This document shows, piece after piece, positions 1 through 64,000 of a DNA stretch of 64,000 bases (position 1 is the first letter of the stretch; the number at the start of each line of letters is the position of its first letter). The notes beneath the pieces are model-generated. The model ran no database searches. It was not told where the DNA came from and saw only the letters and a list, made by a program, of their open reading frames with translations. The stretch comes from a virus. Location: the IMG/VR virus record IMGVR_UViG_3300024496_000012. One strand, written 5' to 3'. A program made the position numbers and the translations under genes.

Positions 1-2
1 CC

Positions 3-260
3 CAGTGGTGTGCCCGACGTGGAACTCTCCAGGAGGAACTTGCTAATGACATTGCTAGGGAAATCCAGAAAGCAACCGGAGCCAAAGACCTAGGAGTTTA
101 CATCCAGGCTACACATGGTTGCTGTGAGAATCGTGGCATCATGGCACACTCTAGTCTTACACAGACTACTGTCTTAAAGGGCGCCTTTAAAGATGATGCT
201 GGAACGAAGAAAGAATTCTTTGACAACATCAAAATGCAACAGGAGTTTGCACCTCGATGA
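3..260 (+). CDS. folE: GTP cyclohydrolase I, C-terminal part (5'-truncated by window edge)
   Basis: Manual translation from nt 3 gives [18 protein letters not shown]...[39 protein letters not shown], matching the FolE C-terminal pattern (ARR.xQE; H.C..RG; T..L.G.F). The stop overlaps the guaC start (ATGA). Not in the ORF track. Confidence 0.9.
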
Positions 261-1276
261 GAATCGAAGACGAAATCAAACTTGACTTCAAAGATGTTCT
301 TATAAGGCCTAAAAGATCTACACTTTCTAGCAGAAAAGAAGTAGACCTGAATAGAACTTATAAGTTCAAATACAGCGGATGGGAATGGTCAGGTATTCCC
401 ATTATGGCATCAAACATGGATGGTGTCGGAACTATGGAAATGGCCGATGCACTATACTCTCAGAGAATGTTTACGTGCCTTGTAAAATCTTATACCGAAG
501 ATCAGTTTGAAGATCTTGTTGCTAATGTCGGCGGAAACTATTTTGCAGTTAGCACAGGAACTAGTGATGCTGATTTTCAAAGACTTACTAGGATTATAAA
601 CAGCTATCCAGAAATTCATTTTATCTGTGTAGATGTTGCTAACGGGTATAGTGAACACTTTGGTGATTTTATTTCTAAAGTCCGTAAGACATTTCCTAAA
701 TGCACGATCATTGCCGGTAATGTTGTAACCGCAGACATGACACAGGAGTTAGTTTTACGTGGAGCAGATATTATTAAAGTGGGCATCGGTCCTGGGAGCG
801 TTTGCACTACTCGTGTACAAACTGGCGTTGGTTATCCTCAGCTTAGTGCTATTATGGAGTGCGCTGATGCTGCTCATGGTCTTGGCGCTCATATCATCGC
901 AGACGGCGGTTGTACCTGTCCAGGTGACGTGGCAAAAGCCTTTGGCGCTGGTGCTGACTTCGTTATGCTAGGCGGTATGCTAGCAGGACACGATGAAGGC
1001 GGAGGCCATATCGATAATGATAAGGTTATATTTTACGGAATGAGTTCAGAGACTGCTATGAATAAGCATAGCGGCGGTGTTGCAGAATATCGAAGCTCAG
1101 AAGGTCGTACTGTAGAAATCCCCTATCGTGGTCCTGTACAGAAAACTGTACAAGATATACTAGGCGGCTTGCGTAGCACCTGCACGTATGTTGGTGCTCC
1201 TAGTCTTAAGCAGTTGAGTAAGTGTACCACATTTATCCGTGTCAACAGACAGATCAACGATGTGTTCTTAAAATGA
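257..1276 (+). CDS. guaC: GMP reductase (GuaC type 1)
   Basis: [60 protein letters not shown] and [12 protein letters not shown] are characteristic of proteobacterial-type GMP reductase. Confidence 0.95.
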
Positions 1277-1707
1277 TACAACCACTTAAAGATGAACTAA
1301 TGGTTCAACAACAGTTGCCTGCAAAGAACAAAAGAAATCGAGCTTGGCAACATATGGTCGGTGTGATCATGCTGAACCAAACTGGACGCAAACCAGTAAA
1401 ATATGTACTGCCGTTATTCTTACAAAAATGGCCTACTCCCAAAAAGTTCTTATGGGCTCCGATAGACGAAGTCAAGGAGGTTATTTGGCCATTAGGAATG
1501 TACAATATTCGTTTCCAAAGACTCAAACTTATGACTGCTGATTTCTTGACTTGGGACGGAAATGATGCTACAATGTTATATGGAATAGGAAAATATGGTA
1601 GCGATAGTTATGAAATCTTTTTTAAGAAAAACTATACCGTACAACCTAAAGACAAAGAGTTGATTAGATATCTAAAGGAAGAAGTGAATGTTCCTGAAAC
1701 TGCTTGA
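1273..1707 (+). CDS. HhH-GPD DNA glycosylase, MBD4-like (G:T/G:U mismatch glycosylase fold)
   Basis: [25 protein letters not shown] and [16 protein letters not shown] closely parallel the MBD4 glycosylase domain (PW.LL..IFLN.T; PLGL; LHGIGKYGNDSYRIF). Start placed at ATG 1273 (ATGA overlap with guaC) rather than 1222. Confidence 0.8.
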
Positions 1708-2158
1708 TAAGCTAGGAAGAAAACGCATCATTTATGATCGCGTACACAACGAACCGTATCTCGAACGATACTATCTTTTCTTAAAAGATAGAGATCGTTT
1801 TCCCTTTAATGTATTCTTGCACAAGTTCTTGAAAGGTGATCCAGACGATGTGCATGATCACCCATGGCCTTATGCTACGCTAATCTTGAAAGGTGGCTAC
1901 TATGAATGGGTACCTGAGTTTGATAGTAACGGTACTATGTTGGGTCAGCGCCGTCATTGGCGTGGCCCTGGTCACTTTAGGATCTGTAGTCCTAATTCTT
2001 ATCATAGGATCGAACTGAAAGAAGGTGTTACTGCCTGGACATTGTTTATGCCAGGACCTCATAAGCGTGAATGGGGATTCTTAGTTAAGAACAAATGGAT
2101 TCAACACGAACAATATCTTAAGGAGAGATATGAACAAGCTCATAATCGACCAGCATAA
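1688..2158 (+). CDS. Cupin-like protein
   Basis: LHKF...DDVHDHPW..ATLILKGGYYE and HRIEL...WTLF form a His-rich double-stranded beta-helix pattern. Confidence 0.55.
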   Translation: MFLKLLDKLGRKRIIYDRVHNEPYLERYYLFLKDRDRFPFNVFLHKFLKGDPDDVHDHPWPYATLILKGGYYEWVPEFDSNGTMLGQRRHWRGPGHFRICSPNSYHRIELKEGVTAWTLFMPGPHKREWGFLVKNKWIQHEQYLKERYEQAHNRPA

Positions 2159-2642
2159 CATGACTGGTCTAGTCAGCAAAATCGGTAGGAATATTGCTAC
2201 CGGAGGTTGGCGTCCTGATTATATCGTAGGGCTCACTAGAGGTGGGCTTGTTCCCGCTGTTATGCTCAGTCATTATCTTAATGTACCGTTGAATACATTG
2301 AATGTAAGTCTTAGAGACGGTGGCGAATGCGATAGTAATCTATGGATGGCTGAAGATGCATTTGGGCACAATCAAGAGTTTCCTAAAAACATACTCATCG
2401 TAGATGATATTAATGACACTGGTGCTACCTTTAACTGGATCATGGAAGACTGGCCTAGTGGATGTTTTCCTAATGACGATCACTGGAACTATGTGTGGAA
2501 TAAGAATGTTAAGTTTGCTGTTCTAGTAGATAATCTAGCCAGCAAGTGTAATGTAAAAATGGACTACGTTGGCATGGAAATCAACAAAGCCGAAGATGAT
2601 GTCTGGGTTGATTTCCCCTGGGAAGATTGGTGGTCAAAATGA
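2130..2642 (+). CDS. Type I phosphoribosyltransferase (xanthine/guanine PRT-like)
   Basis: IVGLTRGGLVPA, the PRPP-binding motif ILIVDDINDTGAT, and a C-terminal WVDFPWE typical of Gpt-like PRTs. Confidence 0.85.
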   Translation: MNKLIIDQHNMTGLVSKIGRNIATGGWRPDYIVGLTRGGLVPAVMLSHYLNVPLNTLNVSLRDGGECDSNLWMAEDAFGHNQEFPKNILIVDDINDTGATFNWIMEDWPSGCFPNDDHWNYVWNKNVKFAVLVDNLASKCNVKMDYVGMEINKAEDDVWVDFPWEDWWSK

Positions 2643-2866
2643 TCGATTCTAAAATAAAAATACATTGTACAGACAACGGAAAAGACTTCGAAGGTCATGT
2701 ACTGAACTATAAACCTAAGGCTATTTTAGAAGTAGCGGTGCAAACACTAAAGATCCGCATGGCCTATCAAGATAGGACCAAGGTGTTTGTTGGTAGTGTC
2801 GGGGGACGAGAGTTCACTATCAAAGAAGATGCGTTGCCTCAGGAAAGGAGGGAGTTTACTCGATGA
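2639..2866 (+). CDS. Hypothetical protein
   Basis: ORF with ATGA overlaps at both ends; start moved to 2639. Confidence 0.65.
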   Translation: MIDSKIKIHCTDNGKDFEGHVLNYKPKAILEVAVQTLKIRMAYQDRTKVFVGSVGGREFTIKEDALPQERREFTR

Positions 2867-3261
2867 AAGAATATAAAGAAGAACTGATGAAAGGTCAGCC
2901 GATGTTTATAGAAGAAAGCACGGCACCTTGGGATAATCTCTTAGAAGAAGATTTCCATATAAAAGTTTTCTATGACAAATATCCAGTGACTGAAGGTCAT
3001 TTGTTATTCGTGCCTAAATACAACACCATACATGTGCTTATGGATGCGTTTGAAAGTGCCGTAGCCGATGGTATGCGTATGATCGAAAGAGGCGAGTGCG
3101 ATGGGTTCAATGTTGGATTTAACTACGGCAAGTCTGCAGGCCAAACTGTTGGCTGGCCACATGTACATCTTATTCCAAGACGTACAGGAGATATGGATGA
3201 CCCCACCGGAGGTGTGAGACATGTCATTCCAGAAAAAGGTAACTACAAAAAGGAAAAATAA
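2863..3261 (+). CDS. HIT family nucleotide hydrolase
   Basis: DKYPVTEGHLLFVPK and GFNVGFN.G.SAGQTV.WPHVHLIPR (HIT triad with the first His replaced by Trp: W-P-H-V-H). Confidence 0.9.
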   Translation: MKEYKEELMKGQPMFIEESTAPWDNLLEEDFHIKVFYDKYPVTEGHLLFVPKYNTIHVLMDAFESAVADGMRMIERGECDGFNVGFNYGKSAGQTVGWPHVHLIPRRTGDMDDPTGGVRHVIPEKGNYKKEK

Positions 3262-3461
3262 TGCAGATAAGAGCAACAGAAGGTGATGATGTTTTTGGAA
3301 AGTGTGGCTGCGGCCGTTCTCCCACTGGTGTGTGTGTTGGTTGGCATTCACTTACTGAGACGCAACTAGCAGAAGCACGTAGAAAGTGGGAACTATCTGA
3401 ATATTCTAAGCAGGCCCAAGAACTGTGGTCAGATAGTTGCACAACTCCACGGTCAAAATGA
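3261..3461 (+). CDS. Small Cys/His protein, CDGSH-like Fe-S/Zn-binding motif
   Basis: CGCGRSPTGVCVGWH resembles the CDGSH consensus C-X-C-X2-S-X3-P-X-C-D-G-S-H. Confidence 0.45.
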   Translation: MQIRATEGDDVFGKCGCGRSPTGVCVGWHSLTETQLAEARRKWELSEYSKQAQELWSDSCTTPRSK

Positions 3462-3652
3462 ATCTAATAACTGTTCCGTGGAAAAACCAGAGTAACACAT
3501 GGTGGAATGAAACATGTGCTCAAATCATTTTACATTTTGGATTGCCTGGTGATAAGTATACCACAGAAGTCGGTGCAGACGAGATGAAGTTCTTTTTTAA
3601 AGATGAAAAAGAAGCTCTCATGTGTAGGATTCTTATAAGCGATCAGATATGA
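3458..3652 (+). CDS. Hypothetical protein
   Basis: ORF in a coupled run; start at ATGA overlap 3458. Confidence 0.6.
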   Translation: MNLITVPWKNQSNTWWNETCAQIILHFGLPGDKYTTEVGADEMKFFFKDEKEALMCRILISDQI

Positions 3653-3882
3653 AACAGATAGCCAAGCTGGGTTTTCTAGTAGTATGTATATTCATACTTT
3701 TGGGAATATATGTCATTAATGCTCCTCGAGGAAGAGTTTATGACTGCGGCATGGCTGAATGGCATCCTGATATTCCGCCTTCTGTTAAAGAAGAATGCCG
3801 CAGACTTCACTACGAGTATTGGAAAGAGCAACAAGAAAAAAGAGAACAAGAACAATCTGGACGTAAGTTGATACGGACATGA
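3649..3882 (+). CDS. Hypothetical membrane-anchored protein
   Basis: N-terminal hydrophobic helix (LGFLVVCIFILLGIYVI) followed by C..AEWHPD.P..V...C; ATGA overlaps. Confidence 0.6.
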   Translation: MKQIAKLGFLVVCIFILLGIYVINAPRGRVYDCGMAEWHPDIPPSVKEECRRLHYEYWKEQQEKREQEQSGRKLIRT

Positions 3883-4088
3883 AAAGATCTTGGGAAGTTA
3901 CTGTAGAACATGATGAAACCACTGGAAACTATTATATACAACTTCCAGAAGAGGCTATAAAGGCCAGTGGTCTTGAAATCGGAGATTCTTTTTATTGGAG
4001 TGATAATGGCGATGGGTCTTACACCTTGATAAAAGAGGACTTGACAACTTTTATAAAAAAAGGTATAATAAAGAATGAGCAAGATTAA
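3879..4088 (+). CDS. Small AbrB/MazE-like (swapped-hairpin) protein
   Basis: YYIQLPEE.IKASGLEIGD.F.W fits the AbrB-like pattern. The C-terminal residues overlap a promoter. Confidence 0.45.
   Translation: MKRSWEVTVEHDETTGNYYIQLPEEAIKASGLEIGDSFYWSDNGDGSYTLIKEDLTTFIKKGIIKNEQD
4041..4069 (+). promoter_or_regulatory. Consensus sigma70-type promoter for queE
   Basis: TTGACA (4041-4046), 17-nt spacer, TATAAT (4064-4069): a perfect consensus. Confidence 0.85.
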
Positions 4089-4929
4089 GATAGCAGAACT
4101 ATTCTATTCAATCCAAGGCGAAGGACGATATATGGGTGTACCGTCCGTCTTCTTACGTACATTTGGCTGTAACTTTAAGTGTGCCGGCTTTGGTATGCCT
4201 AAAGGAGAACTAAGCAATGAAGTTGAATCCATTGCAGAACGTATTACAGAGTTTAAGTCGTACCAAGAACTACCGCTTGTTAGCACAGGTTGTGATAGTT
4301 ACGCTAGTTGGGATCCTCGTTTTAAAGATCTCAGCCCAATGCTTACAAGCGATGGTATTGCAGAACGTATCTGTGAAATCCTTCCGTTTGGAGAGTGGCG
4401 GGATGAACACTTGGTAATCACCGGTGGCGAACCTTTGTTAGGTTGGCAACGTGCATATCCGGATTTACTGCGTCATCCTAAGATGGCAGGTCTTAAAGAA
4501 ATCACTTTTGAAACTAATGGTACTCAACCTATCAGTGAAGATTTTAAAGAGTACTTGCTAGAATGGCTCATGCCTCATCCAGATTACACAAGAGAAATCA
4601 CTTTTAGTGTAAGTGCTAAACTCAGTTGTTCAGGTGAAAGCAGGGACGAAGCCATCCGTCCAGAGATCGTTTGCGAATATGAAAACTGGGGTTATACATA
4701 TCTTAAGTTTGTAGTGGCCACAGAAGAAGATGCAGAAGAAGCGATTGAAACAGCAGACATCTATCGTGCAGAAGGGTTTACTGGTCCTATATATTTGATG
4801 CCTGTAGGTGGTGTGGAAAGCGTTTATACATTAAATAATCGCCGAGTAGCGGAACTAGCAATGAAGAACGGACTTCGCTATTCAGATCGCCTACAGGTAC
4901 CTTTGTTTAAAAATGAATGGGGTACTTAA
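4075..4929 (+). CDS. queE: 7-carboxy-7-deazaguanine synthase (radical SAM)
   Basis: KIAELFYSIQGEG.YMGVPSVFLRTFGCN, LVITGGEPLL, FETNGT, SVSAKL, LKFVV, YLMP and RYSDRLQ..L are QueE family motifs; it lies in the same operon region as folE. Confidence 0.9.
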   Translation: MSKIKIAELFYSIQGEGRYMGVPSVFLRTFGCNFKCAGFGMPKGELSNEVESIAERITEFKSYQELPLVSTGCDSYASWDPRFKDLSPMLTSDGIAERICEILPFGEWRDEHLVITGGEPLLGWQRAYPDLLRHPKMAGLKEITFETNGTQPISEDFKEYLLEWLMPHPDYTREITFSVSAKLSCSGESRDEAIRPEIVCEYENWGYTYLKFVVATEEDAEEAIETADIYRAEGFTGPIYLMPVGGVESVYTLNNRRVAELAMKNGLRYSDRLQVPLFKNEWGT

Positions 4930-5369
4930 TGAAAAAATTTATAAAGAAAATGATGGGTTTGGACAAACTAGAAGAGTCCATAGCCAAAGCAGAAAAAGAT
5001 CTAGCTGAAGCCAATAAAAGATTGGAAGAATCAGAAAAAGCACAGAAGGCCGCTCTAGAACAAGAAGAACTGGCCAAACTCAACCCAAAAGACCGTGCTA
5101 CTCGTAAGAAAGAACCATGGGTCGGTGTATTAAATACACATATAAATAAGGATAATATCCGTAATGGATTCTTTGAACTTGACTGGAACGAGTACTTTGT
5201 GCTAAAATTAAAGCAAGAAGGTTACGGTGCAGACGGTGACAAAGAAGAAGAAATCGTCGATCGTTGGTTCCGTGAGCTTTGTGCTAACGTCGTAGTAGAC
5301 GGTGATTACGGTGGTCCTTTGGAAACTGGGACTTTGGACATACAGACGGTGATTAAGAACAACAAATGA
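4929..5369 (+). CDS. Hypothetical protein with N-terminal coiled coil
   Basis: TAATG overlap with queE; coiled-coil N-terminus and EPWV.VL...GFFELDWN domain. Confidence 0.7.
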   Translation: MKKFIKKMMGLDKLEESIAKAEKDLAEANKRLEESEKAQKAALEQEELAKLNPKDRATRKKEPWVGVLNTHINKDNIRNGFFELDWNEYFVLKLKQEGYGADGDKEEEIVDRWFRELCANVVVDGDYGGPLETGTLDIQTVIKNNK

Positions 5370-6373
5370 CCTACATTCTAGTAGATACTGCTAACACGTT
5401 CTTTCGTGCAAGGCACGTAATCAACGGTGATGCCGATATTAAGCTCGGTATGGCCTTCCATATAACCCTAAACTCTATTAGAAAAGCATGGAGAGACTTC
5501 GGTGGCTCACATGTTATCTTCTGTTTAGAAGGTCGTAGCTGGCGTAAAGACTACTACGAGCCGTATAAACGCAATCGTGCAGAAGCTCGTGCCGCACATA
5601 CTGTGAAAGAAGCAGAAGAAGATACTATCTTTTGGGAAGCCTTTGATAAGTTTAAAGAGTTTGTGTCTGCTAATACTAACTGTACCGTGATACAAAATCC
5701 TAGATTAGAAGCTGACGATCTTATCGCTGGCTGGATTCAGAATCATCCGCATGATAATCATGTCATTATTTCTACAGACAGCGATTTTGAACAACTTATC
5801 GCCCCTAATGTCAAGCAATACAATGGCATCACTGAAACAACCATAACACACGAGGGCTATTTTGATTCCAAAGGTAGTAAGGTCAAGGATAAAAAGACAG
5901 GCCAAGACAAGGCCGCTCCTGATCCGCAATGGTTACTTTTCGAGAAGTGTATACGAGGTGACACATCCGACAATGTGTTTAGTGCTTACCCAGGTGTGCG
6001 TACAAAGGGGACCAAAAATAAAGTTGGTCTCATGGAAGCGTTTGAAGACCGTAAGGCCAAGGGATTCGCTTGGAACAACCTTATGCTCCAACGATGGACC
6101 GACCACGAAGGCAAAGAACACAGAGTCTTAGAAGACTATGAGCGTAATCGTCGTCTGATCGACTTGAGTTATCAACCAGAAGACATTAAAGAGATTATCA
6201 ATGAGACAATCCATAATGCTGTAACTGCAAATAAGAATGTCAGCCAGGTTGGTATTAGGCTGATGAAGTTTTGCAGTCTATATGATTTAAAAAAGATCGC
6301 AGATCAGGCACAGAGCTACGCCGATCCGTTAAATGCGAGGTACAACTATGAAACTAATGCCATGCCAGTATGA
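5366..6373 (+). CDS. rnh: T4-type RNase H / 5'-3' flap exonuclease
   Basis: YILVDTAN, SWRK.YY..YK.NR, EADDLIA, IISTDSDF.QL and GDTSDNV are 5'-nuclease acidic motifs. Confidence 0.9.
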   Translation: MTYILVDTANTFFRARHVINGDADIKLGMAFHITLNSIRKAWRDFGGSHVIFCLEGRSWRKDYYEPYKRNRAEARAAHTVKEAEEDTIFWEAFDKFKEFVSANTNCTVIQNPRLEADDLIAGWIQNHPHDNHVIISTDSDFEQLIAPNVKQYNGITETTITHEGYFDSKGSKVKDKKTGQDKAAPDPQWLLFEKCIRGDTSDNVFSAYPGVRTKGTKNKVGLMEAFEDRKAKGFAWNNLMLQRWTDHEGKEHRVLEDYERNRRLIDLSYQPEDIKEIINETIHNAVTANKNVSQVGIRLMKFCSLYDLKKIADQAQSYADPLNARYNYETNAMPV

Positions 6374-6890
6374 TAACACATGCCAGGATAGCAAAACTTG
6401 TGGAGGACCGACTGTGAAAGATTTATATGCAAAACCAATCATTAAAGATAAATTCTGGATCATCGAGAAAGATGGAAGTCGTTATGCCACTCTAAGAAAG
6501 AACGAAGACAATCGTTTTGTTATGAGTAACGAAACAGGTGTTCAAATCTACGACAATAAAGAAAGTCTAACACGCCAGTTCGGTAAAAACTTTTTTGTGG
6601 CGAAGATAGTTAAGGAATCCGAGACTGCCAAGCCATTAGAGGTGCATGGCTATCCTAGTAGCACATCACCTCACAATGCCATGTTCGATATTAAAAAGAA
6701 ACTTCCTTTGTTTACCAAGAGCGAAGACAGTAAAAGTCTTTACTGTGCCGGCTATTATGTGATTCGATTCGACAAAGGATGGGTTAAGAGCTTCTGTCCT
6801 AAAATGATTACCTTACAAAGGTACGAGTTCCGAGGACCTTATAAAACCGACATTGAAATGAAACAGGTACTGTCAAGTGTCTCAAAATAA
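6348..6890 (+). CDS. Hypothetical protein
   Basis: Long ORF; GAGG RBS at 6337-6340 favours ATG 6348. Confidence 0.7.
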   Translation: MKLMPCQYDNTCQDSKTCGGPTVKDLYAKPIIKDKFWIIEKDGSRYATLRKNEDNRFVMSNETGVQIYDNKESLTRQFGKNFFVAKIVKESETAKPLEVHGYPSSTSPHNAMFDIKKKLPLFTKSEDSKSLYCAGYYVIRFDKGWVKSFCPKMITLQRYEFRGPYKTDIEMKQVLSSVSK

Positions 6891-7125
6891 ACTACCAACT
6901 ACTCTTCCTACTATAGAAAAGCTAATACAGCGTGTAGTATCTGCTGAAAAGACACAACAAAAAGACATACGCATATCTATAGATGAGGCTAGACTACTAA
7001 CAGCTGAATTGGCTATACTAACCTCTAGATTAGGTTCTACTGTTACCGAAATACACCAAATATTAGGTGAAATAAAAGAAACTACCGCATTAATCGACGT
7101 AAAGTTCGACGGCGGTAGCTTCTAA
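6877..7125 (+). CDS. Hypothetical protein
   Basis: GTG-start ORF overlapping the previous gene; helical composition. Confidence 0.6.
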   Translation: MSQNKLPTTLPTIEKLIQRVVSAEKTQQKDIRISIDEARLLTAELAILTSRLGSTVTEIHQILGEIKETTALIDVKFDGGSF

Positions 7126-7129
7126 AAGG

Positions 7130-7137
7130 TATAAATA
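7130..7137 (+). promoter_or_regulatory. T4-type late promoter TATAAATA
   Basis: Exact T4 late consensus in the intergenic gap; gp55 is encoded in this window. Confidence 0.75.
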
Positions 7138-7167
7138 TATACGTGGTTTATTAGGAACACGTATATT

Positions 7168-7452
7168 ATGAGCAGACCAAAACCTAAGATACTCTTAGAG
7201 TACGCTAACAAGGAAACATATAAAATAGAGCAGATCCTTGACAGCGAAGCTATCTGGGCAGTATTCTATAAAGGCCAACCATTCAACCTTAAGAGTGGTA
7301 GCTTGGTCGCAAGTTATCCCGGACCCAAATATAAAAAGGTTTCATTTAGTAATCCAGGACATGCGATCAACTTGGCTAAAAAACTTAATCGACTTTTTAA
7401 GACTAAAGATTTCGAAGTCTTTAAGTTAACATCTGGTGAAAAGGTAGGATAA
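7168..7452 (+). CDS. Hypothetical protein (probably late)
   Basis: ORF downstream of the late promoter; MSRPKP start; YKKVSFSNPGHA motif. Confidence 0.75.
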   Translation: MSRPKPKILLEYANKETYKIEQILDSEAIWAVFYKGQPFNLKSGSLVASYPGPKYKKVSFSNPGHAINLAKKLNRLFKTKDFEVFKLTSGEKVG

Positions 7453-7453
7453 G

Positions 7454-7855
7454 ATGGATCTCAAGGATGCCTACACCAAGGTGTTCTTACAGGCAGCAGA
7501 TCAAGAGGCTACAGAAGAAAAAATAAAAGCCTTCAAACCCATTTGGTGGTGGAACATCCGACAAAAAAATCAAGGCGGACTACGTCTAACAGATCAGGCC
7601 TTGCATTTCATTGAAGAAGAAGCTAAAATAAAAACATACAGTATAGAACTTCCCAAGGATTTTTCAGTAACTCCGCAAGTTCTAGTTTGGCTGGACAAGT
7701 TTATCGATTCACCGTTTTACATAACTAAAAGGAAGATCATAGTGTTAAAAGAAAAAGCAGCATTTGAGCTTTATCTCTTTAGTGGTGATATAAGAAAAAT
7801 GGGCTACAATAAAGCACTATCATCTCGTCTAAGCCAAGATTCAGTACCTCAATAA
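7454..7855 (+). CDS. Hypothetical protein
   Basis: ORF track; tightly packed. Confidence 0.7.
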   Translation: MDLKDAYTKVFLQAADQEATEEKIKAFKPIWWWNIRQKNQGGLRLTDQALHFIEEEAKIKTYSIELPKDFSVTPQVLVWLDKFIDSPFYITKRKIIVLKEKAAFELYLFSGDIRKMGYNKALSSRLSQDSVPQ

Positions 7856-7863
7856 ACTGACCA

Positions 7864-7871
7864 TATAAATA
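7864..7871 (+). promoter_or_regulatory. T4-type late promoter TATAAATA
   Basis: Exact consensus in the intergenic gap, 8 nt before ATG 7880. Confidence 0.7.
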
Positions 7872-7879
7872 TTCACGTT

Positions 7880-8155
7880 ATGTTCGATCTTAATCCTATC
7901 GATGTGTTAAAGAAAAGAAAGCTAAACTTTCTTCCACTCCATTTTTCTAAACTAAAGATCAATGAAGGTGACCTGTTTGAAGGAAACATTCAAGAATGGA
8001 TCCAAAACAAACTAAAAGGAAGATACGCTATCACTAGAACACCATCATTAGATAAAGATGGAAATATGAAAACAGCCACTTTTGTGGCGTTTGAAGACCA
8101 GAAAGAGCTAACATACTTTATGTTGGCATGCCCACACTTAAGGAGAAACCAATGA
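7880..8155 (+). CDS. Hypothetical protein
   Basis: ORF track; its stop overlaps the next start (ATGA). Confidence 0.7.
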   Translation: MFDLNPIDVLKKRKLNFLPLHFSKLKINEGDLFEGNIQEWIQNKLKGRYAITRTPSLDKDGNMKTATFVAFEDQKELTYFMLACPHLRRNQ

Positions 8156-8379
8156 CAGAAGAAGTACAAAACCCAGAAGTTCCTGCAGGCTCACAGCCCG
8201 AGGCACCTCAACAACCAGCTGGTCCTGACCTTAACGTCAGCGATCTAGTAGCAGTAAAGAGTATCATCGAAATAGCATCACAAAGAGGAGCGTTCAAAGC
8301 AAATGAACTAGAAGCAGTCGGTAAAACTTTCAATAAGCTGAATACCTTTCTAGAATCAGTTGCTAAAAAGGAGGCTTAA
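8152..8379 (+). CDS. Hypothetical protein
   Basis: AGGAG RBS at 8141-8145 supports ATG 8152. Confidence 0.7.
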   Translation: MTEEVQNPEVPAGSQPEAPQQPAGPDLNVSDLVAVKSIIEIASQRGAFKANELEAVGKTFNKLNTFLESVAKKEA

Positions 8380-8380
8380 A

Positions 8381-9022
8381 ATGGCTGCAAGTTTAAAACA
8401 CATCGGAAAGATCAAGAACACAGGAATGAAAGTTCTTGTTGCTTTCCGTACTATCCCAGGTGATTCTCACATGTCCCTGGTTATTCCTACAGCAACGTTA
8501 CCTGATGCCTATCATGACAGCATCATGACTCTTGTCGAAACAGATCAAGCACAAGAATCGTTCGAGTTTGGTGAAATCTTACACATCCGTAGATTTCCAG
8601 ACGGGCGTCCTATGTTGCAGGCTCTGAGTCAAGACGGTCGTATGCAACGTGTCACTACTGATAATGTTATTATGACCCCTACTATCAATGCCGAAGTAGC
8701 ATTGGACGAATTAAACAATCTTATCGCAGAGCAGAAAAACTGTACTATCGATGACTTGTGTAACTTTGTCGCAGGAGCTCCTAACGCCAAAGCTAAAGAA
8801 GAAGTTCAAGAAGTAGCAAAGGTCAAGGATATGTCGGAGCCAACGACATCGGCTCCATTAAAGGCCAAGGATAATGAAGTATTGTCAGACGGTGATCTAG
8901 CTAAGAGTTATCGCAGCCAAGCTGATGCACTATACAAAGAAGCAGCTCGACTACGTAAGCAAGCAGATGAACTTGATCCGCCAAAGAAAAAAGTTAAAGC
9001 AGCTGAAGTAGAAAGTGCCTAA
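8381..9022 (+). CDS. Hypothetical protein
   Basis: GGAGG RBS before ATG 8381; globular N-terminus with a C-terminal coiled coil. Confidence 0.75.
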   Translation: MAASLKHIGKIKNTGMKVLVAFRTIPGDSHMSLVIPTATLPDAYHDSIMTLVETDQAQESFEFGEILHIRRFPDGRPMLQALSQDGRMQRVTTDNVIMTPTINAEVALDELNNLIAEQKNCTIDDLCNFVAGAPNAKAKEEVQEVAKVKDMSEPTTSAPLKAKDNEVLSDGDLAKSYRSQADALYKEAARLRKQADELDPPKKKVKAAEVESA

Positions 9023-9320
9023 ACCTTTGTTTAAACCGCCAAGACATCTCGTTAAAGAGTGGCCGGAGGTATTCGAAGACCTTTATATGAATACTATGCC
9101 GGTTGCATATCTAGAAATGATGCACATCGAGTTCCACGATGGACGGATATGGCGTATAGATATAAAAGAACAGCTCAGGGACAGTGATGCCGATTCTATA
9201 GCTTCTCAACTTCTCGAAACCATGCAAGAATATAAAGATGATATCAAGAAGTTAGATTTTAAAATCGATGTCACAAAACTAAAAGAAGATATTAGGAATT
9301 CTACTAAAGATATTTTCTAG
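9015..9320 (+). CDS. Hypothetical protein
   Basis: GTG-start ORF; its 3' end overlaps the convergent ugd gene. Confidence 0.65.
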   Translation: MPKPLFKPPRHLVKEWPEVFEDLYMNTMPVAYLEMMHIEFHDGRIWRIDIKEQLRDSDADSIASQLLETMQEYKDDIKKLDFKIDVTKLKEDIRNSTKDIF

Positions 9321-10527
9321 TATTTCCGTAATGTATCACTGTGTGGGCCGGTGACTCATACGTTCTCCAAGGATCGATAACAATCGATCCTTTTTCTATT
9401 TTACAATAGAGATTTTGATTTTCTTCGAAACCTCTATAGTCATAGGTAATCTTTCTATTATGTGCTAATAGCACAACACCATAACAGCCTTGTATGTCAT
9501 CGCCTGTTAGAGGATCGATGTACGTAGGCTTATGCCCCAGTTCTTCGCAGTAGTGACCAATCAATAAACTATAGCTTCCATCACAATACGGAACATCTGG
9601 CTTATAGGCCTTACCGTGTATAAAGATGCTCATCTTATTTTTTTCAGCATGTCTCACAAGCTCTTGGGCTAGATTTTTAGCCTGTATTTCTCTAGCATTC
9701 ATTATGGCATCAAATAAATCGTATCCTAAATCTAGGTTCTTTGCCATATATCTTAGAGCTATATTATCTCTCGGATGACAGGCACCGCCGTCTCCCATGC
9801 CTGCCTTCATATATTGTGGTCCCATGATACGCATAGTGCTCTTTGCCAATGCGTCAGTTACTACATCTACATTGATATTTCCCTGCTTGACGGCAACATC
9901 TTGTATCATGTTGACTAGGCCAATCTTGGCACTAATAAATGTGTTATAGAATACTTTGATACATTCACATTCATCCCATGTACCGATAACATACCGAGGA
10001 TCATTTTCCATGACTGTTTTGTAAAACTCGACCAACTCTTTTGCATCTCCTGTTTCGGTACCGTCCTCGGTTCCAATCATGACCATTTCAGGATTAACCA
10101 TATCCCATGCTACACTGCCCATAGCGATTAGATATGGGTTATAAACAAACCGTGTATTGGTAATATGTTGGATGAACTCTCTACGTGTGGTGCCCGGAAG
10201 TACCGTAGATATAAGAACCAACAACTGATTTTTATTCATGTACTTGTTGGCTTCTTTAAGACATTCTATAACTGTGTCATATCTAAAATCTTTTGGTTCG
10301 AGATGCGCTGTAGGACTACGGCCATCATAGTCAGGATCATGCGGAGTAGGAACTGCGATAAAAACTATATCTGCATTTTTAACACATTCTTCAATACTAG
10401 GTACTACCTTGATTAACTCACTAGATCTTTCAGATATATCATAGCCAAAAACTGTATAACCTTTTTTGGCAACTTCCTCTGCGCAAGGCAAACCTAACTT
10501 GCCTATACCAATAAAACCAATTTGCAT
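9304..10527 (-). CDS. ugd: UDP-glucose/GDP-mannose dehydrogenase family (NDP-sugar 6-dehydrogenase)
   Basis: Rossmann GFIGIGKLG, FIAVPTP, STVLPGTT, YNP..., E.IKV.YN.F, GMGDGGACHPRD (catalytic Cys) and AYKP. Start moved from 10704 to ATG 10527 (GAGGTG RBS). Confidence 0.9.
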   Translation of the reverse strand: MQIGFIGIGKLGLPCAEEVAKKGYTVFGYDISERSSELIKVVPSIEECVKNADIVFIAVPTPHDPDYDGRSPTAHLEPKDFRYDTVIECLKEANKYMNKNQLLVLISTVLPGTTRREFIQHITNTRFVYNPYLIAMGSVAWDMVNPEMVMIGTEDGTETGDAKELVEFYKTVMENDPRYVIGTWDECECIKVFYNTFISAKIGLVNMIQDVAVKQGNINVDVVTDALAKSTMRIMGPQYMKAGMGDGGACHPRDNIALRYMAKNLDLGYDLFDAIMNAREIQAKNLAQELVRHAEKNKMSIFIHGKAYKPDVPYCDGSYSLLIGHYCEELGHKPTYIDPLTGDDIQGCYGVVLLAHNRKITYDYRGFEENQNLYCKIEKGSIVIDPWRTYESPAHTVIHYGNTRKYL

Positions 10528-10536
10528 TTTCACCTC

Positions 10537-10544
10537 GATAAATA
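10537..10544 (+). promoter_or_regulatory. Late promoter motif (GA)TAAATA for the oxygenase/aminotransferase/amidinotransferase operon
   Basis: TAAATA core in the 48-nt divergent intergenic gap. Confidence 0.55.
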
Positions 10545-10556
10545 ATAGCAGCACAT

Positions 10557-10564
10557 TATTTAGT
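10557..10564 (-). promoter_or_regulatory. Late promoter motif (AC)TAAATA for ugd
   Basis: Minus-strand TAAATA core 29 nt upstream of the ugd ATG. Confidence 0.55.
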
Positions 10565-10575
10565 GGAGTATTTTT

Positions 10576-11079
10576 TTGTATAAGCAAGGTTTGATAGAAC
10601 CGTTTTGGGGTACGCATCATAGATATTTGGATTATCAAAGAGAACCATTTAACTGCTATGAAGACATCCAACTGTGGCGTTCTCAAGGATATTCTCAAAA
10701 TCATTTCACTGGTCTTTTGTATGACATGAAATCAGTCATGCCTACATGGACTGAAAAGTTTTTAACACTATTCGAAGGACAGAATCAAGGCTTGAGTTTC
10801 TACAAGATGGAGACCTGCAATGTACTTCCAACACATAAAGATACCTATAGCCTATACAAAAAAATATTCAACATAACAGATAATAACTCAATATGGCGAG
10901 CAATAATTTTCTTAGAGGACTGGAAACCAGGCCATGTATTTGAGATTGAAGGTGATCCTATTACCAAATGGAAAGCAGGAGAATATGTCTTATGGCAATA
11001 CGATGCAGCACATATGGCTGCTAATCTCGGATTAGAACCTCGATACACAGCACAGATAACATTCACTCATGTTCAATAA
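10576..11079 (+). CDS. 2OG-Fe(II) oxygenase / cupin-fold hydroxylase
   Basis: LPTHKD (HxD), distal AHMAAN (H) and PRYTAQIT (RxT) of a DSBH dioxygenase; TTG start with GGAG RBS. Confidence 0.75.
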   Translation: MYKQGLIEPFWGTHHRYLDYQREPFNCYEDIQLWRSQGYSQNHFTGLLYDMKSVMPTWTEKFLTLFEGQNQGLSFYKMETCNVLPTHKDTYSLYKKIFNITDNNSIWRAIIFLEDWKPGHVFEIEGDPITKWKAGEYVLWQYDAAHMAANLGLEPRYTAQITFTHVQ

Positions 11080-11659
11080 GATCGCAGACTTTGAAAACGC
11101 TTTATCGGAGTTTACTGGTGCTCCGTTTGTAATCACTACTGATTGCTGTACACATGCTATCGAACTATGCTTTAGATATAAAAAAGTAAAAACGACCGAG
11201 TTTACCTGTTTTACATATCTCTCTATACCTATGACCATGAAAAAACTTAATATAGAGTATAAACAGATTCCAGAAAAATGGGCAGGCGAATATAGATTTT
11301 ATGGTACAGACATATGGGATAGTGCCAGAAGGTTGCAACCCGGAATGTACATGCCTGGTATGATGCAATGCCTTAGTTTTGGTTACTCTAAACCTTTAGA
11401 CATCGGCAGAGGCGGAGCGATATTATTAGACAACTATGATGATTATAAGTCATTGTCTATGATGAGATATGATGGGAGAGATTTATCTATCTCTCCATGG
11501 CAGTCACAAAAAGAGTTTACTTTAGGATTTCATTATAAACTCAATCCAGAAGAATGCATAAAAGGTATTGAAAAACTGGAAGAATATAAGAATAATAAAA
11601 ACTTCAACATAGCATTTGTAGAATATCCAGATTGCAGAGATATAAAAATAAATGATTAG
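11069..11659 (+). CDS. Short DegT/DnrJ/EryC1/StrS-family PLP aminotransferase
   Basis: FE..LSEFTG...CCTHAIEL, WDSA, CLSF.YSK.L.IG.GGAIL (PLP lysine) and GFHYKL; only 196 aa. Confidence 0.75.
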   Translation: MFNKIADFENALSEFTGAPFVITTDCCTHAIELCFRYKKVKTTEFTCFTYLSIPMTMKKLNIEYKQIPEKWAGEYRFYGTDIWDSARRLQPGMYMPGMMQCLSFGYSKPLDIGRGGAILLDNYDDYKSLSMMRYDGRDLSISPWQSQKEFTLGFHYKLNPEECIKGIEKLEEYKNNKNFNIAFVEYPDCRDIKIND

Positions 11660-12560
11660 ATCTTACAACGAATGGGACCCGTTACAGGAAGTAATACTTG
11701 GAACGGCAACAAATGCACACTGGCCAGTAAGTTGTCCTGCATTTAGAAATCTAGAAAATATCACTGCATGGAAAGAAACTCCCGTTCCGTCTGGTTGTGT
11801 AGAACAAAGAATAGTAGACGAAACTAACGAAGATCTAGAAAATTTTAAACAAACATTAGAGTCTCTTTCTGTGAAAGTACATAGGCCCAAGGATTTAGAT
11901 TTCCAATCATTTGACGGTATGTATAACTATTGCCCAAGAGACAGAGTGTTAATAATAGGCGATAAAGCAATAGATGCTCCAATGTTATATCCCACGAGAA
12001 CAAAAGAAATAGATGCCATTGATCATTTGTTAGATAACGTTTTACATGTAGATGATGATACCGCAAAGTTTGATGCAGCTAACATATGTAGACTAAACGA
12101 TGATATTTTATATCTAATCAGTGAAAGCGGTAATAGAAATGGTGCTGTATGGTTAGAAAAAATATTTCCAACTCATAGAATACATATACTAGATAACATA
12201 TACAGCGGAGTACACATCGACAGTACCATATCTCCTATAAGAGAAGGACTAGTCGTCCTTAATGCTGATCGAATAAATGAAAGTAATCTTCCGTCAGTTT
12301 TTAAATCCTGGGATAAAATATGGGTCAGCGGAGATGATATAGTTCCGCAAGGATTTGAAGGTTATCCTTACGCCAGCAAATACATAGCTTTAAATTTTTT
12401 AACTATAAATCCTTATTTGATAATCTGCGATCCTAAACAGAGTTATCTCAGAAGACTGCTTTCTAAATATAATGTTGAAAGCATAGGTGTCGAACTTAGA
12501 CACAGTCGTACACTAGGGGGAGGTCATCATTGTGTTACACTTGATTTGGTCCGAGGATGA
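11652..12560 (+). CDS. L-arginine-dependent amidinotransferase (AGAT / StrB1-like pentein)
   Basis: SYNEWDPLQEVILG, NYCPRD, FDAANI, HIDSTI and RTLGGG.HCVTLDL.R with catalytic Asp/His/Cys. Confidence 0.9.
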   Translation: MIRSYNEWDPLQEVILGTATNAHWPVSCPAFRNLENITAWKETPVPSGCVEQRIVDETNEDLENFKQTLESLSVKVHRPKDLDFQSFDGMYNYCPRDRVLIIGDKAIDAPMLYPTRTKEIDAIDHLLDNVLHVDDDTAKFDAANICRLNDDILYLISESGNRNGAVWLEKIFPTHRIHILDNIYSGVHIDSTISPIREGLVVLNADRINESNLPSVFKSWDKIWVSGDDIVPQGFEGYPYASKYIALNFLTINPYLIICDPKQSYLRRLLSKYNVESIGVELRHSRTLGGGHHCVTLDLVRG

Positions 12561-13746
12561 TTCCTACAAACACGATATCTTTTGGAATAACATTCCTGGA
12601 TACCAAAAAAGATTAGGATATCTAAAAGAAAATCTCGTAGACGAATCTTTTCTTAGAAACATAAAGAATCCTTATTTTATATACACAGGCAATGGAAGGA
12701 TCAAATCTTTAGAATCTATTATATTAGATAAAGATACTGTCGATAAACTTAACTCAACAGAACTGTATTTTTATCTATACGAACCTAGTTGTTTTAGGAT
12801 AGGGGAACATAATAGAAGTTTTTATAGCGAAATGCGATCAGACGAAAATATCAAAGATATCATAGTCGATGAGCTAGAAAGTATAAAAATATTTGTTCAT
12901 CAAAATAATCTAAAAAGATTTCGTGTATTCACATCCGATTATAGGATACAGATACTACAAGACAACTATCCAGATATAAAAATAGATTGTTTAGATTTAT
13001 TCCTAAGAGAAATAGCAAAATGCTATAAATCATTTCCAAAATATTTTGTAAAACATAAAATAGAAAAAAAGTTTTGGTGTGGTAACTGGCGATACACTAC
13101 CCACAGACATCTAATGACCAGTTATCTTTCTCAACTCAATGGAACTTATACATGGAATCTAAAATGTTCTTACAACGAACTTAAAAATAATAACTGGTTT
13201 GATCTAGATCAGTTTCAAAAAGAAAGACCACAACAACATGAACAACTCAGAAAAGGTGTAGATTTTCTAGAAAAAAATATACTGGCTATAGATCAAAAAA
13301 TAGATTCAGTTAATGTTGTCAACTCCGATCAAGTATACATACCTGGACACAAGGCACCCGAATGGACTCAAGAGTTTTTAAAGAGCTACGAATCTAACTT
13401 CTGTGCTATCATCAATGAAACAAGATATGCACAACCGTTCGGTTACTTCAGCGAAAAAACTTTAACAGCTATTGGTAGCAGTATGCCAATAATACTAGTA
13501 GCTCCGCCACGCAGTTTAGAATATCTCAAAACTTTTGGATTTACAACATTCGGTAAATGGTGGAATGAAAGTTATGATCAAGAAGAGGATCATTATAAAA
13601 GAATGATTATGATTTTTGATATTATAGATTCTATCAACTCTAAATCTCTAGAAGAGTTACAGAAAATATATCAAGACATGCGACCTGTATTAAAGCACAA
13701 TAGAAGAATACTAGACACTATTACCTTTAACGATAAAATTGTATAG
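12532..13746 (+). CDS. Putative glycosyltransferase, GT10-like C-terminal motif (paralog 1)
   Basis: IINETRY..YFSEKTLTAI..PIILVAPP.SL.YLK..GF.TF..WNESYD.E.D..KR motif shared with ORFs 15834 and 17751; resembles the FENS...YITEK donor-binding motif of GT10. Confidence 0.5.
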   Translation: MLHLIWSEDDSYKHDIFWNNIPGYQKRLGYLKENLVDESFLRNIKNPYFIYTGNGRIKSLESIILDKDTVDKLNSTELYFYLYEPSCFRIGEHNRSFYSEMRSDENIKDIIVDELESIKIFVHQNNLKRFRVFTSDYRIQILQDNYPDIKIDCLDLFLREIAKCYKSFPKYFVKHKIEKKFWCGNWRYTTHRHLMTSYLSQLNGTYTWNLKCSYNELKNNNWFDLDQFQKERPQQHEQLRKGVDFLEKNILAIDQKIDSVNVVNSDQVYIPGHKAPEWTQEFLKSYESNFCAIINETRYAQPFGYFSEKTLTAIGSSMPIILVAPPRSLEYLKTFGFTTFGKWWNESYDQEEDHYKRMIMIFDIIDSINSKSLEELQKIYQDMRPVLKHNRRILDTITFNDKIV

Positions 13747-15832
13747 GTTGTTCTATTACAATCTGATTAGAAACTTCTGTAGAGTAATCAGAGTAATCGC
13801 TCCAGTCCCCGGTACCGGTCCAGGAATGATCAAAGGACCAATCGATATTGTTATTGAGATGTTTTTCTTCTTCGATCATAGCTACATATTCCGGCCAGTC
13901 TCTACCATCTATACCCCACCAAGGTTTAGCCAAACGCCTTGCTCTCACAGCAGCATTGCTGGTCATTCGACTAAAGTCTTGTGCAAAGAACGGTCCTTGT
14001 CTTTCTGGCTCAGCATATTCGTTGTATTCATAGGTTTGTTTAAACTTCCATTTGAAATCAGCTGACCATTTTCCGTCTTCTGTTATTTCAAACTTAAAGT
14101 CAGCATGATACGTACCTGAGCCATACTGATTACCAAACTCAGCAGAATCTAGATCGGGACTAAATCGAAGATTAAATCTATAACCACCCTTTGCCCTCCA
14201 TAGAGTTCTTAGCAATGGCCAGATCTCATTAACCAGACCATCGGCATAAGGATTGATGGTTGTTTTTATGATGTTATAATCAAACTGCTCATAACTGACT
14301 TCTCTGTCCTGCTCATTATCATAGATAATATCATAATGATATTTCTTAAGATTTGGCCTTACAGGATAGGTGATTTTCTTGCTGCCAATGATTTGATCTA
14401 GATATATGCTAATACATTTTACACGCATCAAAGTGTGTGTTCCGCCTAATCTAAAATCTTTTGTGATCCAATGTCCGAGATATTTGTGATAAGAAAGATT
14501 AAACTTATCAGGATTTTGACCTGTAATAGTTTCAGGACCCTGCCCAAATCCTATACCTGTACTCATGTTCCTAATATTCATGTCTCTGTTACGCCAGAGA
14601 AACGTCATAGTGTCTGCATAGTCTTGATATGACTCTGTCGGAAATGCCACTATCCAGTTAGTGGCTGCTTCAATACCAACAGTCTTTCCGTCTCTAAAGT
14701 TTTGTTCCATTTCTGCAATAGTGACACCTTTGGCCATATCATCTAGAACTTTTTGACTGCCAGATTCACAACCATAGTTTAGATAAACACAGCCGCTATC
14801 AGCTAGATCCTTCATATACTCTAGATCCATACGACCGTCACATCTCGCATATCCTGTCCACTTAATGTCAAGTCCTTTAGCAATAACTCCTTTAGCGAAC
14901 GCCCGAAGCTCTTTTAAGTTGCCGTTGACAAGGCTGTCAATAAACCAAAAGACTCTAGTTCCTTTTTCGTGATAGAGGTAATCTACTTCTTCAAGAGCAT
15001 CAATGGCCATGCGTTGGCGATATTTCCAAAAATGTGTTTCTTCACAGAATGTGCATTTAGCTATACAACCTCGACTAAGTTCTGTAGTAACGCCATTTGG
15101 AATCCTATAGAGATTAAAATCAATATTAGAATAATCTGGCATAGGAAACTTGTTAAGATTTAATCGTTGATCTTCGGGCTGAACTATGTACTGTTGTTCA
15201 GGATGTTCGATGCTATGTTCTATCTCGTCTAGTATTTTTAATATAGCTTCTTCGCCTTCGCCGTTTACTACATAATCATAGTATTCTTCTTTGACAAAAA
15301 ATCCCTTCTGTACATTAGGACCACCAACTGCGATCTTAACTGTTGGTAACTTCTTTTTTAACTCTTGAATCATCCATTTAGTAGGTTCTTCATTCATCTG
15401 GTAGACGCTGAAGCCAACAAGAGTAGGATTGTAATCAACTATTTCATCTAATACAGTTTTAAGATAAGGTTCTAGATATTGATGTATCTCTTGGTAGTTA
15501 TCGCCGCACCAGCGCCATATGGTTGTAGGATCCCAAAGTTTATAATCTAGTTTAGATTTGATTTCTTTTTCATAGAATCTAAAAGATTTAATGTTGGCAT
15601 CTAATACCTTGCTTGCATAACCTGCTTGCCGAGAAACTGCCGATAGCCTGCACAGATTAAAAGGAGGAAACTCTGCTGCCCACTGTGGTAGCAGTACTAA
15701 CATCAGCTTAGTCTTGCGCTCAGCCTGCTGTATAACAACCGTAGTCGTATTTCTTTGTTCTACAGGTTTAGCATATTGAGCTATAGCCTTGAGAGTCGTT
15801 ATATGTTTATCATTGCCTTCTTCGTAGGGCAT
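13727..15832 (-). CDS. B12-binding-domain radical SAM protein (class B methyltransferase-like)
   Basis: N-terminal B12 domain (PP..L..L; LVGFSV; AVGGP.V; VVNGEGE), SRGCIAKCTFC, FIDSL.N and GCESGSQKVLD.M.KG. Confidence 0.88.
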   Translation of the reverse strand: MPYEEGNDKHITTLKAIAQYAKPVEQRNTTTVVIQQAERKTKLMLVLLPQWAAEFPPFNLCRLSAVSRQAGYASKVLDANIKSFRFYEKEIKSKLDYKLWDPTTIWRWCGDNYQEIHQYLEPYLKTVLDEIVDYNPTLVGFSVYQMNEEPTKWMIQELKKKLPTVKIAVGGPNVQKGFFVKEEYYDYVVNGEGEEAILKILDEIEHSIEHPEQQYIVQPEDQRLNLNKFPMPDYSNIDFNLYRIPNGVTTELSRGCIAKCTFCEETHFWKYRQRMAIDALEEVDYLYHEKGTRVFWFIDSLVNGNLKELRAFAKGVIAKGLDIKWTGYARCDGRMDLEYMKDLADSGCVYLNYGCESGSQKVLDDMAKGVTIAEMEQNFRDGKTVGIEAATNWIVAFPTESYQDYADTMTFLWRNRDMNIRNMSTGIGFGQGPETITGQNPDKFNLSYHKYLGHWITKDFRLGGTHTLMRVKCISIYLDQIIGSKKITYPVRPNLKKYHYDIIYDNEQDREVSYEQFDYNIIKTTINPYADGLVNEIWPLLRTLWRAKGGYRFNLRFSPDLDSAEFGNQYGSGTYHADFKFEITEDGKWSADFKWKFKQTYEYNEYAEPERQGPFFAQDFSRMTSNAAVRARRLAKPWWGIDGRDWPEYVAMIEEEKHLNNNIDWSFDHSWTGTGDWSDYSDYSTEVSNQIVIEQPIQFYR

Positions 15833-15833
15833 A

Positions 15834-17006
15834 TCACAACTCCGTAATAAATCGTTTCTTAGACATCAACATGTTATAGTTATAATCACATATTTCACGA
15901 GCAGATTTAAGAAAGTTTTCTAGTTCTGTTTCTGAAAGATTACATAGTCTTTCAATCTCGTCTAAAATCTTTAGCATACGTTTTCCGTCGTCTGTTTCAA
16001 GATCATAACTCTCATCGATAATAGAGGAAAAGGTTTTGTAACCCATTATTCTGTATATGTCTAAACTGTTAGGCACAGATACTAGAATAAATGGATGCTT
16101 CATAGCGATTGGCTTCCATGCTTTCTCACTTAAAAATCTCGCACTGTGGTACCACTCTTTTGTAAAATAAGTAGTTTCAGCTACAACACTAAAATAGGTA
16201 TCTTCATAATATCTATTAGTGTCTATAGTCGACTCAGCCCTGTTAATATGTAGCTCTTCGGTATCTAGATACATAGGAGGCAGATTCTTTACTCCCTCAG
16301 CACGTTTAAGAATATCTAATATATCCTTGTCGTTGCGGAAGTAATGCATGAGCTCTGGCCATTTATGGTTCCATGTATCTCTCTGATCACATGGTCCGAA
16401 GCTGATGAACGCTTGTTCGATCAGATTCTTTCCATAGAGCAATGCTGTTAGAAAAGGTCTATGCAATCTCCAACGTCTATTAAGGTTTAGAAACTTTTTG
16501 TTATACTTTTTATTTTCTAATGTTCTTGGAAGTTGTTTTTTGTAAAGATGCAGTACGGCATTCTGCAGATCCTGTTCAAAAACTGTATACCAGAATATTC
16601 TTATAGGATCTAGATTTAATTTCTTAGCGATATAACGACTGTATTCGCCAGCGTCATACATATTAGTCAACAATATTATCTGAGATGCCGGAATACCATC
16701 TCTCATGACTATATTTTGATATATCGAATCTATAGCCCTCTCAAACGGCTCTAAGGTATTGTCTAATATCAAGAACGCTTGCTTGTTTACGATCCTACCT
16801 AACGACTCTTTGTCGATTAGATCTTTCATGTTATAGATTTTAAAACTATTCTCGCACGAGAATAAAGCATACCATGCTTCAAAATCAAAACCCGGTTGCT
16901 GCGAAAGTGTATCGATCGCTGCTGTTTTATTATCAGTCCATGTGATTTTAGGATCACTAGGATTATAGGTATTGATAAGAGGAATAGATTTATTGAGTAA
17001 GATCAT
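15834..17006 (-). CDS. Putative glycosyltransferase, GT10-like C-terminal motif (paralog 2)
   Basis: FLNLNRR.R.HR; FSVVAETTY..FLSEKAWKPI..HPFILV..PNSL...GYKTF..IDESYD.E.D..KR. Confidence 0.5.
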   Translation of the reverse strand: MILLNKSIPLINTYNPSDPKITWTDNKTAAIDTLSQQPGFDFEAWYALFSCENSFKIYNMKDLIDKESLGRIVNKQAFLILDNTLEPFERAIDSIYQNIVMRDGIPASQIILLTNMYDAGEYSRYIAKKLNLDPIRIFWYTVFEQDLQNAVLHLYKKQLPRTLENKKYNKKFLNLNRRWRLHRPFLTALLYGKNLIEQAFISFGPCDQRDTWNHKWPELMHYFRNDKDILDILKRAEGVKNLPPMYLDTEELHINRAESTIDTNRYYEDTYFSVVAETTYFTKEWYHSARFLSEKAWKPIAMKHPFILVSVPNSLDIYRIMGYKTFSSIIDESYDLETDDGKRMLKILDEIERLCNLSETELENFLKSAREICDYNYNMLMSKKRFITEL

Positions 17007-17758
17007 AATCGATCATTCGGAGGTTGTCGAAAATGCATATCATCAAAGTTACGCAGAGCTTCCATTTTAGTTTGCTGTACATTTAACCAAGAGAATGTGT
17101 TAATGGACCATTCTTGATCAGGAAATAGTTTACTGAGATATCCAAAATGCTGCTTAGGGCTTGGATGATAGTCTGCACTTTGATGTCCTTCTTTGCTTAT
17201 AGGATGTTGTGGCCAAACACCGTTACATTCTAAAGTTAAAATGTCAGGAAGTATAGCATCTAAGGTATCCTTATAATATTGTCTTAGCTGCGTTAGTTTA
17301 TTTCTTTCTGTTGTTGTCTTGGCCTCTATCGTCAACGGAGACATGTTTAACATATAGTAATCGATTCCCAGATTATCTAAAAGATTTTTACTGAGTGTTA
17401 TCATATTGATATCACGTAACAAATAACCGAAATCATCTGAAAACTTCATCACAAACTGTTCATCGTAATAGTTTTGTGTATAGATATTTCCGGGGGTAAG
17501 CCATGTACCATTAATATACCTATCTTCTCTAGATACTGAACTCCACATTACCATTACGAGATCGTCTTTGTTAAACTTATGTCTCTGATGTGCTTCTGTA
17601 AGCTGGCAAGCTATAAAAAGATTACCGCCACCGCTCTGTGCATAGTTTCTGTATTCAGGTATCTCTCTTCCTATAATGTCTGCCCAAGTCGGCCAGCCAT
17701 AAGCAGTCATACTACATCCAAAAGCAAAAAATCTCTTATACTTTTTAAAATCAATCAT
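17003..17758 (-). CDS. SGNH/GDSL-fold acyltransferase or esterase
   Basis: FAFGCSMT (block I), NYAQSGGGN (block II) and C-terminal DYHPS (block V). Confidence 0.7.
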   Translation of the reverse strand: MIDFKKYKRFFAFGCSMTAYGWPTWADIIGREIPEYRNYAQSGGGNLFIACQLTEAHQRHKFNKDDLVMVMWSSVSREDRYINGTWLTPGNIYTQNYYDEQFVMKFSDDFGYLLRDINMITLSKNLLDNLGIDYYMLNMSPLTIEAKTTTERNKLTQLRQYYKDTLDAILPDILTLECNGVWPQHPISKEGHQSADYHPSPKQHFGYLSKLFPDQEWSINTFSWLNVQQTKMEALRNFDDMHFRQPPNDRL

Positions 17759-19022
17759 TAAAATATTTTCCTGCGATATTTATGGTATCTACTAGATCTT
17801 CATGATAGAAATCTCTGCTGGCAGAAAGTTTAAGATTATGTTCTATAATAGGCATAGAATCGATAATGCGTCTTATTTTTTCTTCTCTAGGTAATGATAT
17901 CCAATCTTGCAACACTTGGTGTGTAGCATAAAATCTTTCTGTATGATCTTCAATATCATTATATGAGGGATCGATACCATTGAAATGTATATTAAAACCA
18001 AGCTCCTCGAGAGCTCGAAGAGTTCCTGCAGCAGCAAGTACAATCATCGGATGACCGTACGCCAAAGCCTTATATACTTTTTCTGTAAGAAACACAACAT
18101 CTTCGTCAAACTTAGTTTCTGTAATAAAACTCATGAGACTATTTTTAAAAATGTCAGGGTTCACAGAGTTTGCGGCATTGTTTACAGACCAATCACCATC
18201 AACAAATATAGGATAGTTCTTTGATAATACCCTTTCAAAGGATTTCAAGTCTACAGAATCACCTAATATTTTAAGAGGTTGGTGTTCTTTAAATTTTATC
18301 TCATTGGCACTAACTATGCCGCTTGACAGCATTCCGGACACTGCTAAATGATATAGATGCGCACTGCGATGATGTTTATATGTTCTGTTAAGACTATTGT
18401 AATCTTTAGCCAATGGGTTATGTATTGACTCGTATACTATTGGAACCGCAGGAGGTTGATGACCTCTATCTATGAAAATCCTACTGAAATGATTTGAATA
18501 TTTTACATCAAATATTTTCGGAAGCCCCGTGTCTATCAACCATGATTCATATTGTTGTTCAATCTTTTTATTTCCCTGTATTATCATTACAGAACCTGCA
18601 GGCAAACCTTGTTTTTTCATAGCCTTGTAGGTAGAGAGAAATCCATCTTTTTTTGCAAAAAATGACCCGTCGTTAACAAACATGGATCCGCCTTCTCTAT
18701 CTGCTGATATGATTATCTTAATCTGTTTTGTTCTAGCTAAATCTAAAATATTTTGTGGCAGGCATCTCAGGACATGTTTCTTTGGAACATCCGGGCCTTG
18801 AGCCATACCTGCCCACCAAACTGGATCACCGTTGACTTCTATAAAATACAGTCCGGGTTCTCTGATATGATTGATACCGAAATATGGTATCCTAAGATTT
18901 CCCAGTTCTGTTTTAAGTCTAGATCCAGGTGATGTCAACCAAAAATCGTTATCGCCGTTCTTTGAAAGGCTAACACAGTTAGGACTTGTAGGATGAAAGA
19001 CATCGTCAAAATATATTTTCAT
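17751..19022 (-). CDS. Putative glycosyltransferase, GT10-like C-terminal motif (paralog 3)
   Basis: YNSLNRT.K.HR; SFITETKF..FLTEKVYKAL..HPMIVL..GTL..L..LGF...SY.DIED..ERF. Start is ATG 19022 (alternatively GTG 19031). Confidence 0.5.
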   Translation of the reverse strand: MKIYFDDVFHPTSPNCVSLSKNGDNDFWLTSPGSRLKTELGNLRIPYFGINHIREPGLYFIEVNGDPVWWAGMAQGPDVPKKHVLRCLPQNILDLARTKQIKIIISADREGGSMFVNDGSFFAKKDGFLSTYKAMKKQGLPAGSVMIIQGNKKIEQQYESWLIDTGLPKIFDVKYSNHFSRIFIDRGHQPPAVPIVYESIHNPLAKDYNSLNRTYKHHRSAHLYHLAVSGMLSSGIVSANEIKFKEHQPLKILGDSVDLKSFERVLSKNYPIFVDGDWSVNNAANSVNPDIFKNSLMSFITETKFDEDVVFLTEKVYKALAYGHPMIVLAAAGTLRALEELGFNIHFNGIDPSYNDIEDHTERFYATHQVLQDWISLPREEKIRRIIDSMPIIEHNLKLSASRDFYHEDLVDTINIAGKYFND

Positions 19023-20196
19023 AGAATCCACTTAACTCAGGAAATGTTTCTACAAACTTCCTATTCCTAATGGAATCATAGTAATCTGTATGATGCTTAA
19101 ACTGTTTCTGTAGATCAACATTTACCACAGAAGATTTTAAGTGTCTAATAACATTTTCTATCTGAGACTTTATATGCCCATTATACTGTCTATCTGAAAG
19201 TTTTTCAATAGCCAGCATCCTAGTTTTATCATCAAAAATGCTGAAACTATAGAAATCTGGATTGATCAAAGAATAAAAGCTGGCTGTGGTTTTTGAATCT
19301 ACAAGTTTATTTTGAAATAGGTAATCAATAAACTCCGGTAATGTCAATACATTAAAAATAGAAACTACTGATGCTATACCAAAATAAATGTGAGGACATT
19401 CAGATTTGACTGTTAAAATATTTTCTTCTATCTTCTTCCAGTCTGTTCCTTCCCTAATATATTCTGCTCTATCACTCCAGCTGTCTAAGCTAACATTGAG
19501 ATGTACATTAGAAAACTTCTTCCACATTTCTAACACTGATTTATTTTTAAAATGCAATGAACTTAGATTTGTGTTGTATCTTATTTTTATGTCAGTATTA
19601 TTTGTTTCAATGAGATACTCTAGCATATCATAATGCTTATCCATCAACAAAGGTTCGCCACCTGCAAAATATATTTCCTTAACTCCGGTTATATGAGGTT
19701 TAAGTTCTTCATAAAGTTTATCGTTGTTATCTCCTCCGGCAAAGATATAAACTGGTTTTTTGTTTCCATTCTTGTTATCTTCTGTGGCCCAACTAGAACT
19801 ATAGGTGCTAGAACAGCTTCTGCATTTAAAGTTGCAGATATTACTCCACCGTATATCCAAATATTTTAAATCCATTTCGTCAAGAGATCCGTCTACATTA
19901 GTCTTATTAACCAACGGTATGTATTCTGCATAATCTCTATTGACTGATTGTCTAAAACTATTAACTCCTGAATCTTCTGCATGATAACAAGACTGACACT
20001 CGTCACATCTTTTACCAGATAGCATATTCAACCGCATGGTTCGATATTTTTCACTATTCCAAACATTCAGAATAGATTCTTTTTGCACATTGCCTAAAGG
20101 CTTTCTATGATTACCGATGCAGCAAGGCAAAACGTTTCCATCAGGGTTGGCATAAAAATGTATCCACGGCAATATGCAGAATGTATTAGAGGTCAT
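19006..20196 (-). CDS. Radical SAM protein with N-terminal twitch/SPASM Fe-S domain
   Basis: FCILPW...PDGNVLPCC...CQSCY, followed by WSNICNFKCRSC, FAGGEPLL and YNTN. Confidence 0.88.
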   Translation of the reverse strand: MTSNTFCILPWIHFYANPDGNVLPCCIGNHRKPLGNVQKESILNVWNSEKYRTMRLNMLSGKRCDECQSCYHAEDSGVNSFRQSVNRDYAEYIPLVNKTNVDGSLDEMDLKYLDIRWSNICNFKCRSCSSTYSSSWATEDNKNGNKKPVYIFAGGDNNDKLYEELKPHITGVKEIYFAGGEPLLMDKHYDMLEYLIETNNTDIKIRYNTNLSSLHFKNKSVLEMWKKFSNVHLNVSLDSWSDRAEYIREGTDWKKIEENILTVKSECPHIYFGIASVVSIFNVLTLPEFIDYLFQNKLVDSKTTASFYSLINPDFYSFSIFDDKTRMLAIEKLSDRQYNGHIKSQIENVIRHLKSSVVNVDLQKQFKHHTDYYDSIRNRKFVETFPELSGFYENIF

Positions 20197-21133
20197 TTAT
20201 CCACTCCGCTTTGCGTAAAATATATTGAGACCACATTAAATGCGCATACTCATTAGGATGATGTGAATGTAAAAAGTTTCCGTGAATAAAATTATTAGAT
20301 TTTTCTATTAGATCAACTTCTCTCTTTATATAAGGAAGCTCAAACTTAATGAACTTATACAAAGATGATTTCATAATATCGTCTAACCATCCTATAGAAT
20401 AAAATGACGGAGAAAAAATTCGATTTCCTAATATCTTAGATGAATACTCTATCCAAGTAGTATCAATAATCTTAAACTTATTATTCTTGAAGGTCGTGTT
20501 TATCCTACAGAAGTTTTTCCAAAGAACGGCATCGATATATACATTCTTATATTTTGACAATATATCATTGTATTGAGTAAAAAATATTTCATCATATTTT
20601 TCTAACCAACACTCAAAAGTCATGGTCTTATCTGATTTCATTAAGTATTTTAAAGGATGATCGGTTTGCTGAACTTTATTATTGATGGCGTTTTCTCTAG
20701 AGGGCTCAGTCATCTGCATAGAAACATATATCTTAGAATAACCGAGCGTAGTTACATAATCCATGACCCTTTCTAGCTCAGAAAACATATAAAAGTTGCA
20801 GTTGCCCGGAACCGCATATTGATAAAGATCACAGTTAAGAGCGATGGCCATCCTAGGACCATAACAGTATTTTAGTTGAGCAGGAAGATTATATCTTTCT
20901 ATACCTGTGGCAATTCCTTTCAATGTTTCACCATAGGTCCAACTTTCACCTATTACAACCAACAGTTCGGTTTTATTTCTTTTAATAAAAAACTCTGTAT
21001 TTTTAGCAGGCTTTTCGACCCAGTCAGGTTTTAAATTTTCATCATTATAGATGATAGAATCAACCCCATCTAATATATCGCAGTCACTTTTAAAAGATAG
21101 GTCGTCATGTATGTATTTTTTTCTAAGCTGCAC
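20186..21133 (-). CDS. SGNH/GDSL-fold protein
   Basis: VVIGESWTYG, YAVPGNCN and C-terminal HHPN..AH. Confidence 0.55.
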   Translation of the reverse strand: MQLRKKYIHDDLSFKSDCDILDGVDSIIYNDENLKPDWVEKPAKNTEFFIKRNKTELLVVIGESWTYGETLKGIATGIERYNLPAQLKYCYGPRMAIALNCDLYQYAVPGNCNFYMFSELERVMDYVTTLGYSKIYVSMQMTEPSRENAINNKVQQTDHPLKYLMKSDKTMTFECWLEKYDEIFFTQYNDILSKYKNVYIDAVLWKNFCRINTTFKNNKFKIIDTTWIEYSSKILGNRIFSPSFYSIGWLDDIMKSSLYKFIKFELPYIKREVDLIEKSNNFIHGNFLHSHHPNEYAHLMWSQYILRKAEWINDL

Positions 21134-22490
21134 TACATAACTCCATAAAATCTATAAGCAAAGGAAATGTAGATCTAAAATCTGTTCCTCTGCGCAGATC
21201 GTATTCTTTAAACCAGTTGTAAAAGTCTCTACGACCTTCGTTAATTTTTTCTTCGCTATATTTTGCAGTTTCCATGTAATGGACCACACGCTTAAACTTT
21301 TCTAGTTCATAATCGCTAAACTTAGTACGATCATTATTATCTAGATTATTTTCGATAAACTTTAAATGATTGTACATAAAAGGCATAAACTGATCTTTGG
21401 GCAATATATTCATGTCATATTGTAAAGGTTCTTTTAAGAACGGTGTATCAAATCTAACACGTTGCCATTTATTTTGATCTGTTCCATTATACTTAATGCG
21501 CCATTCAATGATCTTTTCTAACAACGATTGAAAGTTTGTAACTGTTAGTATGTTAAAAGTTATCATGAAAGTGATAGGCAAAGAAGTTCTAGTTAGATAT
21601 TCATTTAGATTTCTTTCCCAAACAGTTAGATCTAGACCAGTACGTATATATTCGGCCTGAGGTCCCCATGTATCAATGCTTGTGAATATTTTAAAATCTT
21701 TGATTTTTTTATTTTCAACTAGGTTGTTAACTTTTTCTATTAAACGATCTATCAAAATAGGTTTGACACCAAAGTTGGTGTTGATGTTTAGTTCCAGATT
21801 AGGCAAAGGATTTTTTTCAAGATCCTCTAACAACCTCCATGTACTCTGCTGTATTAGAGGTTCGCCGCCTGTGATACGCAAGATAGTTAATGTCTTGCGT
21901 ACTTCGGGCCACCAACGCCACCATGCTTCCACATAAGGATTATCCTCTTCTTCATAGATCTTAAACCAATCAATGTCATTTCTATGATTCTTTACCATAG
22001 TATAAGGACCGTGATCTTTGATCTCTTTATAATAACTACTACTGTGTTTAGGATGGCAATACCCGCATTTAAAGTTACATTCGTTGCCAAATGATATTTC
22101 AATATACTGTGGATTTATATTTTGATCCCAATCCCCGTCCTTGATTTGTGCAAATCTTTCGGGCGTGTAGATAGTAGAGTTTCGTTCTTTACGATCACTA
22201 ATATAGTCCTCGCCCATTGCTTCGATATTCCAGCAATAGTTACAACCGCTAGGTTTTCCTCCATTGAGCATTTCAAGACGTTCATGTTTCTTTTGATTTG
22301 TGTTATGCAGAGCACCTGGATCTATAATGATTTCTTCTAAAGAGATCTTGTGTGGCGGCGGATGATAACAACTATGGGTTTCTCCGGTCTGCAAATAGAT
22401 AGTGGTATGGTGCCATTTAGCTAGACAAAAGGTAGGCGATATTTCATTCATTATAGGAATGAATTTTTTAATCCTCGATATGTCGTTCAT
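21123..22490 (-). CDS. Radical SAM protein with N-terminal twitch/SPASM-like domain
   Basis: FCLAKW...GETHSCYHP...GCNYCW, followed by FGNECNFKCGYC, ITGGEPL, NTN and TSIDTWG. Confidence 0.88.
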   Translation of the reverse strand: MNDISRIKKFIPIMNEISPTFCLAKWHHTTIYLQTGETHSCYHPPPHKISLEEIIIDPGALHNTNQKKHERLEMLNGGKPSGCNYCWNIEAMGEDYISDRKERNSTIYTPERFAQIKDGDWDQNINPQYIEISFGNECNFKCGYCHPKHSSSYYKEIKDHGPYTMVKNHRNDIDWFKIYEEEDNPYVEAWWRWWPEVRKTLTILRITGGEPLIQQSTWRLLEDLEKNPLPNLELNINTNFGVKPILIDRLIEKVNNLVENKKIKDFKIFTSIDTWGPQAEYIRTGLDLTVWERNLNEYLTRTSLPITFMITFNILTVTNFQSLLEKIIEWRIKYNGTDQNKWQRVRFDTPFLKEPLQYDMNILPKDQFMPFMYNHLKFIENNLDNNDRTKFSDYELEKFKRVVHYMETAKYSEEKINEGRRDFYNWFKEYDLRRGTDFRSTFPLLIDFMELCSAA

Positions 22491-24081
22491 TGAACTTTTC
22501 CTCTAGCCATGCAAAATCATTTATCTTTTTAAGAGCTTCTATATTATTTCTATTTTCATAACCATAGTCTCGGCCTTGTCTAGCACCGTCTAAAGCATAT
22601 TTGTCTATGGTTTCTGTGCACCATACATCTAATCTCTGTTGTGTTTCTTCGTCAACTTGTCCTGTAATAATCCTGCTCGATAACTTAGAACATTCTCTAA
22701 ATGCCGATTTCCAACTATTGAATGGATCTGTATTAAACTTGTTGATGTTTGATACTTCTGGCATGGCTCTAAACCTACCAGAAATACTAGTGGTCATATC
22801 TGGATTGTCAACCTTCATATCTAGTGTTAACTTCGTCGGGAGGAGTTTGACACCACCGTTTCCGTATTCAAGACCGTTGACTTCGTTACGACTACGCCAT
22901 ACAAAAACAATATCTTGATCTACTTTTAAGGGTCGATGATCAAAGTTAAAAGATTCTAATACCTCTGCATCAGCATCAACTACCCAAAACATAGGTGTAG
23001 AAACCTGCTTCGCAGCTTCTATGTGTGCGTTGTGTATCCCTTTAACACCGTCAATACGTTTTATATCTCTCTTAACTTTTTCCTGCAGCTTCTGATAATG
23101 TTTATCGGCATACGGTTCGTGATATGAGATAAAAACTATATCAAAGTCTTTAGGTTGACTGGCAACTATGTCTACTTCTTTCTTTGTATGAAAGAATCGT
23201 TTTTCAATCTCTCGACGTGCATACACATTCCTTTTAGGAAACAAACATATTCCATCAAAGTTATTTCCGTTTTTGAAAATATGTACTATCGTTTGATTAT
23301 ACTTGGGTACCTGATAGCTAAAATCAAAGTCGTTAGGTTTGACATCATTCCATACAGCATAAAACATGTCTGTCTCAGAAGTTTTTAATGCATTCTGATA
23401 ATCTTCGTAACTTGAAATATTAAAAACTTCAAAAGACCTCGGAGTGCTGGCTAAGATGTCTACTTCTTTTTTATTTGTGAAAAATCTATTATCAAACTCA
23501 CGCTTGGTTATCTTTTCATTCCTAGAAAATAAACATATGCCGTCATAATACTCTCCGTTCTTAAAAACATGAGTAATGTTTCTGTGAAAGCTATCGTAAG
23601 CAGGAACATAATAATCAAAATCAAAATCTACATCGATGTCATTCCAAACCGCCCAAAACATTTCAAGATTTGAATGTTCGACAGCATACAGATAATCATC
23701 GTATGACTTAATATAGAAAACTTCAAAAGGAATAGGATTACTGGCCACAATATCTATTTCTTTTTTATTCATAAAGAATCTGTTTTTAAACTCTCTATTA
23801 GAAATGGATATTGTTTTGTTTATAAGACATATACCATCATAGGTATTTTTATTTTTAAAAACATGGGTGTATTCTTCATCCCATTTTGTTGCTCGATAAC
23901 TGTTCAGATTAAAATCAGAAAGTATAAGATCATCCCATATTAACCAAAACATCTTAGTAAAAGATTTTTTCTGTATCTGATCTATAGACATATTTTTGTC
24001 AAGGCGTTGAGCATTAGGATATCTCCTCTTTAGAGTTTCCCATTGTTCACCCAGACCACCAAAGAAAAATATATCATACAT
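22468..24081 (-). CDS. GT-A-like glycosyltransferase with three N-terminal ~90-aa tandem repeats
   Basis: C-terminal domain DIVFISY.EP...GVKGIHNAH...FWVVDAD (DxD)...YGNGGVKL...F.SWKSAFRE, preceded by repeats FW.VW.D...HVFKN...DGICL...RFF..KKE.DI.AS.P. Confidence 0.6.
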   Translation of the reverse strand: MYDIFFFGGLGEQWETLKRRYPNAQRLDKNMSIDQIQKKSFTKMFWLIWDDLILSDFNLNSYRATKWDEEYTHVFKNKNTYDGICLINKTISISNREFKNRFFMNKKEIDIVASNPIPFEVFYIKSYDDYLYAVEHSNLEMFWAVWNDIDVDFDFDYYVPAYDSFHRNITHVFKNGEYYDGICLFSRNEKITKREFDNRFFTNKKEVDILASTPRSFEVFNISSYEDYQNALKTSETDMFYAVWNDVKPNDFDFSYQVPKYNQTIVHIFKNGNNFDGICLFPKRNVYARREIEKRFFHTKKEVDIVASQPKDFDIVFISYHEPYADKHYQKLQEKVKRDIKRIDGVKGIHNAHIEAAKQVSTPMFWVVDADAEVLESFNFDHRPLKVDQDIVFVWRSRNEVNGLEYGNGGVKLLPTKLTLDMKVDNPDMTTSISGRFRAMPEVSNINKFNTDPFNSWKSAFRECSKLSSRIITGQVDEETQQRLDVWCTETIDKYALDGARQGRDYGYENRNNIEALKKINDFAWLEEKFNERHIED

Positions 24082-24985
24082 TTTCGTTCATCTGATAATA
24101 TGTTAGACCCAGATTAATAGTTTCGTCATATAGATCTAGCGTATATTTGCTCTGCGCCGCATCAAGCCAAGGCCAATCGAGACCAAGTTCATGCTTGATT
24201 TGTTCTCCTAAATCTTTGATAGCTTCTACGAGACCTTCACCATTTACTTCTTCATATGGTCGGCCATACTGATTCCATATTCCTCTTAGTATTTCAAAAT
24301 CTCTAACATCTACATAGTTCCACTGAGTGCAGTTGGTCATCCATGTTCCCAATCTAGCTCCATAGACTGCATAGATACCATTTTCTTCATGTGCTCCTAC
24401 GGTTGACCACATACGGAGTCTATGTATGTTATGCCACCATATCTGCTGCTTGATTTCCTGTGGAGGAACTTTTACTCCATCGAGCAAGGTCATCTTGACA
24501 CCTTCACGAAATCCTGCTCGCCAGGCTTGAAAAGGTGAACCTGTAATAACGCTTTCAGAATACACTCTAGGAAAATTACGATATCCATCTTCCCAACAAA
24601 AATCTACCTGTGCTCGTTCGCTTTCTGCGTTTTCATGAGTACGCATGTTTAGAACAAAATCTTTACGCCAGATTTTTAAACCACCATTGCCATATCGTAG
24701 TCCATTGATAGAGTTCCTTCCGCACCAGCCGTAGACCTGTATCTTAGGATCATCCATCTTAAGATCGAGATTGAAGAAGTCAGGATTTACGATGTTATCT
24801 GCATCTACAGTTATAAACCAATCAGTTTCTGATAACTCTGCTGCGGCTTTATGTGCATGATCACTGCCTTTCACACCATGTATTCTTTTTGCCCAGGGCA
24901 CTTTATTACACAAATCTGCATAATGAAGATCTGCATTCGGTTCGTCATAACTTAGAAACACTACGTCAAACTCAATGACTTTCAT
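24074..24985 (-). CDS. GT-A-like glycosyltransferase (paralog of the 22468 C-terminal domain)
   Basis: FDVVFLSYDEP, GVKGSDHAH, FITVDAD (DxD), YGNGGLKIW and F.AWRAGFRE. Confidence 0.6.
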   Translation of the reverse strand: MKVIEFDVVFLSYDEPNADLHYADLCNKVPWAKRIHGVKGSDHAHKAAAELSETDWFITVDADNIVNPDFFNLDLKMDDPKIQVYGWCGRNSINGLRYGNGGLKIWRKDFVLNMRTHENAESERAQVDFCWEDGYRNFPRVYSESVITGSPFQAWRAGFREGVKMTLLDGVKVPPQEIKQQIWWHNIHRLRMWSTVGAHEENGIYAVYGARLGTWMTNCTQWNYVDVRDFEILRGIWNQYGRPYEEVNGEGLVEAIKDLGEQIKHELGLDWPWLDAAQSKYTLDLYDETINLGLTYYQMNENV

Positions 24986-25602
24986 AATATCTCCAATACA
25001 TAACTCTTAAATATTCTTCTAGTATACACACTGAACTTTTCAGGAAGATTAATATTTTCAAATATCTTTGCCTGACCTACTAGTTCATCTAATCTCACAG
25101 ACAGCATCTTGATTAATACATTAGGATCGTTATAATCAGTCAATAAGAAATTCATCAATGTGTCTCCGCCCCAATGTACTGAACGCTTTGGTCGTGGTTG
25201 GAACTCTTCAGCCTGTATATACGTTCCATTTAAATCTTCAGTCAACTCAATCTTTAATGTTTTAGAAGTAGTATCATAGGTAATATAGATATCGGGTATT
25301 TCTACACCAGACCATCTTTTATCTATTACTCTATGGACAACATCGTCTATCTTGAAAACAGATTTCATTTCTGTTATTTCAAGACTATCACCCATCGGAT
25401 CAACAAAACAAGAATGTATGCTAATAGTACCCTTTAAGATTAACTCAGCGATTTCTGTGTCAACAAATACTTTAAACTTCTCATCTGGAAATGCAGACTT
25501 AGGCCCAACGCTGATAACTTTGCCAGTATCCTTGTCATAGACTGCGACATATCTTACTTCAGGAACTTCGTATTCTGAAAGCCATTTATCAAAATCGATC
25601 AT
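24982..25602 (-). CDS. Hypothetical protein
   Basis: ORF coupled by ATGA overlaps; start moved from 25611 to 25602. Confidence 0.7.
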   Translation of the reverse strand: MIDFDKWLSEYEVPEVRYVAVYDKDTGKVISVGPKSAFPDEKFKVFVDTEIAELILKGTISIHSCFVDPMGDSLEITEMKSVFKIDDVVHRVIDKRWSGVEIPDIYITYDTTSKTLKIELTEDLNGTYIQAEEFQPRPKRSVHWGGDTLMNFLLTDYNDPNVLIKMLSVRLDELVGQAKIFENINLPEKFSVYTRRIFKSYVLEIL

Positions 25603-26438
25603 TTCTTCCATGCTATTTCCTCAAGTATATTGATAAGCTCAGGAGTAATAGTATCCTTTTCAACATAGTGAACTATATCGTGCTGTTGATAGTTTCCTAT
25701 TTTTAACTGTCCTTTTCTATTAAGATAAAACCCTACATGGTCTGTTACTGTGTCAGCAGGCCAAGGCCAGTTTTGTACCATCGGTTTCATATGCACTACT
25801 CTAGGAAACTCTAGGTCATAGGCGATCTCATCCGCAATATCTAGTATCTTAGCTGCCAATGAGAAAGCTTCATCTGTTCCTAAAACTTTAGGTTTTAGTT
25901 TTGATAGATATACATTTGAAAATTGTAAAGGATTTTTTATGATATGTCTACCTAAAGAAAAGAATTCTTTAGCCATCTCACTATCACGTTTAAAAAAAGT
26001 ATAAAAGCTATAAAGATTTGGCAGTTCGTTTTTTGTAAAAGTTCTTCTATACTCATCAGAAGTTATTTTTTCACCTCTATAAGTAAACCCTTTATTGGCT
26101 ACATATAACTCAGTGTTTTCTAAAAAATAATCAATCCAATGACTGTAATCTCTTAAAAATAACATATCAGCGTCTAGACAAACCGTTGCGTCAAAAGGAC
26201 TTAATCGATCCATCCAAGAACGCCCATCCCAAAATGTTTCTTCATTCCATTCAATAATATGATCAAAAACCCATTTAGATTCGAATCTATCGAGATACAT
26301 CTTGTCATCGATCACCAGTGCTACTTTATCATACCCTTCTTTTTGAGTGTTCTTTATACTCAGGGCAAGAGCATATGCCATCTGAGAATAATCTGCTTTA
26401 TCTGACGTTGACACGATTATAAGATAACCAAAGTTCAT
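25599..26438 (-). CDS. GT8-like / nucleotide-diphospho-sugar transferase
   Basis: GYLII..MAYALALSIK; LSPFD.TVCLDAD (DxD); GTDEAF..A. Confidence 0.6.
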   Translation of the reverse strand: MNFGYLIIVSTSDKADYSQMAYALALSIKNTQKEGYDKVALVIDDKMYLDRFESKWVFDHIIEWNEETFWDGRSWMDRLSPFDATVCLDADMLFLRDYSHWIDYFLENTELYVANKGFTYRGEKITSDEYRRTFTKNELPNLYSFYTFFKRDSEMAKEFFSLGRHIIKNPLQFSNVYLSKLKPKVLGTDEAFSLAAKILDIADEIAYDLEFPRVVHMKPMVQNWPWPADTVTDHVGFYLNRKGQLKIGNYQQHDIVHYVEKDTITPELINILEEIAWKK

Positions 26439-27298
26439 ATCAACCTCATAAGATTTTCTGCATTTCTAACTATACTTTTTTTATTCATTACATGCACATC
26501 TGTATCTTTTATAGTCGCAGGGCAATAGTTAGCATCTACTTTACCGGACAATAAAAAAGTTAGTTTTCCGTTATCATCTACAGAATGTAGTATATCCTTA
26601 TCTATGGTCGTTAGTACCGGAGGCAATGACATTACCGGTTCCTCAAAGCCATACAATAAATGATTTGCTACACTAAAGCTGATATCATTTCTGTATTGCC
26701 TCGGATCAAATCTAAAAAGATCTCCATAATAAGAATAATGAGTCCTAACAAAATCTACTGTTTCAAAAAACATTTTTGAGACATCGTCTTTAGTAAACAT
26801 TACTGTTGTTGCCCAGAACAGTTTTACTCCTGTATCAGAAATGTAGTTGTCATGATATCCGTTCCTAGAAGGAACAACCATATCATTCATAGAATCAGAA
26901 ACTAATATAGATTCGTCTACATCCCAATATTCAGACAATCTATCAGAAAAAATTAAAAAATCGCTGTCTATTAATAATGTTCTATCGTAGGGAGTTAGAT
27001 CCCAAGCACTTGCTCTGTTAGCATTAACAAACGGAACTAATACATCAGAAAATTTTCCATCATGTAATCGACGTTGATTATCAGTTAAAGGTTTTTCAAC
27101 GATAATAAACGCTTCAAAGACTTCTTTGGCTTTTTCTACTATTTCCGATTTTGCCATCCATTCTAATGTAGAAGCATCTGTCACTAGTGTTGCAGGAACA
27201 TTAAGATGTTTACGTGCTAGACCCCCGGCTATCACTGCCATAAGGGCATAGTCTATTTCTCTATTGTTATGAGCAAATATTAGAATACCGTTGGTCAT
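26435..27298 (-). CDS. GT8-like / nucleotide-diphospho-sugar transferase (paralog)
   Basis: GILIFA...Y..MA; LTPYDRTLLIDSD (DxD); RNDISFSVA; HVMNK. Confidence 0.6.
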   Translation of the reverse strand: MTNGILIFAHNNREIDYALMAVIAGGLARKHLNVPATLVTDASTLEWMAKSEIVEKAKEVFEAFIIVEKPLTDNQRRLHDGKFSDVLVPFVNANRASAWDLTPYDRTLLIDSDFLIFSDRLSEYWDVDESILVSDSMNDMVVPSRNGYHDNYISDTGVKLFWATTVMFTKDDVSKMFFETVDFVRTHYSYYGDLFRFDPRQYRNDISFSVANHLLYGFEEPVMSLPPVLTTIDKDILHSVDDNGKLTFLLSGKVDANYCPATIKDTDVHVMNKKSIVRNAENLMRLI

Positions 27299-27645
27299 AG
27301 GTCTAATAACTTTTCTACAGATCTACTCTTTCTAAGATTTTGATATTGCTCGTGATATTCGTAGACCGATGTGAAATATCTATCTAATATTTCATTCATA
27401 AAAATATTAAGGTCGGGGATTAAGACAGGATTTCCGTTAGCGTCGATCAACGGAACATTTTGCGTTCTTTCTTGGTCGATCAAAAACTTAACAAATGCTA
27501 TGAGTGTTTGATCAATCTTAAAGATTCCACCAGATGCGCCATAGGTGAGTTTGGCTTCGATCTTTTCTTTGAGGGTTTTTCTTTGGATAGAAAAGCTCTG
27601 ACGATAGTTCGAAAAGTCAAGAGCCTGCTTGAGTTGTTCTTCCAT
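27295..27645 (-). CDS. Hypothetical protein, first gene of the minus-strand modification operon
   Basis: AGGAG RBS; preceded by a late promoter and hairpin. Confidence 0.75.
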   Translation of the reverse strand: MEEQLKQALDFSNYRQSFSIQRKTLKEKIEAKLTYGASGGIFKIDQTLIAFVKFLIDQERTQNVPLIDANGNPVLIPDLNIFMNEILDRYFTSVYEYHEQYQNLRKSRSVEKLLDL

Positions 27646-27651
27646 TGTTTC

Positions 27652-27697
27652 TCCTGATTAACATAGCAGTTTATTTATTATGCTATGATAACCAGGA
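27652..27697 (-). promoter_or_regulatory. 17-bp imperfect inverted repeat with late promoter AATAAATA (27672-27679) in the loop; stem covers the RBS of ORF 27645
   Basis: Arms TCCTGATTAACATAGCA (27652-27668) and TGCTATGATAACCAGGA (27681-27697) are 15/17 complementary (16/17 counting a G-U pair on the minus-strand RNA). Confidence 0.75.
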
Positions 27698-27701
27698 AAA
27701 T

Positions 27702-28655
27702 TTATGTTGTTATAGCGTTGATTGTTATAACTGGAGTCGAAACAGTGAAGTTACCTGCACCAACAGGAACTAATGTTCCCGAGGCAGCTAGTGTCGAAAC
27801 GTTTAGACTAAAAGTTCCATCAACAAAGTCAGGACCTCCAGAATCGCCTACGTGAGCATCGTTCCAGGTAATCTGAAACTCAATGCTGCTGGCTGTTCCT
27901 GAGCTATTGTTGGCTATTCCAGGAGTCCTAGCTGCCAGAATATAAGAGTTAGAACCATAGGGAGTGCTTGCACTCGCCGAATAGAAGTTGCTAAAAATAT
28001 TACTGCATCTATAATAGTTTAGATTATCGTTAGGAGATGTTCCAGTACCGGGCTTGTTTCCGCCCCAAGCGACTGTGCCCACCGAACTTAATAGATTAGT
28101 CCAAGATGTATTTTGCGGAATATTTTGACCTCCGCTGCGACTAGAGGTAAATCTTATTTCTCCGCCAGAGTTGAAGAAGTATCTAGCTTGATCTGCATTG
28201 GAAAATGTAACTGTGACTGTACACTGAATACGCACTGACCAAGTATTTCCGTATACCCCCGGCCATGTTTGTGTAACCGTGCCAACATTGGTCGTATAAG
28301 ACTGGCTAGGGGCTATCGTAAACTTATTTGAAACAACGGTGTTAGCCCACGAATCAAGCTGTGTAACTGGAGAGTCGGTGGCAGCTGGAGTAAATGTAGT
28401 GCTGTAACGTATTGTATTTCCTTCAGCCACGACCGCTACTGCAGGATTGGTTCCTTGTTGATGTTTATAACAGTTTATGATGTCATATCCAAGCTTCATC
28501 CAATCGTTGTATGAAACTTTCTGCCCTTCTGCGACAGCAGAACTGACAACAAACTGACCATACCCAGAGTTACTAGAACCTGTTCCTATTATAGGAACTA
28601 CTTTGTTTCGGATGCTATTGTAGTCTGCTTGACTGATTTTATCATTAACTGCCAT
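27702..28655 (-). CDS. Virion structural protein (tail/fiber-associated), paralog of 28672
   Basis: Thr/Ser/Gly-rich; shares I...DY.SIR.K...GTG....GYGQ.V.S..V..GQ and V.F.NA.Q.RYFFNSGG.IR.TS.R.GG with the next gene. Confidence 0.6.
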   Translation of the reverse strand: MAVNDKISQADYNSIRNKVVPIIGTGSSNSGYGQFVVSSAVAEGQKVSYNDWMKLGYDIINCYKHQQGTNPAVAVVAEGNTIRYSTTFTPAATDSPVTQLDSWANTVVSNKFTIAPSQSYTTNVGTVTQTWPGVYGNTWSVRIQCTVTVTFSNADQARYFFNSGGEIRFTSSRSGGQNIPQNTSWTNLLSSVGTVAWGGNKPGTGTSPNDNLNYYRCSNIFSNFYSASASTPYGSNSYILAARTPGIANNSSGTASSIEFQITWNDAHVGDSGGPDFVDGTFSLNVSTLAASGTLVPVGAGNFTVSTPVITINAITT

Positions 28656-28660
28656 GGTAA

Positions 28661-28668
28661 TATTTACT
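28661..28668 (-). promoter_or_regulatory. Late promoter motif (AG)TAAATA
   Basis: Intergenic, 5 nt upstream of ATG 28655. Confidence 0.55.
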
Positions 28669-28671
28669 TTA

Positions 28672-29586
28672 TCAGGTAGCGGTAATCGAAGATAGCGAAT
28701 ATGTAGGACTTACGATACTAAATGTTCCTGTAGGAAATAGTGTTCCAGCAGCTTTGGCTTCCTCTACTGTTAAAGATAGTGTACCATCTACACCATCGCC
28801 CGGAGGATTCACATAACCAGTGAGCACGTCAGGATCGACGTATGCATCAACCCACCTGATTTTGAATATTATCTGTGTGGCAGTTCCGTTGATATTATTA
28901 GCAACATCACATTTTGCCTCTACCTGATAATAGCTATTAGAATAAGGAGCACTAGAAGCTAGATATTTAAACAGCTGATAGTTATTTGTTAAAGTATAAT
29001 AGCTTAGTTGTTTTGTTTTGTCTGCATCAAAAGCTATCGTTCCTACTGAAGAAAGTATGCTAGTCCATGCTGCATTTTGTAGTGTTGCTACACCGCCGGT
29101 CCTTGTTGATGTTAAACGTATACTTCCGCCGCTATTGAAAAAATATCTTCCTTGATTTGCATTGGCAAATGTCACTGTTAGCGTTGCTGTTGCCTCAATC
29201 GACCATAAACTTGTATAAGTGGCATTGGCTTTGCTAGTTACCGCGAACTGTCCAAGTCCGACATTGAATCTAGTAAGTGTGGCCTGATCTGCGAGATTAT
29301 CATAATCAGTATTTGGATTACCTGCACCGTATCTTATTGGATCAGTCTTCTGTATTTCCACTATAGATGGCATCACACCATCTTGGTGAAACTTGATAGA
29401 CATGAGATCATATCTTAAGGCATCCCACTGTGCTTTGGTTGCGGTTTGGCCGCTGGTTACATCAGCACTGTAAACAGTCTGTCCATACCCTTTATCTGCT
29501 GATCCGGTGCCTAAAAGAGCTATAATCTTAGCACGAATGCTAGTATAGTCTACCGCAGCAATCTGTGATCCAACTGCTCCGCTCAT
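28672..29586 (-). CDS. Virion structural protein (tail/fiber-associated), paralog of 27702
   Basis: Same motifs as ORF 27702. Confidence 0.6.
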   Translation of the reverse strand: MSGAVGSQIAAVDYTSIRAKIIALLGTGSADKGYGQTVYSADVTSGQTATKAQWDALRYDLMSIKFHQDGVMPSIVEIQKTDPIRYGAGNPNTDYDNLADQATLTRFNVGLGQFAVTSKANATYTSLWSIEATATLTVTFANANQGRYFFNSGGSIRLTSTRTGGVATLQNAAWTSILSSVGTIAFDADKTKQLSYYTLTNNYQLFKYLASSAPYSNSYYQVEAKCDVANNINGTATQIIFKIRWVDAYVDPDVLTGYVNPPGDGVDGTLSLTVEEAKAAGTLFPTGTFSIVSPTYSLSSITAT

Positions 29587-31370
29587 TATAACACCAATAC
29601 TTCAATGATTTTTTCGCCTTCATCATCGCTCGATTCTAAGGCGACCCCAAACACTTTTTTATCTCCAAATCTATCTGAAACTGCTACACCATTTGGTCCC
29701 GGGCACATGTCATCGCCCTTGGAAACTGGGCCTAACACTCTGCAAGGTACACGACCTTTTAGTGCGACATAAACACCACCCTCGAGGTCTTTATTCATCA
29801 TATAGGCTGGGTTTGTACTAATAACACCAATGGCTCTATCCCCACCGCTGGCTTGTGTAATCTCTGCATCGCCGCCGATTGTAACTACTGTGCCAGGTGC
29901 ATATTCTTGGTCTGGCAAATATTTTTCTGCAAGGTCAGCGTAACGTGCTGCTGTTGCAGTACCATCAAATAACACAGCTACTAGATTACCGCCGGATGTT
30001 CTAGCTGCAATGGTACTTCCTGTTGCTGTTGTTTTTGCTGTTTTGTAGTTAGGATCAGAATCGATAGCTGTGTCATCGATCTTGATACGATCTGCTTTAT
30101 CAGCAGTTCCAACAAACTGATTAGCTATGATATTTCCGCTGCTATTTCTAACAGGAATCGATGTTTTATCAATACTACTAGGTAACGAAGTGCTAGGAAC
30201 AAAGTTTGTAAGAGTTGTTGCGTTAGTAGCTGTACCTGTAACGTTACCAGATACAGTTCCAACAAGATTACCACGTATAGTAGCACCGGTATATCCTATT
30301 TCTTTAGTAGAACCATTAACTAAAATAGTCGCGTCAACAGCCGCTACTGTTCCTGTATGTGTTCCAGTACTATTGCCTGTGACATTTCCTGTTAGATTGC
30401 CATGGAAAGTAGTGGCATAAACATCGGACCATCTATACCCAGTATTACCGATTGTATAAGCATTATCTGCACCTGGAATCATTCCAGTATTATCAAAGAT
30501 AGCAACGTCTTCTGCAGAGTTGTTATAGTTGATACGAATAGTTACTGGATTTCCATTATTGATACTTTCTAGTAGCGAACTGGTATTACCTTGTACGTTA
30601 GTACCAATATGTACATATAGGTCTTTACTGTTACCTACATAGTATCCGGCATTCTGAAAAGTAACATCTTGATCAAATGTAATGCTACCTTTTCTAATAT
30701 ATTCTGTCGCTTCAACACCACCTAAGCTAACTGCATTACTAGCGGTACCCCAGAAATATGCTGTACCGGTTGTAGTAATACCATTAGAGTTAGTATTAAC
30801 TAAAGTAATGCCTTTCTTGATTAGAGAAAATCCTGTAATCGGATTAACATTGTTTAACACAAACTCAGATTCGCTAACGACGGCCATTACTTTGCCGCCT
30901 GCAATGATCTTTAATATCGTTTGGTTAGCGTTTGTGTCGTCTTTGACAACCTGAGAAGTTACTGAGCTTGTTCCTAGTTCTGGACTAGCCTGCGGACCAA
31001 TCAATACATATTCAGTTCCGGACCATGTGTATAGCTGTTTAGCACTAGTATCAAACCAAAACTCGCCTGTTGCTAGTCCGGATGGAGCAGATGATCCGGT
31101 TTCAGCACCGCCGGCAACTTTAAACTTGCTACCGTCATAGTACTTCAGCTTCTTATTTCCGCTGTCATACCATATTTGTCCAGTTAGTGCCTTTGGAGGG
31201 GGACTGGTGTTTGAAAAGTTTTCTAGAAGATAAACAAGATTTTCGTTTTCAATAGCACCGTAACCGGCGTAGTTTTTACCTACGAGATTAAGATCTGTGC
31301 TAGTATCTACGGTTCCGTCTTGTACGGTTACTAAAAAAGAACCGTTAAATTTGTTAATTGTATATGCCAT
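29586..31370 (-). CDS. Tail fiber/spike protein with C-terminal peptidase-G2-like intramolecular chaperone
   Basis: Shared fiber N-terminus (MAY.IN..NG..DGT.DT..L.LVGKNY.GYG..NEN..LLENF); G.L.G.V.GN repeats; C-terminal RYADLAEKY..GTVV.IGG..IGVIS.NPA..VAL.GRVPC.V.G.V.KGD. Confidence 0.7.
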   Translation of the reverse strand: MAYTINKFNGSFLVTVQDGTVDTSTDLNLVGKNYAGYGAIENENLVYLLENFSNTSPPPKALTGQIWYDSGNKKLKYYDGSKFKVAGGAETGSSAPSGLATGEFWFDTSAKQLYTWSGTEYVLIGPQASPELGTSSVTSQVVKDDTNANQTILKIIAGGKVMAVVSESEFVLNNVNPITGFSLIKKGITLVNTNSNGITTTGTAYFWGTASNAVSLGGVEATEYIRKGSITFDQDVTFQNAGYYVGNSKDLYVHIGTNVQGNTSSLLESINNGNPVTIRINYNNSAEDVAIFDNTGMIPGADNAYTIGNTGYRWSDVYATTFHGNLTGNVTGNSTGTHTGTVAAVDATILVNGSTKEIGYTGATIRGNLVGTVSGNVTGTATNATTLTNFVPSTSLPSSIDKTSIPVRNSSGNIIANQFVGTADKADRIKIDDTAIDSDPNYKTAKTTATGSTIAARTSGGNLVAVLFDGTATAARYADLAEKYLPDQEYAPGTVVTIGGDAEITQASGGDRAIGVISTNPAYMMNKDLEGGVYVALKGRVPCRVLGPVSKGDDMCPGPNGVAVSDRFGDKKVFGVALESSDDEGEKIIEVLVL

Positions 31371-31395
31371 TGGGCTGCTCCACCTTTATTCGTTA

Positions 31396-31403
31396 TATTT
31401 ATT
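31396..31403 (-). promoter_or_regulatory. Late promoter motif AATAAATA
   Basis: Intergenic, upstream of the GGTGGAG RBS and ATG 31370. Confidence 0.6.
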
Positions 31404-33618
31404 AGAGTTTCATTATGTAAAACAATGCTACATAGGGCGGTAATGTTTGTACCACAATATCTCCGCTGTTTGCTGTTACTGTTATACTGTGATTGTGATT
31501 TCCGTCAGTGCTAAGGCTGTGATTGTGCGGAGCTCCTGTTGGCCCGCCACCTGCTGTATCAGTTCTGCTTGGAAACCCATAATATCCGTTGTCTCGATCT
31601 CCGTCACTAGCGTTTCCAGCGTAAAAGCTAGGATAGATGTATGTTCCATTTCTATCATATGCCGAGGCTGTACTGCCTCCAAGACCGTAGTCACCGACGA
31701 TCGCGTAAACGTCTGTAAAGTTATGATAGTGTTCGGGCATCATAGCAGCACTTAGCGCAGTACTGCCAGTAGAACCACCGTGACTGTGAGCTCCTGCTGC
31801 CGATGTTGTACCTGTAAAAGTAAGATTTACATTGTTAGTTGATGATGTAGAACCACCTGTAGTACCCATTGTATAAGTGCTTCCTGCACCAACAACAAAC
31901 TTGTTTCGTAAATCTGGGGTTCCGTTTGTACCATCGCACAAGCCCCATCCACTAGGTACGGCATTAGATGCTCCATACCATTGCATGATCATACCACGAA
32001 CAAAAGCTGCTCCCCAAAATGGAGGATTTCCTGTACCTGCGGTCTGCAATACCTGACCCGGTTGTCCTGGCGGCAGCATCGTTGTGGTGCCTGGTCCAGA
32101 CTGATATGGCAATGAACCGATTTGGCCGCTATCAAGATTCGTTGCGTTTATAGCGTGATCAGCTGTAGGAGCATTTCCTGTAATATCACCATGGAAAACT
32201 GTACCGTATACATCGGCAGTGTACAAGTCTCCAAACTTTTTATTAGGTGTTCCTAGCAACCAACCACCATCTGTATCAGGAATAATCGCAGGTAAAGATG
32301 CACCCCCTTCGGTAATAGTCACTGCACTAGGAGTTAATCTCAATGTAGGATAGCTGCCTGAAATCGTTATGTCTTGTATCGATAGATTAAACTCTGTGTT
32401 TGCTTTAATTTTACCAATAGATCCATCAACTAATAGGCTAAAGTTGGTTGTGCTGCCGTTACCTAGTTTAATGCCCCCAAATCCCTGAACTGACAACTCA
32501 TTTAGATACCCAACCTTGGTAAGATTTGAGTTGATTATGCCTGTATTTAGATCAGTACCGATTAAATTTTCTGCATCAACAGTTACATCAATATTAGCTG
32601 AACCGTCAAAGAGGACTCCGTTTATAGTCCTCGCGGTTTGTAATCTAGTTGCAGTATAGCTATTACCAGTTAATACTGCACCTCTAAACTCATTGGCTGT
32701 AATGATATTAAAATCGCTGATGCCGGTTGATGTAACATCACCAGTGACGTTACCTGTTAAATCTGCTGTGATTCTGTTTGCAGAAAAGTTTCCTGCGGTA
32801 TCACGTGCAACAACTTTGCCTATAACATTATTTGGACTAGCATCTACACCCCAGGTAATATCAGTACTACCATTAAAGTTGCTACCTGTAATATAACTAC
32901 CTTTCTTTAGTATGCCAGGTGTTGATGCTGTAATAGTTATATCAGACTGCCCGTCAAAAAATACTCCGTTGATTTTTCTTGGTGTTTCTAATCTTGAAGC
33001 TCTGTCGGCAAGACCTACTATATCCCCTTTAAGTTTAACAAACTCTGCTAGATTGATACCTTTAATGAGATTGTTAAAACCTAAAATACCAACATCAGGT
33101 CTAATAGTAAAGGCCGCACCGGATACTATAGCAATAACTTCGCCCGCTATTAACAGCTCTATTACAGGATGAGGGTTATTATTAGAGTCAAATAATACTG
33201 TAGATATGGCTCTGGTCATTGCGCCAAAGCCTTCAACGTTTTCAGGACCTATTAATGCCCATTCATCGCCGTTGAATACATAAAGTTGATTGATAGGAGT
33301 CTTTAACCATAGAGCTCCTGGAGCTGGATTTTCTGGTTCTGTATCCTGCACTGACCCGCCAATAGGGTGCCATTCAGTACCATTGTACACATTCATGGTA
33401 TTATTTGATGTATCAAACCATGTTTGTCCGCTAATAGGTCTCAGTGGCGGTTTATCATTGGCAAAGTTTTCTAACAGATATAAGAAGTTTTCATTCTGTT
33501 GTGTGCCATAGCCAATATAATTTTTACCTACTAGCCCAATGCTAGTAGTTGTATCTAACGTTCCATCTTGTAGAACAACAAGCTGCTGGCCGTTATATCT
33601 GTTAATAATGTAAGACAT
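31402..33618 (-). CDS. Tail fiber protein with C-terminal tail-collar-like domain and His-rich tip repeats
   Basis: Shared fiber N-terminus; A..L.T.R.INGV.FDG..DI repeats; GMIMQWYG..PSGW.LCDGTNGTPDLRNKFVVGAG; HSH/HYH/HNH motifs. Confidence 0.8.
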   Translation of the reverse strand: MSYIINRYNGQQLVVLQDGTLDTTTSIGLVGKNYIGYGTQQNENFLYLLENFANDKPPLRPISGQTWFDTSNNTMNVYNGTEWHPIGGSVQDTEPENPAPGALWLKTPINQLYVFNGDEWALIGPENVEGFGAMTRAISTVLFDSNNNPHPVIELLIAGEVIAIVSGAAFTIRPDVGILGFNNLIKGINLAEFVKLKGDIVGLADRASRLETPRKINGVFFDGQSDITITASTPGILKKGSYITGSNFNGSTDITWGVDASPNNVIGKVVARDTAGNFSANRITADLTGNVTGDVTSTGISDFNIITANEFRGAVLTGNSYTATRLQTARTINGVLFDGSANIDVTVDAENLIGTDLNTGIINSNLTKVGYLNELSVQGFGGIKLGNGSTTNFSLLVDGSIGKIKANTEFNLSIQDITISGSYPTLRLTPSAVTITEGGASLPAIIPDTDGGWLLGTPNKKFGDLYTADVYGTVFHGDITGNAPTADHAINATNLDSGQIGSLPYQSGPGTTTMLPPGQPGQVLQTAGTGNPPFWGAAFVRGMIMQWYGASNAVPSGWGLCDGTNGTPDLRNKFVVGAGSTYTMGTTGGSTSSTNNVNLTFTGTTSAAGAHSHGGSTGSTALSAAMMPEHYHNFTDVYAIVGDYGLGGSTASAYDRNGTYIYPSFYAGNASDGDRDNGYYGFPSRTDTAGGGPTGAPHNHSLSTDGNHNHSITVTANSGDIVVQTLPPYVALFYIMKL

Positions 33619-33639
33619 GTTCTATGCGCTCCGATCTCA

Positions 33640-35523
33640 TTATGGTGGTAATACTGTGTCGCCTACAAACTGCCAGTTATTTGCGATAATCTGGAATATC
33701 TTAACGATACGTGTAACTGAAATTGTGCTAGGCGGAATGATTGCTGTGTTAATAGCAACGTTTGTAACTGCTGGAGCTGTACCTGTCGGAGTATTAAATG
33801 TAGCCGTACTCTGATTGAGCAAGGGATTTATATCTAATGTAGTAGACTGAGGACTTAGAATATTACATAAGACTCTAGCAACGGCTCCATTTCTAAAATC
33901 AGCAGGTGGCGCAACGTTATTCAAAATATTTGTGATGATGTAAGAGTTATCTTTACCATCTGAAAGATCAATACTTAATGCTACCGGACGTGTTTCTAAT
34001 CTATTATCTGTATATTCTTTAGTCGCAGCATCTTGGGCACTGACCGGATCTCCCATACCTGTGATTCTTGGATAACCTTGAAGGGCTATATTTCCATTCC
34101 CATTAGGTGCTATCTCTAAATCTTGGTCGGTTTGAAGTGTAGAAATCCTATTATCTTCCAACTTCATATAAGGTACAGGTGGAACACCTGGGCCAATATT
34201 AACTACAGACTGTGTACCAAATGATGTAACCCCAGGAATACTAGTAATATTAGCTCCCAACGAGTTTCCTGTTAAAACTGGAACTCCGTCGATAGCAAAA
34301 TATTTTCCTGCTGCGAGATTGATATGTTCTGAACTATTCCATGCTTTACTGTATAAAGCAGGCAACGCATCAATATATCCTCCAGCAATAGCTTCTGAAC
34401 TATTTGAACCCGCGGCTGCTCCGCCATCTGACCAAACAAAGACATGTGCTGTAGCACCTTGTACTATCATGCCACCTGTATCAGCATTTGCATCAGTAGG
34501 TAAGACTCCCGTAGTTTTTGCCAATACAATATTTTTATCTTCAACCGTTACTGTGGAAACGTTGACTGTAGTAGTGTCACCATTTACTGTTAGATTGCCA
34601 GCGATAGTTAGATTACCTGCAAGATTAACTTGGCTTTCTGGTTGATTAGGATATATGTCAATCGTCCTTGTCGATCCTGATATCCTAATGCCTGTTTCGG
34701 CTGTAATGTCTTTACGTACATTAATAAACAAATCTCTATTAGATGCAGAGTTAGCTAATATCACATCACCATTGGTAACTCGCAATGTCGCTTGGTCAGC
34801 ACTACCGATAATAATACCAAGGTCTGTGGTAATCTTCAACTGCCCTTGCATCGAGTTCGCAGTATCTGTTCGAACATAGTTAGCGGCTGGAACTGCATTT
34901 AAGTTTTCAGCATTAGTGGCCGTTACATTAAACTTTAATCCGGTTAGTGTACCTGCATTGAAACCAGGAATAATGCTGCCTGAAAACCCTGTGATAGCAT
35001 TCTTTGGAGTAAATGAATCTTTAGCAAATATTCCAAGTAAAATTCCGTTATTATACAATGATGTAATAACTCTAGTTTGATTTAATGTATCTAATATACT
35101 TTCAATCTTTAGACCACTTACACCTTGAGTCACTGAATAAGCAGGCGCTAACAATATCGTGCTAGTACCGTCATAGAAAAATAGTTGTTTGTCTACATCA
35201 TTGAACCAAAGATCACCAACACCCAACGTCGAAGGTTGGGTACTCGAAATAGTAGCAGAGCTCACGGGAACAAAACTAGTTCCTGTATAAACCTTTAGTT
35301 TTCCTTCTGCGGTATCAAACCATATCTGTCCTCGTATAGGATGTGATGGTTTTGTACTTCCTGAAAAATGTTCTAGAAGTTTTATTAAATTTTCATTAAG
35401 GGCTTCTCCAAAGCCGCTGTAGTTTTTTCCGATCAAAGTAAGATCAGTCGATAATGTATCGATTTGACCGTCTGCAACTACAGCTACTATTGATCCGTCT
35501 GTTCTGTTAACTTGATACGCCAT
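33640..35523 (-). CDS. Tail fiber protein
   Basis: Shared fiber N-terminus; TTTVN..TVTVEDKNI.L and P....DAATK.Y.D fiber motifs. Confidence 0.75.
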   Translation of the reverse strand: MAYQVNRTDGSIVAVVADGQIDTLSTDLTLIGKNYSGFGEALNENLIKLLEHFSGSTKPSHPIRGQIWFDTAEGKLKVYTGTSFVPVSSATISSTQPSTLGVGDLWFNDVDKQLFFYDGTSTILLAPAYSVTQGVSGLKIESILDTLNQTRVITSLYNNGILLGIFAKDSFTPKNAITGFSGSIIPGFNAGTLTGLKFNVTATNAENLNAVPAANYVRTDTANSMQGQLKITTDLGIIIGSADQATLRVTNGDVILANSASNRDLFINVRKDITAETGIRISGSTRTIDIYPNQPESQVNLAGNLTIAGNLTVNGDTTTVNVSTVTVEDKNIVLAKTTGVLPTDANADTGGMIVQGATAHVFVWSDGGAAAGSNSSEAIAGGYIDALPALYSKAWNSSEHINLAAGKYFAIDGVPVLTGNSLGANITSIPGVTSFGTQSVVNIGPGVPPVPYMKLEDNRISTLQTDQDLEIAPNGNGNIALQGYPRITGMGDPVSAQDAATKEYTDNRLETRPVALSIDLSDGKDNSYIITNILNNVAPPADFRNGAVARVLCNILSPQSTTLDINPLLNQSTATFNTPTGTAPAVTNVAINTAIIPPSTISVTRIVKIFQIIANNWQFVGDTVLPP

Positions 35524-35535
35524 GTTCTTGCCCTA

Positions 35536-37680
35536 TTAGGTTGTAGTTGTTGTAAATGCCGGAGGACCAGATCTAATAATGTAGTTCACGGTTAGATATG
35601 GATTCATTATACCAACTGCCTGTTTTAATGTATAATCAACTGTTGGTTTCTTAATGCCTCCTGTAGTATTAAGATACTGTGCGCCACCAGGTACGTTCGG
35701 TCCAAGGCCAGTTGTTGCAGGAGAGTTAATAGCAGTATCCACTCTGACTGCAGAATATTGTATTCCATTTACTAACATAGAATGTTCGTGATCTGGAAGA
35801 TTTGACAGGTCTAATGTAACTGAACTCTGACCAGCAGAGCCGCCGATGCTTTGTGCCTTGATGTCAGGTACTCGACCAGCCGTGCCGCCGCCTGCATCAG
35901 TAAACCCGCCCAATGAGTTTGGAACACTCTGAGCATTATCCATATTGTCTCTGCCAAGAGCAAAGCGTCCTCGCATATCCGGAAGTCTAAATGTTCCTAC
36001 ACCAACTAGTGCTGTGGATCCATTATAAGTCGTTCCAATGATGTCATAAAGATCTGGATATTTTACACGCTCTACTTCTGATCCATCGCAGAACAAATAT
36101 CCGTATGGTGGAAGTTGTCCTGCATAAGGGAACATAGTCCCTATAGGAACACCTAGATCTCCGATAAAAGTATTTCTAGTCTGTTTGAGAAGACCGCTAG
36201 CTCCACCTTGTCCTGCCAAGCTAGGTCTATAGGTTAATACTAAATCCTCAGCGTTAGAATAGTTAGGATTAGGAAAATCTTTACTACTGATAATATTTGA
36301 TGTCAGCGATGTAACAAATATTTTTGTAGAACCCCCCACTTGCCCATCAAAAGAGATCGAAGGACTAATGACGTCTCCTTCAAGTTTAAAAGTTGTTGCT
36401 GTTCTCAAACTGGTTGCTGTGTTGGCGTTACCACTAATGTTACCATTCAAGATACCTTGTATTTCATCAGCAACGATAGTTTTTGCTCTCACAGTTTTCC
36501 AACGCTTGCTTGTCGAGCCCAGGTCAAATGTTTCTGTTGCCGATGGAACTACTCCACCTAACTGGGATGTTCCTGATACTGTTAGATCAGTACCGATCAG
36601 TACATTCTTTGTAACAGAAATGCCACCAAGTGTTCTTAAACTTCCGTTTGAAAGATTAGTACTCTGTGTGGTATTATTAATAATAACTGAACCGGTTATT
36701 TGTAGGTTACCGTCAATATCAAGAGCTTCTTCTGGCGCTAAAACATTAACACCTACAGACGTTCCTTTAACTCGAAGGACTGTGTTTGGTATTCCGTCTT
36801 TGTTAGTTTGTAAATCTAAAGAGCTTCCCGATTTAGAGTTGTAAATCGATGCTGATGTATTGTCATTAGATATACGGAAATCACTGTTAACACCTAGAGT
36901 TAAACCTTCATTGCTTCGAATAATGATCCCATAATCTGTTGTATTAGAAATATCCGATCTTAAAAACTTACCGGCGGCAACTTCTGTACCACCGACATTT
37001 AGTGCGTCCGCATTTTTTGCTGTTCCAAAAAGTTTAGGAATGTACCCGCCTTGAAATTTATCTTGTGTTGTTGCATCTGGGATATGGATGTTGATACCAG
37101 AATGTATAGGTACGGGATTTATTGCTGTCGGACTAAACCCTGGAATGTTTACTTTTGGTGTAAAACTATCTTTACTTACAATGATGATAGGTACATCAGC
37201 GATATAGAAAACTAAAATATTTCTTGTTACGTTGTCGCTATCTGATATAGCTTCTACAGCCGGTCCGTATCTTAGACCATCAACTGAACTTTCTGCAGGA
37301 CCTACAAGAATCCATCTAGCACCTGTGAAGATTCTTAACTGTTGATTGGTTGTGTCAATCCATAACTCACCAACTTTGGCTGTTTCTACACTTGGTTCAG
37401 AAGGACCTTTTTGTATTCCTGAAGCTGCTTTCCAATCACCATCGTAAAGTTTGAGCTGTGCATTTACTGTATCGTACCAAACCTGACCCACTGTAGGGTT
37501 AACTGGTTCGGTTCCAGCGGCAAAATTTTCTAGTAGATGTAGAAAGTTTTCTGCTATAGTTTGACCGTATCCTGTTACATTTCTACCAGGAAATGTTAGA
37601 CTGGTGCTAGAAGTGTCTGACGTATTGTCATAGACAGTGATAATCTTTGTTTTATCAGTACTGGTTACATTATATGGCAT
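35536..37680 (-). CDS. Tail fiber protein with tail collar domain
   Basis: Shared fiber N-terminus; PIGTMFPYAG..PP.GYLFCDG..V....YPDLY.IIGTTY...FRLPDMRGRF; C-terminal MNPYLTVNYIIR. Confidence 0.82.
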   Translation of the reverse strand: MPYNVTSTDKTKIITVYDNTSDTSSTSLTFPGRNVTGYGQTIAENFLHLLENFAAGTEPVNPTVGQVWYDTVNAQLKLYDGDWKAASGIQKGPSEPSVETAKVGELWIDTTNQQLRIFTGARWILVGPAESSVDGLRYGPAVEAISDSDNVTRNILVFYIADVPIIIVSKDSFTPKVNIPGFSPTAINPVPIHSGINIHIPDATTQDKFQGGYIPKLFGTAKNADALNVGGTEVAAGKFLRSDISNTTDYGIIIRSNEGLTLGVNSDFRISNDNTSASIYNSKSGSSLDLQTNKDGIPNTVLRVKGTSVGVNVLAPEEALDIDGNLQITGSVIINNTTQSTNLSNGSLRTLGGISVTKNVLIGTDLTVSGTSQLGGVVPSATETFDLGSTSKRWKTVRAKTIVADEIQGILNGNISGNANTATSLRTATTFKLEGDVISPSISFDGQVGGSTKIFVTSLTSNIISSKDFPNPNYSNAEDLVLTYRPSLAGQGGASGLLKQTRNTFIGDLGVPIGTMFPYAGQLPPYGYLFCDGSEVERVKYPDLYDIIGTTYNGSTALVGVGTFRLPDMRGRFALGRDNMDNAQSVPNSLGGFTDAGGGTAGRVPDIKAQSIGGSAGQSSVTLDLSNLPDHEHSMLVNGIQYSAVRVDTAINSPATTGLGPNVPGGAQYLNTTGGIKKPTVDYTLKQAVGIMNPYLTVNYIIRSGPPAFTTTTT

Positions 37681-37683
37681 TTA

Positions 37684-38343
37684 TTAAGCTCCAGTGAATC
37701 CAGTTAGACTCTGAATACGTATTGTATAATCAATCTGTAATAACCTATTCAAAGATTTTTGTACGGGGTGAAATACCACGTGTGTAAGAAGTTTACCTGT
37801 TCCGCTAGGATCGTAACTTCTTAGACCAAGTTCGTCAAAAACAAAGTTTCCGCTTAAATCCACAGAGTTGTCAAATGCTTCCTGATCAGTAGGTTCGCCG
37901 TAATCTAATAAACAACTAACAACAATATCCGAGTAAGTGGCTCCACTAATATGACGTATTTCCATCTTATTACGAACAGGATCTGAGTTGATTGCTGCTT
38001 GCTGATCTACTATTTTTTGATAGGTTTTGCTGTATAAACTAGAGTTTACACCGATAGTATTCGGAGTAAGATAAGTTATGAGTCCTGTAGGATCGACGGT
38101 TGTTCCGCCGTTACCAAAATCCATTTGATAGATAGTACCCAATCCCTGGTTTGATAAACTCTGTACCATCGCTACAGACATATTTTCATAATGAATAGCA
38201 TTACGCTTATCTACGAATATCTCGCCGTTTTGCGGATCATAGATCTTGATATGCCCTTCAAAATGGAAACCTCCAATTTCGTTGGGCTGAGCATCAGTTT
38301 TTTGCTGTTGGTTTTCGGTCATGTTAGTCTCTTGTGGTTCCAT
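37684..38343 (-). CDS. Putative virion/baseplate protein
   Basis: GHIKI.D...VDKRNAIH..FDELGL..LLTHVVFHPVQKSLNR..IDYTIRI; lies within the tail module. Confidence 0.6.
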   Translation of the reverse strand: MEPQETNMTENQQQKTDAQPNEIGGFHFEGHIKIYDPQNGEIFVDKRNAIHYENMSVAMVQSLSNQGLGTIYQMDFGNGGTTVDPTGLITYLTPNTIGVNSSLYSKTYQKIVDQQAAINSDPVRNKMEIRHISGATYSDIVVSCLLDYGEPTDQEAFDNSVDLSGNFVFDELGLRSYDPSGTGKLLTHVVFHPVQKSLNRLLQIDYTIRIQSLTGFTGA

Positions 38344-38348
38344 ATCAG

Positions 38349-38356
38349 TATTTATT
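38349..38356 (-). promoter_or_regulatory. Late promoter motif AATAAATA
   Basis: Overlaps the stop of the giant gene, 5 nt upstream of ATG 38343. Confidence 0.5.
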
Positions 38357-41300
38357 CAGGTATTTTAGTAGTCTTTTCTGCTATGAATCTAGCGATCGGA
38401 GTTGTGTTTTCTAGCAGCGTAACGCCTCTAGTAACGGTATTTTCGCCTCGATCATACCAAGTTCTACCTAGTTTCCTGATGACAGTTATCAGCGTATTTG
38501 CTGGAACTGTTTCGGTTAGTCTTATGTAAGGGGTGGTTCCGTCAACACTAAACTCTGCTTCAAGAGTCTTGTATTTTCCGGATCCTTCGGCTCCTAGAGT
38601 TTCATCAAATACCTGTAAGGGATCTTTACGCAGTCTGCGGCCGCCTACAAATACTTCTATCTGATCACAAGGCCCAAAATCTGATGGGATGGTATTTTTA
38701 TACCATATTGATCTAGTTCCTTTGCTAGGTGTAAACTCTAACGGTCCGATTGTTTGAGCTGTTCCTATAGTAGAATCGTCTGATTTCCCATCGCTGGTAA
38801 AATCTGTACGATCTTGCGTTTCGTTATAAGGAACTGTTTCCTTGATACCTACATCAACGACATAGCTGCCCTTGGCATGCAATGTAGCTATCGATGTTCC
38901 TAGGCTTCCTCTTCTGAGTTTAGAAAGAACATTTCCAACCTTAGATAGATACTCAATACGCTCGTTGTTTATGGTTATTATTCCAGGAATATTTCTAGAA
39001 GGAATAGGATCTGAAAGTTCAGTAGAATCTGTAACTTCTAGTGAGGTGTCAAAATAGTTCAAATCTTTTGCCAGTACAACATCCATTCCTTGTGAATACC
39101 TCTTGAAGTGGTAGACATTTAACATGTCTTTATAGATTTCATATCCACTAGGTAATCTATAGATCTGAGACCCAAATAAAAGAATTTTTATATTATCATC
39201 TTCAGTAGTCTTGTTCTTGAGATATATCAATGATCGATCTTGATCTACATAATAATCAACATCTTGTGACAATCTATCTCCATTTTTATAAACCCATACA
39301 TAGCTTACTGATATAGGGCTGTGAGAGAGTCGGTATTGTACCTTACCACCAGTATATTCGTCTGAGATTAGATCCATCGAAGTATATTCGTTGAACCATG
39401 TAACACCAATAGTGTCACCGTCAACTAATGATATTGTATCTAATAAAACTAGACTATTGTTTTCTATTTTATAATCAGATATAAAATTTGTTTCTATTTT
39501 AATAACATCACCTTTAGTCAATGATTTTGTGATAGTAATAGTTTTAGAAGTACCATCATAGACATAATCTTGAATAAAAGTCTTAAGTTCATCGTTAATA
39601 TAAACAGAAATGTTGCTAGTTAGTACAGCACCCGGGCCGGTGTAAGGATCTTCTCCTAGAACAAAATCTTTAGTTACTCCATCATAGACAAAATAAACAC
39701 TATCGGGTCCCTTTAATGCTTTTCCGTTAACTTCGACTATCATCGATGACGCGGCCGATGCGTTAAGAACATTATTAAAGTTGGCACCGATCTGAGATAC
39801 TAGTTTAGGATCTTCAGTTACAGAATGATTTAAACTAAAGGTTCTTGTACTTCCTTCATAGTTAAACACTTGTTGATTGATCCTTACTACACCGTATCCG
39901 TCTAATACATTACCGTTTTCAGAACCTAAAACAAGTATAGATATTACATCACCTAGAGTTGGTTTTATACCAAACTGGACCAATGTTCTATTTTGAGAAT
40001 CAACAACTCCTGTACTGTTGACGAATGCTGTTTCCTTATAGATTCCATTTACTGTTACAAATATTGAAGTAGTATCTGTATAGTTTGCATCAGTTAAAAA
40101 TAAACTAGTATCACCATCAGCTACAAACTCTTGATAATCTAAAAGATTGTGGCCGCCAATACCTAAAGAAATAATTTCAATAATATTTCCCGCAGGTGCT
40201 AGGCTGTTTAAAGTTATTTCTTGATCTTTATAATCGATAGAATAATCTATAGTTTCTGTTTTCTTAATCTTATTGATATAGACTAACAAAGAGCTATTTT
40301 CGATTATTTTTTGTCCTATCTTATAAGTTAAAGTTATTCCATCTGAATAGATAGTCCTGTGGTTAAGAGGAGTGGCTCCCGACCTTGTGTTATTAAACAC
40401 TTTTATAGAAAGACTATCTAGTACCTGTCCAGGAACATTTTCTTCAGGTGCAGGAACTTGTTCAGGACTTATAAATTTACCACCCTCTAGAACTATTTCT
40501 TCTGCGGCAGTACCTGAAGCAGTTGAATATGCTCCGCTCATAGCAGCTAATGTGCCACCACTTATCTTTGTGTCTAAAATGTTGGAATCATTAATAGTAA
40601 CAGAACCATCACTTTCGATTTGTCTGAATACCAATGTATCACCTGCATTTAAACTCAAATAAGGAGTTAGCATTATCACAGAAGTCGATCCATCCCCTAT
40701 AAAGGTAGGTATTTCTGCATGAGGATTAGTCTGCATAGAACTATCTTGCGCAGGGTTAAAATATGGATCGTCTATTCTTATAAACTGTGTGTCACCATTT
40801 CTCTTAATATAGATGTTATAAATTTGGCCAGCAGCAGGAGGTGCATCAAAAGTATACGATGCCGTACTTCCATCTGCCCTAAAATAAATGTCATTTGATG
40901 ATTCTACACTGTCCCAGCTGTCAGAAAACCAAGGTAGAGCATCCCAACCACCAGTGACTTCAAATGTTGTTCCTTGTACTTGGACGCCACCAAAGTCTAG
41001 ACCGGTCATTAACTGATTAAGTTCTTTTCCTAGCATTCCAGAAGCAGTAGGCGATGATGATTCTGTTAGATAATATTTGTTTATCCTGTCAACAGCATAC
41101 AATAACTCATCGTTCTTTTCGTAGGTAATAACGATATTGTCACCTTTGTTTGGAGCTGAAACAAAGATTACCGATCCTTTTAATAAAGAGTAGTTGTCTA
41201 TACCTTCTTTATAAATCTTTACAGAATATTCATCTTTATAAACAACATTACCATTTCTTAAAATGTTGATCTTATTCTTATTGTTAGATGGTGCATAGCT

Positions 41301-44300
41301 GAGTTTAAAAACAGCATTGTTTCCTTCAGCAACAAAAGTATCTGTCTTTGTAAAAGTAGAATAAGAAGATTCTTTATTAACTCGATCAAATCTCAATGAA
41401 AGATTAAATGTCCTAGTTTTAGAATCACCAAGTACCGGTATTGCTGTTGCTATATCGGTGCTGTTTCCGTTGCCGCCAACTAGTTTTATAGAAGCTCTTG
41501 TGTATCCTGAGCCAGCAGTTAACAACTCAACACCAGACACAGATCCGTTTGAGATGTAGGCTTTTGCAGTTGCGCCGGTTCCGTCGCCGTCAATAATAAC
41601 TGTAGGCGGTGAATTATATTCTGATCCCGGATTAGACAACCTAATCTCAGTTATAGAATATCTATGATTATCGAGCCACCATTTCCATGGATATCTCTGA
41701 ATCGTTTCTTGGGTTTCTGTTACTGATGTTATTTTTCCTTCAGATACATTATATGCAGGTGGAAGGTCAAAATCAGAAGTAGATAGTCCTGTTGTTTCTA
41801 GGGTATTATACCTACTAATGTATTCTCTCACTGTTGTTCTATATGGTTTAACTTCGTTGATATAATCTTGGAAGCTCGCAAGGTTATCATTTTTATAGTT
41901 TAACTTCTGCTCAAAAGCTCCAACATTATGTGTGGCAGTAACAAGACTAGTCTTGAACATCCAATCAACATATTTCTGTTCTGTTAATACATATCGAACT
42001 GCTACAAAGAACAAACTACTCCATTGGTCGCCGAAACCTAGATTATAGGCATTATCTTTTACTGCACGTAGAATATTTCTTAGTTCTTTAGCGTTTTCAA
42101 GATCATAAAATGCAGTATCGTATGACTTGTTATTATCATAACCTATTCCGCCAACTGTTGGATCGTATAGAGAAGGTTCTAATAAAACTGTTCCTTTTTC
42201 TCTTCCTACTAGCATCCAGTCATCTGACGGATTCGAGCTACCTTCAGAAGTTTTTAACAATACAGCCCAACCGCCAGATGCGTATTCTTTTATACGTACC
42301 ATATCGCCTACATAGGTGGTAACAAACCCTAGATATGAAATATTAGGAATCTCTTTGACTATTCTGTCAACTGATGAATAACCGGTCAACCACCAGTCTT
42401 GTAAACTCCAATATCTAGTTGTATCATAAGCCTGAGTTCTTGTGCGATAGAATGTCTTCTTATCACTGTTGTAGGCATATATGCCCCAGAAGTTATTGGC
42501 TGTAGCATCTTTGTTAACCAACACTGAGAAAGGTCTAATGGATGCAGAAGCATAACTGTACTTTCTACCTTTAGTTGTAACCGTAACAGATATTATTCTG
42601 CCTTGTGAATCTATAGTTGCTTCGGCTGCTGCTAGTTCACCATCTCCGTCAATGATTACTGGTGGAACTACTTTGTAACCAAAACCTTTGCTTACTATAT
42701 CAATAGTATCTACCTGTCCGTTTATGATATTCACTTGCAAAATCGCAGGTTCTACACGAGTAGTGCTTACGGTTTCAAGATCGATATCTGTGTCAACTGC
42801 TACATCATAGAGATTTAGTTGGCTGTTAGGGGCAGGATCGACTAGATTTAGGTACGTAAAGTCCAATGAATCTGTCAACGGATACGTTGACAAGAATGCA
42901 TTCAGATTATCGACTGTTAATCTTAGTGCAGTTAATCGGTTAATAAACATACCTTGTCTAGGTCTAAACTCGATTCCGTATCTTAATTTCGCAGGCAGTC
43001 CCGGATCAGGAACTCTATTACCAACAGAATCGTATCCTACAAGACTGTCGATCCATTTGGTTTCAAGTTTATAAGACGGAACACCTTGAGTTGACCCTTC
43101 TCTAATCAACTGGTATTCGTTGTGTACAGGGTTTAACGAACTAGTATCTTTCTTATACTCTATATTCAACAAAGCATAATCAGTTGAAATAATCGATTTG
43201 AAGTTATACAACAAAAGAGTATTTTCTGCTGCTATGCCTACAAATGCTGTTCCCGAACCAATAGGGTTATTAATATATGAAGCCACTGTTGATGCTGATA
43301 TATTTCTGCCTATAACATTAGTAGGTAAAATAGTTTTATTTTTTACCCAGTAATAGTAGTACGTTTCTGTTGCCGCACCAGTCGACGCATTATATAGAAT
43401 ACGTTGAGAATAGACATCGTCGTTAGGATATAAAGGTTGTCCTGAGATACCGTTGGCTATTCCGTTGTTTGTATCTGCTAATGCGGCCCACTCACTAGGC
43501 AACAGTTTGGTCTTTACCCATTCATAAACATCGATGCTAGAACCAGGAACTTGTCTACTCCAGTTTCCTACTCTATAAGATGTATCACCTTGTTCGTAGT
43601 ACATCCACTTAGCTGTAGATGTATTCCACCATAGTTTTCCTACATGATGATCAGTCCATTCTTGCGATGGTATAACTGTTTGTAAGTCTGTACCAATAGA
43701 ATACACAGCAGGATCGTAAGGAACTTTGAAAGTTAACTCTTGTTCTGCTTCGTTTAATATTTTACCCTTAGCTGGATCGATTATATCCAGATCTTGTATT
43801 TTTTTATTGTTTACATCATCGTAAAGAGAAATGCTCTTTAACTTTTCTATATCAACGACTAAGCTTCTTTGCGATAGGATCTCCCAAGAATTTACATTTT
43901 CTAGTTTCTTGAACAGTCTCACATGACCGGTCTTTTGATTTAATACGTTAGAATAATAATCAGGAGAACCAACTAAAATGTTATCTGGTGTACAATACAC
44001 GCTGTAACCAAAAGATTCGTTCGATGACAGATCAGCAGATAGTTTTTCAGCTAAGAAATAAACATCTGCTTTTCTCTCGAATACGTAAACTGCTCCGGCA
44101 AAACCATAATCTTTACTAAATCTTGTAGCTCCGTGATCGAAGGTAGTAGTTCCTTCATCCTTGCTAAAGAATGTAACCGACTCATGATAAGGAGTATTCT
44201 TTGCTCCAATAACAATTTTTTCTGTATTTCCACTTATACAGATGCTCTGTCCAAAATATTCATTAGGATAATCTTCAAAACTTTCTAGTTTTTGTTTTAC

Positions 44301-47300
44301 TCTAAAAATATTGTTTGTTAATCTTAATACATAGGCCGAACCTTGATTCTGTAGATTTATATCTCCCAGCGGACTAGCGATAACCAATGTAGTTCCTGAC
44401 CAATCTAAATCCAATGATGCACCGAACTGATCGCCTACATTTATTGTTTCTACTTTAGAAAGATCGCTGTACTCAGAAAGATTATCTGCACCAATAGTCT
44501 GCACTAATCTGTAACCGGTTGATTCTTTTTTGTAAACAAAAACTTTTCCAGATGGATTCATCGTACTATCGCCAATAGACACCCACGGCAATGTTGTCGG
44601 ATTGGTTCCGGTATTAGTATATGTGGAATCTGATGTGTCTGGAGCTAACTTATAGTACAATCCTTCATACTGTACTACTTCACCTTCGAAGTATTCTGTA
44701 GTAGAATTCCACACACCTCTGTACTGATCAAAAACCTGTCCATCACTAAACGGAGCGCCAACTGCAATAATATCACCTGTATAGCTCATGGCTATCGCCG
44801 AGCCATACTGGTCTCCTATCTTTAGCATTTCAACATCACTGTTAAGTATACCGTGAGCCATAGTAGATCTATCTTGAACTAGTGAGTTGTTCAATGCTAG
44901 TTCAGATGGAAGAATCTCGCCAATCTCCCATCCAGTTCCGTTATGACTGTATACGTAAACTCGACCGATGCCATCTAAAGATCCAGGAGCTGACACTATC
45001 ATCGAATATGATGTACCGCTCTTGGCCATCTTAATAGATGAACCAAATAGTTCCCCGGCTGCCGGTCTTGGGCTTGCAAAAGTTTTATAATAATCCCAAC
45101 CTTGAGATGTCCTTGTATAAAGAACAATCATTCCCTGTTCTGAGAATCCATCTCCCCTGGCTTCTCCATAGGCTTCAATGTTTGTTGCTCGGTCCCAATC
45201 TTCTGTGTTAAATGTTAAAGTGCTGCCATCAGGTGACACAAACTTGTTAGGTGTCCATAAAATATCATCATAAAGGACAACATCCTCAAGAGCATAACTC
45301 TTTGTAGAACTAAATGGTCCTAGATATGTATTTTTAACACCACTGGCTAAGGGAACGCCAATAGCCAACCATTGACCGTCTGGACTTACTGTAATGGCCT
45401 GACCGAATGATCCTATTGATAATGTTCTAAACTCGATCAGCGGTGATAATATCTGCTTAGGAGTCAATGCACCGTTAATATCAGAATAAACAACGGCATA
45501 GCCCGATCCCGGAATACCAACTATAGATTCTTTTGATCTATTATCATAAAAGACTGCTGCACCAGTTCTCAGTGGTGATGTTAAACCATATTCACTGATT
45601 TCTCCAAAAGAATATTGTTTGGTTTTTCTAATAACTTCCCACAGCCCGCTACCATTATCGTCAACCCATAGAGTAGATCCTTCTTTCCACAAAGCTACTT
45701 TTTCAGGATCAACCATGTCGTAGGTATCAAATCTAACTTCAGTAAACAATCCTACATTGGTAACTGTGCTGCCGTCAATAACCGGATCCTGTGCTGCAGG
45801 AGTAACAGTAACGCTAATAGTCATATCACTGACTTCAGTAATCTTATAAAATCCTGTTAGGTTAGGAATCGATCTAAAGCCTACAATGTCGCCCACAGTC
45901 AACCCATGGCGGCGATTCATTGTAACAGTAACAGTTAACCCAGATTTTACAGCATCAACGACCTTGAGGTTTGCAGCTTCTGAGAATCTCCATACGGTCC
46001 AATCAGGTGAATAAAATGTAAGCCAAAAATGTGCGCCTTCAGAAACTGTAGAAATGTCTATACCTAATATAGCGTCTGCATTATATAGAGCAAAATCAAC
46101 TTGAGATGTTGCTACATATCCTGCTGTGTTTTCAGGTTCTGCCTCTAGACTTAAAGGATTTATGTTTGTAGTATAAGGTGTTGGGGAGATAGTAAAATCA
46201 CTGCCAATAACTCTATAATAACGATCGCTAGAAACAGACGGAATAGAATTTACAAACAGCAGAGGCTGAGGATTTAATGGAAACTCGGATTTTTCTATCT
46301 TTATTTCATATTCTTTAAGTTGATCAACACCACCAAAGCGTCCAACTCTAAATGCCCACTCTTCATCAAGAACTAATGCCGATTCCGATGAGCGACTTAT
46401 TTTATCAAAAACTTTCTTGACAGAGTTTATAGTTCCTTTTTCTCTAATGAATCCTTGATACAACTGGAACTGGGTCACTGGATCTTCTGCGAGATTCTGT
46501 AGATATTCTCTAGACTGATATCCCACAGTATGACGTGCAAGCTCTCGCTGAGTTTCTCCAATGCCTTGTGATTCAACATTAAAATAATCATCAAACTGTT
46601 TGATCTTGTAATCAAAGTTTGATAACAGTTGTTTTTCTGGAACTGTATCTAGTTTAGTCCATAGATTAGTATTGAAAGATTCTGATCCTTCTTGATTAAC
46701 TTGGCTTACCCAATAGTATTGCTGATAAGCAACAATATCCCCTAGTCTATAATCTACAAATGGTTGCCATACAGCGATATCAACGTTGTCAAATAAGAAA
46801 CCCGGACTTGTATAATCGCCGTACCAGTCAGTGGTACGGAATCCTAGACTCTTGATTCGTTGCTGTCTATATCCGGTTGGTTTATCATAGATGATGTCAC
46901 TGAACACCGTTTTATCACTGAACACTGTTACGTGTTCTTTTAGAACATAATATAATCTAATATAATATATGCCCTCTGTAGTATTGGTAGTTTCAACAGT
47001 TATTTCTTGGAACTGTCGATCCACGTTGATATATTGTGGCTGTAAAGGTTTACCATCACTCTTTAATACCTGATAATCATAAAAGCCATCTAACAGGTTG
47101 TCTGCTACTCCAACAGGAGTCTTTATATAGACTTTCTGAGAGGCTGGACTTAATGTGATAATCGATCCTATAGCCCAGTTATGTCTGGTCCAGAACATGA
47201 ACTCTTTACAACTAGTGGTCCAGTCTTGGCTTACTTGATTATCAGGATCATAATTTTCAAATACAAATCCTCTAGATTTGAGATAGGCTTCGTATCCTAG

Positions 47301-50300
47301 TAGGAAGTTAACTATGTCTTGGATTTCATTTATCTCTGTTCCATAGCTCATTTTGCTAACTGCCGAGAAGTTGAAGTTTCTTCTCTTGAATGCTTCAACT
47401 GCTCCAACTAAAGGAAGTTTAGGAAGTTTCTTCCATATAGTCTTGTTGTTTAGATCATCCGCAGATGAATCTGTATGAGTGATCAAACTCCTATAATAAG
47501 TGTTGTTGTTTCTAACGATCACACCGTTAGCATAAGAAGTTCCTAGCGTCCAATCTGAAAATGTTTCGCTCACTCCGCCAACAGAGATTAATGGATCACC
47601 TTGACTAGCCAACGGTTCGTAATAAGGAAAGTATGGATGAAGATCATCATATCCTGTAACATACCAACCGTTTAATGTTTTTTCTATGATCACACCACTG
47701 TATGATATAGTGGAAATAGGAGCACTTACATTAAAAATAATGTCGTAGTTTTCTGCAGGAATATAAACTCCTGTAGAAGTAGATTTTGGATTCTTGCTGT
47801 CTAACAGATATTTCTGCTGAGCTTTATCAACAAAACCGCCTAGTCGAGTTGTAAGATTTACATCAATATTTTTTATTTTATTTTCGACTAGATCTAAAGA
47901 AACACCTCTAGATTTAGCATAGTCTATCAAGTAGACAACTAATCCTGCTCCTTGCTGTATACCTGTCTTAGGAACTTTTATATCATTTAAAGTTACAGGA
48001 AGATTTGTATTAACATTAACAGTCTGACCGAGATTGTTTAACTTAACCTGAGAGCGATCAAAGCTGTCTCCTATAAACTCGAAAGGTTTTAATAGGCATA
48101 GAGCAATAGTGATAGCAAACGGAAACTCTGAGCTTGACCTCCATGCATACTCAACTGGAGATATATCTCCTAACTTAAATGGTCCTCTATTATTGATAAG
48201 AACAAAGTCGTTGGCTAGCCCAGACTCAAGCGGGCTTAGAAGCTTACCTTCTACATCAACAGGAAGATGACTTAGTATTGTTGGTCGAGCATATCTTAGA
48301 TATGTTCCAGCACGGTCTCCTTCTCGAATGATACCATCTCGTATGTCTTCCCACAAAATCAGATTGCCGCTGGTGTATGGAGCAGGTCCATAATATTTTT
48401 CCCACCAGATTGGTTTTTGGCTAAATCCTAAGATTTCCCAAGGACATCTGTGTGGGCGATCGGTGTCATAGAACCAGTTATACACTCCTCTCCACCATCC
48501 AGGTAAGTTTTGCTTACCTGTAGGATCAGTCATATTGGTATAACTGTAAGTAAATGTTTCATATTCTGTAAAATAGGTATTGTTGGTGTAATCAATATTT
48601 GTATTATTGATCCATTTTAAAAATTCCTGTTCTACAATATTATCTAAATCATCTTTATTAAAAATAGCATTACCATAATATCCGCCCAAGACAGCATCGA
48701 TATCAAAAATAGTATGATCATACTCTTGTTTAATATTATTGTAAATCCTGTATTCTATCTCTAATAGAAGATCATCTCTGAAATCGCCGTAGGCGACAGT
48801 TATACTACCATCGTGCCCTTGTATAACTTCGGTAGGTGTTTTGTAAGTATCATCTAAAAACTTGCTCGGAGTATATTTCTTGTAAAGACCAAGACTTGTA
48901 GGAGTTGGTGGCACAAAGCAATGTGCTGTTGAAACATACTCTCTTATCTCTACTAGATCATTTTCATTCAGATCTAGAGATATATTAACAAAACCAAAAG
49001 TATCGTTGAATGTATAGTCTCGTCCGTGTAGCAACTGATTATCATTTAGATATACATAAACTGCTTTCCTAGACAGGGTAGTTAAACTAAATGGCGCAGA
49101 CAATGCAAAAGTTTTTATTCCAGTATCTTCTACAGTATAAGAAATAGTAGAATATGCACCGGAACCGATCATATCAGAATCAGAGAACGGCGAATCACCG
49201 TTCTTAGTTCTTGATAGTTCGTTGATAATGTCATCGACAAAATCTGGAATACTTTCGTTGTATTCTATTTCCAACGCCTTGGTAATAAAGTTACTTTTCC
49301 ATTCTGTGTATGATCTCTTAGCGTACTGCAGAGATTTAATGATGTTATTAGTCTTATCACAGAGCAATGCGATCGCAACTGGAGTCAAACCAGAATGTGT
49401 TAAAAATCTCTTGGCGTTATCTTGATATCCATCAAGATCTCTAAGATTAGATTTGCCTGGGATGTTTCCTTGAAACTCAGTATCAAACTCTACAGCAGAA
49501 ACAATATGATCAATCGCTTGACCATACGTAAATGTAGTCAATGGAGAGTTTAACGGATTCCTTTCTAGCCCAACGGGTATTTCATAGTAACCTGTTACTG
49601 GTTCTAAATCTGTAACAATTTTTACAGATATAATATCATTAACAGAAAAAGAATCTTGGAAAGTAAAAGTATCTTTATTTCTTGTCCATGGATTATCTGT
49701 CAGCTTATCTCCATTGAGATAAAAGTTAATAACTGGTTCAGTCGTGACCTGCGCCCAATCTATAGTGGTCAACTTTATGGTGTTAGTGGCTTCTTGTATA
49801 GTAACACTATCAATTAACGGTTGGATATAGGTCAGGTCTGTAAGTGTCCAGCCGTTATCGTACCCTCCTGTTGAGTTATCTTTAAAATAACCTACAGCAA
49901 CTTTTTTAGAAAGAGCTTGTCTATCGATTGTATAGTTTACTGTTTCAGAACCAAAGTCCCAGTTAAACTGAATATCTCCAACATTATCAATATTGAGATA
50001 ACTTAAACTGAATCCTAGCTGACTATCTGTCAGACCGTTGCCTATCTTGTAGCTAACTAAAGGATTGCCGTTAAAAGAACTAATAGGATATGTTTCCGGA
50101 TCCGAAAAACTAACATAGTTTTCATCATAGACATCAAACAATGGAGATTGATTTACAGTAGTCTTGGCCTGACTCTTGACCCAACTCTCTCCGGTAAAAT
50201 GATACATCAATCCAGAGTTTGATTTGCCGCGGCGAACCAATACACCCTGGCCAACTACAGATTGAGAATCTGTAGCTTCTTTGAGTGTAATCTGCGTGTT

Positions 50301-51929
50301 GTTGCCAAACTTTATAAAATGAACAGTATAGATCTTGTTGTTAGCTAAAGAATCAGTATCTGCTACCACTAGTACTCTTGCACCTTCAAACAAAAACTCG
50401 CCGTCGACGTTATATCCGGAACTACCTTCTATTTTACTAAAGATATCATCTGTAAAGGTATCGATATAATCAACCTGAGTCTTTGCAATAGAACAGTGGT
50501 TGTACAACTGTATATTTGATCTAAACTCTATGATAGGTCGTTTTGCTCTGAGATTTTCATCAGCAGGAAAATCTTGTCCTCGCTGTGTATAAGCATATTC
50601 TAAAACAGATCGATGGAACCAACGATTATACCGTGACCACGGATTTGAATCTTGGCTGTTTTTTGATATTGTGATATAATCAAGTTGTCCTGGATATGCA
50701 GATGCATCATCAAATGGTTCAGCATCAAACGGTGCATTGTCAAACAAAACTTCAGGAACATCTGTAGACAATACCGGAACGATAAGATCAGAAAATCTAG
50801 TTAATGTTATAGCTTTTCCAACTCCCTCAACTAACCAAGTATCCGTTGCATATTTTTCAGGGCTGACCTTGCCCATAAACTCAACAACTAGTCCATTAGT
50901 AAACTCTATGCCGTTGCTGCTCTTGTATTGAGATTTACCTAGAACATCTTTAGTTACATCGATGTAGGTATTTTCAACTATTGACTGTATTACGAACTGA
51001 CCCTGTCTATCAAGATTTACTACACTCTGATAAAACAATACATCAGGTGAATCATAGGGAACTGTAAATGTTAAAGTTCCGTTCTCTATCTTGTTATTTT
51101 TTATACCATCGTTGTAATCAAAGATTGAGTTATAGTCGTTGATACTGATAAGCTCCCAGTCTTGACTATCAACATTGATAGTGCTGCCGTCTGGTAACAC
51201 ATCAACTTTAGCTCTCCAAAGTTGATCATTGTAAAGAACTACTGATCCAGCCTTATATCCAAGATTTGGATTGTAGACCAATGAACCTAGATCAGGGTTG
51301 GTCCTGATCACAAATGCTTCACTAGGAGCATTGATCTTAAACTTATAGGTTTGACCTCTGTACAGTGTTATCTTAGGATTGTTTGTAACACCATCAGGAC
51401 TGAAAACCCAAGATGATCCTAACCCTAGTTCTACCTTATAAGTGCTGGTTATTTTTGCCGACTGTCCGTAGATCTGCAACGGAGGCGGACCACTTGGTTG
51501 CCAATAGTATTCTCTAAAGTTAATAAACTTGTCCCAATCAATAGGGGGATTCCAACTATAGTGTTCTTGGCTAGTAGTTAGATAATCTCTATCAACTTCG
51601 TTTCCAAAGAACTTTATCTGATTCTTTACATCTAAATAATCATAAAAATTCTGTATGGTTTCATTTTCTCTAAAAATGACTCCTGGCTCGACTTGATATC
51701 TACTACGTAATGTATTGTCTGTATCAAGATATATGTCGCTACCACGATAAGTTTTTCCATATCTTCGACCGACATAACCGGCAGTTTTTTGTAAGACTCC
51801 TGGCTGTACCAAAGGATCGACCACGGCGGCCATGAACTTATTATTTGCCGGTGTTTGGAAAACATTCGGCAATAGATCTTTAGTCTTTCTTATTGGAAGT
51901 TGACTTTGTGGATAAATTTTATCTGCCAT
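38352..51929 (-). CDS. Giant (4525 aa) baseplate wedge / virion structural protein (gp7-like position)
   Basis: Uninterrupted 13.6-kb ORF immediately after the gp6 homolog; carries G.GY..P.V.I.GDG..A.A.A repeats, FG-GAP-like blades and Y..G..V.Y...Y.. repeats. Confidence 0.75.
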   Translation of the reverse strand: MADKIYPQSQLPIRKTKDLLPNVFQTPANNKFMAAVVDPLVQPGVLQKTAGYVGRRYGKTYRGSDIYLDTDNTLRSRYQVEPGVIFRENETIQNFYDYLDVKNQIKFFGNEVDRDYLTTSQEHYSWNPPIDWDKFINFREYYWQPSGPPPLQIYGQSAKITSTYKVELGLGSSWVFSPDGVTNNPKITLYRGQTYKFKINAPSEAFVIRTNPDLGSLVYNPNLGYKAGSVVLYNDQLWRAKVDVLPDGSTINVDSQDWELISINDYNSIFDYNDGIKNNKIENGTLTFTVPYDSPDVLFYQSVVNLDRQGQFVIQSIVENTYIDVTKDVLGKSQYKSSNGIEFTNGLVVEFMGKVSPEKYATDTWLVEGVGKAITLTRFSDLIVPVLSTDVPEVLFDNAPFDAEPFDDASAYPGQLDYITISKNSQDSNPWSRYNRWFHRSVLEYAYTQRGQDFPADENLRAKRPIIEFRSNIQLYNHCSIAKTQVDYIDTFTDDIFSKIEGSSGYNVDGEFLFEGARVLVVADTDSLANNKIYTVHFIKFGNNTQITLKEATDSQSVVGQGVLVRRGKSNSGLMYHFTGESWVKSQAKTTVNQSPLFDVYDENYVSFSDPETYPISSFNGNPLVSYKIGNGLTDSQLGFSLSYLNIDNVGDIQFNWDFGSETVNYTIDRQALSKKVAVGYFKDNSTGGYDNGWTLTDLTYIQPLIDSVTIQEATNTIKLTTIDWAQVTTEPVINFYLNGDKLTDNPWTRNKDTFTFQDSFSVNDIISVKIVTDLEPVTGYYEIPVGLERNPLNSPLTTFTYGQAIDHIVSAVEFDTEFQGNIPGKSNLRDLDGYQDNAKRFLTHSGLTPVAIALLCDKTNNIIKSLQYAKRSYTEWKSNFITKALEIEYNESIPDFVDDIINELSRTKNGDSPFSDSDMIGSGAYSTISYTVEDTGIKTFALSAPFSLTTLSRKAVYVYLNDNQLLHGRDYTFNDTFGFVNISLDLNENDLVEIREYVSTAHCFVPPTPTSLGLYKKYTPSKFLDDTYKTPTEVIQGHDGSITVAYGDFRDDLLLEIEYRIYNNIKQEYDHTIFDIDAVLGGYYGNAIFNKDDLDNIVEQEFLKWINNTNIDYTNNTYFTEYETFTYSYTNMTDPTGKQNLPGWWRGVYNWFYDTDRPHRCPWEILGFSQKPIWWEKYYGPAPYTSGNLILWEDIRDGIIREGDRAGTYLRYARPTILSHLPVDVEGKLLSPLESGLANDFVLINNRGPFKLGDISPVEYAWRSSSEFPFAITIALCLLKPFEFIGDSFDRSQVKLNNLGQTVNVNTNLPVTLNDIKVPKTGIQQGAGLVVYLIDYAKSRGVSLDLVENKIKNIDVNLTTRLGGFVDKAQQKYLLDSKNPKSTSTGVYIPAENYDIIFNVSAPISTISYSGVIIEKTLNGWYVTGYDDLHPYFPYYEPLASQGDPLISVGGVSETFSDWTLGTSYANGVIVRNNNTYYRSLITHTDSSADDLNNKTIWKKLPKLPLVGAVEAFKRRNFNFSAVSKMSYGTEINEIQDIVNFLLGYEAYLKSRGFVFENYDPDNQVSQDWTTSCKEFMFWTRHNWAIGSIITLSPASQKVYIKTPVGVADNLLDGFYDYQVLKSDGKPLQPQYINVDRQFQEITVETTNTTEGIYYIRLYYVLKEHVTVFSDKTVFSDIIYDKPTGYRQQRIKSLGFRTTDWYGDYTSPGFLFDNVDIAVWQPFVDYRLGDIVAYQQYYWVSQVNQEGSESFNTNLWTKLDTVPEKQLLSNFDYKIKQFDDYFNVESQGIGETQRELARHTVGYQSREYLQNLAEDPVTQFQLYQGFIREKGTINSVKKVFDKISRSSESALVLDEEWAFRVGRFGGVDQLKEYEIKIEKSEFPLNPQPLLFVNSIPSVSSDRYYRVIGSDFTISPTPYTTNINPLSLEAEPENTAGYVATSQVDFALYNADAILGIDISTVSEGAHFWLTFYSPDWTVWRFSEAANLKVVDAVKSGLTVTVTMNRRHGLTVGDIVGFRSIPNLTGFYKITEVSDMTISVTVTPAAQDPVIDGSTVTNVGLFTEVRFDTYDMVDPEKVALWKEGSTLWVDDNGSGLWEVIRKTKQYSFGEISEYGLTSPLRTGAAVFYDNRSKESIVGIPGSGYAVVYSDINGALTPKQILSPLIEFRTLSIGSFGQAITVSPDGQWLAIGVPLASGVKNTYLGPFSSTKSYALEDVVLYDDILWTPNKFVSPDGSTLTFNTEDWDRATNIEAYGEARGDGFSEQGMIVLYTRTSQGWDYYKTFASPRPAAGELFGSSIKMAKSGTSYSMIVSAPGSLDGIGRVYVYSHNGTGWEIGEILPSELALNNSLVQDRSTMAHGILNSDVEMLKIGDQYGSAIAMSYTGDIIAVGAPFSDGQVFDQYRGVWNSTTEYFEGEVVQYEGLYYKLAPDTSDSTYTNTGTNPTTLPWVSIGDSTMNPSGKVFVYKKESTGYRLVQTIGADNLSEYSDLSKVETINVGDQFGASLDLDWSGTTLVIASPLGDINLQNQGSAYVLRLTNNIFRVKQKLESFEDYPNEYFGQSICISGNTEKIVIGAKNTPYHESVTFFSKDEGTTTFDHGATRFSKDYGFAGAVYVFERKADVYFLAEKLSADLSSNESFGYSVYCTPDNILVGSPDYYSNVLNQKTGHVRLFKKLENVNSWEILSQRSLVVDIEKLKSISLYDDVNNKKIQDLDIIDPAKGKILNEAEQELTFKVPYDPAVYSIGTDLQTVIPSQEWTDHHVGKLWWNTSTAKWMYYEQGDTSYRVGNWSRQVPGSSIDVYEWVKTKLLPSEWAALADTNNGIANGISGQPLYPNDDVYSQRILYNASTGAATETYYYYWVKNKTILPTNVIGRNISASTVASYINNPIGSGTAFVGIAAENTLLLYNFKSIISTDYALLNIEYKKDTSSLNPVHNEYQLIREGSTQGVPSYKLETKWIDSLVGYDSVGNRVPDPGLPAKLRYGIEFRPRQGMFINRLTALRLTVDNLNAFLSTYPLTDSLDFTYLNLVDPAPNSQLNLYDVAVDTDIDLETVSTTRVEPAILQVNIINGQVDTIDIVSKGFGYKVVPPVIIDGDGELAAAEATIDSQGRIISVTVTTKGRKYSYASASIRPFSVLVNKDATANNFWGIYAYNSDKKTFYRTRTQAYDTTRYWSLQDWWLTGYSSVDRIVKEIPNISYLGFVTTYVGDMVRIKEYASGGWAVLLKTSEGSSNPSDDWMLVGREKGTVLLEPSLYDPTVGGIGYDNNKSYDTAFYDLENAKELRNILRAVKDNAYNLGFGDQWSSLFFVAVRYVLTEQKYVDWMFKTSLVTATHNVGAFEQKLNYKNDNLASFQDYINEVKPYRTTVREYISRYNTLETTGLSTSDFDLPPAYNVSEGKITSVTETQETIQRYPWKWWLDNHRYSITEIRLSNPGSEYNSPPTVIIDGDGTGATAKAYISNGSVSGVELLTAGSGYTRASIKLVGGNGNSTDIATAIPVLGDSKTRTFNLSLRFDRVNKESSYSTFTKTDTFVAEGNNAVFKLSYAPSNNKNKINILRNGNVVYKDEYSVKIYKEGIDNYSLLKGSVIFVSAPNKGDNIVITYEKNDELLYAVDRINKYYLTESSSPTASGMLGKELNQLMTGLDFGGVQVQGTTFEVTGGWDALPWFSDSWDSVESSNDIYFRADGSTASYTFDAPPAAGQIYNIYIKRNGDTQFIRIDDPYFNPAQDSSMQTNPHAEIPTFIGDGSTSVIMLTPYLSLNAGDTLVFRQIESDGSVTINDSNILDTKISGGTLAAMSGAYSTASGTAAEEIVLEGGKFISPEQVPAPEENVPGQVLDSLSIKVFNNTRSGATPLNHRTIYSDGITLTYKIGQKIIENSSLLVYINKIKKTETIDYSIDYKDQEITLNSLAPAGNIIEIISLGIGGHNLLDYQEFVADGDTSLFLTDANYTDTTSIFVTVNGIYKETAFVNSTGVVDSQNRTLVQFGIKPTLGDVISILVLGSENGNVLDGYGVVRINQQVFNYEGSTRTFSLNHSVTEDPKLVSQIGANFNNVLNASAASSMIVEVNGKALKGPDSVYFVYDGVTKDFVLGEDPYTGPGAVLTSNISVYINDELKTFIQDYVYDGTSKTITITKSLTKGDVIKIETNFISDYKIENNSLVLLDTISLVDGDTIGVTWFNEYTSMDLISDEYTGGKVQYRLSHSPISVSYVWVYKNGDRLSQDVDYYVDQDRSLIYLKNKTTEDDNIKILLFGSQIYRLPSGYEIYKDMLNVYHFKRYSQGMDVVLAKDLNYFDTSLEVTDSTELSDPIPSRNIPGIITINNERIEYLSKVGNVLSKLRRGSLGTSIATLHAKGSYVVDVGIKETVPYNETQDRTDFTSDGKSDDSTIGTAQTIGPLEFTPSKGTRSIWYKNTIPSDFGPCDQIEVFVGGRRLRKDPLQVFDETLGAEGSGKYKTLEAEFSVDGTTPYIRLTETVPANTLITVIRKLGRTWYDRGENTVTRGVTLLENTTPIARFIAEKTTKIPE

Positions 51930-51936
51930 TACTTAC

Positions 51937-54900
51937 TCACGCTGTTGTATTAACTATTGTTGATGGGTTTGCGCCGATTTCTGCGGCTGTGATAGCTGTT
52001 ACTATTTCTATATCGTCAACCGTAGCACCGTTAACAAATATTTCATCCGGTGCTGCTTGTATCTCAAACAAACTACCAAATGATTGGTCTGCTTGCTTGG
52101 GTACGATAACCAAGTTGCTAATATCCGGAGCAGTGGCTGTCAAAATATAAGTTATCAACTCACTGAGATAAAAACGATCACCAAAGTCCCAGTTGTTAAC
52201 ACTAAAGAAATCATTTATAGCTGACACTACTCTTACTTTTATATCGTTATCGTTAACTGTCTTGTTTGAGTTCTTAACTATTTTAAAAACTGCCTGTAAC
52301 TTTGAGTTTGCCTTGGCGCCAAACAATACCTTGTACTTTACCGGATGATATATAATCTCATCACTGATTGATTTGATTAAATCTAAGTTAACACCAAATG
52401 TGTCTCTTAGAGAATCATTGTTAGGTGGTGTTGGTTCTGTAGAAATATAACCTGCAAGATAGTTTCTGTATGATGTGTCATACGCTCTAGTCAATATGAA
52501 TAAATCTATTATGTTACTAGAACTAGGATCTATCCTTCTTTCGCTGTTAGCATTATGAAGATATTGGAACTTGAGTCTATCACGACCGACCGCAGCCTTA
52601 TAAGAACTTTCTAGAACAAATGTATTGGTTGTTTTATCAACACGCTTAACTACATCTTCTGCAGAATCATAAAAATAAACCAACTGACCGTTGTTATAGT
52701 TTGAAATAACTGCGGTAGTTTCTTTAGGCCAAATCATTATAAGCTCATCAGAGTTATCGATAATGTCATAGTATGTTGCACCTGATGCATCGGTGGTCTT
52801 CTTAAAAAACAAAAAGTTATGTAGACTATCAAGCCCTACTATCTTTTCAAATGCATCCGGATTGTCGATAACACCATTATTATCAGAATCTGCAAATGCT
52901 ATTTTTATTTCTTTGGTGCTTTCGTACCCATCATCAAACTTAATCGTTTCGTCGATTTCAAAATCGATATCTTGTTTGATAGATGTCAACAGGTCACCGC
53001 CGGTGTTGATACCCAGTATCTTAACCTTATCTTTTATTACAGTACCTGTTTCACTATTATAGACTTTTTGCTGTCCATCAAAATAAAATCTATTTTGTTG
53101 CACACTGCCAAATATATAATGCATAACTCTAATGCGTATAAAATATTGATCCGCTTGTCTAACAAAAGCTATGTACCAAGATGCATCTAAACCTGCATTC
53201 GTTGTATCGCCTGCCTTACCTGAGTTATAAACATCTGATAGATTAAGGTTGCCAGCAGTAATAACTTTCCAAGATGCTGTATCAATGTCATATCTTAAAC
53301 CAAAGTTAAAGTTTTGAGATATTTGATTTATCATTTCAAGTTCAAGAGCATCAGTTAGAGATGTACTAAATCTAGGAACAAATCTATCTGCTATGGCACC
53401 GCTAGGAATAGTTGTATTAAATGTAACCGGTCCGAGACCTGATGTAAGGACACCACGACCTGCATTAGTTCCATCGCCTACGATTGAAACTACTTCAGAC
53501 CAAATATAAGATGTTTGCAAAGGATCCGATGTATTAGTTGTAACTAACTTTCCTTTCCTAAATGATTTACCTGCAGGTGCAACAAATCTTAATAGTGCTC
53601 CCGGGGCGGCGCTCTTTAGTACGCTGGTTGTATAAGTTCCAACTTTTAAAAGACTACCATCGATTCCGCTGACAAAGTAACCTGTGGTTTTATTACCTGT
53701 TGATGTGACCTGTTTCCATATATAGTTGCTATCTGTAAAAGTATAAGGTGTTCTATCAAACTTTGTGAGATAGAAGTTATAAACATCTGTACTAGCAAAA
53801 GTAGGTTCTATGGTATTTCGTATAAAGTTGATAATATCGATAGTACTGGCATATTTGAAAAGTATATTCTTTTCTGAAGTTTCTTTATAGATATAACCGT
53901 CGTCAGCAAAAACATTGACGCTGCTGTATTTTCCTGAAGCATCAATAACTTCAAAGTTTCTGCTAATACCGCTAGAAGTTCTGTTGATCGATTTGATCTT
54001 AAGAATATTTTGACTGGTTGCTAACGGAGCAAGATTATAATCTTCTCCAGTTATCATTCTATTCTGTGTATAGAATAGAGCAGGAGCATTTGCTCGTATG
54101 CTGTCTGTACTTTCTGACGATGCAGAAGAAGTGACAGTATACTGTAGGCCAAGATTTACAGTGATTGTATGTCTAACACCTTGCTTGTTGTAATAAGGAA
54201 TAGCAATGCTGATTCCTTTCATCTCGTTTGGATAGATTGTATACGACAAACCATTACTGACTCTATAATAGAAACGGAAACTTCCTTGTGGTAGATTTCC
54301 ATACACTCCATCTGAAAACTCTAGATCAACCTGATCATTTTCTTTAGTAACGACTGAGTAGATGTTACGTATATTTTTATCGATACTATTATAGATAATA
54401 TTGTTGCCTAATAGATCTGAAACCTTAGTCCATTGATTTTGTTGTACTCCTGCCGAACTTAAAGAAAATAACCAAACATCATCATTATTGATGTTCTGTG
54501 CTCCAACGCTGATAGTTTCGTTAGTGGTAGGAATGTCAACAGTGAAATCTGCAAACTCGAGACTTCCCTGTTTAAACATTAAAAAGAATCCTGTATTAGG
54601 ACTTGCTGGACCTTTACCGTCATTCTTATAAATGAATCCTAGTTGGTTAGCAGGAACTGGAGCTTCTTCATAGAATACTGTGCTATTTGAAAAACTTGTA
54701 GACACGATTTCAAAACTCATACCTCGACCACTAACTGTTTTAGAATAAGAATAGATAGGAACGTCTGCTGATGTGGTTTTAAAACGATATTGTTCAGTAG
54801 GAATACCTTGTATGGTGCTTGTTCCTTGGCTACGACCAAACTGTGTGTTATCAGCCATCGCAGCGTTTAATACAACAATAAACTGTTCTAACCAGTTGGT

Positions 54901-55347
54901 GTTGGTTGGATCATTCCATTGGATGATCTGATTAGCAAGATTCTTACCATTGCCGTCAAGCAAGGATTCAGTAGTACTGACTGAAGTAAACTTTAAAAGT
55001 CCTTGTGCAGGAACGTTTCTTTTAGCATTATAAGAAAGCATACGAGCTAGTCTTAAAACACTGTCTCTTCGTTCTGCTAGATCAATAAAGTTTTCACGAC
55101 TGGCCAGATCAACCCTAAACGCTAGGCTCTGTCCCAAGAACGCAACAGCGTCAATGAGGGCCATGTATTCAGAACTTTCAATATAGTCATTGAAATCTTC
55201 TGGGTAGTTCTGCCTTAGATATGTGATGATAACCCTACGTAAGTTTTCAAAATCGTAGGATTTGAAATCAGCATTTTTAAATGTCTGATAAATCCTTTTC
55301 CAATCTTGATTTAAAATCAGGTTATTCTGTCTAGAAGTCGTGGTCAT
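51937..55347 (-). CDS. gp6: Baseplate wedge subunit, gp6-like
   Basis: DFKSYDFE.LR..II.YL...DFNDY..SSE...LID..A...F..LA.R.DSV..LA..L.Y; ES.DSIR.NAP..F.TQNR..T..DY. Confidence 0.85.
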   Translation of the reverse strand: MTTTSRQNNLILNQDWKRIYQTFKNADFKSYDFENLRRVIITYLRQNYPEDFNDYIESSEYMALIDAVAFLGQSLAFRVDLASRENFIDLAERRDSVLRLARMLSYNAKRNVPAQGLLKFTSVSTTESLLDGNGKNLANQIIQWNDPTNTNWLEQFIVVLNAAMADNTQFGRSQGTSTIQGIPTEQYRFKTTSADVPIYSYSKTVSGRGMSFEIVSTSFSNSTVFYEEAPVPANQLGFIYKNDGKGPASPNTGFFLMFKQGSLEFADFTVDIPTTNETISVGAQNINNDDVWLFSLSSAGVQQNQWTKVSDLLGNNIIYNSIDKNIRNIYSVVTKENDQVDLEFSDGVYGNLPQGSFRFYYRVSNGLSYTIYPNEMKGISIAIPYYNKQGVRHTITVNLGLQYTVTSSASSESTDSIRANAPALFYTQNRMITGEDYNLAPLATSQNILKIKSINRTSSGISRNFEVIDASGKYSSVNVFADDGYIYKETSEKNILFKYASTIDIINFIRNTIEPTFASTDVYNFYLTKFDRTPYTFTDSNYIWKQVTSTGNKTTGYFVSGIDGSLLKVGTYTTSVLKSAAPGALLRFVAPAGKSFRKGKLVTTNTSDPLQTSYIWSEVVSIVGDGTNAGRGVLTSGLGPVTFNTTIPSGAIADRFVPRFSTSLTDALELEMINQISQNFNFGLRYDIDTASWKVITAGNLNLSDVYNSGKAGDTTNAGLDASWYIAFVRQADQYFIRIRVMHYIFGSVQQNRFYFDGQQKVYNSETGTVIKDKVKILGINTGGDLLTSIKQDIDFEIDETIKFDDGYESTKEIKIAFADSDNNGVIDNPDAFEKIVGLDSLHNFLFFKKTTDASGATYYDIIDNSDELIMIWPKETTAVISNYNNGQLVYFYDSAEDVVKRVDKTTNTFVLESSYKAAVGRDRLKFQYLHNANSERRIDPSSSNIIDLFILTRAYDTSYRNYLAGYISTEPTPPNNDSLRDTFGVNLDLIKSISDEIIYHPVKYKVLFGAKANSKLQAVFKIVKNSNKTVNDNDIKVRVVSAINDFFSVNNWDFGDRFYLSELITYILTATAPDISNLVIVPKQADQSFGSLFEIQAAPDEIFVNGATVDDIEIVTAITAAEIGANPSTIVNTTA

Positions 55348-55364
55348 TGTGTTTTCCTATATGA

Positions 55365-55372
55365 TATTTACC
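55365..55372 (-). promoter_or_regulatory. Late promoter motif (GG)TAAATA
   Basis: Intergenic, upstream of the AGGA RBS and gp6 ATG. Confidence 0.55.
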
Positions 55373-55388
55373 TTAGAAAATTAAGTGG

Positions 55389-55838
55389 TCACTTTATTAT
55401 CGCGTTCCTTCGGTCAAAGTCAAAGGTCATCCTTTCATTGATATTGAAAGGAATATAAACAAGATCTGCTTCTATCCTTATTCCTTGATCTGTGCTGTCT
55501 ACTGTTACTGCCGTGACAGAAATCCTAGGATCATAGTTGACGATATCCTCAACATCCTTGGCTATCAATCGTTTAACTTCTTGTGTAAAAGGTTCAAACA
55601 ACAGATCCCAAATGATAGTTCCGAAATCAGGATTTTCTAATTTTTCTCCCTTACGAATATGGAAATGGTTGATTATATCTTGCTTGACTAAATCTATATC
55701 GTAGAGCTTATAGTTTCTAGCAGATTCCTGAGAGTTAAACCCTCTATAGGTAAAAGATCTAGATCCTTCGGATCCTACAGATGCCTTATTTGCTGCTACA
55801 ACTTGATTGTTATAAAGTTTTTTAGTTGCTAATCCCAT
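55389..55838 (-). CDS. gp25: Baseplate wedge subunit gp25 (sheath initiator)
   Basis: D..LVKQDI.N..IRKGEK..P.FG..I..LLFEP...I..YDPRI.V..V: the GPW/gp25 fold. Confidence 0.9.
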   Translation of the reverse strand: MGLATKKLYNNQVVAANKASVGSEGSRSFTYRGFNSQESARNYKLYDIDLVKQDIINHFHIRKGEKLENPDFGTIIWDLLFEPFTQEVKRLIAKDVEDIVNYDPRISVTAVTVDSTDQGIRIEADLVYIPFNINERMTFDFDRRNAIIK

Positions 55839-57427
55839 TAATCTGTCTCCCTATCCAACTTATCGGAATCTAGTAAAGTCGGAGCAAAATGCTCATGCAA
55901 TGGCCAAGGTTCGTGTTGAGGAACTCGTTTTAGAATACTCTTGAACTCTCCTGCCTGATATTTTTTAGGATTCCACCCCACTTCAGTACTTACACTTATA
56001 TTTGATCTTAGTGCTAATGGTGTAACAAACGCTGCTGTTTCTGCAGGGGCAGCTACAACACTGCTATTCATATAGATCTTTTCTGCGCTTTCAATATGAT
56101 TACTGCCGCTGCCTATATTAGTAGATCCTCCAGCGGTAAATTTATTGTCTATATTTGTGTTAAGATTAAATGTTCCGTGAGTAGATATTTTATTATCTTT
56201 GCCTACAAGAAGATTGTAATCGTTACCAACTGTGATCTTAGCATCGTTTGCTACTAAAAAATTTAAATCAGTCGCAACTTCAACCTGCCAGCGGCCGCTT
56301 TCTGCTTTCATATTAATATTGCGACCAGCTTCCATGTTTATATCTCTAGCTGCTTTAAGATTAAAATCTGCCTCAGTGTGTATACTGACGCAGTCAGAAG
56401 CATAGATATCTATCTTTCCCATGGATGTCATTTCTATCCATGTAGTACCTTGACTGTTGGCAATGTAGATTAAATCTTCGCTGTTATGCATCAACAACTG
56501 ATGACCTGTTCTAGTTCTAATCCTAAAATATTCATTGTAAGGAATGTCAGGTTGATAATCTTTGGTTGTCTTGGCTGTGGTAATATCTACATATTCAACA
56601 GGACCTTCATCGGCTGGTTTTTTTCTATGGTAACGATCATCTCCGTCATCCATGGTAATAGTAGTTCCACCAAGACGACTTACCGGAACTGGATTGGTTG
56701 TTTCATCTTGTATTCTACCAATCTTAGCCTTCTTGGCATTTTCTCTCCTATCTAACGGTCCTGGTGTACTGATTCCAAATACCGAACTCGGAGCTTCTCT
56801 TCTAGATGTTGAAGTCGTAACTCCTCTAACATCGTCTTCTAAAAGTCCTTGTTGTAAGAAGGCGTCAGCAATAGGGTGTACTGGTTTTTTTATCTTATCC
56901 GTATCGATCTGTGTTTCATCGCCTTCATTAGGATTACCGTTGAGACGTTTGTTAACTTCACCAACTGGCAAAGGCATCTTGGTATTATATTTCTTTTTAT
57001 CTTCTTCTGTGAGTTCTACTTCAGTAGTACCACCTATAGACGGAACCATATTATTAGCAAAGCGTGGCGGTATGCATCCAAACCAATAACCTTGGCTAGG
57101 ATCTCCATCAACAAAACAAACCATAACTGTTACACCAACATCTGGTGGAACAAACCACATTCCGTAAGATTTCTGTGTATCATTGAAATCTGCTTTGTTA
57201 TTTCCCATGAACTCAAAGCCAGTATAACCAAAGAATGGACTACAATACCTTACAGTGTATGTTTGATTTTCGTCGGCTACTGTATTACCTTGCTGTCTTA
57301 AGAGCGTGACTTCTAGATCACCCATAAAACTAGGGTCAAGATGATCTACCACTCTAGCAAGATAAGGTCCTGCTCCGATGTCTTTTGACTGTTGTAAATC
57401 TTCTGTTGGTCTAGATAATGTTGCCAT
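55838..57427 (-). CDS. gp5: Baseplate hub / central spike, gp5(VgrG)-like, without lysozyme domain
   Basis: N-terminal OB fold (A.VV..DP..G.L.V; YGMW..PP.VG..V.V.F.DGD...YW.G), RIRT.TGH..., and C-terminal 8-residue beta-helix repeats. Confidence 0.75.
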   Translation of the reverse strand: MATLSRPTEDLQQSKDIGAGPYLARVVDHLDPSFMGDLEVTLLRQQGNTVADENQTYTVRYCSPFFGYTGFEFMGNNKADFNDTQKSYGMWFVPPDVGVTVMVCFVDGDPSQGYWFGCIPPRFANNMVPSIGGTTEVELTEEDKKKYNTKMPLPVGEVNKRLNGNPNEGDETQIDTDKIKKPVHPIADAFLQQGLLEDDVRGVTTSTSRREAPSSVFGISTPGPLDRRENAKKAKIGRIQDETTNPVPVSRLGGTTITMDDGDDRYHRKKPADEGPVEYVDITTAKTTKDYQPDIPYNEYFRIRTRTGHQLLMHNSEDLIYIANSQGTTWIEMTSMGKIDIYASDCVSIHTEADFNLKAARDINMEAGRNINMKAESGRWQVEVATDLNFLVANDAKITVGNDYNLLVGKDNKISTHGTFNLNTNIDNKFTAGGSTNIGSGSNHIESAEKIYMNSSVVAAPAETAAFVTPLALRSNISVSTEVGWNPKKYQAGEFKSILKRVPQHEPWPLHEHFAPTLLDSDKLDRETD

Positions 57428-57439
57428 GTTTTTCCTTTA

Positions 57440-59809
57440 TTATGCCACTTGTGTTTCGCCGTTTTCTGAAGGTTGATCCGCTACTTCACCTGCATCGCCA
57501 AGGTCTTTAGCTGGTTTGACTGGTTCTTTAGTTTCAATAGCAAACTTACTACCGCCTGGAGCAGGTGTGTTAGGTTTGCCGTAATCTGATGCTTGTCCAG
57601 GCATCCTTACGCACTTTAATTTTTGTTTGAAAACACCATCATTAAAAATATTTTCACACATTATTACTCGATAGATTCCACCAAACGGACTGCTCGCAGT
57701 TTTGCCATTAGGAAAGTTATATAATCCATTACCATCTATCAGTCCTTCGTTAATATCAATAGGAGATCTAAAACCTATATGTATGTAAACATCATTTCCT
57801 TCATAGTGAGCCGTACCGTCTTTAGTAATCTGACTCACTCCGCCACCGCCAACCGGCTGAGCAAAATAATTCCCCATTCCGCTGTCAATCATCCAATAAG
57901 GGTCGCCTAGAGTTTCTAGATCTATAGTGACCATGTCTGCGCTGCTGCCTTTAACGAATGCGCTATGGAAAGCTTCTGCAACTTCTTTTTCAGTCGAAGT
58001 TCCTGAAGAACCGCCTTTAAACTTACTGATCAAATCTGGATCTCTAAATGGTCTAGCTCTACCCGTATTAGCTGTCAACCCGGCTTTGTCTGCATCACCC
58101 GATCCAGTTTCTGTTTTCTTAGGAAGATTTTCAGCTGTTCCTTGCCCGTCTGGCGATGCCTGTTTGCCTGCTTTAGCTTCGGCACTAGGGTTCACACCTG
58201 CATAGAACAGATTGTTAATATTAATATCAAACTTGAGAATGTCTACGTTCTTGCCAGTGTAGATATAGTTGTAGGACTTGCATATTTTTGTAGCTAAGTC
58301 TCCGTATCCTTCGGGACTAGCTGTTGCTGCACTGAAAACGCTTTCGTGAACTAAAAAAGGAACTACTCTAAAAATTATCTTTCTAGCATAGTCACCTGTT
58401 AATGAATCAAACTTGTCTTGTTGAAACATTATTTGTATATCAAGTTTAAACCATTTGATAAAACCGTTAGTGACATTTTCTTTTTTAAGAGCATTCATGC
58501 CATAGTCAGAGCTAACAATGACTTGATTGATAATAGATGTCAGCGATTGTGATTGAGAAAACTGGAAGGTCCTGCTCTTAGGATCTATCGCCATTTTATC
58601 TCGTTTCACTATACCAGTTTTTTCATCTCTCACATCACCATTGCGCTTTGGTACAAATGTTCCCCCAGAACTCTGAGAAAACCCAAAACTTGATTTTCCT
58701 ATAGGATTGTTTCCATAGTTTCCTGCACCACCTAGGTTAGGAGCAAGGTTAGTTCCTAAGATAGTTTTTTTCTCAGCAGCATTAGGATTTACTGTGGCTT
58801 TCTTTTCTTCTAGGGGCGGATTCCCTGTAAACATCTCATAAGTGTTATCAGGAAACTGTATTTCATACACGTCCGGAAATAAAATCTTCTTTTCTTCTAC
58901 TAGACGTTTTTCATTTTCATTGATAGTTCTACATAGACTCTTTTCACCGGTCACTAAAAGATCACCAACTGTTCCTGGTTCAAAGCCGCCTTCGGCTGTA
59001 CCTTTACCTGTAGTTCCAGATATCGATATGTCTGTGTAGGTAATGTTTGTAGCATCAGCAAACCCTTGATGGTTCCATGGGATTCCTTCTACTTTATATG
59101 TGCTGCCGCCTTCATTGACGCTAAACTTACAACTAACTAGTTTTAGTGTAAAGAATTTAGGTTTTACAGCGGTATAGATATTTCCAACATCATCATAACC
59201 TTGGATGTCTAATCTTAAAACAAATGGAGCATTTTGTAGATAGTTTACATAGCCTGCGTTGACTGCTGCTACCTGCATACTTTGTAACAGTAATCCCATA
59301 CTGTAAGGTTCATAAATGTCAAAACTAAACTTAATAGCATTGCTGTTCCCTGTCTGCGTATTTGCAGAAATAACAGCATTCATAGAAAAGTTGTTGACAA
59401 AAAATTCAGGCGATCCGTATGCGGTTTTTACTCTGTTTGAATCAAATCTTCCTGCAGACGAAAATACAACATATTTTAAATCGTTGGGACTATTTCTGTA
59501 AGATGCAGGATTATTAAACTGTGCAGGGGTTAGACAAGCCAGTGTCCAAAGAGGAGCATATGATGCATATTTTTCCAAAGGGTTAGGTATAACATTTGTT
59601 AACTGAGCTTCTATATTTGCACTAGTCTTTGTGGTATCTTGTAGTAAACTGCTGGCTCCTCCTACTATAGAATCTATAGCTCTAGCAGGATTTAAAAATG
59701 TCGAACGTAGAGCCGAGCCTGCGTTGAGTGCATTTCCAACAACATTCTGTACTATGTTAGTACCGTCGGGCTTACGAATAGCATCTGTAATAGAATCAAA
59801 CCAGGCCAT
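57440..59809 (-). CDS. Putative baseplate hub protein (gp27-like position)
   Basis: Large ORF between the gp53 and gp5 homologs; C-terminal LE.LGDPYW and GG.YRV...N.F..GVF.QKL..VR resemble hub proteins. Confidence 0.5.
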   Translation of the reverse strand: MAWFDSITDAIRKPDGTNIVQNVVGNALNAGSALRSTFLNPARAIDSIVGGASSLLQDTTKTSANIEAQLTNVIPNPLEKYASYAPLWTLACLTPAQFNNPASYRNSPNDLKYVVFSSAGRFDSNRVKTAYGSPEFFVNNFSMNAVISANTQTGNSNAIKFSFDIYEPYSMGLLLQSMQVAAVNAGYVNYLQNAPFVLRLDIQGYDDVGNIYTAVKPKFFTLKLVSCKFSVNEGGSTYKVEGIPWNHQGFADATNITYTDISISGTTGKGTAEGGFEPGTVGDLLVTGEKSLCRTINENEKRLVEEKKILFPDVYEIQFPDNTYEMFTGNPPLEEKKATVNPNAAEKKTILGTNLAPNLGGAGNYGNNPIGKSSFGFSQSSGGTFVPKRNGDVRDEKTGIVKRDKMAIDPKSRTFQFSQSQSLTSIINQVIVSSDYGMNALKKENVTNGFIKWFKLDIQIMFQQDKFDSLTGDYARKIIFRVVPFLVHESVFSAATASPEGYGDLATKICKSYNYIYTGKNVDILKFDININNLFYAGVNPSAEAKAGKQASPDGQGTAENLPKKTETGSGDADKAGLTANTGRARPFRDPDLISKFKGGSSGTSTEKEVAEAFHSAFVKGSSADMVTIDLETLGDPYWMIDSGMGNYFAQPVGGGGVSQITKDGTAHYEGNDVYIHIGFRSPIDINEGLIDGNGLYNFPNGKTASSPFGGIYRVIMCENIFNDGVFKQKLKCVRMPGQASDYGKPNTPAPGGSKFAIETKEPVKPAKDLGDAGEVADQPSENGETQVA

Positions 59810-59810
59810 A

Positions 59811-60113
59811 TTAAACTCCTAGAAACTTTTGTAGATTACTTTTCTTAGGAATATAAATGGTCACTCCTGGTTCAAAGTCATAGATAGGATCTCTAATAAC
59901 ATTCATATTCCTTTGAACAAACACCCACCATAGTTTAGATGTTCCATAAAGATCATAGGCAAGAAGATCTGGCCTATGCTTATATTGATTTTCTATAGTA
60001 TATTTGAAATCATCTGGTTCTGCAGGAACTGGACGAATAGTTAACAACTCCATGTACAGGTTGTTAATATTTGTACTAGCCCACGGAGATGTTTCAGGAT
60101 ATAGTTCTGACAT
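59811..60113 (-). CDS. gp53: Baseplate wedge protein gp53-like (LysM-like)
   Basis: Y.I...Y..RPDLLAYDLYG...LWWVF...N..I.DP..F..G..I.IP. Confidence 0.8.
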   Translation of the reverse strand: MSELYPETSPWASTNINNLYMELLTIRPVPAEPDDFKYTIENQYKHRPDLLAYDLYGTSKLWWVFVQRNMNVIRDPIYDFEPGVTIYIPKKSNLQKFLGV

Positions 60114-60114
60114 A

Positions 60115-61236
60115 TTAAATGAATCCTACCGTAGAGTTACCAGCACGACGACCTCTTGAATAATCTTCAAGACTGAACTGACGCAATCTCGATCTGTTGT
60201 AGATTGGTGATACTGTTACACTTATAGTGCTTAATACAGGAACCCACGTTCTTGTTCCAAAGCTATCACAAAGTATGTAGTTAACGTCATCTTTTAAATC
60301 AACAGTAAATGATTTTATAATAACCGGAACGTTGTCAAACACACTAGCACCGTAGCCTGTTAGATTACAAATGATCGGTGGGTTCCCTGCGTTTTCGCCA
60401 GTACCAAAAAACATCTTTGTAGCTGTCTTAAAAAATGTAGTTGCCGCTATCCAATATGCGCCATCTGTTGCTGTTTCGCAGGTAAAGTCGCCTGAAATCT
60501 GTATATCTTCTATTGTACTATTCTTATAAGAATAAAACTTATAGTTGCTGTGTACGGGATCGATTTCTGTGTAGTTTGATTTAGTAGTAATGTTTATAGA
60601 TGGGTTGTAAGGCCAGACAACACCACCTGTATTTTCTAAAAGACCAAACATTGGCGATTTAAACATACTCCATTGTGCGTTTATCCTAACACGCCAATCA
60701 TCAGGTGCTCCTGGATTCAACTTAATAGCTGTTCCTTGTTTTGCAAAAAGCTCTCCACCAGCAGGAAGATTGATGCCTCTTCCTAGACTAAGTAAGTTAT
60801 TAAGCATACCTGCTGCAGAACTAATAGTACCCGCCAATCCCATTAAACCACCTGCTAGATTTCCACCTGTGAGCTTTCCTATCGCTCCTGAAATGTCAGC
60901 AGTAATATTACTTGTGTTTGCTGCAACAGACTGTAAAGAGTTAACGGCGCCACCTACTTGAGACTGTATCTGTCCACCGATGCCTCCGAGAGCACCAAGA
61001 CTCCCAGGTATTTGATTACCGAAGTTTCCGAGACCTTGTTTAATATTGCCTGTGAAACTGTTTAGACCGCTGCCAATACCACCACTCTGTTGGTTGACCA
61101 CTGAGTCTAAGTTGGCCTTTGCCAAGGTATTACTGGCATTGCCCATGGCACTGCTTGCTGCGTTAGAGGCCTCTGAGATCTTAGCACCAAGTTGTTGTAC
61201 CAATAAGGCCTGCGGGTTTATAGATAATCCTGCCAT
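60115..61236 (-). CDS. Baseplate/tail-tube junction protein (gp48/gp54-like) with Gly-rich N-terminus
   Basis: Low-complexity G/A/S N-terminus, then GVVWPY.P.I...Y...P.HSNY...I.ISG.F...PP.IC.L.GYG..FDNVPV.I.SF; ATG 61236 fits RBS spacing better than TTG 61245. Confidence 0.55.
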   Translation of the reverse strand: MAGLSINPQALLVQQLGAKISEASNAASSAMGNASNTLAKANLDSVVNQQSGGIGSGLNSFTGNIKQGLGNFGNQIPGSLGALGGIGGQIQSQVGGAVNSLQSVAANTSNITADISGAIGKLTGGNLAGGLMGLAGTISSAAGMLNNLLSLGRGINLPAGGELFAKQGTAIKLNPGAPDDWRVRINAQWSMFKSPMFGLLENTGGVVWPYNPSINITTKSNYTEIDPVHSNYKFYSYKNSTIEDIQISGDFTCETATDGAYWIAATTFFKTATKMFFGTGENAGNPPIICNLTGYGASVFDNVPVIIKSFTVDLKDDVNYILCDSFGTRTWVPVLSTISVTVSPIYNRSRLRQFSLEDYSRGRRAGNSTVGFI

Positions 61237-61262
61237 TTTGAACAAATTTCCTCTTTATACTC

Positions 61263-61270
61263 TATTTATT
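61263..61270 (-). promoter_or_regulatory. Late promoter motif AATAAATA heading the baseplate operon
   Basis: In the divergent intergenic gap upstream of the first baseplate gene. Confidence 0.6.
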
Positions 61271-61317
61271 CTTAATAAAATATGCTATTATTATAAGTAC
61301 TAGGAGAATGACATCTA

Positions 61318-62163
61318 ATGACTATTCCAAAAATAAAATATCTAACAAATAAAGATCTCCTCAGAGAGATACACCTTAGTAAAAATACATATTGCAGTTT
61401 CGATAAGCCTGAACATCACGAATATGATTTGATACTGCCCAGTCTAGACAAAATCAATATTAGAACTATAGCAGAAGCCAAGAGAAATAAGGCTTCTAAG
61501 CTCAGTAAGCGAGCCTATGAAGCTGCCCAAGCAGCAGGTGGCAAAAAACTAAGCCCAAAAGATTTTGAAGTAGATTACAAAAAAGTAGCTAAGGTCGATG
61601 TAGTGTTTAGGATCATGACTTTCGAGCATATCCCGTTAGCACCAGGAAGAAAAAAGACTCTTAAAAATACTGCCGACAGCCACGAAAAAATCAACTTTCC
61701 TCCATTCCAACATTGGAAGTTTGACGACAACGATAACCTTATCTGCGTAGGTAAAAGCCACTGGAAAGGTGGGCTTGTCAAAGGTGTTTACAGCAAGGAC
61801 CACGGAAAGATGACTGACAATCTTGCCCGCATGTTCTTGAAGCTCTGTGATCGTTATGCTACTCGCGGCAACGTCCGTGGCTATACCTACAATGATGAAA
61901 TGAAGGGCCAGGCCATTTTGCAGCTCACACAGATAGGACTACAGTTTGACGAATCTAAATCAGATAATCCGTTTGCTTACTATACTGCTGCTGTCACTAA
62001 TAGTTTCGTTCGTATCATTAATATTGAGAAGCGGAATCAAAATATCCGAGATGATATCTTAGAAATGAACGGAATGACTCCTAGTTGGACTCGACAAAAT
62101 AGTGGCAGTTCTACAGCACCAGCAGCACCAGCAGCCCCTGTAAGCAGTGATGATTGGGATTGA
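61318..62163 (+). CDS. gp55: Late-transcription sigma factor, gp55-like
   Basis: YL.NKDLL.EI..., LA.MF.KL..RYA...N.RGYTYNDEM..QA..QL...FD..KS.NPFAY.T....NSF.R.I..EK. Confidence 0.9.
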   Translation: MTIPKIKYLTNKDLLREIHLSKNTYCSFDKPEHHEYDLILPSLDKINIRTIAEAKRNKASKLSKRAYEAAQAAGGKKLSPKDFEVDYKKVAKVDVVFRIMTFEHIPLAPGRKKTLKNTADSHEKINFPPFQHWKFDDNDNLICVGKSHWKGGLVKGVYSKDHGKMTDNLARMFLKLCDRYATRGNVRGYTYNDEMKGQAILQLTQIGLQFDESKSDNPFAYYTAAVTNSFVRIINIEKRNQNIRDDILEMNGMTPSWTRQNSGSSTAPAAPAAPVSSDDWD

Positions 62164-62188
62164 CTTGATTCAAAAAGAATTGTACACT
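62160..62188 (+). promoter_or_regulatory. Sigma70-type promoter for gp47/gp46
   Basis: TTGACT (62160-62165), 17 nt, TACACT (62183-62188). Confidence 0.65.
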
Positions 62189-62210
62189 ATTAGTGGAGTA
62201 GACAAAATCA

Positions 62211-63215
62211 ATGTTTAAAAAAGTTGCCTGTTTTACAGACATCCATTTTGGATTAAAATCTGGTAGTAGGATCCACAATCAAGACTGCGAAGATTTCGTA
62301 GATTGGTTCTGCGAAACTGCCAAACAAGAAGGTGCAGAAACCTGTATCTTCCTTGGTGACTGGCATCATAATCGATCAACGACTGATGTTAGTACCATGA
62401 ACTATACTGTTAGCAATCTAGAAAAACTAAACAACAGTTTTGATCATGTATATCTGATCATGGGCAACCATGATGAATACTACAAGGACAAACGTGAAAT
62501 ACACAGCCTAGAGTTTGCTAGACTGTTTCCTAATATCACGGTAGTGAACCAAACCATAACTGATGGCGATGTAACTATCATGCCATGGCTTGTTGGTGAC
62601 GAGTGGCAGAAGATTCCTAAGATCAAGAGCCGTTATATGTTTTCGCATCTTGAGCTTCCGCATTTTTATATGAACGCCATGGTGCAGATGCCAGACCACG
62701 GTCAGTTGCAGTCTACACACTTTGCTAATCAAGAATATGTGTTTACAGGGCATTTCCATAAACGACAGACCAAAGGCAATATCGTTTACATCGGCAATGC
62801 GTTTCCGCACAACTATGCAGATTCGTTTGATGACGATCGAGGTATGATGCTGCTTGAATGGGGTAAGGAGCCTGTTTATAAGACATGGCCTGGTCAACCC
62901 ATTTATAGGACCTATAAGCTAAGTCAAATCATTGATACTCCCGACAAGCTATTGCGTGAAAAGATGCATTGTCGTGTTACTATTGACTTGCCTATCACTT
63001 TTGAAGAAGCTAACTTTATCAAAGAACAGTTCATGCCACAATATAATCTGCGTGAACTGATGCTTATTCCTGAAAAAGTAGAAGTTGAAAGTAATGCTGT
63101 AGCGATAGATCTTAAGTTTGAAAGCGTCGATACTATCGTCATGAACCAAATCAATGCTATCGAAAGCGATACCTATGACAAAAAACTGTTACTGGAGATC
63201 TATAGAGACCTATGA
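62211..63215 (+). CDS. gp47: Recombination endonuclease subunit gp47 (Mre11/SbcD-like)
   Basis: FTDIHFG, FLGDWHH, MGNHD, FSHLE and FTGHFH metallophosphoesterase motifs. Confidence 0.92.
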   Translation: MFKKVACFTDIHFGLKSGSRIHNQDCEDFVDWFCETAKQEGAETCIFLGDWHHNRSTTDVSTMNYTVSNLEKLNNSFDHVYLIMGNHDEYYKDKREIHSLEFARLFPNITVVNQTITDGDVTIMPWLVGDEWQKIPKIKSRYMFSHLELPHFYMNAMVQMPDHGQLQSTHFANQEYVFTGHFHKRQTKGNIVYIGNAFPHNYADSFDDDRGMMLLEWGKEPVYKTWPGQPIYRTYKLSQIIDTPDKLLREKMHCRVTIDLPITFEEANFIKEQFMPQYNLRELMLIPEKVEVESNAVAIDLKFESVDTIVMNQINAIESDTYDKKLLLEIYRDL

Positions 63216-64000
63216 TAAAGATTAAAAATCTAACAGTTAGAAACTTTATGAGCGTGGGCAACCAAACCCAAGCTATCGACTTTGACCGTGGACAGCTGAC
63301 CTTAGTCTTAGGTGAAAATCTAGATCTAGGAGGTGATGACTCTGGCGCCCGTAACGGAACAGGCAAAACTACAATCATCAACGGACTGAGCTACGCTATC
63401 TATGGTCAAGCCCTAACTAACATCAAGCGTGATAATCTTATCAATAAGATTAACAGCAAAGGTATGTTGGTTACAGTTACCTTTGAAAAAGATGGTGTTG
63501 AATATCATATCGAACGTGGACGAAAACCTAATCTTCTCAAGTTTAGTGTAAACGGAGAGGAGCAAGATCTTGAAAATGCCACTGACGAAAGTCAAGGCGA
63601 CTCTCGAGAAACACAAAAAGCTATCGAAGAAATATTTCCAATGACCCATGAGATGTTTAAACATCTTGTGGCGCTGAATACCTATACTGAACCGTTCCTT
63701 AGTATGAAGGCTGCTGATCAACGAGCCATCATTGAACAGCTATTAGGTATTACTCTGCTCAGTGAAAAAGCAGAAAATCTCAAAGAACAAGTTAAACTAA
63801 CCAAAGATGCTATCAACAGTGAAAACACAAGGATTGAAACTGTTAAAGCATCTAACGATCGCATACAACAAAGCATCGAAGCACTAGAAAGAAAACAAAA
63901 ACTGTGGGAAGAACAAAAGACCAAAGCAGTCACTGACCTACAGAAAAGCATCGATGTACTGTCAACTATTGATATTGAGCAAGAGATCTCAAATCAACGT
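63212..64000 (+). CDS. gp46: Recombination endonuclease subunit gp46 (Rad50/SbcC-like), 3'-truncated by window edge
   Basis: Manual translation from the ATGA overlap: MIKIKNLTVRNFMSVGN...LTLVLGEN..NGTGKTTIINGLSYA.YG, then coiled coil. Absent from the ORF track because there is no stop in the window. Confidence 0.92.
   Translation, partial: MIKIKNLTVRNFMSVGNQTQAIDFDRGQLTLVLGENLDLGGDDSGARNGTGKTTIINGLSYAIYGQALTNIKRDNLINKINSKGMLVTVTFEKDGVEYHIERGRKPNLLKFSVNGEEQDLENATDESQGDSRETQKAIEEIFPMTHEMFKHLVALNTYTEPFLSMKAADQRAIIEQLLGITLLSEKAENLKEQVKLTKDAINSENTRIETVKASNDRIQQSIEALERKQKLWEEQKTKAVTDLQKSIDVLSTIDIEQEISNQR

Follow-up and report, generated by a model that had tools for sequence, protein, structure and literature searches.

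A gene cluster predicted to make a late, heavily tailored glycan adjoins the tail-fibre module of an uncultured jumbo T4-like phage

Introduction

What would a phage build with a long run of sugar enzymes placed beside its tail-fibre genes, and to what would it attach the product? The question is raised by positions 9304-27645 of a 64-kb stretch (hereafter the window) from the genome of an uncultured jumbo T4-like phage. Here 18 open reading frames lie back to back and 16 of them encode enzymes, in agreement with a first-pass annotation that had listed about 16 contiguous enzymes of these kinds. Most likely, these 16 soluble enzymes build a heavily decorated sugar chain. We give about an even chance to the fuller reading that they form a phage-encoded cytoplasmic pathway for a late, heavily tailored glycan, whose likeliest acceptor, as we infer, is one of the proteins in this phage's own tail-fibre module.

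Results

Seven assignments are firm: the dehydrogenase, the amidinotransferase, the half-size DegT protein, two N-twitch radical SAM enzymes, the B12 radical SAM enzyme and the GT-B fold of three paralogs. The GT10, GT8, GT-A, SGNH and 2OG labels stand at the level of motifs and weak profile matches, so the family names given at first pass hold firmly for the former group and provisionally for the latter. Next to the fibre genes, and in the order of its strand, the cluster begins with the following genes; ORF numbers are those of the cultured Ralstonia phage RsoM2USA.

27295-27645, minus strand: u116, 116 aa, no assigned family, first gene of the head
26435-27298, minus strand: GT8-like transferase b, D-S-D motif (34% identical to ORF353 over its full length)
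25599-26438, minus strand: GT8/GT77-like nucleotide-sugar transferase a, L-D-x-D motif, phrog_1903 (37% identical to ORF352)
24982-25611, minus strand: u209, 209 aa, no assigned family, member of the conserved head (ORF351 is a partial homolog)
24074-24985, minus strand: GT-A-type transferase, D61-A-D63 motif, weak GT2 match at E 0.044 (43% identical to ORF350)
22468-24081, minus strand: GT-A-type transferase with a 300-aa N-terminal extension, residues 312-503 being 36% identical to the protein at 24074

Family searches gave no match for u116 or u209, and u116 is conserved in genomes G003 and G005 and as RsoM2USA ORF354. The two GT8/GT77-like labels are based on the DxD motif and on Atlas neighbours bearing PF03407/PF01501 (at 0.95-0.96 for the protein at 25599), and the two GT-A labels on a DADN motif together with the GT2 match. 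Atlas neighbours of the protein at 24074 are viral 'GT2-like' clusters; relatives of the protein at 22468 reach 1350-1650 aa.

The same strand continues through the radical SAM, SGNH and GT10-like genes.

21123-22490, minus strand: second N-twitch radical SAM enzyme (NF033640, 2e-94, above cutoff)
20186-21133, minus strand: SGNH-like protein 2, assigned at motif level (G-E-S-W..G, P-G-N-C-N and H-H-P-N..H invariant in 5 homologs)
19006-20196, minus strand: radical SAM enzyme with an N-terminal twitch/SPASM-type cluster domain (NF033640, 1e-117, above cutoff)
17751-19031, minus strand: GT-B glycosyltransferase, GT10-like paralog 3 (blastp to its paralogs, 6e-9 and 7e-6)
17003-17758, minus strand: SGNH-like esterase/acyltransferase 1 (G14-C-S16, G45-N46 and D196-x-H198 invariant in 25 homologs)
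15834-17006, minus strand: GT-B glycosyltransferase, GT10-like paralog 2 (AF2 model, pLDDT 93.5)
13727-15832, minus strand: B12-binding radical SAM enzyme (Pfam B12-binding and Radical_SAM; CIAKCTFC motif)

NF033640 is the NCBIfam family of N-terminal-twitch radical SAM proteins. In the member at 19006, which has 3874 metagenomic homologs, residues 7-71 form the SPASM domain and the Radical_SAM domain follows; the member at 21123 is its paralog (E 1e-20) and is 36% identical to RsoM2USA ORF349. The B12 enzyme comes closest to NCBIfam models of C- and P-methyltransferases, with scores under their cutoffs, and its 277-aa C-terminal domain (pLDDT 84.6, top structural Z 4.2) has a fold that matches nothing known. 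The three GT10-like proteins, at 12532, 15834 and 17751, are mutually paralogous. The model of the protein at 15834 gave GT-B structural matches at Z 9.4-10.5, all tied, and its invariant residues are R183, E277, T278, E294 and K295; the protein at 17751 has the invariant columns of A1 as well. The GT10 label itself is based on an ET...SEK motif and on a Pfam GT10 match of 2.4e-4 in one relative. For SGNH protein 1, one relative matched Lipase_GDSL_2 at 7e-3, and a PDB sequence search with the protein itself returned no match.

The remaining genes form two divergent units around a short control region.

12532-13746, plus strand: GT-B glycosyltransferase, GT10-like paralog 1 (E 2e-15 to the paralog at 15834)
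11652-12560, plus strand: StrB1/AGAT-type amidinotransferase (E 3e-88 to 1BWD (StrB1), 6e-52 to AGAT)
11069-11659, plus strand: half-size DegT-family PLP protein, 196 aa (Pfam DegT, 1e-11)
10576-11079, plus strand: small 2OG/Fe(II)-type oxygenase, 167 aa, HxD..H..R motif
10529-10575, between the strands: 47-nt divergent control region with a facing TAAATA pair at 10539-10544 (plus) and 10557-10562 (minus)
9304-10528, minus strand: NDP-sugar 6-dehydrogenase, 408 aa (Pfam UDPG_MGDP_dh_N and central domain)

The dehydrogenase truly starts at 10528 (MQIGFIGIGKLG), not 10704. It scores 1e-17 with the Pfam UDPG/GDP-Man dehydrogenase family, 1e-98 with phrog_9148 and 4e-45 with TIGR03026, carries the catalytic-Cys motif GGACHPRD and occurs in 42 of 69 related loci. 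The oxygenase keeps H87-x-D89...H146...R156 across 9 homologs; its relatives show weak Pfam Asp_Arg_Hydrox/PhyH matches (Asp_Arg_Hydrox at 4.7e-4 in one). The length of the half-size DegT protein is constant in 30 loci. It retains the Lys of SF..K and the D-A-A motif, and aligns with sugar aminotransferases in two blocks, but has neither their C-terminal domain nor some 70 of their internal residues. The amidinotransferase, scored by its family profile against the StrB1 structure (PDB 1BWD), has invariant GG.HC.T, H-x-D and CPRD motifs. The GT10-like protein at 12532 is the fourth gene of this amidino module, and the order DegT protein, amidinotransferase, 2OG oxygenase, GT10-like protein is repeated in related loci.

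The structural genes and regulatory features that bear on linkage and timing are these.

29586-37680, minus strand: four tail-fibre genes (PHROG tail-fibre families) with a common N-terminal domain of about 190 aa
28672-29586 and 27702-28655, minus strand: the fibS pair, small Ser/Thr-rich fibre-type proteins, paralogs at 38% identity
27646-27701, minus strand: intergenic stem-loop whose loop contains TAAATA 27672-27677 and whose 3' arm contains the ribosome-binding site of the gene at 27295
61318-62163: gp55-like late sigma gene

Minus-strand genes run unbroken from 61245 to 13727, as expected from the earlier claim that the largest unit continues the tail-fibre operon strand. The fibS genes, the last structural genes ahead of the cluster, lie beyond the 9304-27645 boundary; their products contain 21-24% Ser+Thr, as do fibres, and are candidate acceptors. 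A fibS homolog immediately precedes the cluster in every compared genome and is fused to a fibre N-terminal domain in RsoM2USA ORF355. The order wedge, giant gene, g37684, fibre, fibS, (u116), GT8 b, GT8 a, GT-A, N-twitch radical SAM is the same in five near-complete genomes, whose wedge proteins are only 38-41% identical, and in RsoM2USA. This linkage to the fibre genes across distant phages is stronger than could be seen at first pass; it may nevertheless reflect simple inheritance within one phage lineage instead of functional coupling.

TAAATA is rare, with 20 copies in the window, and 13 of the 20 precede a start on their own strand by no more than 70 nt (binomial p ~1.5e-16). The genes behind it include the baseplate wedge, a fibre gene and all three cluster units, which start, as had been claimed, at such motifs (sites at 10539 on the plus strand and at 10557 and 27672 on the minus strand). 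The stem-loop ahead of the head (-23 kcal/mol, z -7.4) recurs with changed stem bases in loci L003 and L027, and in genomes G001-G005, too, a TAAATA stands in the interval from fibS to the cluster head. The late-type promoter context thus stands; late timing is what the promoter-like motif and the gp55-like sigma gene suggest.

The cluster is phage-restricted and was found on at least 69 IMG/VR contigs, the B12 enzyme gene being present in at least 69 IMG/VR loci. Its content is hypervariable: 41 loci hold 32 distinct gene sets, and the mean Jaccard index of gene content is 0.60 among loci whose B12 enzymes are 85-95% identical. Such rapid turnover is typical of surface-glycan loci. The accessory genes of relatives include further sugar enzymes (epimerase/dehydratase, RmlC, carbamoyltransferase).

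Discussion

The enzyme families support the proposed glycan and sugar-tailoring enzymology. In the pathway that we favour, the dehydrogenase would supply a uronic acid sugar nucleotide, and the four-gene amidino module would convert a sugar hydroxyl to a guanidino group and then transfer that sugar: the oxygenase would form a ketone, the half-size DegT protein an amine, the StrB1-type enzyme would amidinate the amine with arginine as donor, and the GT10-like transferase at 12532 would attach the product. The GT8-like, GT-A and GT10-like transferases would assemble the chain, the SGNH proteins would put O-acyl groups on or take them off, the B12 enzyme would C-methylate, and the N-twitch enzymes may oxidise, epimerise or deoxygenate sugar carbons. 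Initiation of the chain may fall to the conserved head (u116, both GT8-like transferases, u209, GT-A and N-twitch radical SAM), and its diversification to the distal, rapidly changing genes.

The main rival places the glycan on the host envelope (LPS core, O-antigen or capsule), where its effect would be to exclude superinfecting phages, promote release or alter recognition by other phages or grazers. The 'LPS' or capsular-polysaccharide clusters of jumbo cyanophages have been read so in print: Iyer et al. 2021 take this view of the polymorphic multi-transferase sugar clusters in the P-SSM2 type, and the S-SCSM2R authors interpret 22 cell-wall genes likewise; GT8 enzymes include LPS-core transferases of the cytoplasmic face, and rapid gene turnover is also compatible with a cell-surface arms race. 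However, the Pfam/PHROG matches of the window proteins and 20 accessory-family representatives include no initiating phosphoglycosyl transferase, flippase, polymerase or exporter, no cluster protein has a hydrophobic or membrane segment, and no lysogeny genes were seen within the window. Given late-type promoters and continuity with the fibre operon, a lytic cycle would hardly last long enough for a new surface layer to form, and we regard this rival as rather unlikely. Glycosylation of the phage's own DNA bases against restriction is far less credible still. The top VIA match of the GT-B model at 15834 is T4 beta-glucosyltransferase (Z 10.5), but many unrelated GT-B enzymes score about as high (Z 9.2-9.9). 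Diverse phage DNA glycans are known (Pyle et al.). No known modification of DNA is as elaborate as one tailored by 16 enzymes with uronic, guanidino, O-acyl and C-methyl groups, and the cluster lacks a hydroxymethylase, a TET-type oxygenase and a DNA kinase. The 7-deazaguanine gene set just upstream (QueE, 4075-4929) lies on the opposite strand as a separate unit without the TAAATA pattern of the structural genes, and the cluster accompanies fibre genes, not replication genes.

Two further readings, both improbable in our view, concern small molecules and peptides. A free, aminoglycoside-like guanidino-glycoside acting on the host or on competitors would fit the StrB1-type amidinotransferase (E 3e-88), and aminoglycoside pathways include counterparts of the DegT protein, twitch radical SAM (BtrN type), B12 radical SAM (GenK type) and 2OG oxygenase; 'antibiotic synthesis genes' is the name given to the trio by the S-SCSM2R authors. 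Against this, a cyclitol synthase, an exporter and a self-resistance gene are all missing from the Pfam/PHROG results, seven transferases imply a chain far longer than known aminoglycosides, the hypervariable content resembles glycan loci and is unlike a fixed metabolite pathway, and the position within the fibre operon is conserved. Alternatively, the N-twitch and B12 enzymes could act on a protein or peptide, such as a fibre, in a RiPP-like manner, leaving sugars to the transferases. Among NCBIfam models, the B12 enzyme scores best against one for RiPP C-methyltransferases (2e-30, below cutoff), and its C-terminal domain matches no known fold. In relatives, as many as five N-twitch enzymes are encoded in tandem together with a further radical SAM protein. 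On eight related contigs the B12 enzyme adjoins ribonucleotide reductase and no transferase is encoded closer than 10 kb; this enzyme may thus not need a glycan. Conversely, neither a gene for a precursor peptide nor a domain for peptide recognition was found, the closest relatives of the N-twitch family (MoaA, viperin) act on nucleotides, and the radical SAM block sits amid sugar enzymes in nearly all loci.

The first-pass name 'undescribed system' was too strong, because jumbo-cyanophage sugar clusters have been published, as host-surface modification (PMC7824862), and the amidino trio is annotated in the cultured phage S-SCSM2R (PMC12801897). In support of the virion glycan, the related phage XacN1 carries genes for GT9, carbamoyltransferase and GT enzymes where our cluster lies, and at least two protein bands of its virions, given without protein names, are periodic acid-Schiff positive (PMC5852040); what XacN1 has in common with our cluster is limited to the site and one carbamoyltransferase homolog, without the core genes. 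In S-SCSM2R, ORF305 (195 aa) is 40% identical to the half-size DegT protein and ORF308, an annotated 2OG oxygenase, is 28% identical to ours, and purified virions of that phage contained an amidinotransferase related to ours together with a 2OG oxygenase (PMC12801897).

Results

The window derives from an uncultured jumbo myophage. Its baseplate wedge protein, encoded on the minus strand at 51937-55347, shares 35-38% identity with the wedges of Sinorhizobium phage Phosso, Agrobacterium phage Atu_ph07 and Salicola phage SCTP-2. Megablast of the 18-kb cluster against 50,697 phage records returned no match, and at the level of DNA none of the cultured phages is closely related. The region 9304-27645 is filled by 18 contiguous open reading frames (ORFs, named here by their first coordinate) in three units, and none of the 18 proteins contains a hydrophobic segment of membrane-helix strength. 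No cluster gene for a lipid carrier or for export was detected.

Units of the cluster and neighbouring features
9304 (-): unit 1, dehydrogenase alone
10576-13746 (+): unit 2, four genes (2OG oxygenase 10576, half-size DegT-like protein 11069, amidinotransferase 11652, GT10-like 12532)
27645 down to 13727 (-): unit 3, thirteen genes (27295; GT8b 26435; GT8a 25599; 24982; GT-A 24074 and 22468; N-twitch radical SAM 21123 and 19006; SGNH-like 20186 and 17003; GT10-like 17751 and 15834; B12 radical SAM enzyme 13727)
10539 (+), 10557 (-), 27672 (-): TAAATA motifs of the cluster
27640-27705 (-): stem-loop separating fibS from the first gene of the cluster
27702-28655 and 28672-29586: fibS, paralogous small Ser/Thr-rich fibre-type proteins
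38352-51929 (-): 4525-aa ORF (giant protein) between baseplate wedge and fibres
61318-62163: gp55-like late sigma gene

Homologs of the giant protein lie at the same place in five near-complete related genomes (G001-G005), in Atu_ph07 (gp180), in XacN1 (ORF325) and in RsoM2USA (ORF361). Upstream of the cluster, an early-looking stretch (257-4929, plus strand) encodes a QueE-like radical SAM protein (phrog_2076, 6e-52), a phosphoribosyltransferase, a cupin ("cysteine dioxygenase" PHROG) and a dehydrogenase; these genes seem to form part of a distinct DNA-modification set of the 7-deazaguanine type.

The hexamer TAAATA occurs just 20 times in the 64 kb, counting both strands, and 13 of these copies precede a start codon on their own strand by at most 70 nt (binomial p ~1.5e-16). 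It is found upstream of the baseplate wedge, of one fibre gene and of one structural gene, and a site precedes each of the three cluster units, in agreement with the first-pass annotation, which had these units opening at late-promoter motifs. Its further claim that the largest unit prolongs the fibre operon strand was likewise borne out, the same strand being used from 61245 through the baseplate, giant-protein and fibre genes. Taken together with the gp55-like sigma gene, the motif pattern supports T4-type late transcription as the probable mode of expression. The motif recurs between fibS and the cluster head in all five related genomes. In the window, the stem-loop at this position (-23 kcal/mol, z -7.4) holds TAAATA in its loop and the ribosome-binding site in its 3' arm, and it is also present, with altered stem bases, in the two closest relatives (L003:120-195 and L027:177-252; z -3.4 and -6.3). 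Such an arrangement would fit a switch between read-through and internal-promoter transcripts. An Rfam search of the window identified no RNA family; the wcaG motif, which borders a sugar cluster of cyanophage S-SCSM2R, was not found either.

The five related genomes (210-364 kb; wedge 38-41% identical to that of the window) all share one order: wedge, giant protein, a homolog of the gene between giant protein and fibre (37684), fibre, fibS, sometimes the 27295 protein, GT8b, GT8a, GT-A and four or five N-twitch enzymes, followed by variable distal genes, among them the B12 enzyme. The same order is seen in the cultured phage RsoM2USA (MG752970, ORF347-355, all annotated as hypothetical), where wedge, giant protein and fibre/fibS are followed by 27295, GT8b, GT8a, 24982, GT-A, an N-twitch radical SAM enzyme and GT-A homologs (34-48% identical). 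RsoM2USA contains only this seven-gene head (ORF354-348); the dehydrogenase, the amidino module, the B12 enzyme and the GT10-like and SGNH genes are missing from this site. Its ORF355 fuses the fibS domain to a fibre N-terminal domain, so fibS is part of the fibre. ORF356 and ORF361, neighbours of the cluster head, are confirmed virion proteins according to the RsoM2USA paper, and since the phage is cultured, the head module is experimentally accessible. XacN1, a sister of RsoM2USA, carries at the same site a GT9 gene, a carbamoyltransferase homologous to that of related loci and another transferase; at least two protein bands of its virions are Schiff-stained (PMC5852040).

Searching with the B12 enzyme, we recovered 69 IMG/VR contigs (51-78% identity), on which the other families were present to differing extents: GT10-like on 58, dehydrogenase on 42, SGNH on 41, GT-A on 38, N-twitch on ~37 and the amidino genes on ~30. 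Relatives additionally carry epimerase/dehydratases, RmlC, a carbamoyltransferase, a TPP enzyme, more 2OG oxygenases, another radical SAM protein and GT-A-like giants of 1350-1650 aa. Cluster content is modular with fast turnover, with 32 distinct gene sets in the 41 fully covered loci and a mean Jaccard index of gene content that is already 0.60 at 85-95% B12-enzyme identity. Among 185,579 bacterial and archaeal genomes, full-length B12-enzyme homologs were found on four contigs of metagenome-assembled genomes only, and we therefore treat the system as phage-restricted. Three of the four hold further cluster genes (N-twitch enzymes, or the half-size DegT, amidinotransferase and 2OG oxygenase) and are most likely mis-binned phage, and the remaining one is just a short fragment. 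The remaining prokaryotic matches cover the generic core alone (22-31% identity), and no bacterial gene context in this genome set pointed to a function for the enzyme.

The dehydrogenase matches PF03721 (NAD-binding, 1e-17), PF00984 (central, 3e-16) and phrog_9148 (1e-98), and it contains the catalytic Cys for two-step oxidation to an acid (GGACHPRD at residue 248 of the 408-aa form). With both domains and this Cys, it belongs to the UDP-glucose/GDP-mannose dehydrogenase family; its score against TIGR03026 is under the model cutoff and does not distinguish the sugar nucleotide. Its true start is at 10528; read from there, the protein has a Rossmann N-terminus, and the seeming overlap with 10576 disappears. 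In two relatives (L018:7571-9943 and L065:7547-9919), the dehydrogenase lies within a ~790-aa ORF, suggesting fusion to a second domain, possibly GT10-like.

In the amidino module of unit 2, the amidinotransferase family profile matches StrB1 (PDB 1BWD) at E 3e-88 over residues 3-321 and AGAT at ~1e-52. The full-length match, together with the invariant C294 in GG.HC.T, H188-x-D190 and C94-P-R-D, places it in the StrB1/AGAT family. The neighbouring half-size DegT retains the PLP lysine (K108 in S-F-x-x-K) and D84-A-A, invariant in 13 homologs, and matches the Pfam model at 1e-11. It falls short of the two-domain, ~370-residue form of the DegT/DnrJ/EryC1/StrS family, being 196 aa in 30 of 30 loci and 195 aa in S-SCSM2R, and aligns to solved enzymes solely at ~36-103 and ~170-260, so that ~70 internal residues and the entire C-terminal domain are missing; we therefore file it as a DegT-derived protein of putative activity. 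Because this length is kept in the 30 loci and S-SCSM2R, we regard it as a genuine miniature rather than the remnant of a damaged gene. A DegT gene split or frameshifted between 10576 and 11069 was also considered and rejected, as both ORF lengths are kept in ~30 loci and S-SCSM2R. The 2OG oxygenase is labelled by its conserved HxD..H..R motif and weak profile matches.

The transferases 12532, 15834 and 17751 are paralogs. Modelled with 32 homologs, 15834 adopts a GT-B fold of two Rossmann-like halves (AF2 pLDDT 93.5), and structure searches gave GT-B matches at Z 9.4-10.5, including FucT 5zoi, 8d0o and 9s6a. With Foldseek and VIA, no single CAZy family could be assigned to this model, and GT10 was not separated from other GT-B families. 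The family retains E277-T...S-E294-K295, corresponding to the GT10 motif F-E-N...T-E-K; one of 31 members matches PF00852, weakly (2.4e-4), and hhalign aligned the motif with that of an S-SCSM2R protein annotated GT10, but at E 0.012 and a probability of 4%. As the structure ties many GT-B families, the label is based on the motif, the weak Pfam match and the hhalign result, and we call these proteins GT10-like, not GT10. PDB sequence-profile searches with the GT10-like, SGNH, GT-A and GT8-like families yielded nothing usable. The 17003 family shows the SGNH blocks G-C-S16, G45-N46 and D196-Y-H198, with block V one residue short of D-x-x-H, the 20186 family shows G-E-S, G-N-C-N and H-P-N..H, and just one relative matches Lipase_GDSL_2, weakly (7e-3). 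The GT-A pair is labelled by a DxD-type motif, a weak GT2 match and viral language-model neighbours. GT8a and GT8b contain DxD and match no Pfam or PDB sequence; 12-62% of the members of their Atlas feature neighbours (0.95-0.96) carry PF03407 or PF01501, and one relative matches Mannosyl_trans3, weakly (1.2e-3); we call the two proteins GT8/GT77-like. Searches gave no family assignment for 24982 or 27295.

The B12 enzyme combines PF02310 (4e-11) and then PF04055 (1e-15) with C256-x3-C260-x2-C263, as in class B radical SAM enzymes. In NCBIfam it comes closest to models of C- and P-methyltransferases, staying under the cutoff of each, and since no equivalog is reached, the reaction type is only inferred. 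The conserved C-terminal domain (residues 425-701, 277 aa; 13730-14560, minus strand; pLDDT 84.6) has no structural relative by Foldseek (E > 0.2) or VIA (best Z 4.2) and may be the substrate-binding part. The two N-twitch enzymes score 393.6 and 317.2 bits against NCBIfam NF033640 (cutoff 170; model positions 1-398), a family in which we found no experimentally tested member; a literature search for twitch radical SAM enzymes in phages revealed nothing specific. Elsewhere, tandem arrays of four or five N-twitch paralogs and one more radical SAM gene lie directly upstream of the B12 enzyme (L012, L014, L015, L020, L024, L041, L064 and others), giving up to seven consecutive radical SAM genes. 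In Atu_ph07 (L156, NC_042013, record 116908-123646), the syntenic site downstream of fibre gene gp176 holds three radical SAM genes among hypotheticals; we rejected them as cluster relatives, finding no detectable relation to the families here.

Discussion

We propose that the cluster encodes soluble enzymes for nucleotide-sugar synthesis, glycosyl transfer and tailoring that together form a self-contained set and would decorate a part of the virion, with fibS or the fibres as the likeliest acceptor. Judged from the genes, we give this an even chance, on the grounds that the set is soluble, lies in the fibre operon behind late-type promoters, has no detected lipid-carrier or export genes and varies as surface-glycan loci do. 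The main rival, that the sugar cluster alters the host surface, has a precedent as the published reading for jumbo cyanophages; set against the same features, it seems to us unlikely. The pathway might instead release a free guanidino-glycoside. The module shares with the streptidine branch of streptomycin biosynthesis (StsC aminotransferase, then StrB1, to which the amidinotransferase is clearly homologous) the logic of ketone to amine to guanidine, and the authors describing S-SCSM2R read its corresponding three genes as antibiotic synthesis (PMC12801897). The module differs from that branch in lacking a cyclitol synthase or kinase, in its half-size aminotransferase and in having an oxygenase in place of the dehydrogenase. 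It also has its own transferase, which makes a glycan-borne sugar the more likely substrate. Neither in the window cluster nor in 20 representatives of accessory families of related loci did we detect the hallmarks of aminoglycoside clusters (2-deoxy-scyllo-inosose or inositol-phosphate synthase, resistance or export), and we regard a free product as improbable.

To our knowledge, radical SAM enzymes acting on sugars to make the proposed fibre glycan would represent chemistry unprecedented in glycan pathways; that their chemistry is directed at protein has, in our judgement, a slim chance. On eight IMG/VR contigs (L045-L051 and L058), the B12 enzyme (53-54% identical) directly follows the genes for the large and small subunits of ribonucleotide reductase and is followed by a small gene without assignment and two 2OG oxygenases, with no transferase family within 10 kb; these contigs fit none of the readings well, virion glycan and rivals alike. 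For DNA glycosylation, the 15834 model scores Z 10.5 against T4 beta-glucosyltransferase, next to 9.9 against a chlorovirus transferase and 9.4 against alpha-1,3-fucosyltransferases, and no enzyme making hydroxymethyl- or hydroxy-pyrimidines appeared in the Pfam, PHROG and NCBIfam results for the 18 genes and their flanks; we consider this reading very improbable.

Extending the virion-decoration reading, we tentatively suggest, with less confidence than in decoration itself, that T4-like jumbo phages of Gram-negative and cyanobacterial hosts coat their own fibre-tip proteins with a cationic guanidino, C-methylated and O-acylated glycan made partly by radical SAM enzymes, the fast-evolving distal genes providing a second, non-protein layer of host range or shielding coupled to the fibres. 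Should the fibres carry the product, a widespread group of aquatic and soil jumbo phages would depend for receptor binding or shielding on a phage-made sugar coat as well, fibre protein sequence alone would be insufficient and the prediction of host range from genomes would change. Of interest to enzymology are the N-twitch radical SAM enzymes, whose family counts thousands of members in metagenomes but has no reaction assigned to it, the half-size DegT, the B12 radical SAM enzyme with its C-terminal domain of no recognised fold and the compact, putative four-gene route to a guanidino sugar. Direct testing is possible, since parts of the system are present in cultured phages: the head in RsoM2USA, the amidino module in S-SCSM2R and, at the corresponding site, transferases in XacN1.

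Among known systems, the "LPS" or capsular-polysaccharide clusters of jumbo T4-like cyanophages, such as the 15-gene cluster of P-SSM2, are likewise large, combine several transferase families with nucleotide-sugar enzymes and are polymorphic between related phages, and their product, as here, is not known experimentally. The present cluster differs in its seat in the fibre operon behind late-type motifs, and the B12 radical SAM enzyme, N-twitch arrays, GT10-like paralogs, SGNH proteins and guanidino module are absent from the description of P-SSM2-type clusters by Iyer, Anantharaman, Krishnan, Burroughs and Aravind (2021; PMC7824862, section 3.4.10). By tblastn, five core proteins (GT8b, the B12 enzyme, one GT10-like paralog, one N-twitch enzyme and one GT-A protein) matched no cyanophage; among cultured phages as a whole, the GT10-like query matched nothing and the B12 enzyme had a single weak, partial match. 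The amidinotransferase was the sole protein matching a cyanophage, S-SCSM2R (PQ898602), whose ORF301-310 encode orthologs of three module proteins, namely a 195-aa DegT-like protein (40% identical), a 164-aa 2OG oxygenase (28%) and an amidinotransferase (38%), among transferases and one radical SAM protein. S-SCSM2R has no B12 enzyme, N-twitch array or GT10-like family, and its module is not beside fibre genes; one related amidinotransferase and one 2OG oxygenase were present in its purified virions (PMC12801897). A second sugar cluster of this phage (L137, record 190687-203351) directly follows the baseplate genes, with an annotated wcaG RNA motif ahead, and includes GT10, GT11, GT1, GT2, UGDH, epimerases and an NAD-synthase-like amidotransferase. 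We found nothing specific in the literature on glycosylated cyanophage virions.

Virus-encoded transferases glycosylate the chlorovirus Vp54 protein and the mimivirus fibrils. In mycobacteriophages, too, phage-encoded transferases are credited with virion glycosylation (Freeman et al. 2023, as cited in PMC12619734). These systems and XacN1 likewise place transferase genes beside structural genes and use cytoplasmic, self-contained machinery, but they show glycans, whereas the present cluster is known from genes alone. We know of no radical SAM or amidino chemistry in any of the four. The first-pass annotation called this a candidate undescribed system; phage sugar clusters and virion glycosylation were already known. 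Three features stand as new, in that we did not find them described in the literature searched: the enzyme combination, the fact that it keeps its place behind the fibre module in a broad range of phages, and its occurrence in cultured phages with all genes annotated as hypothetical.
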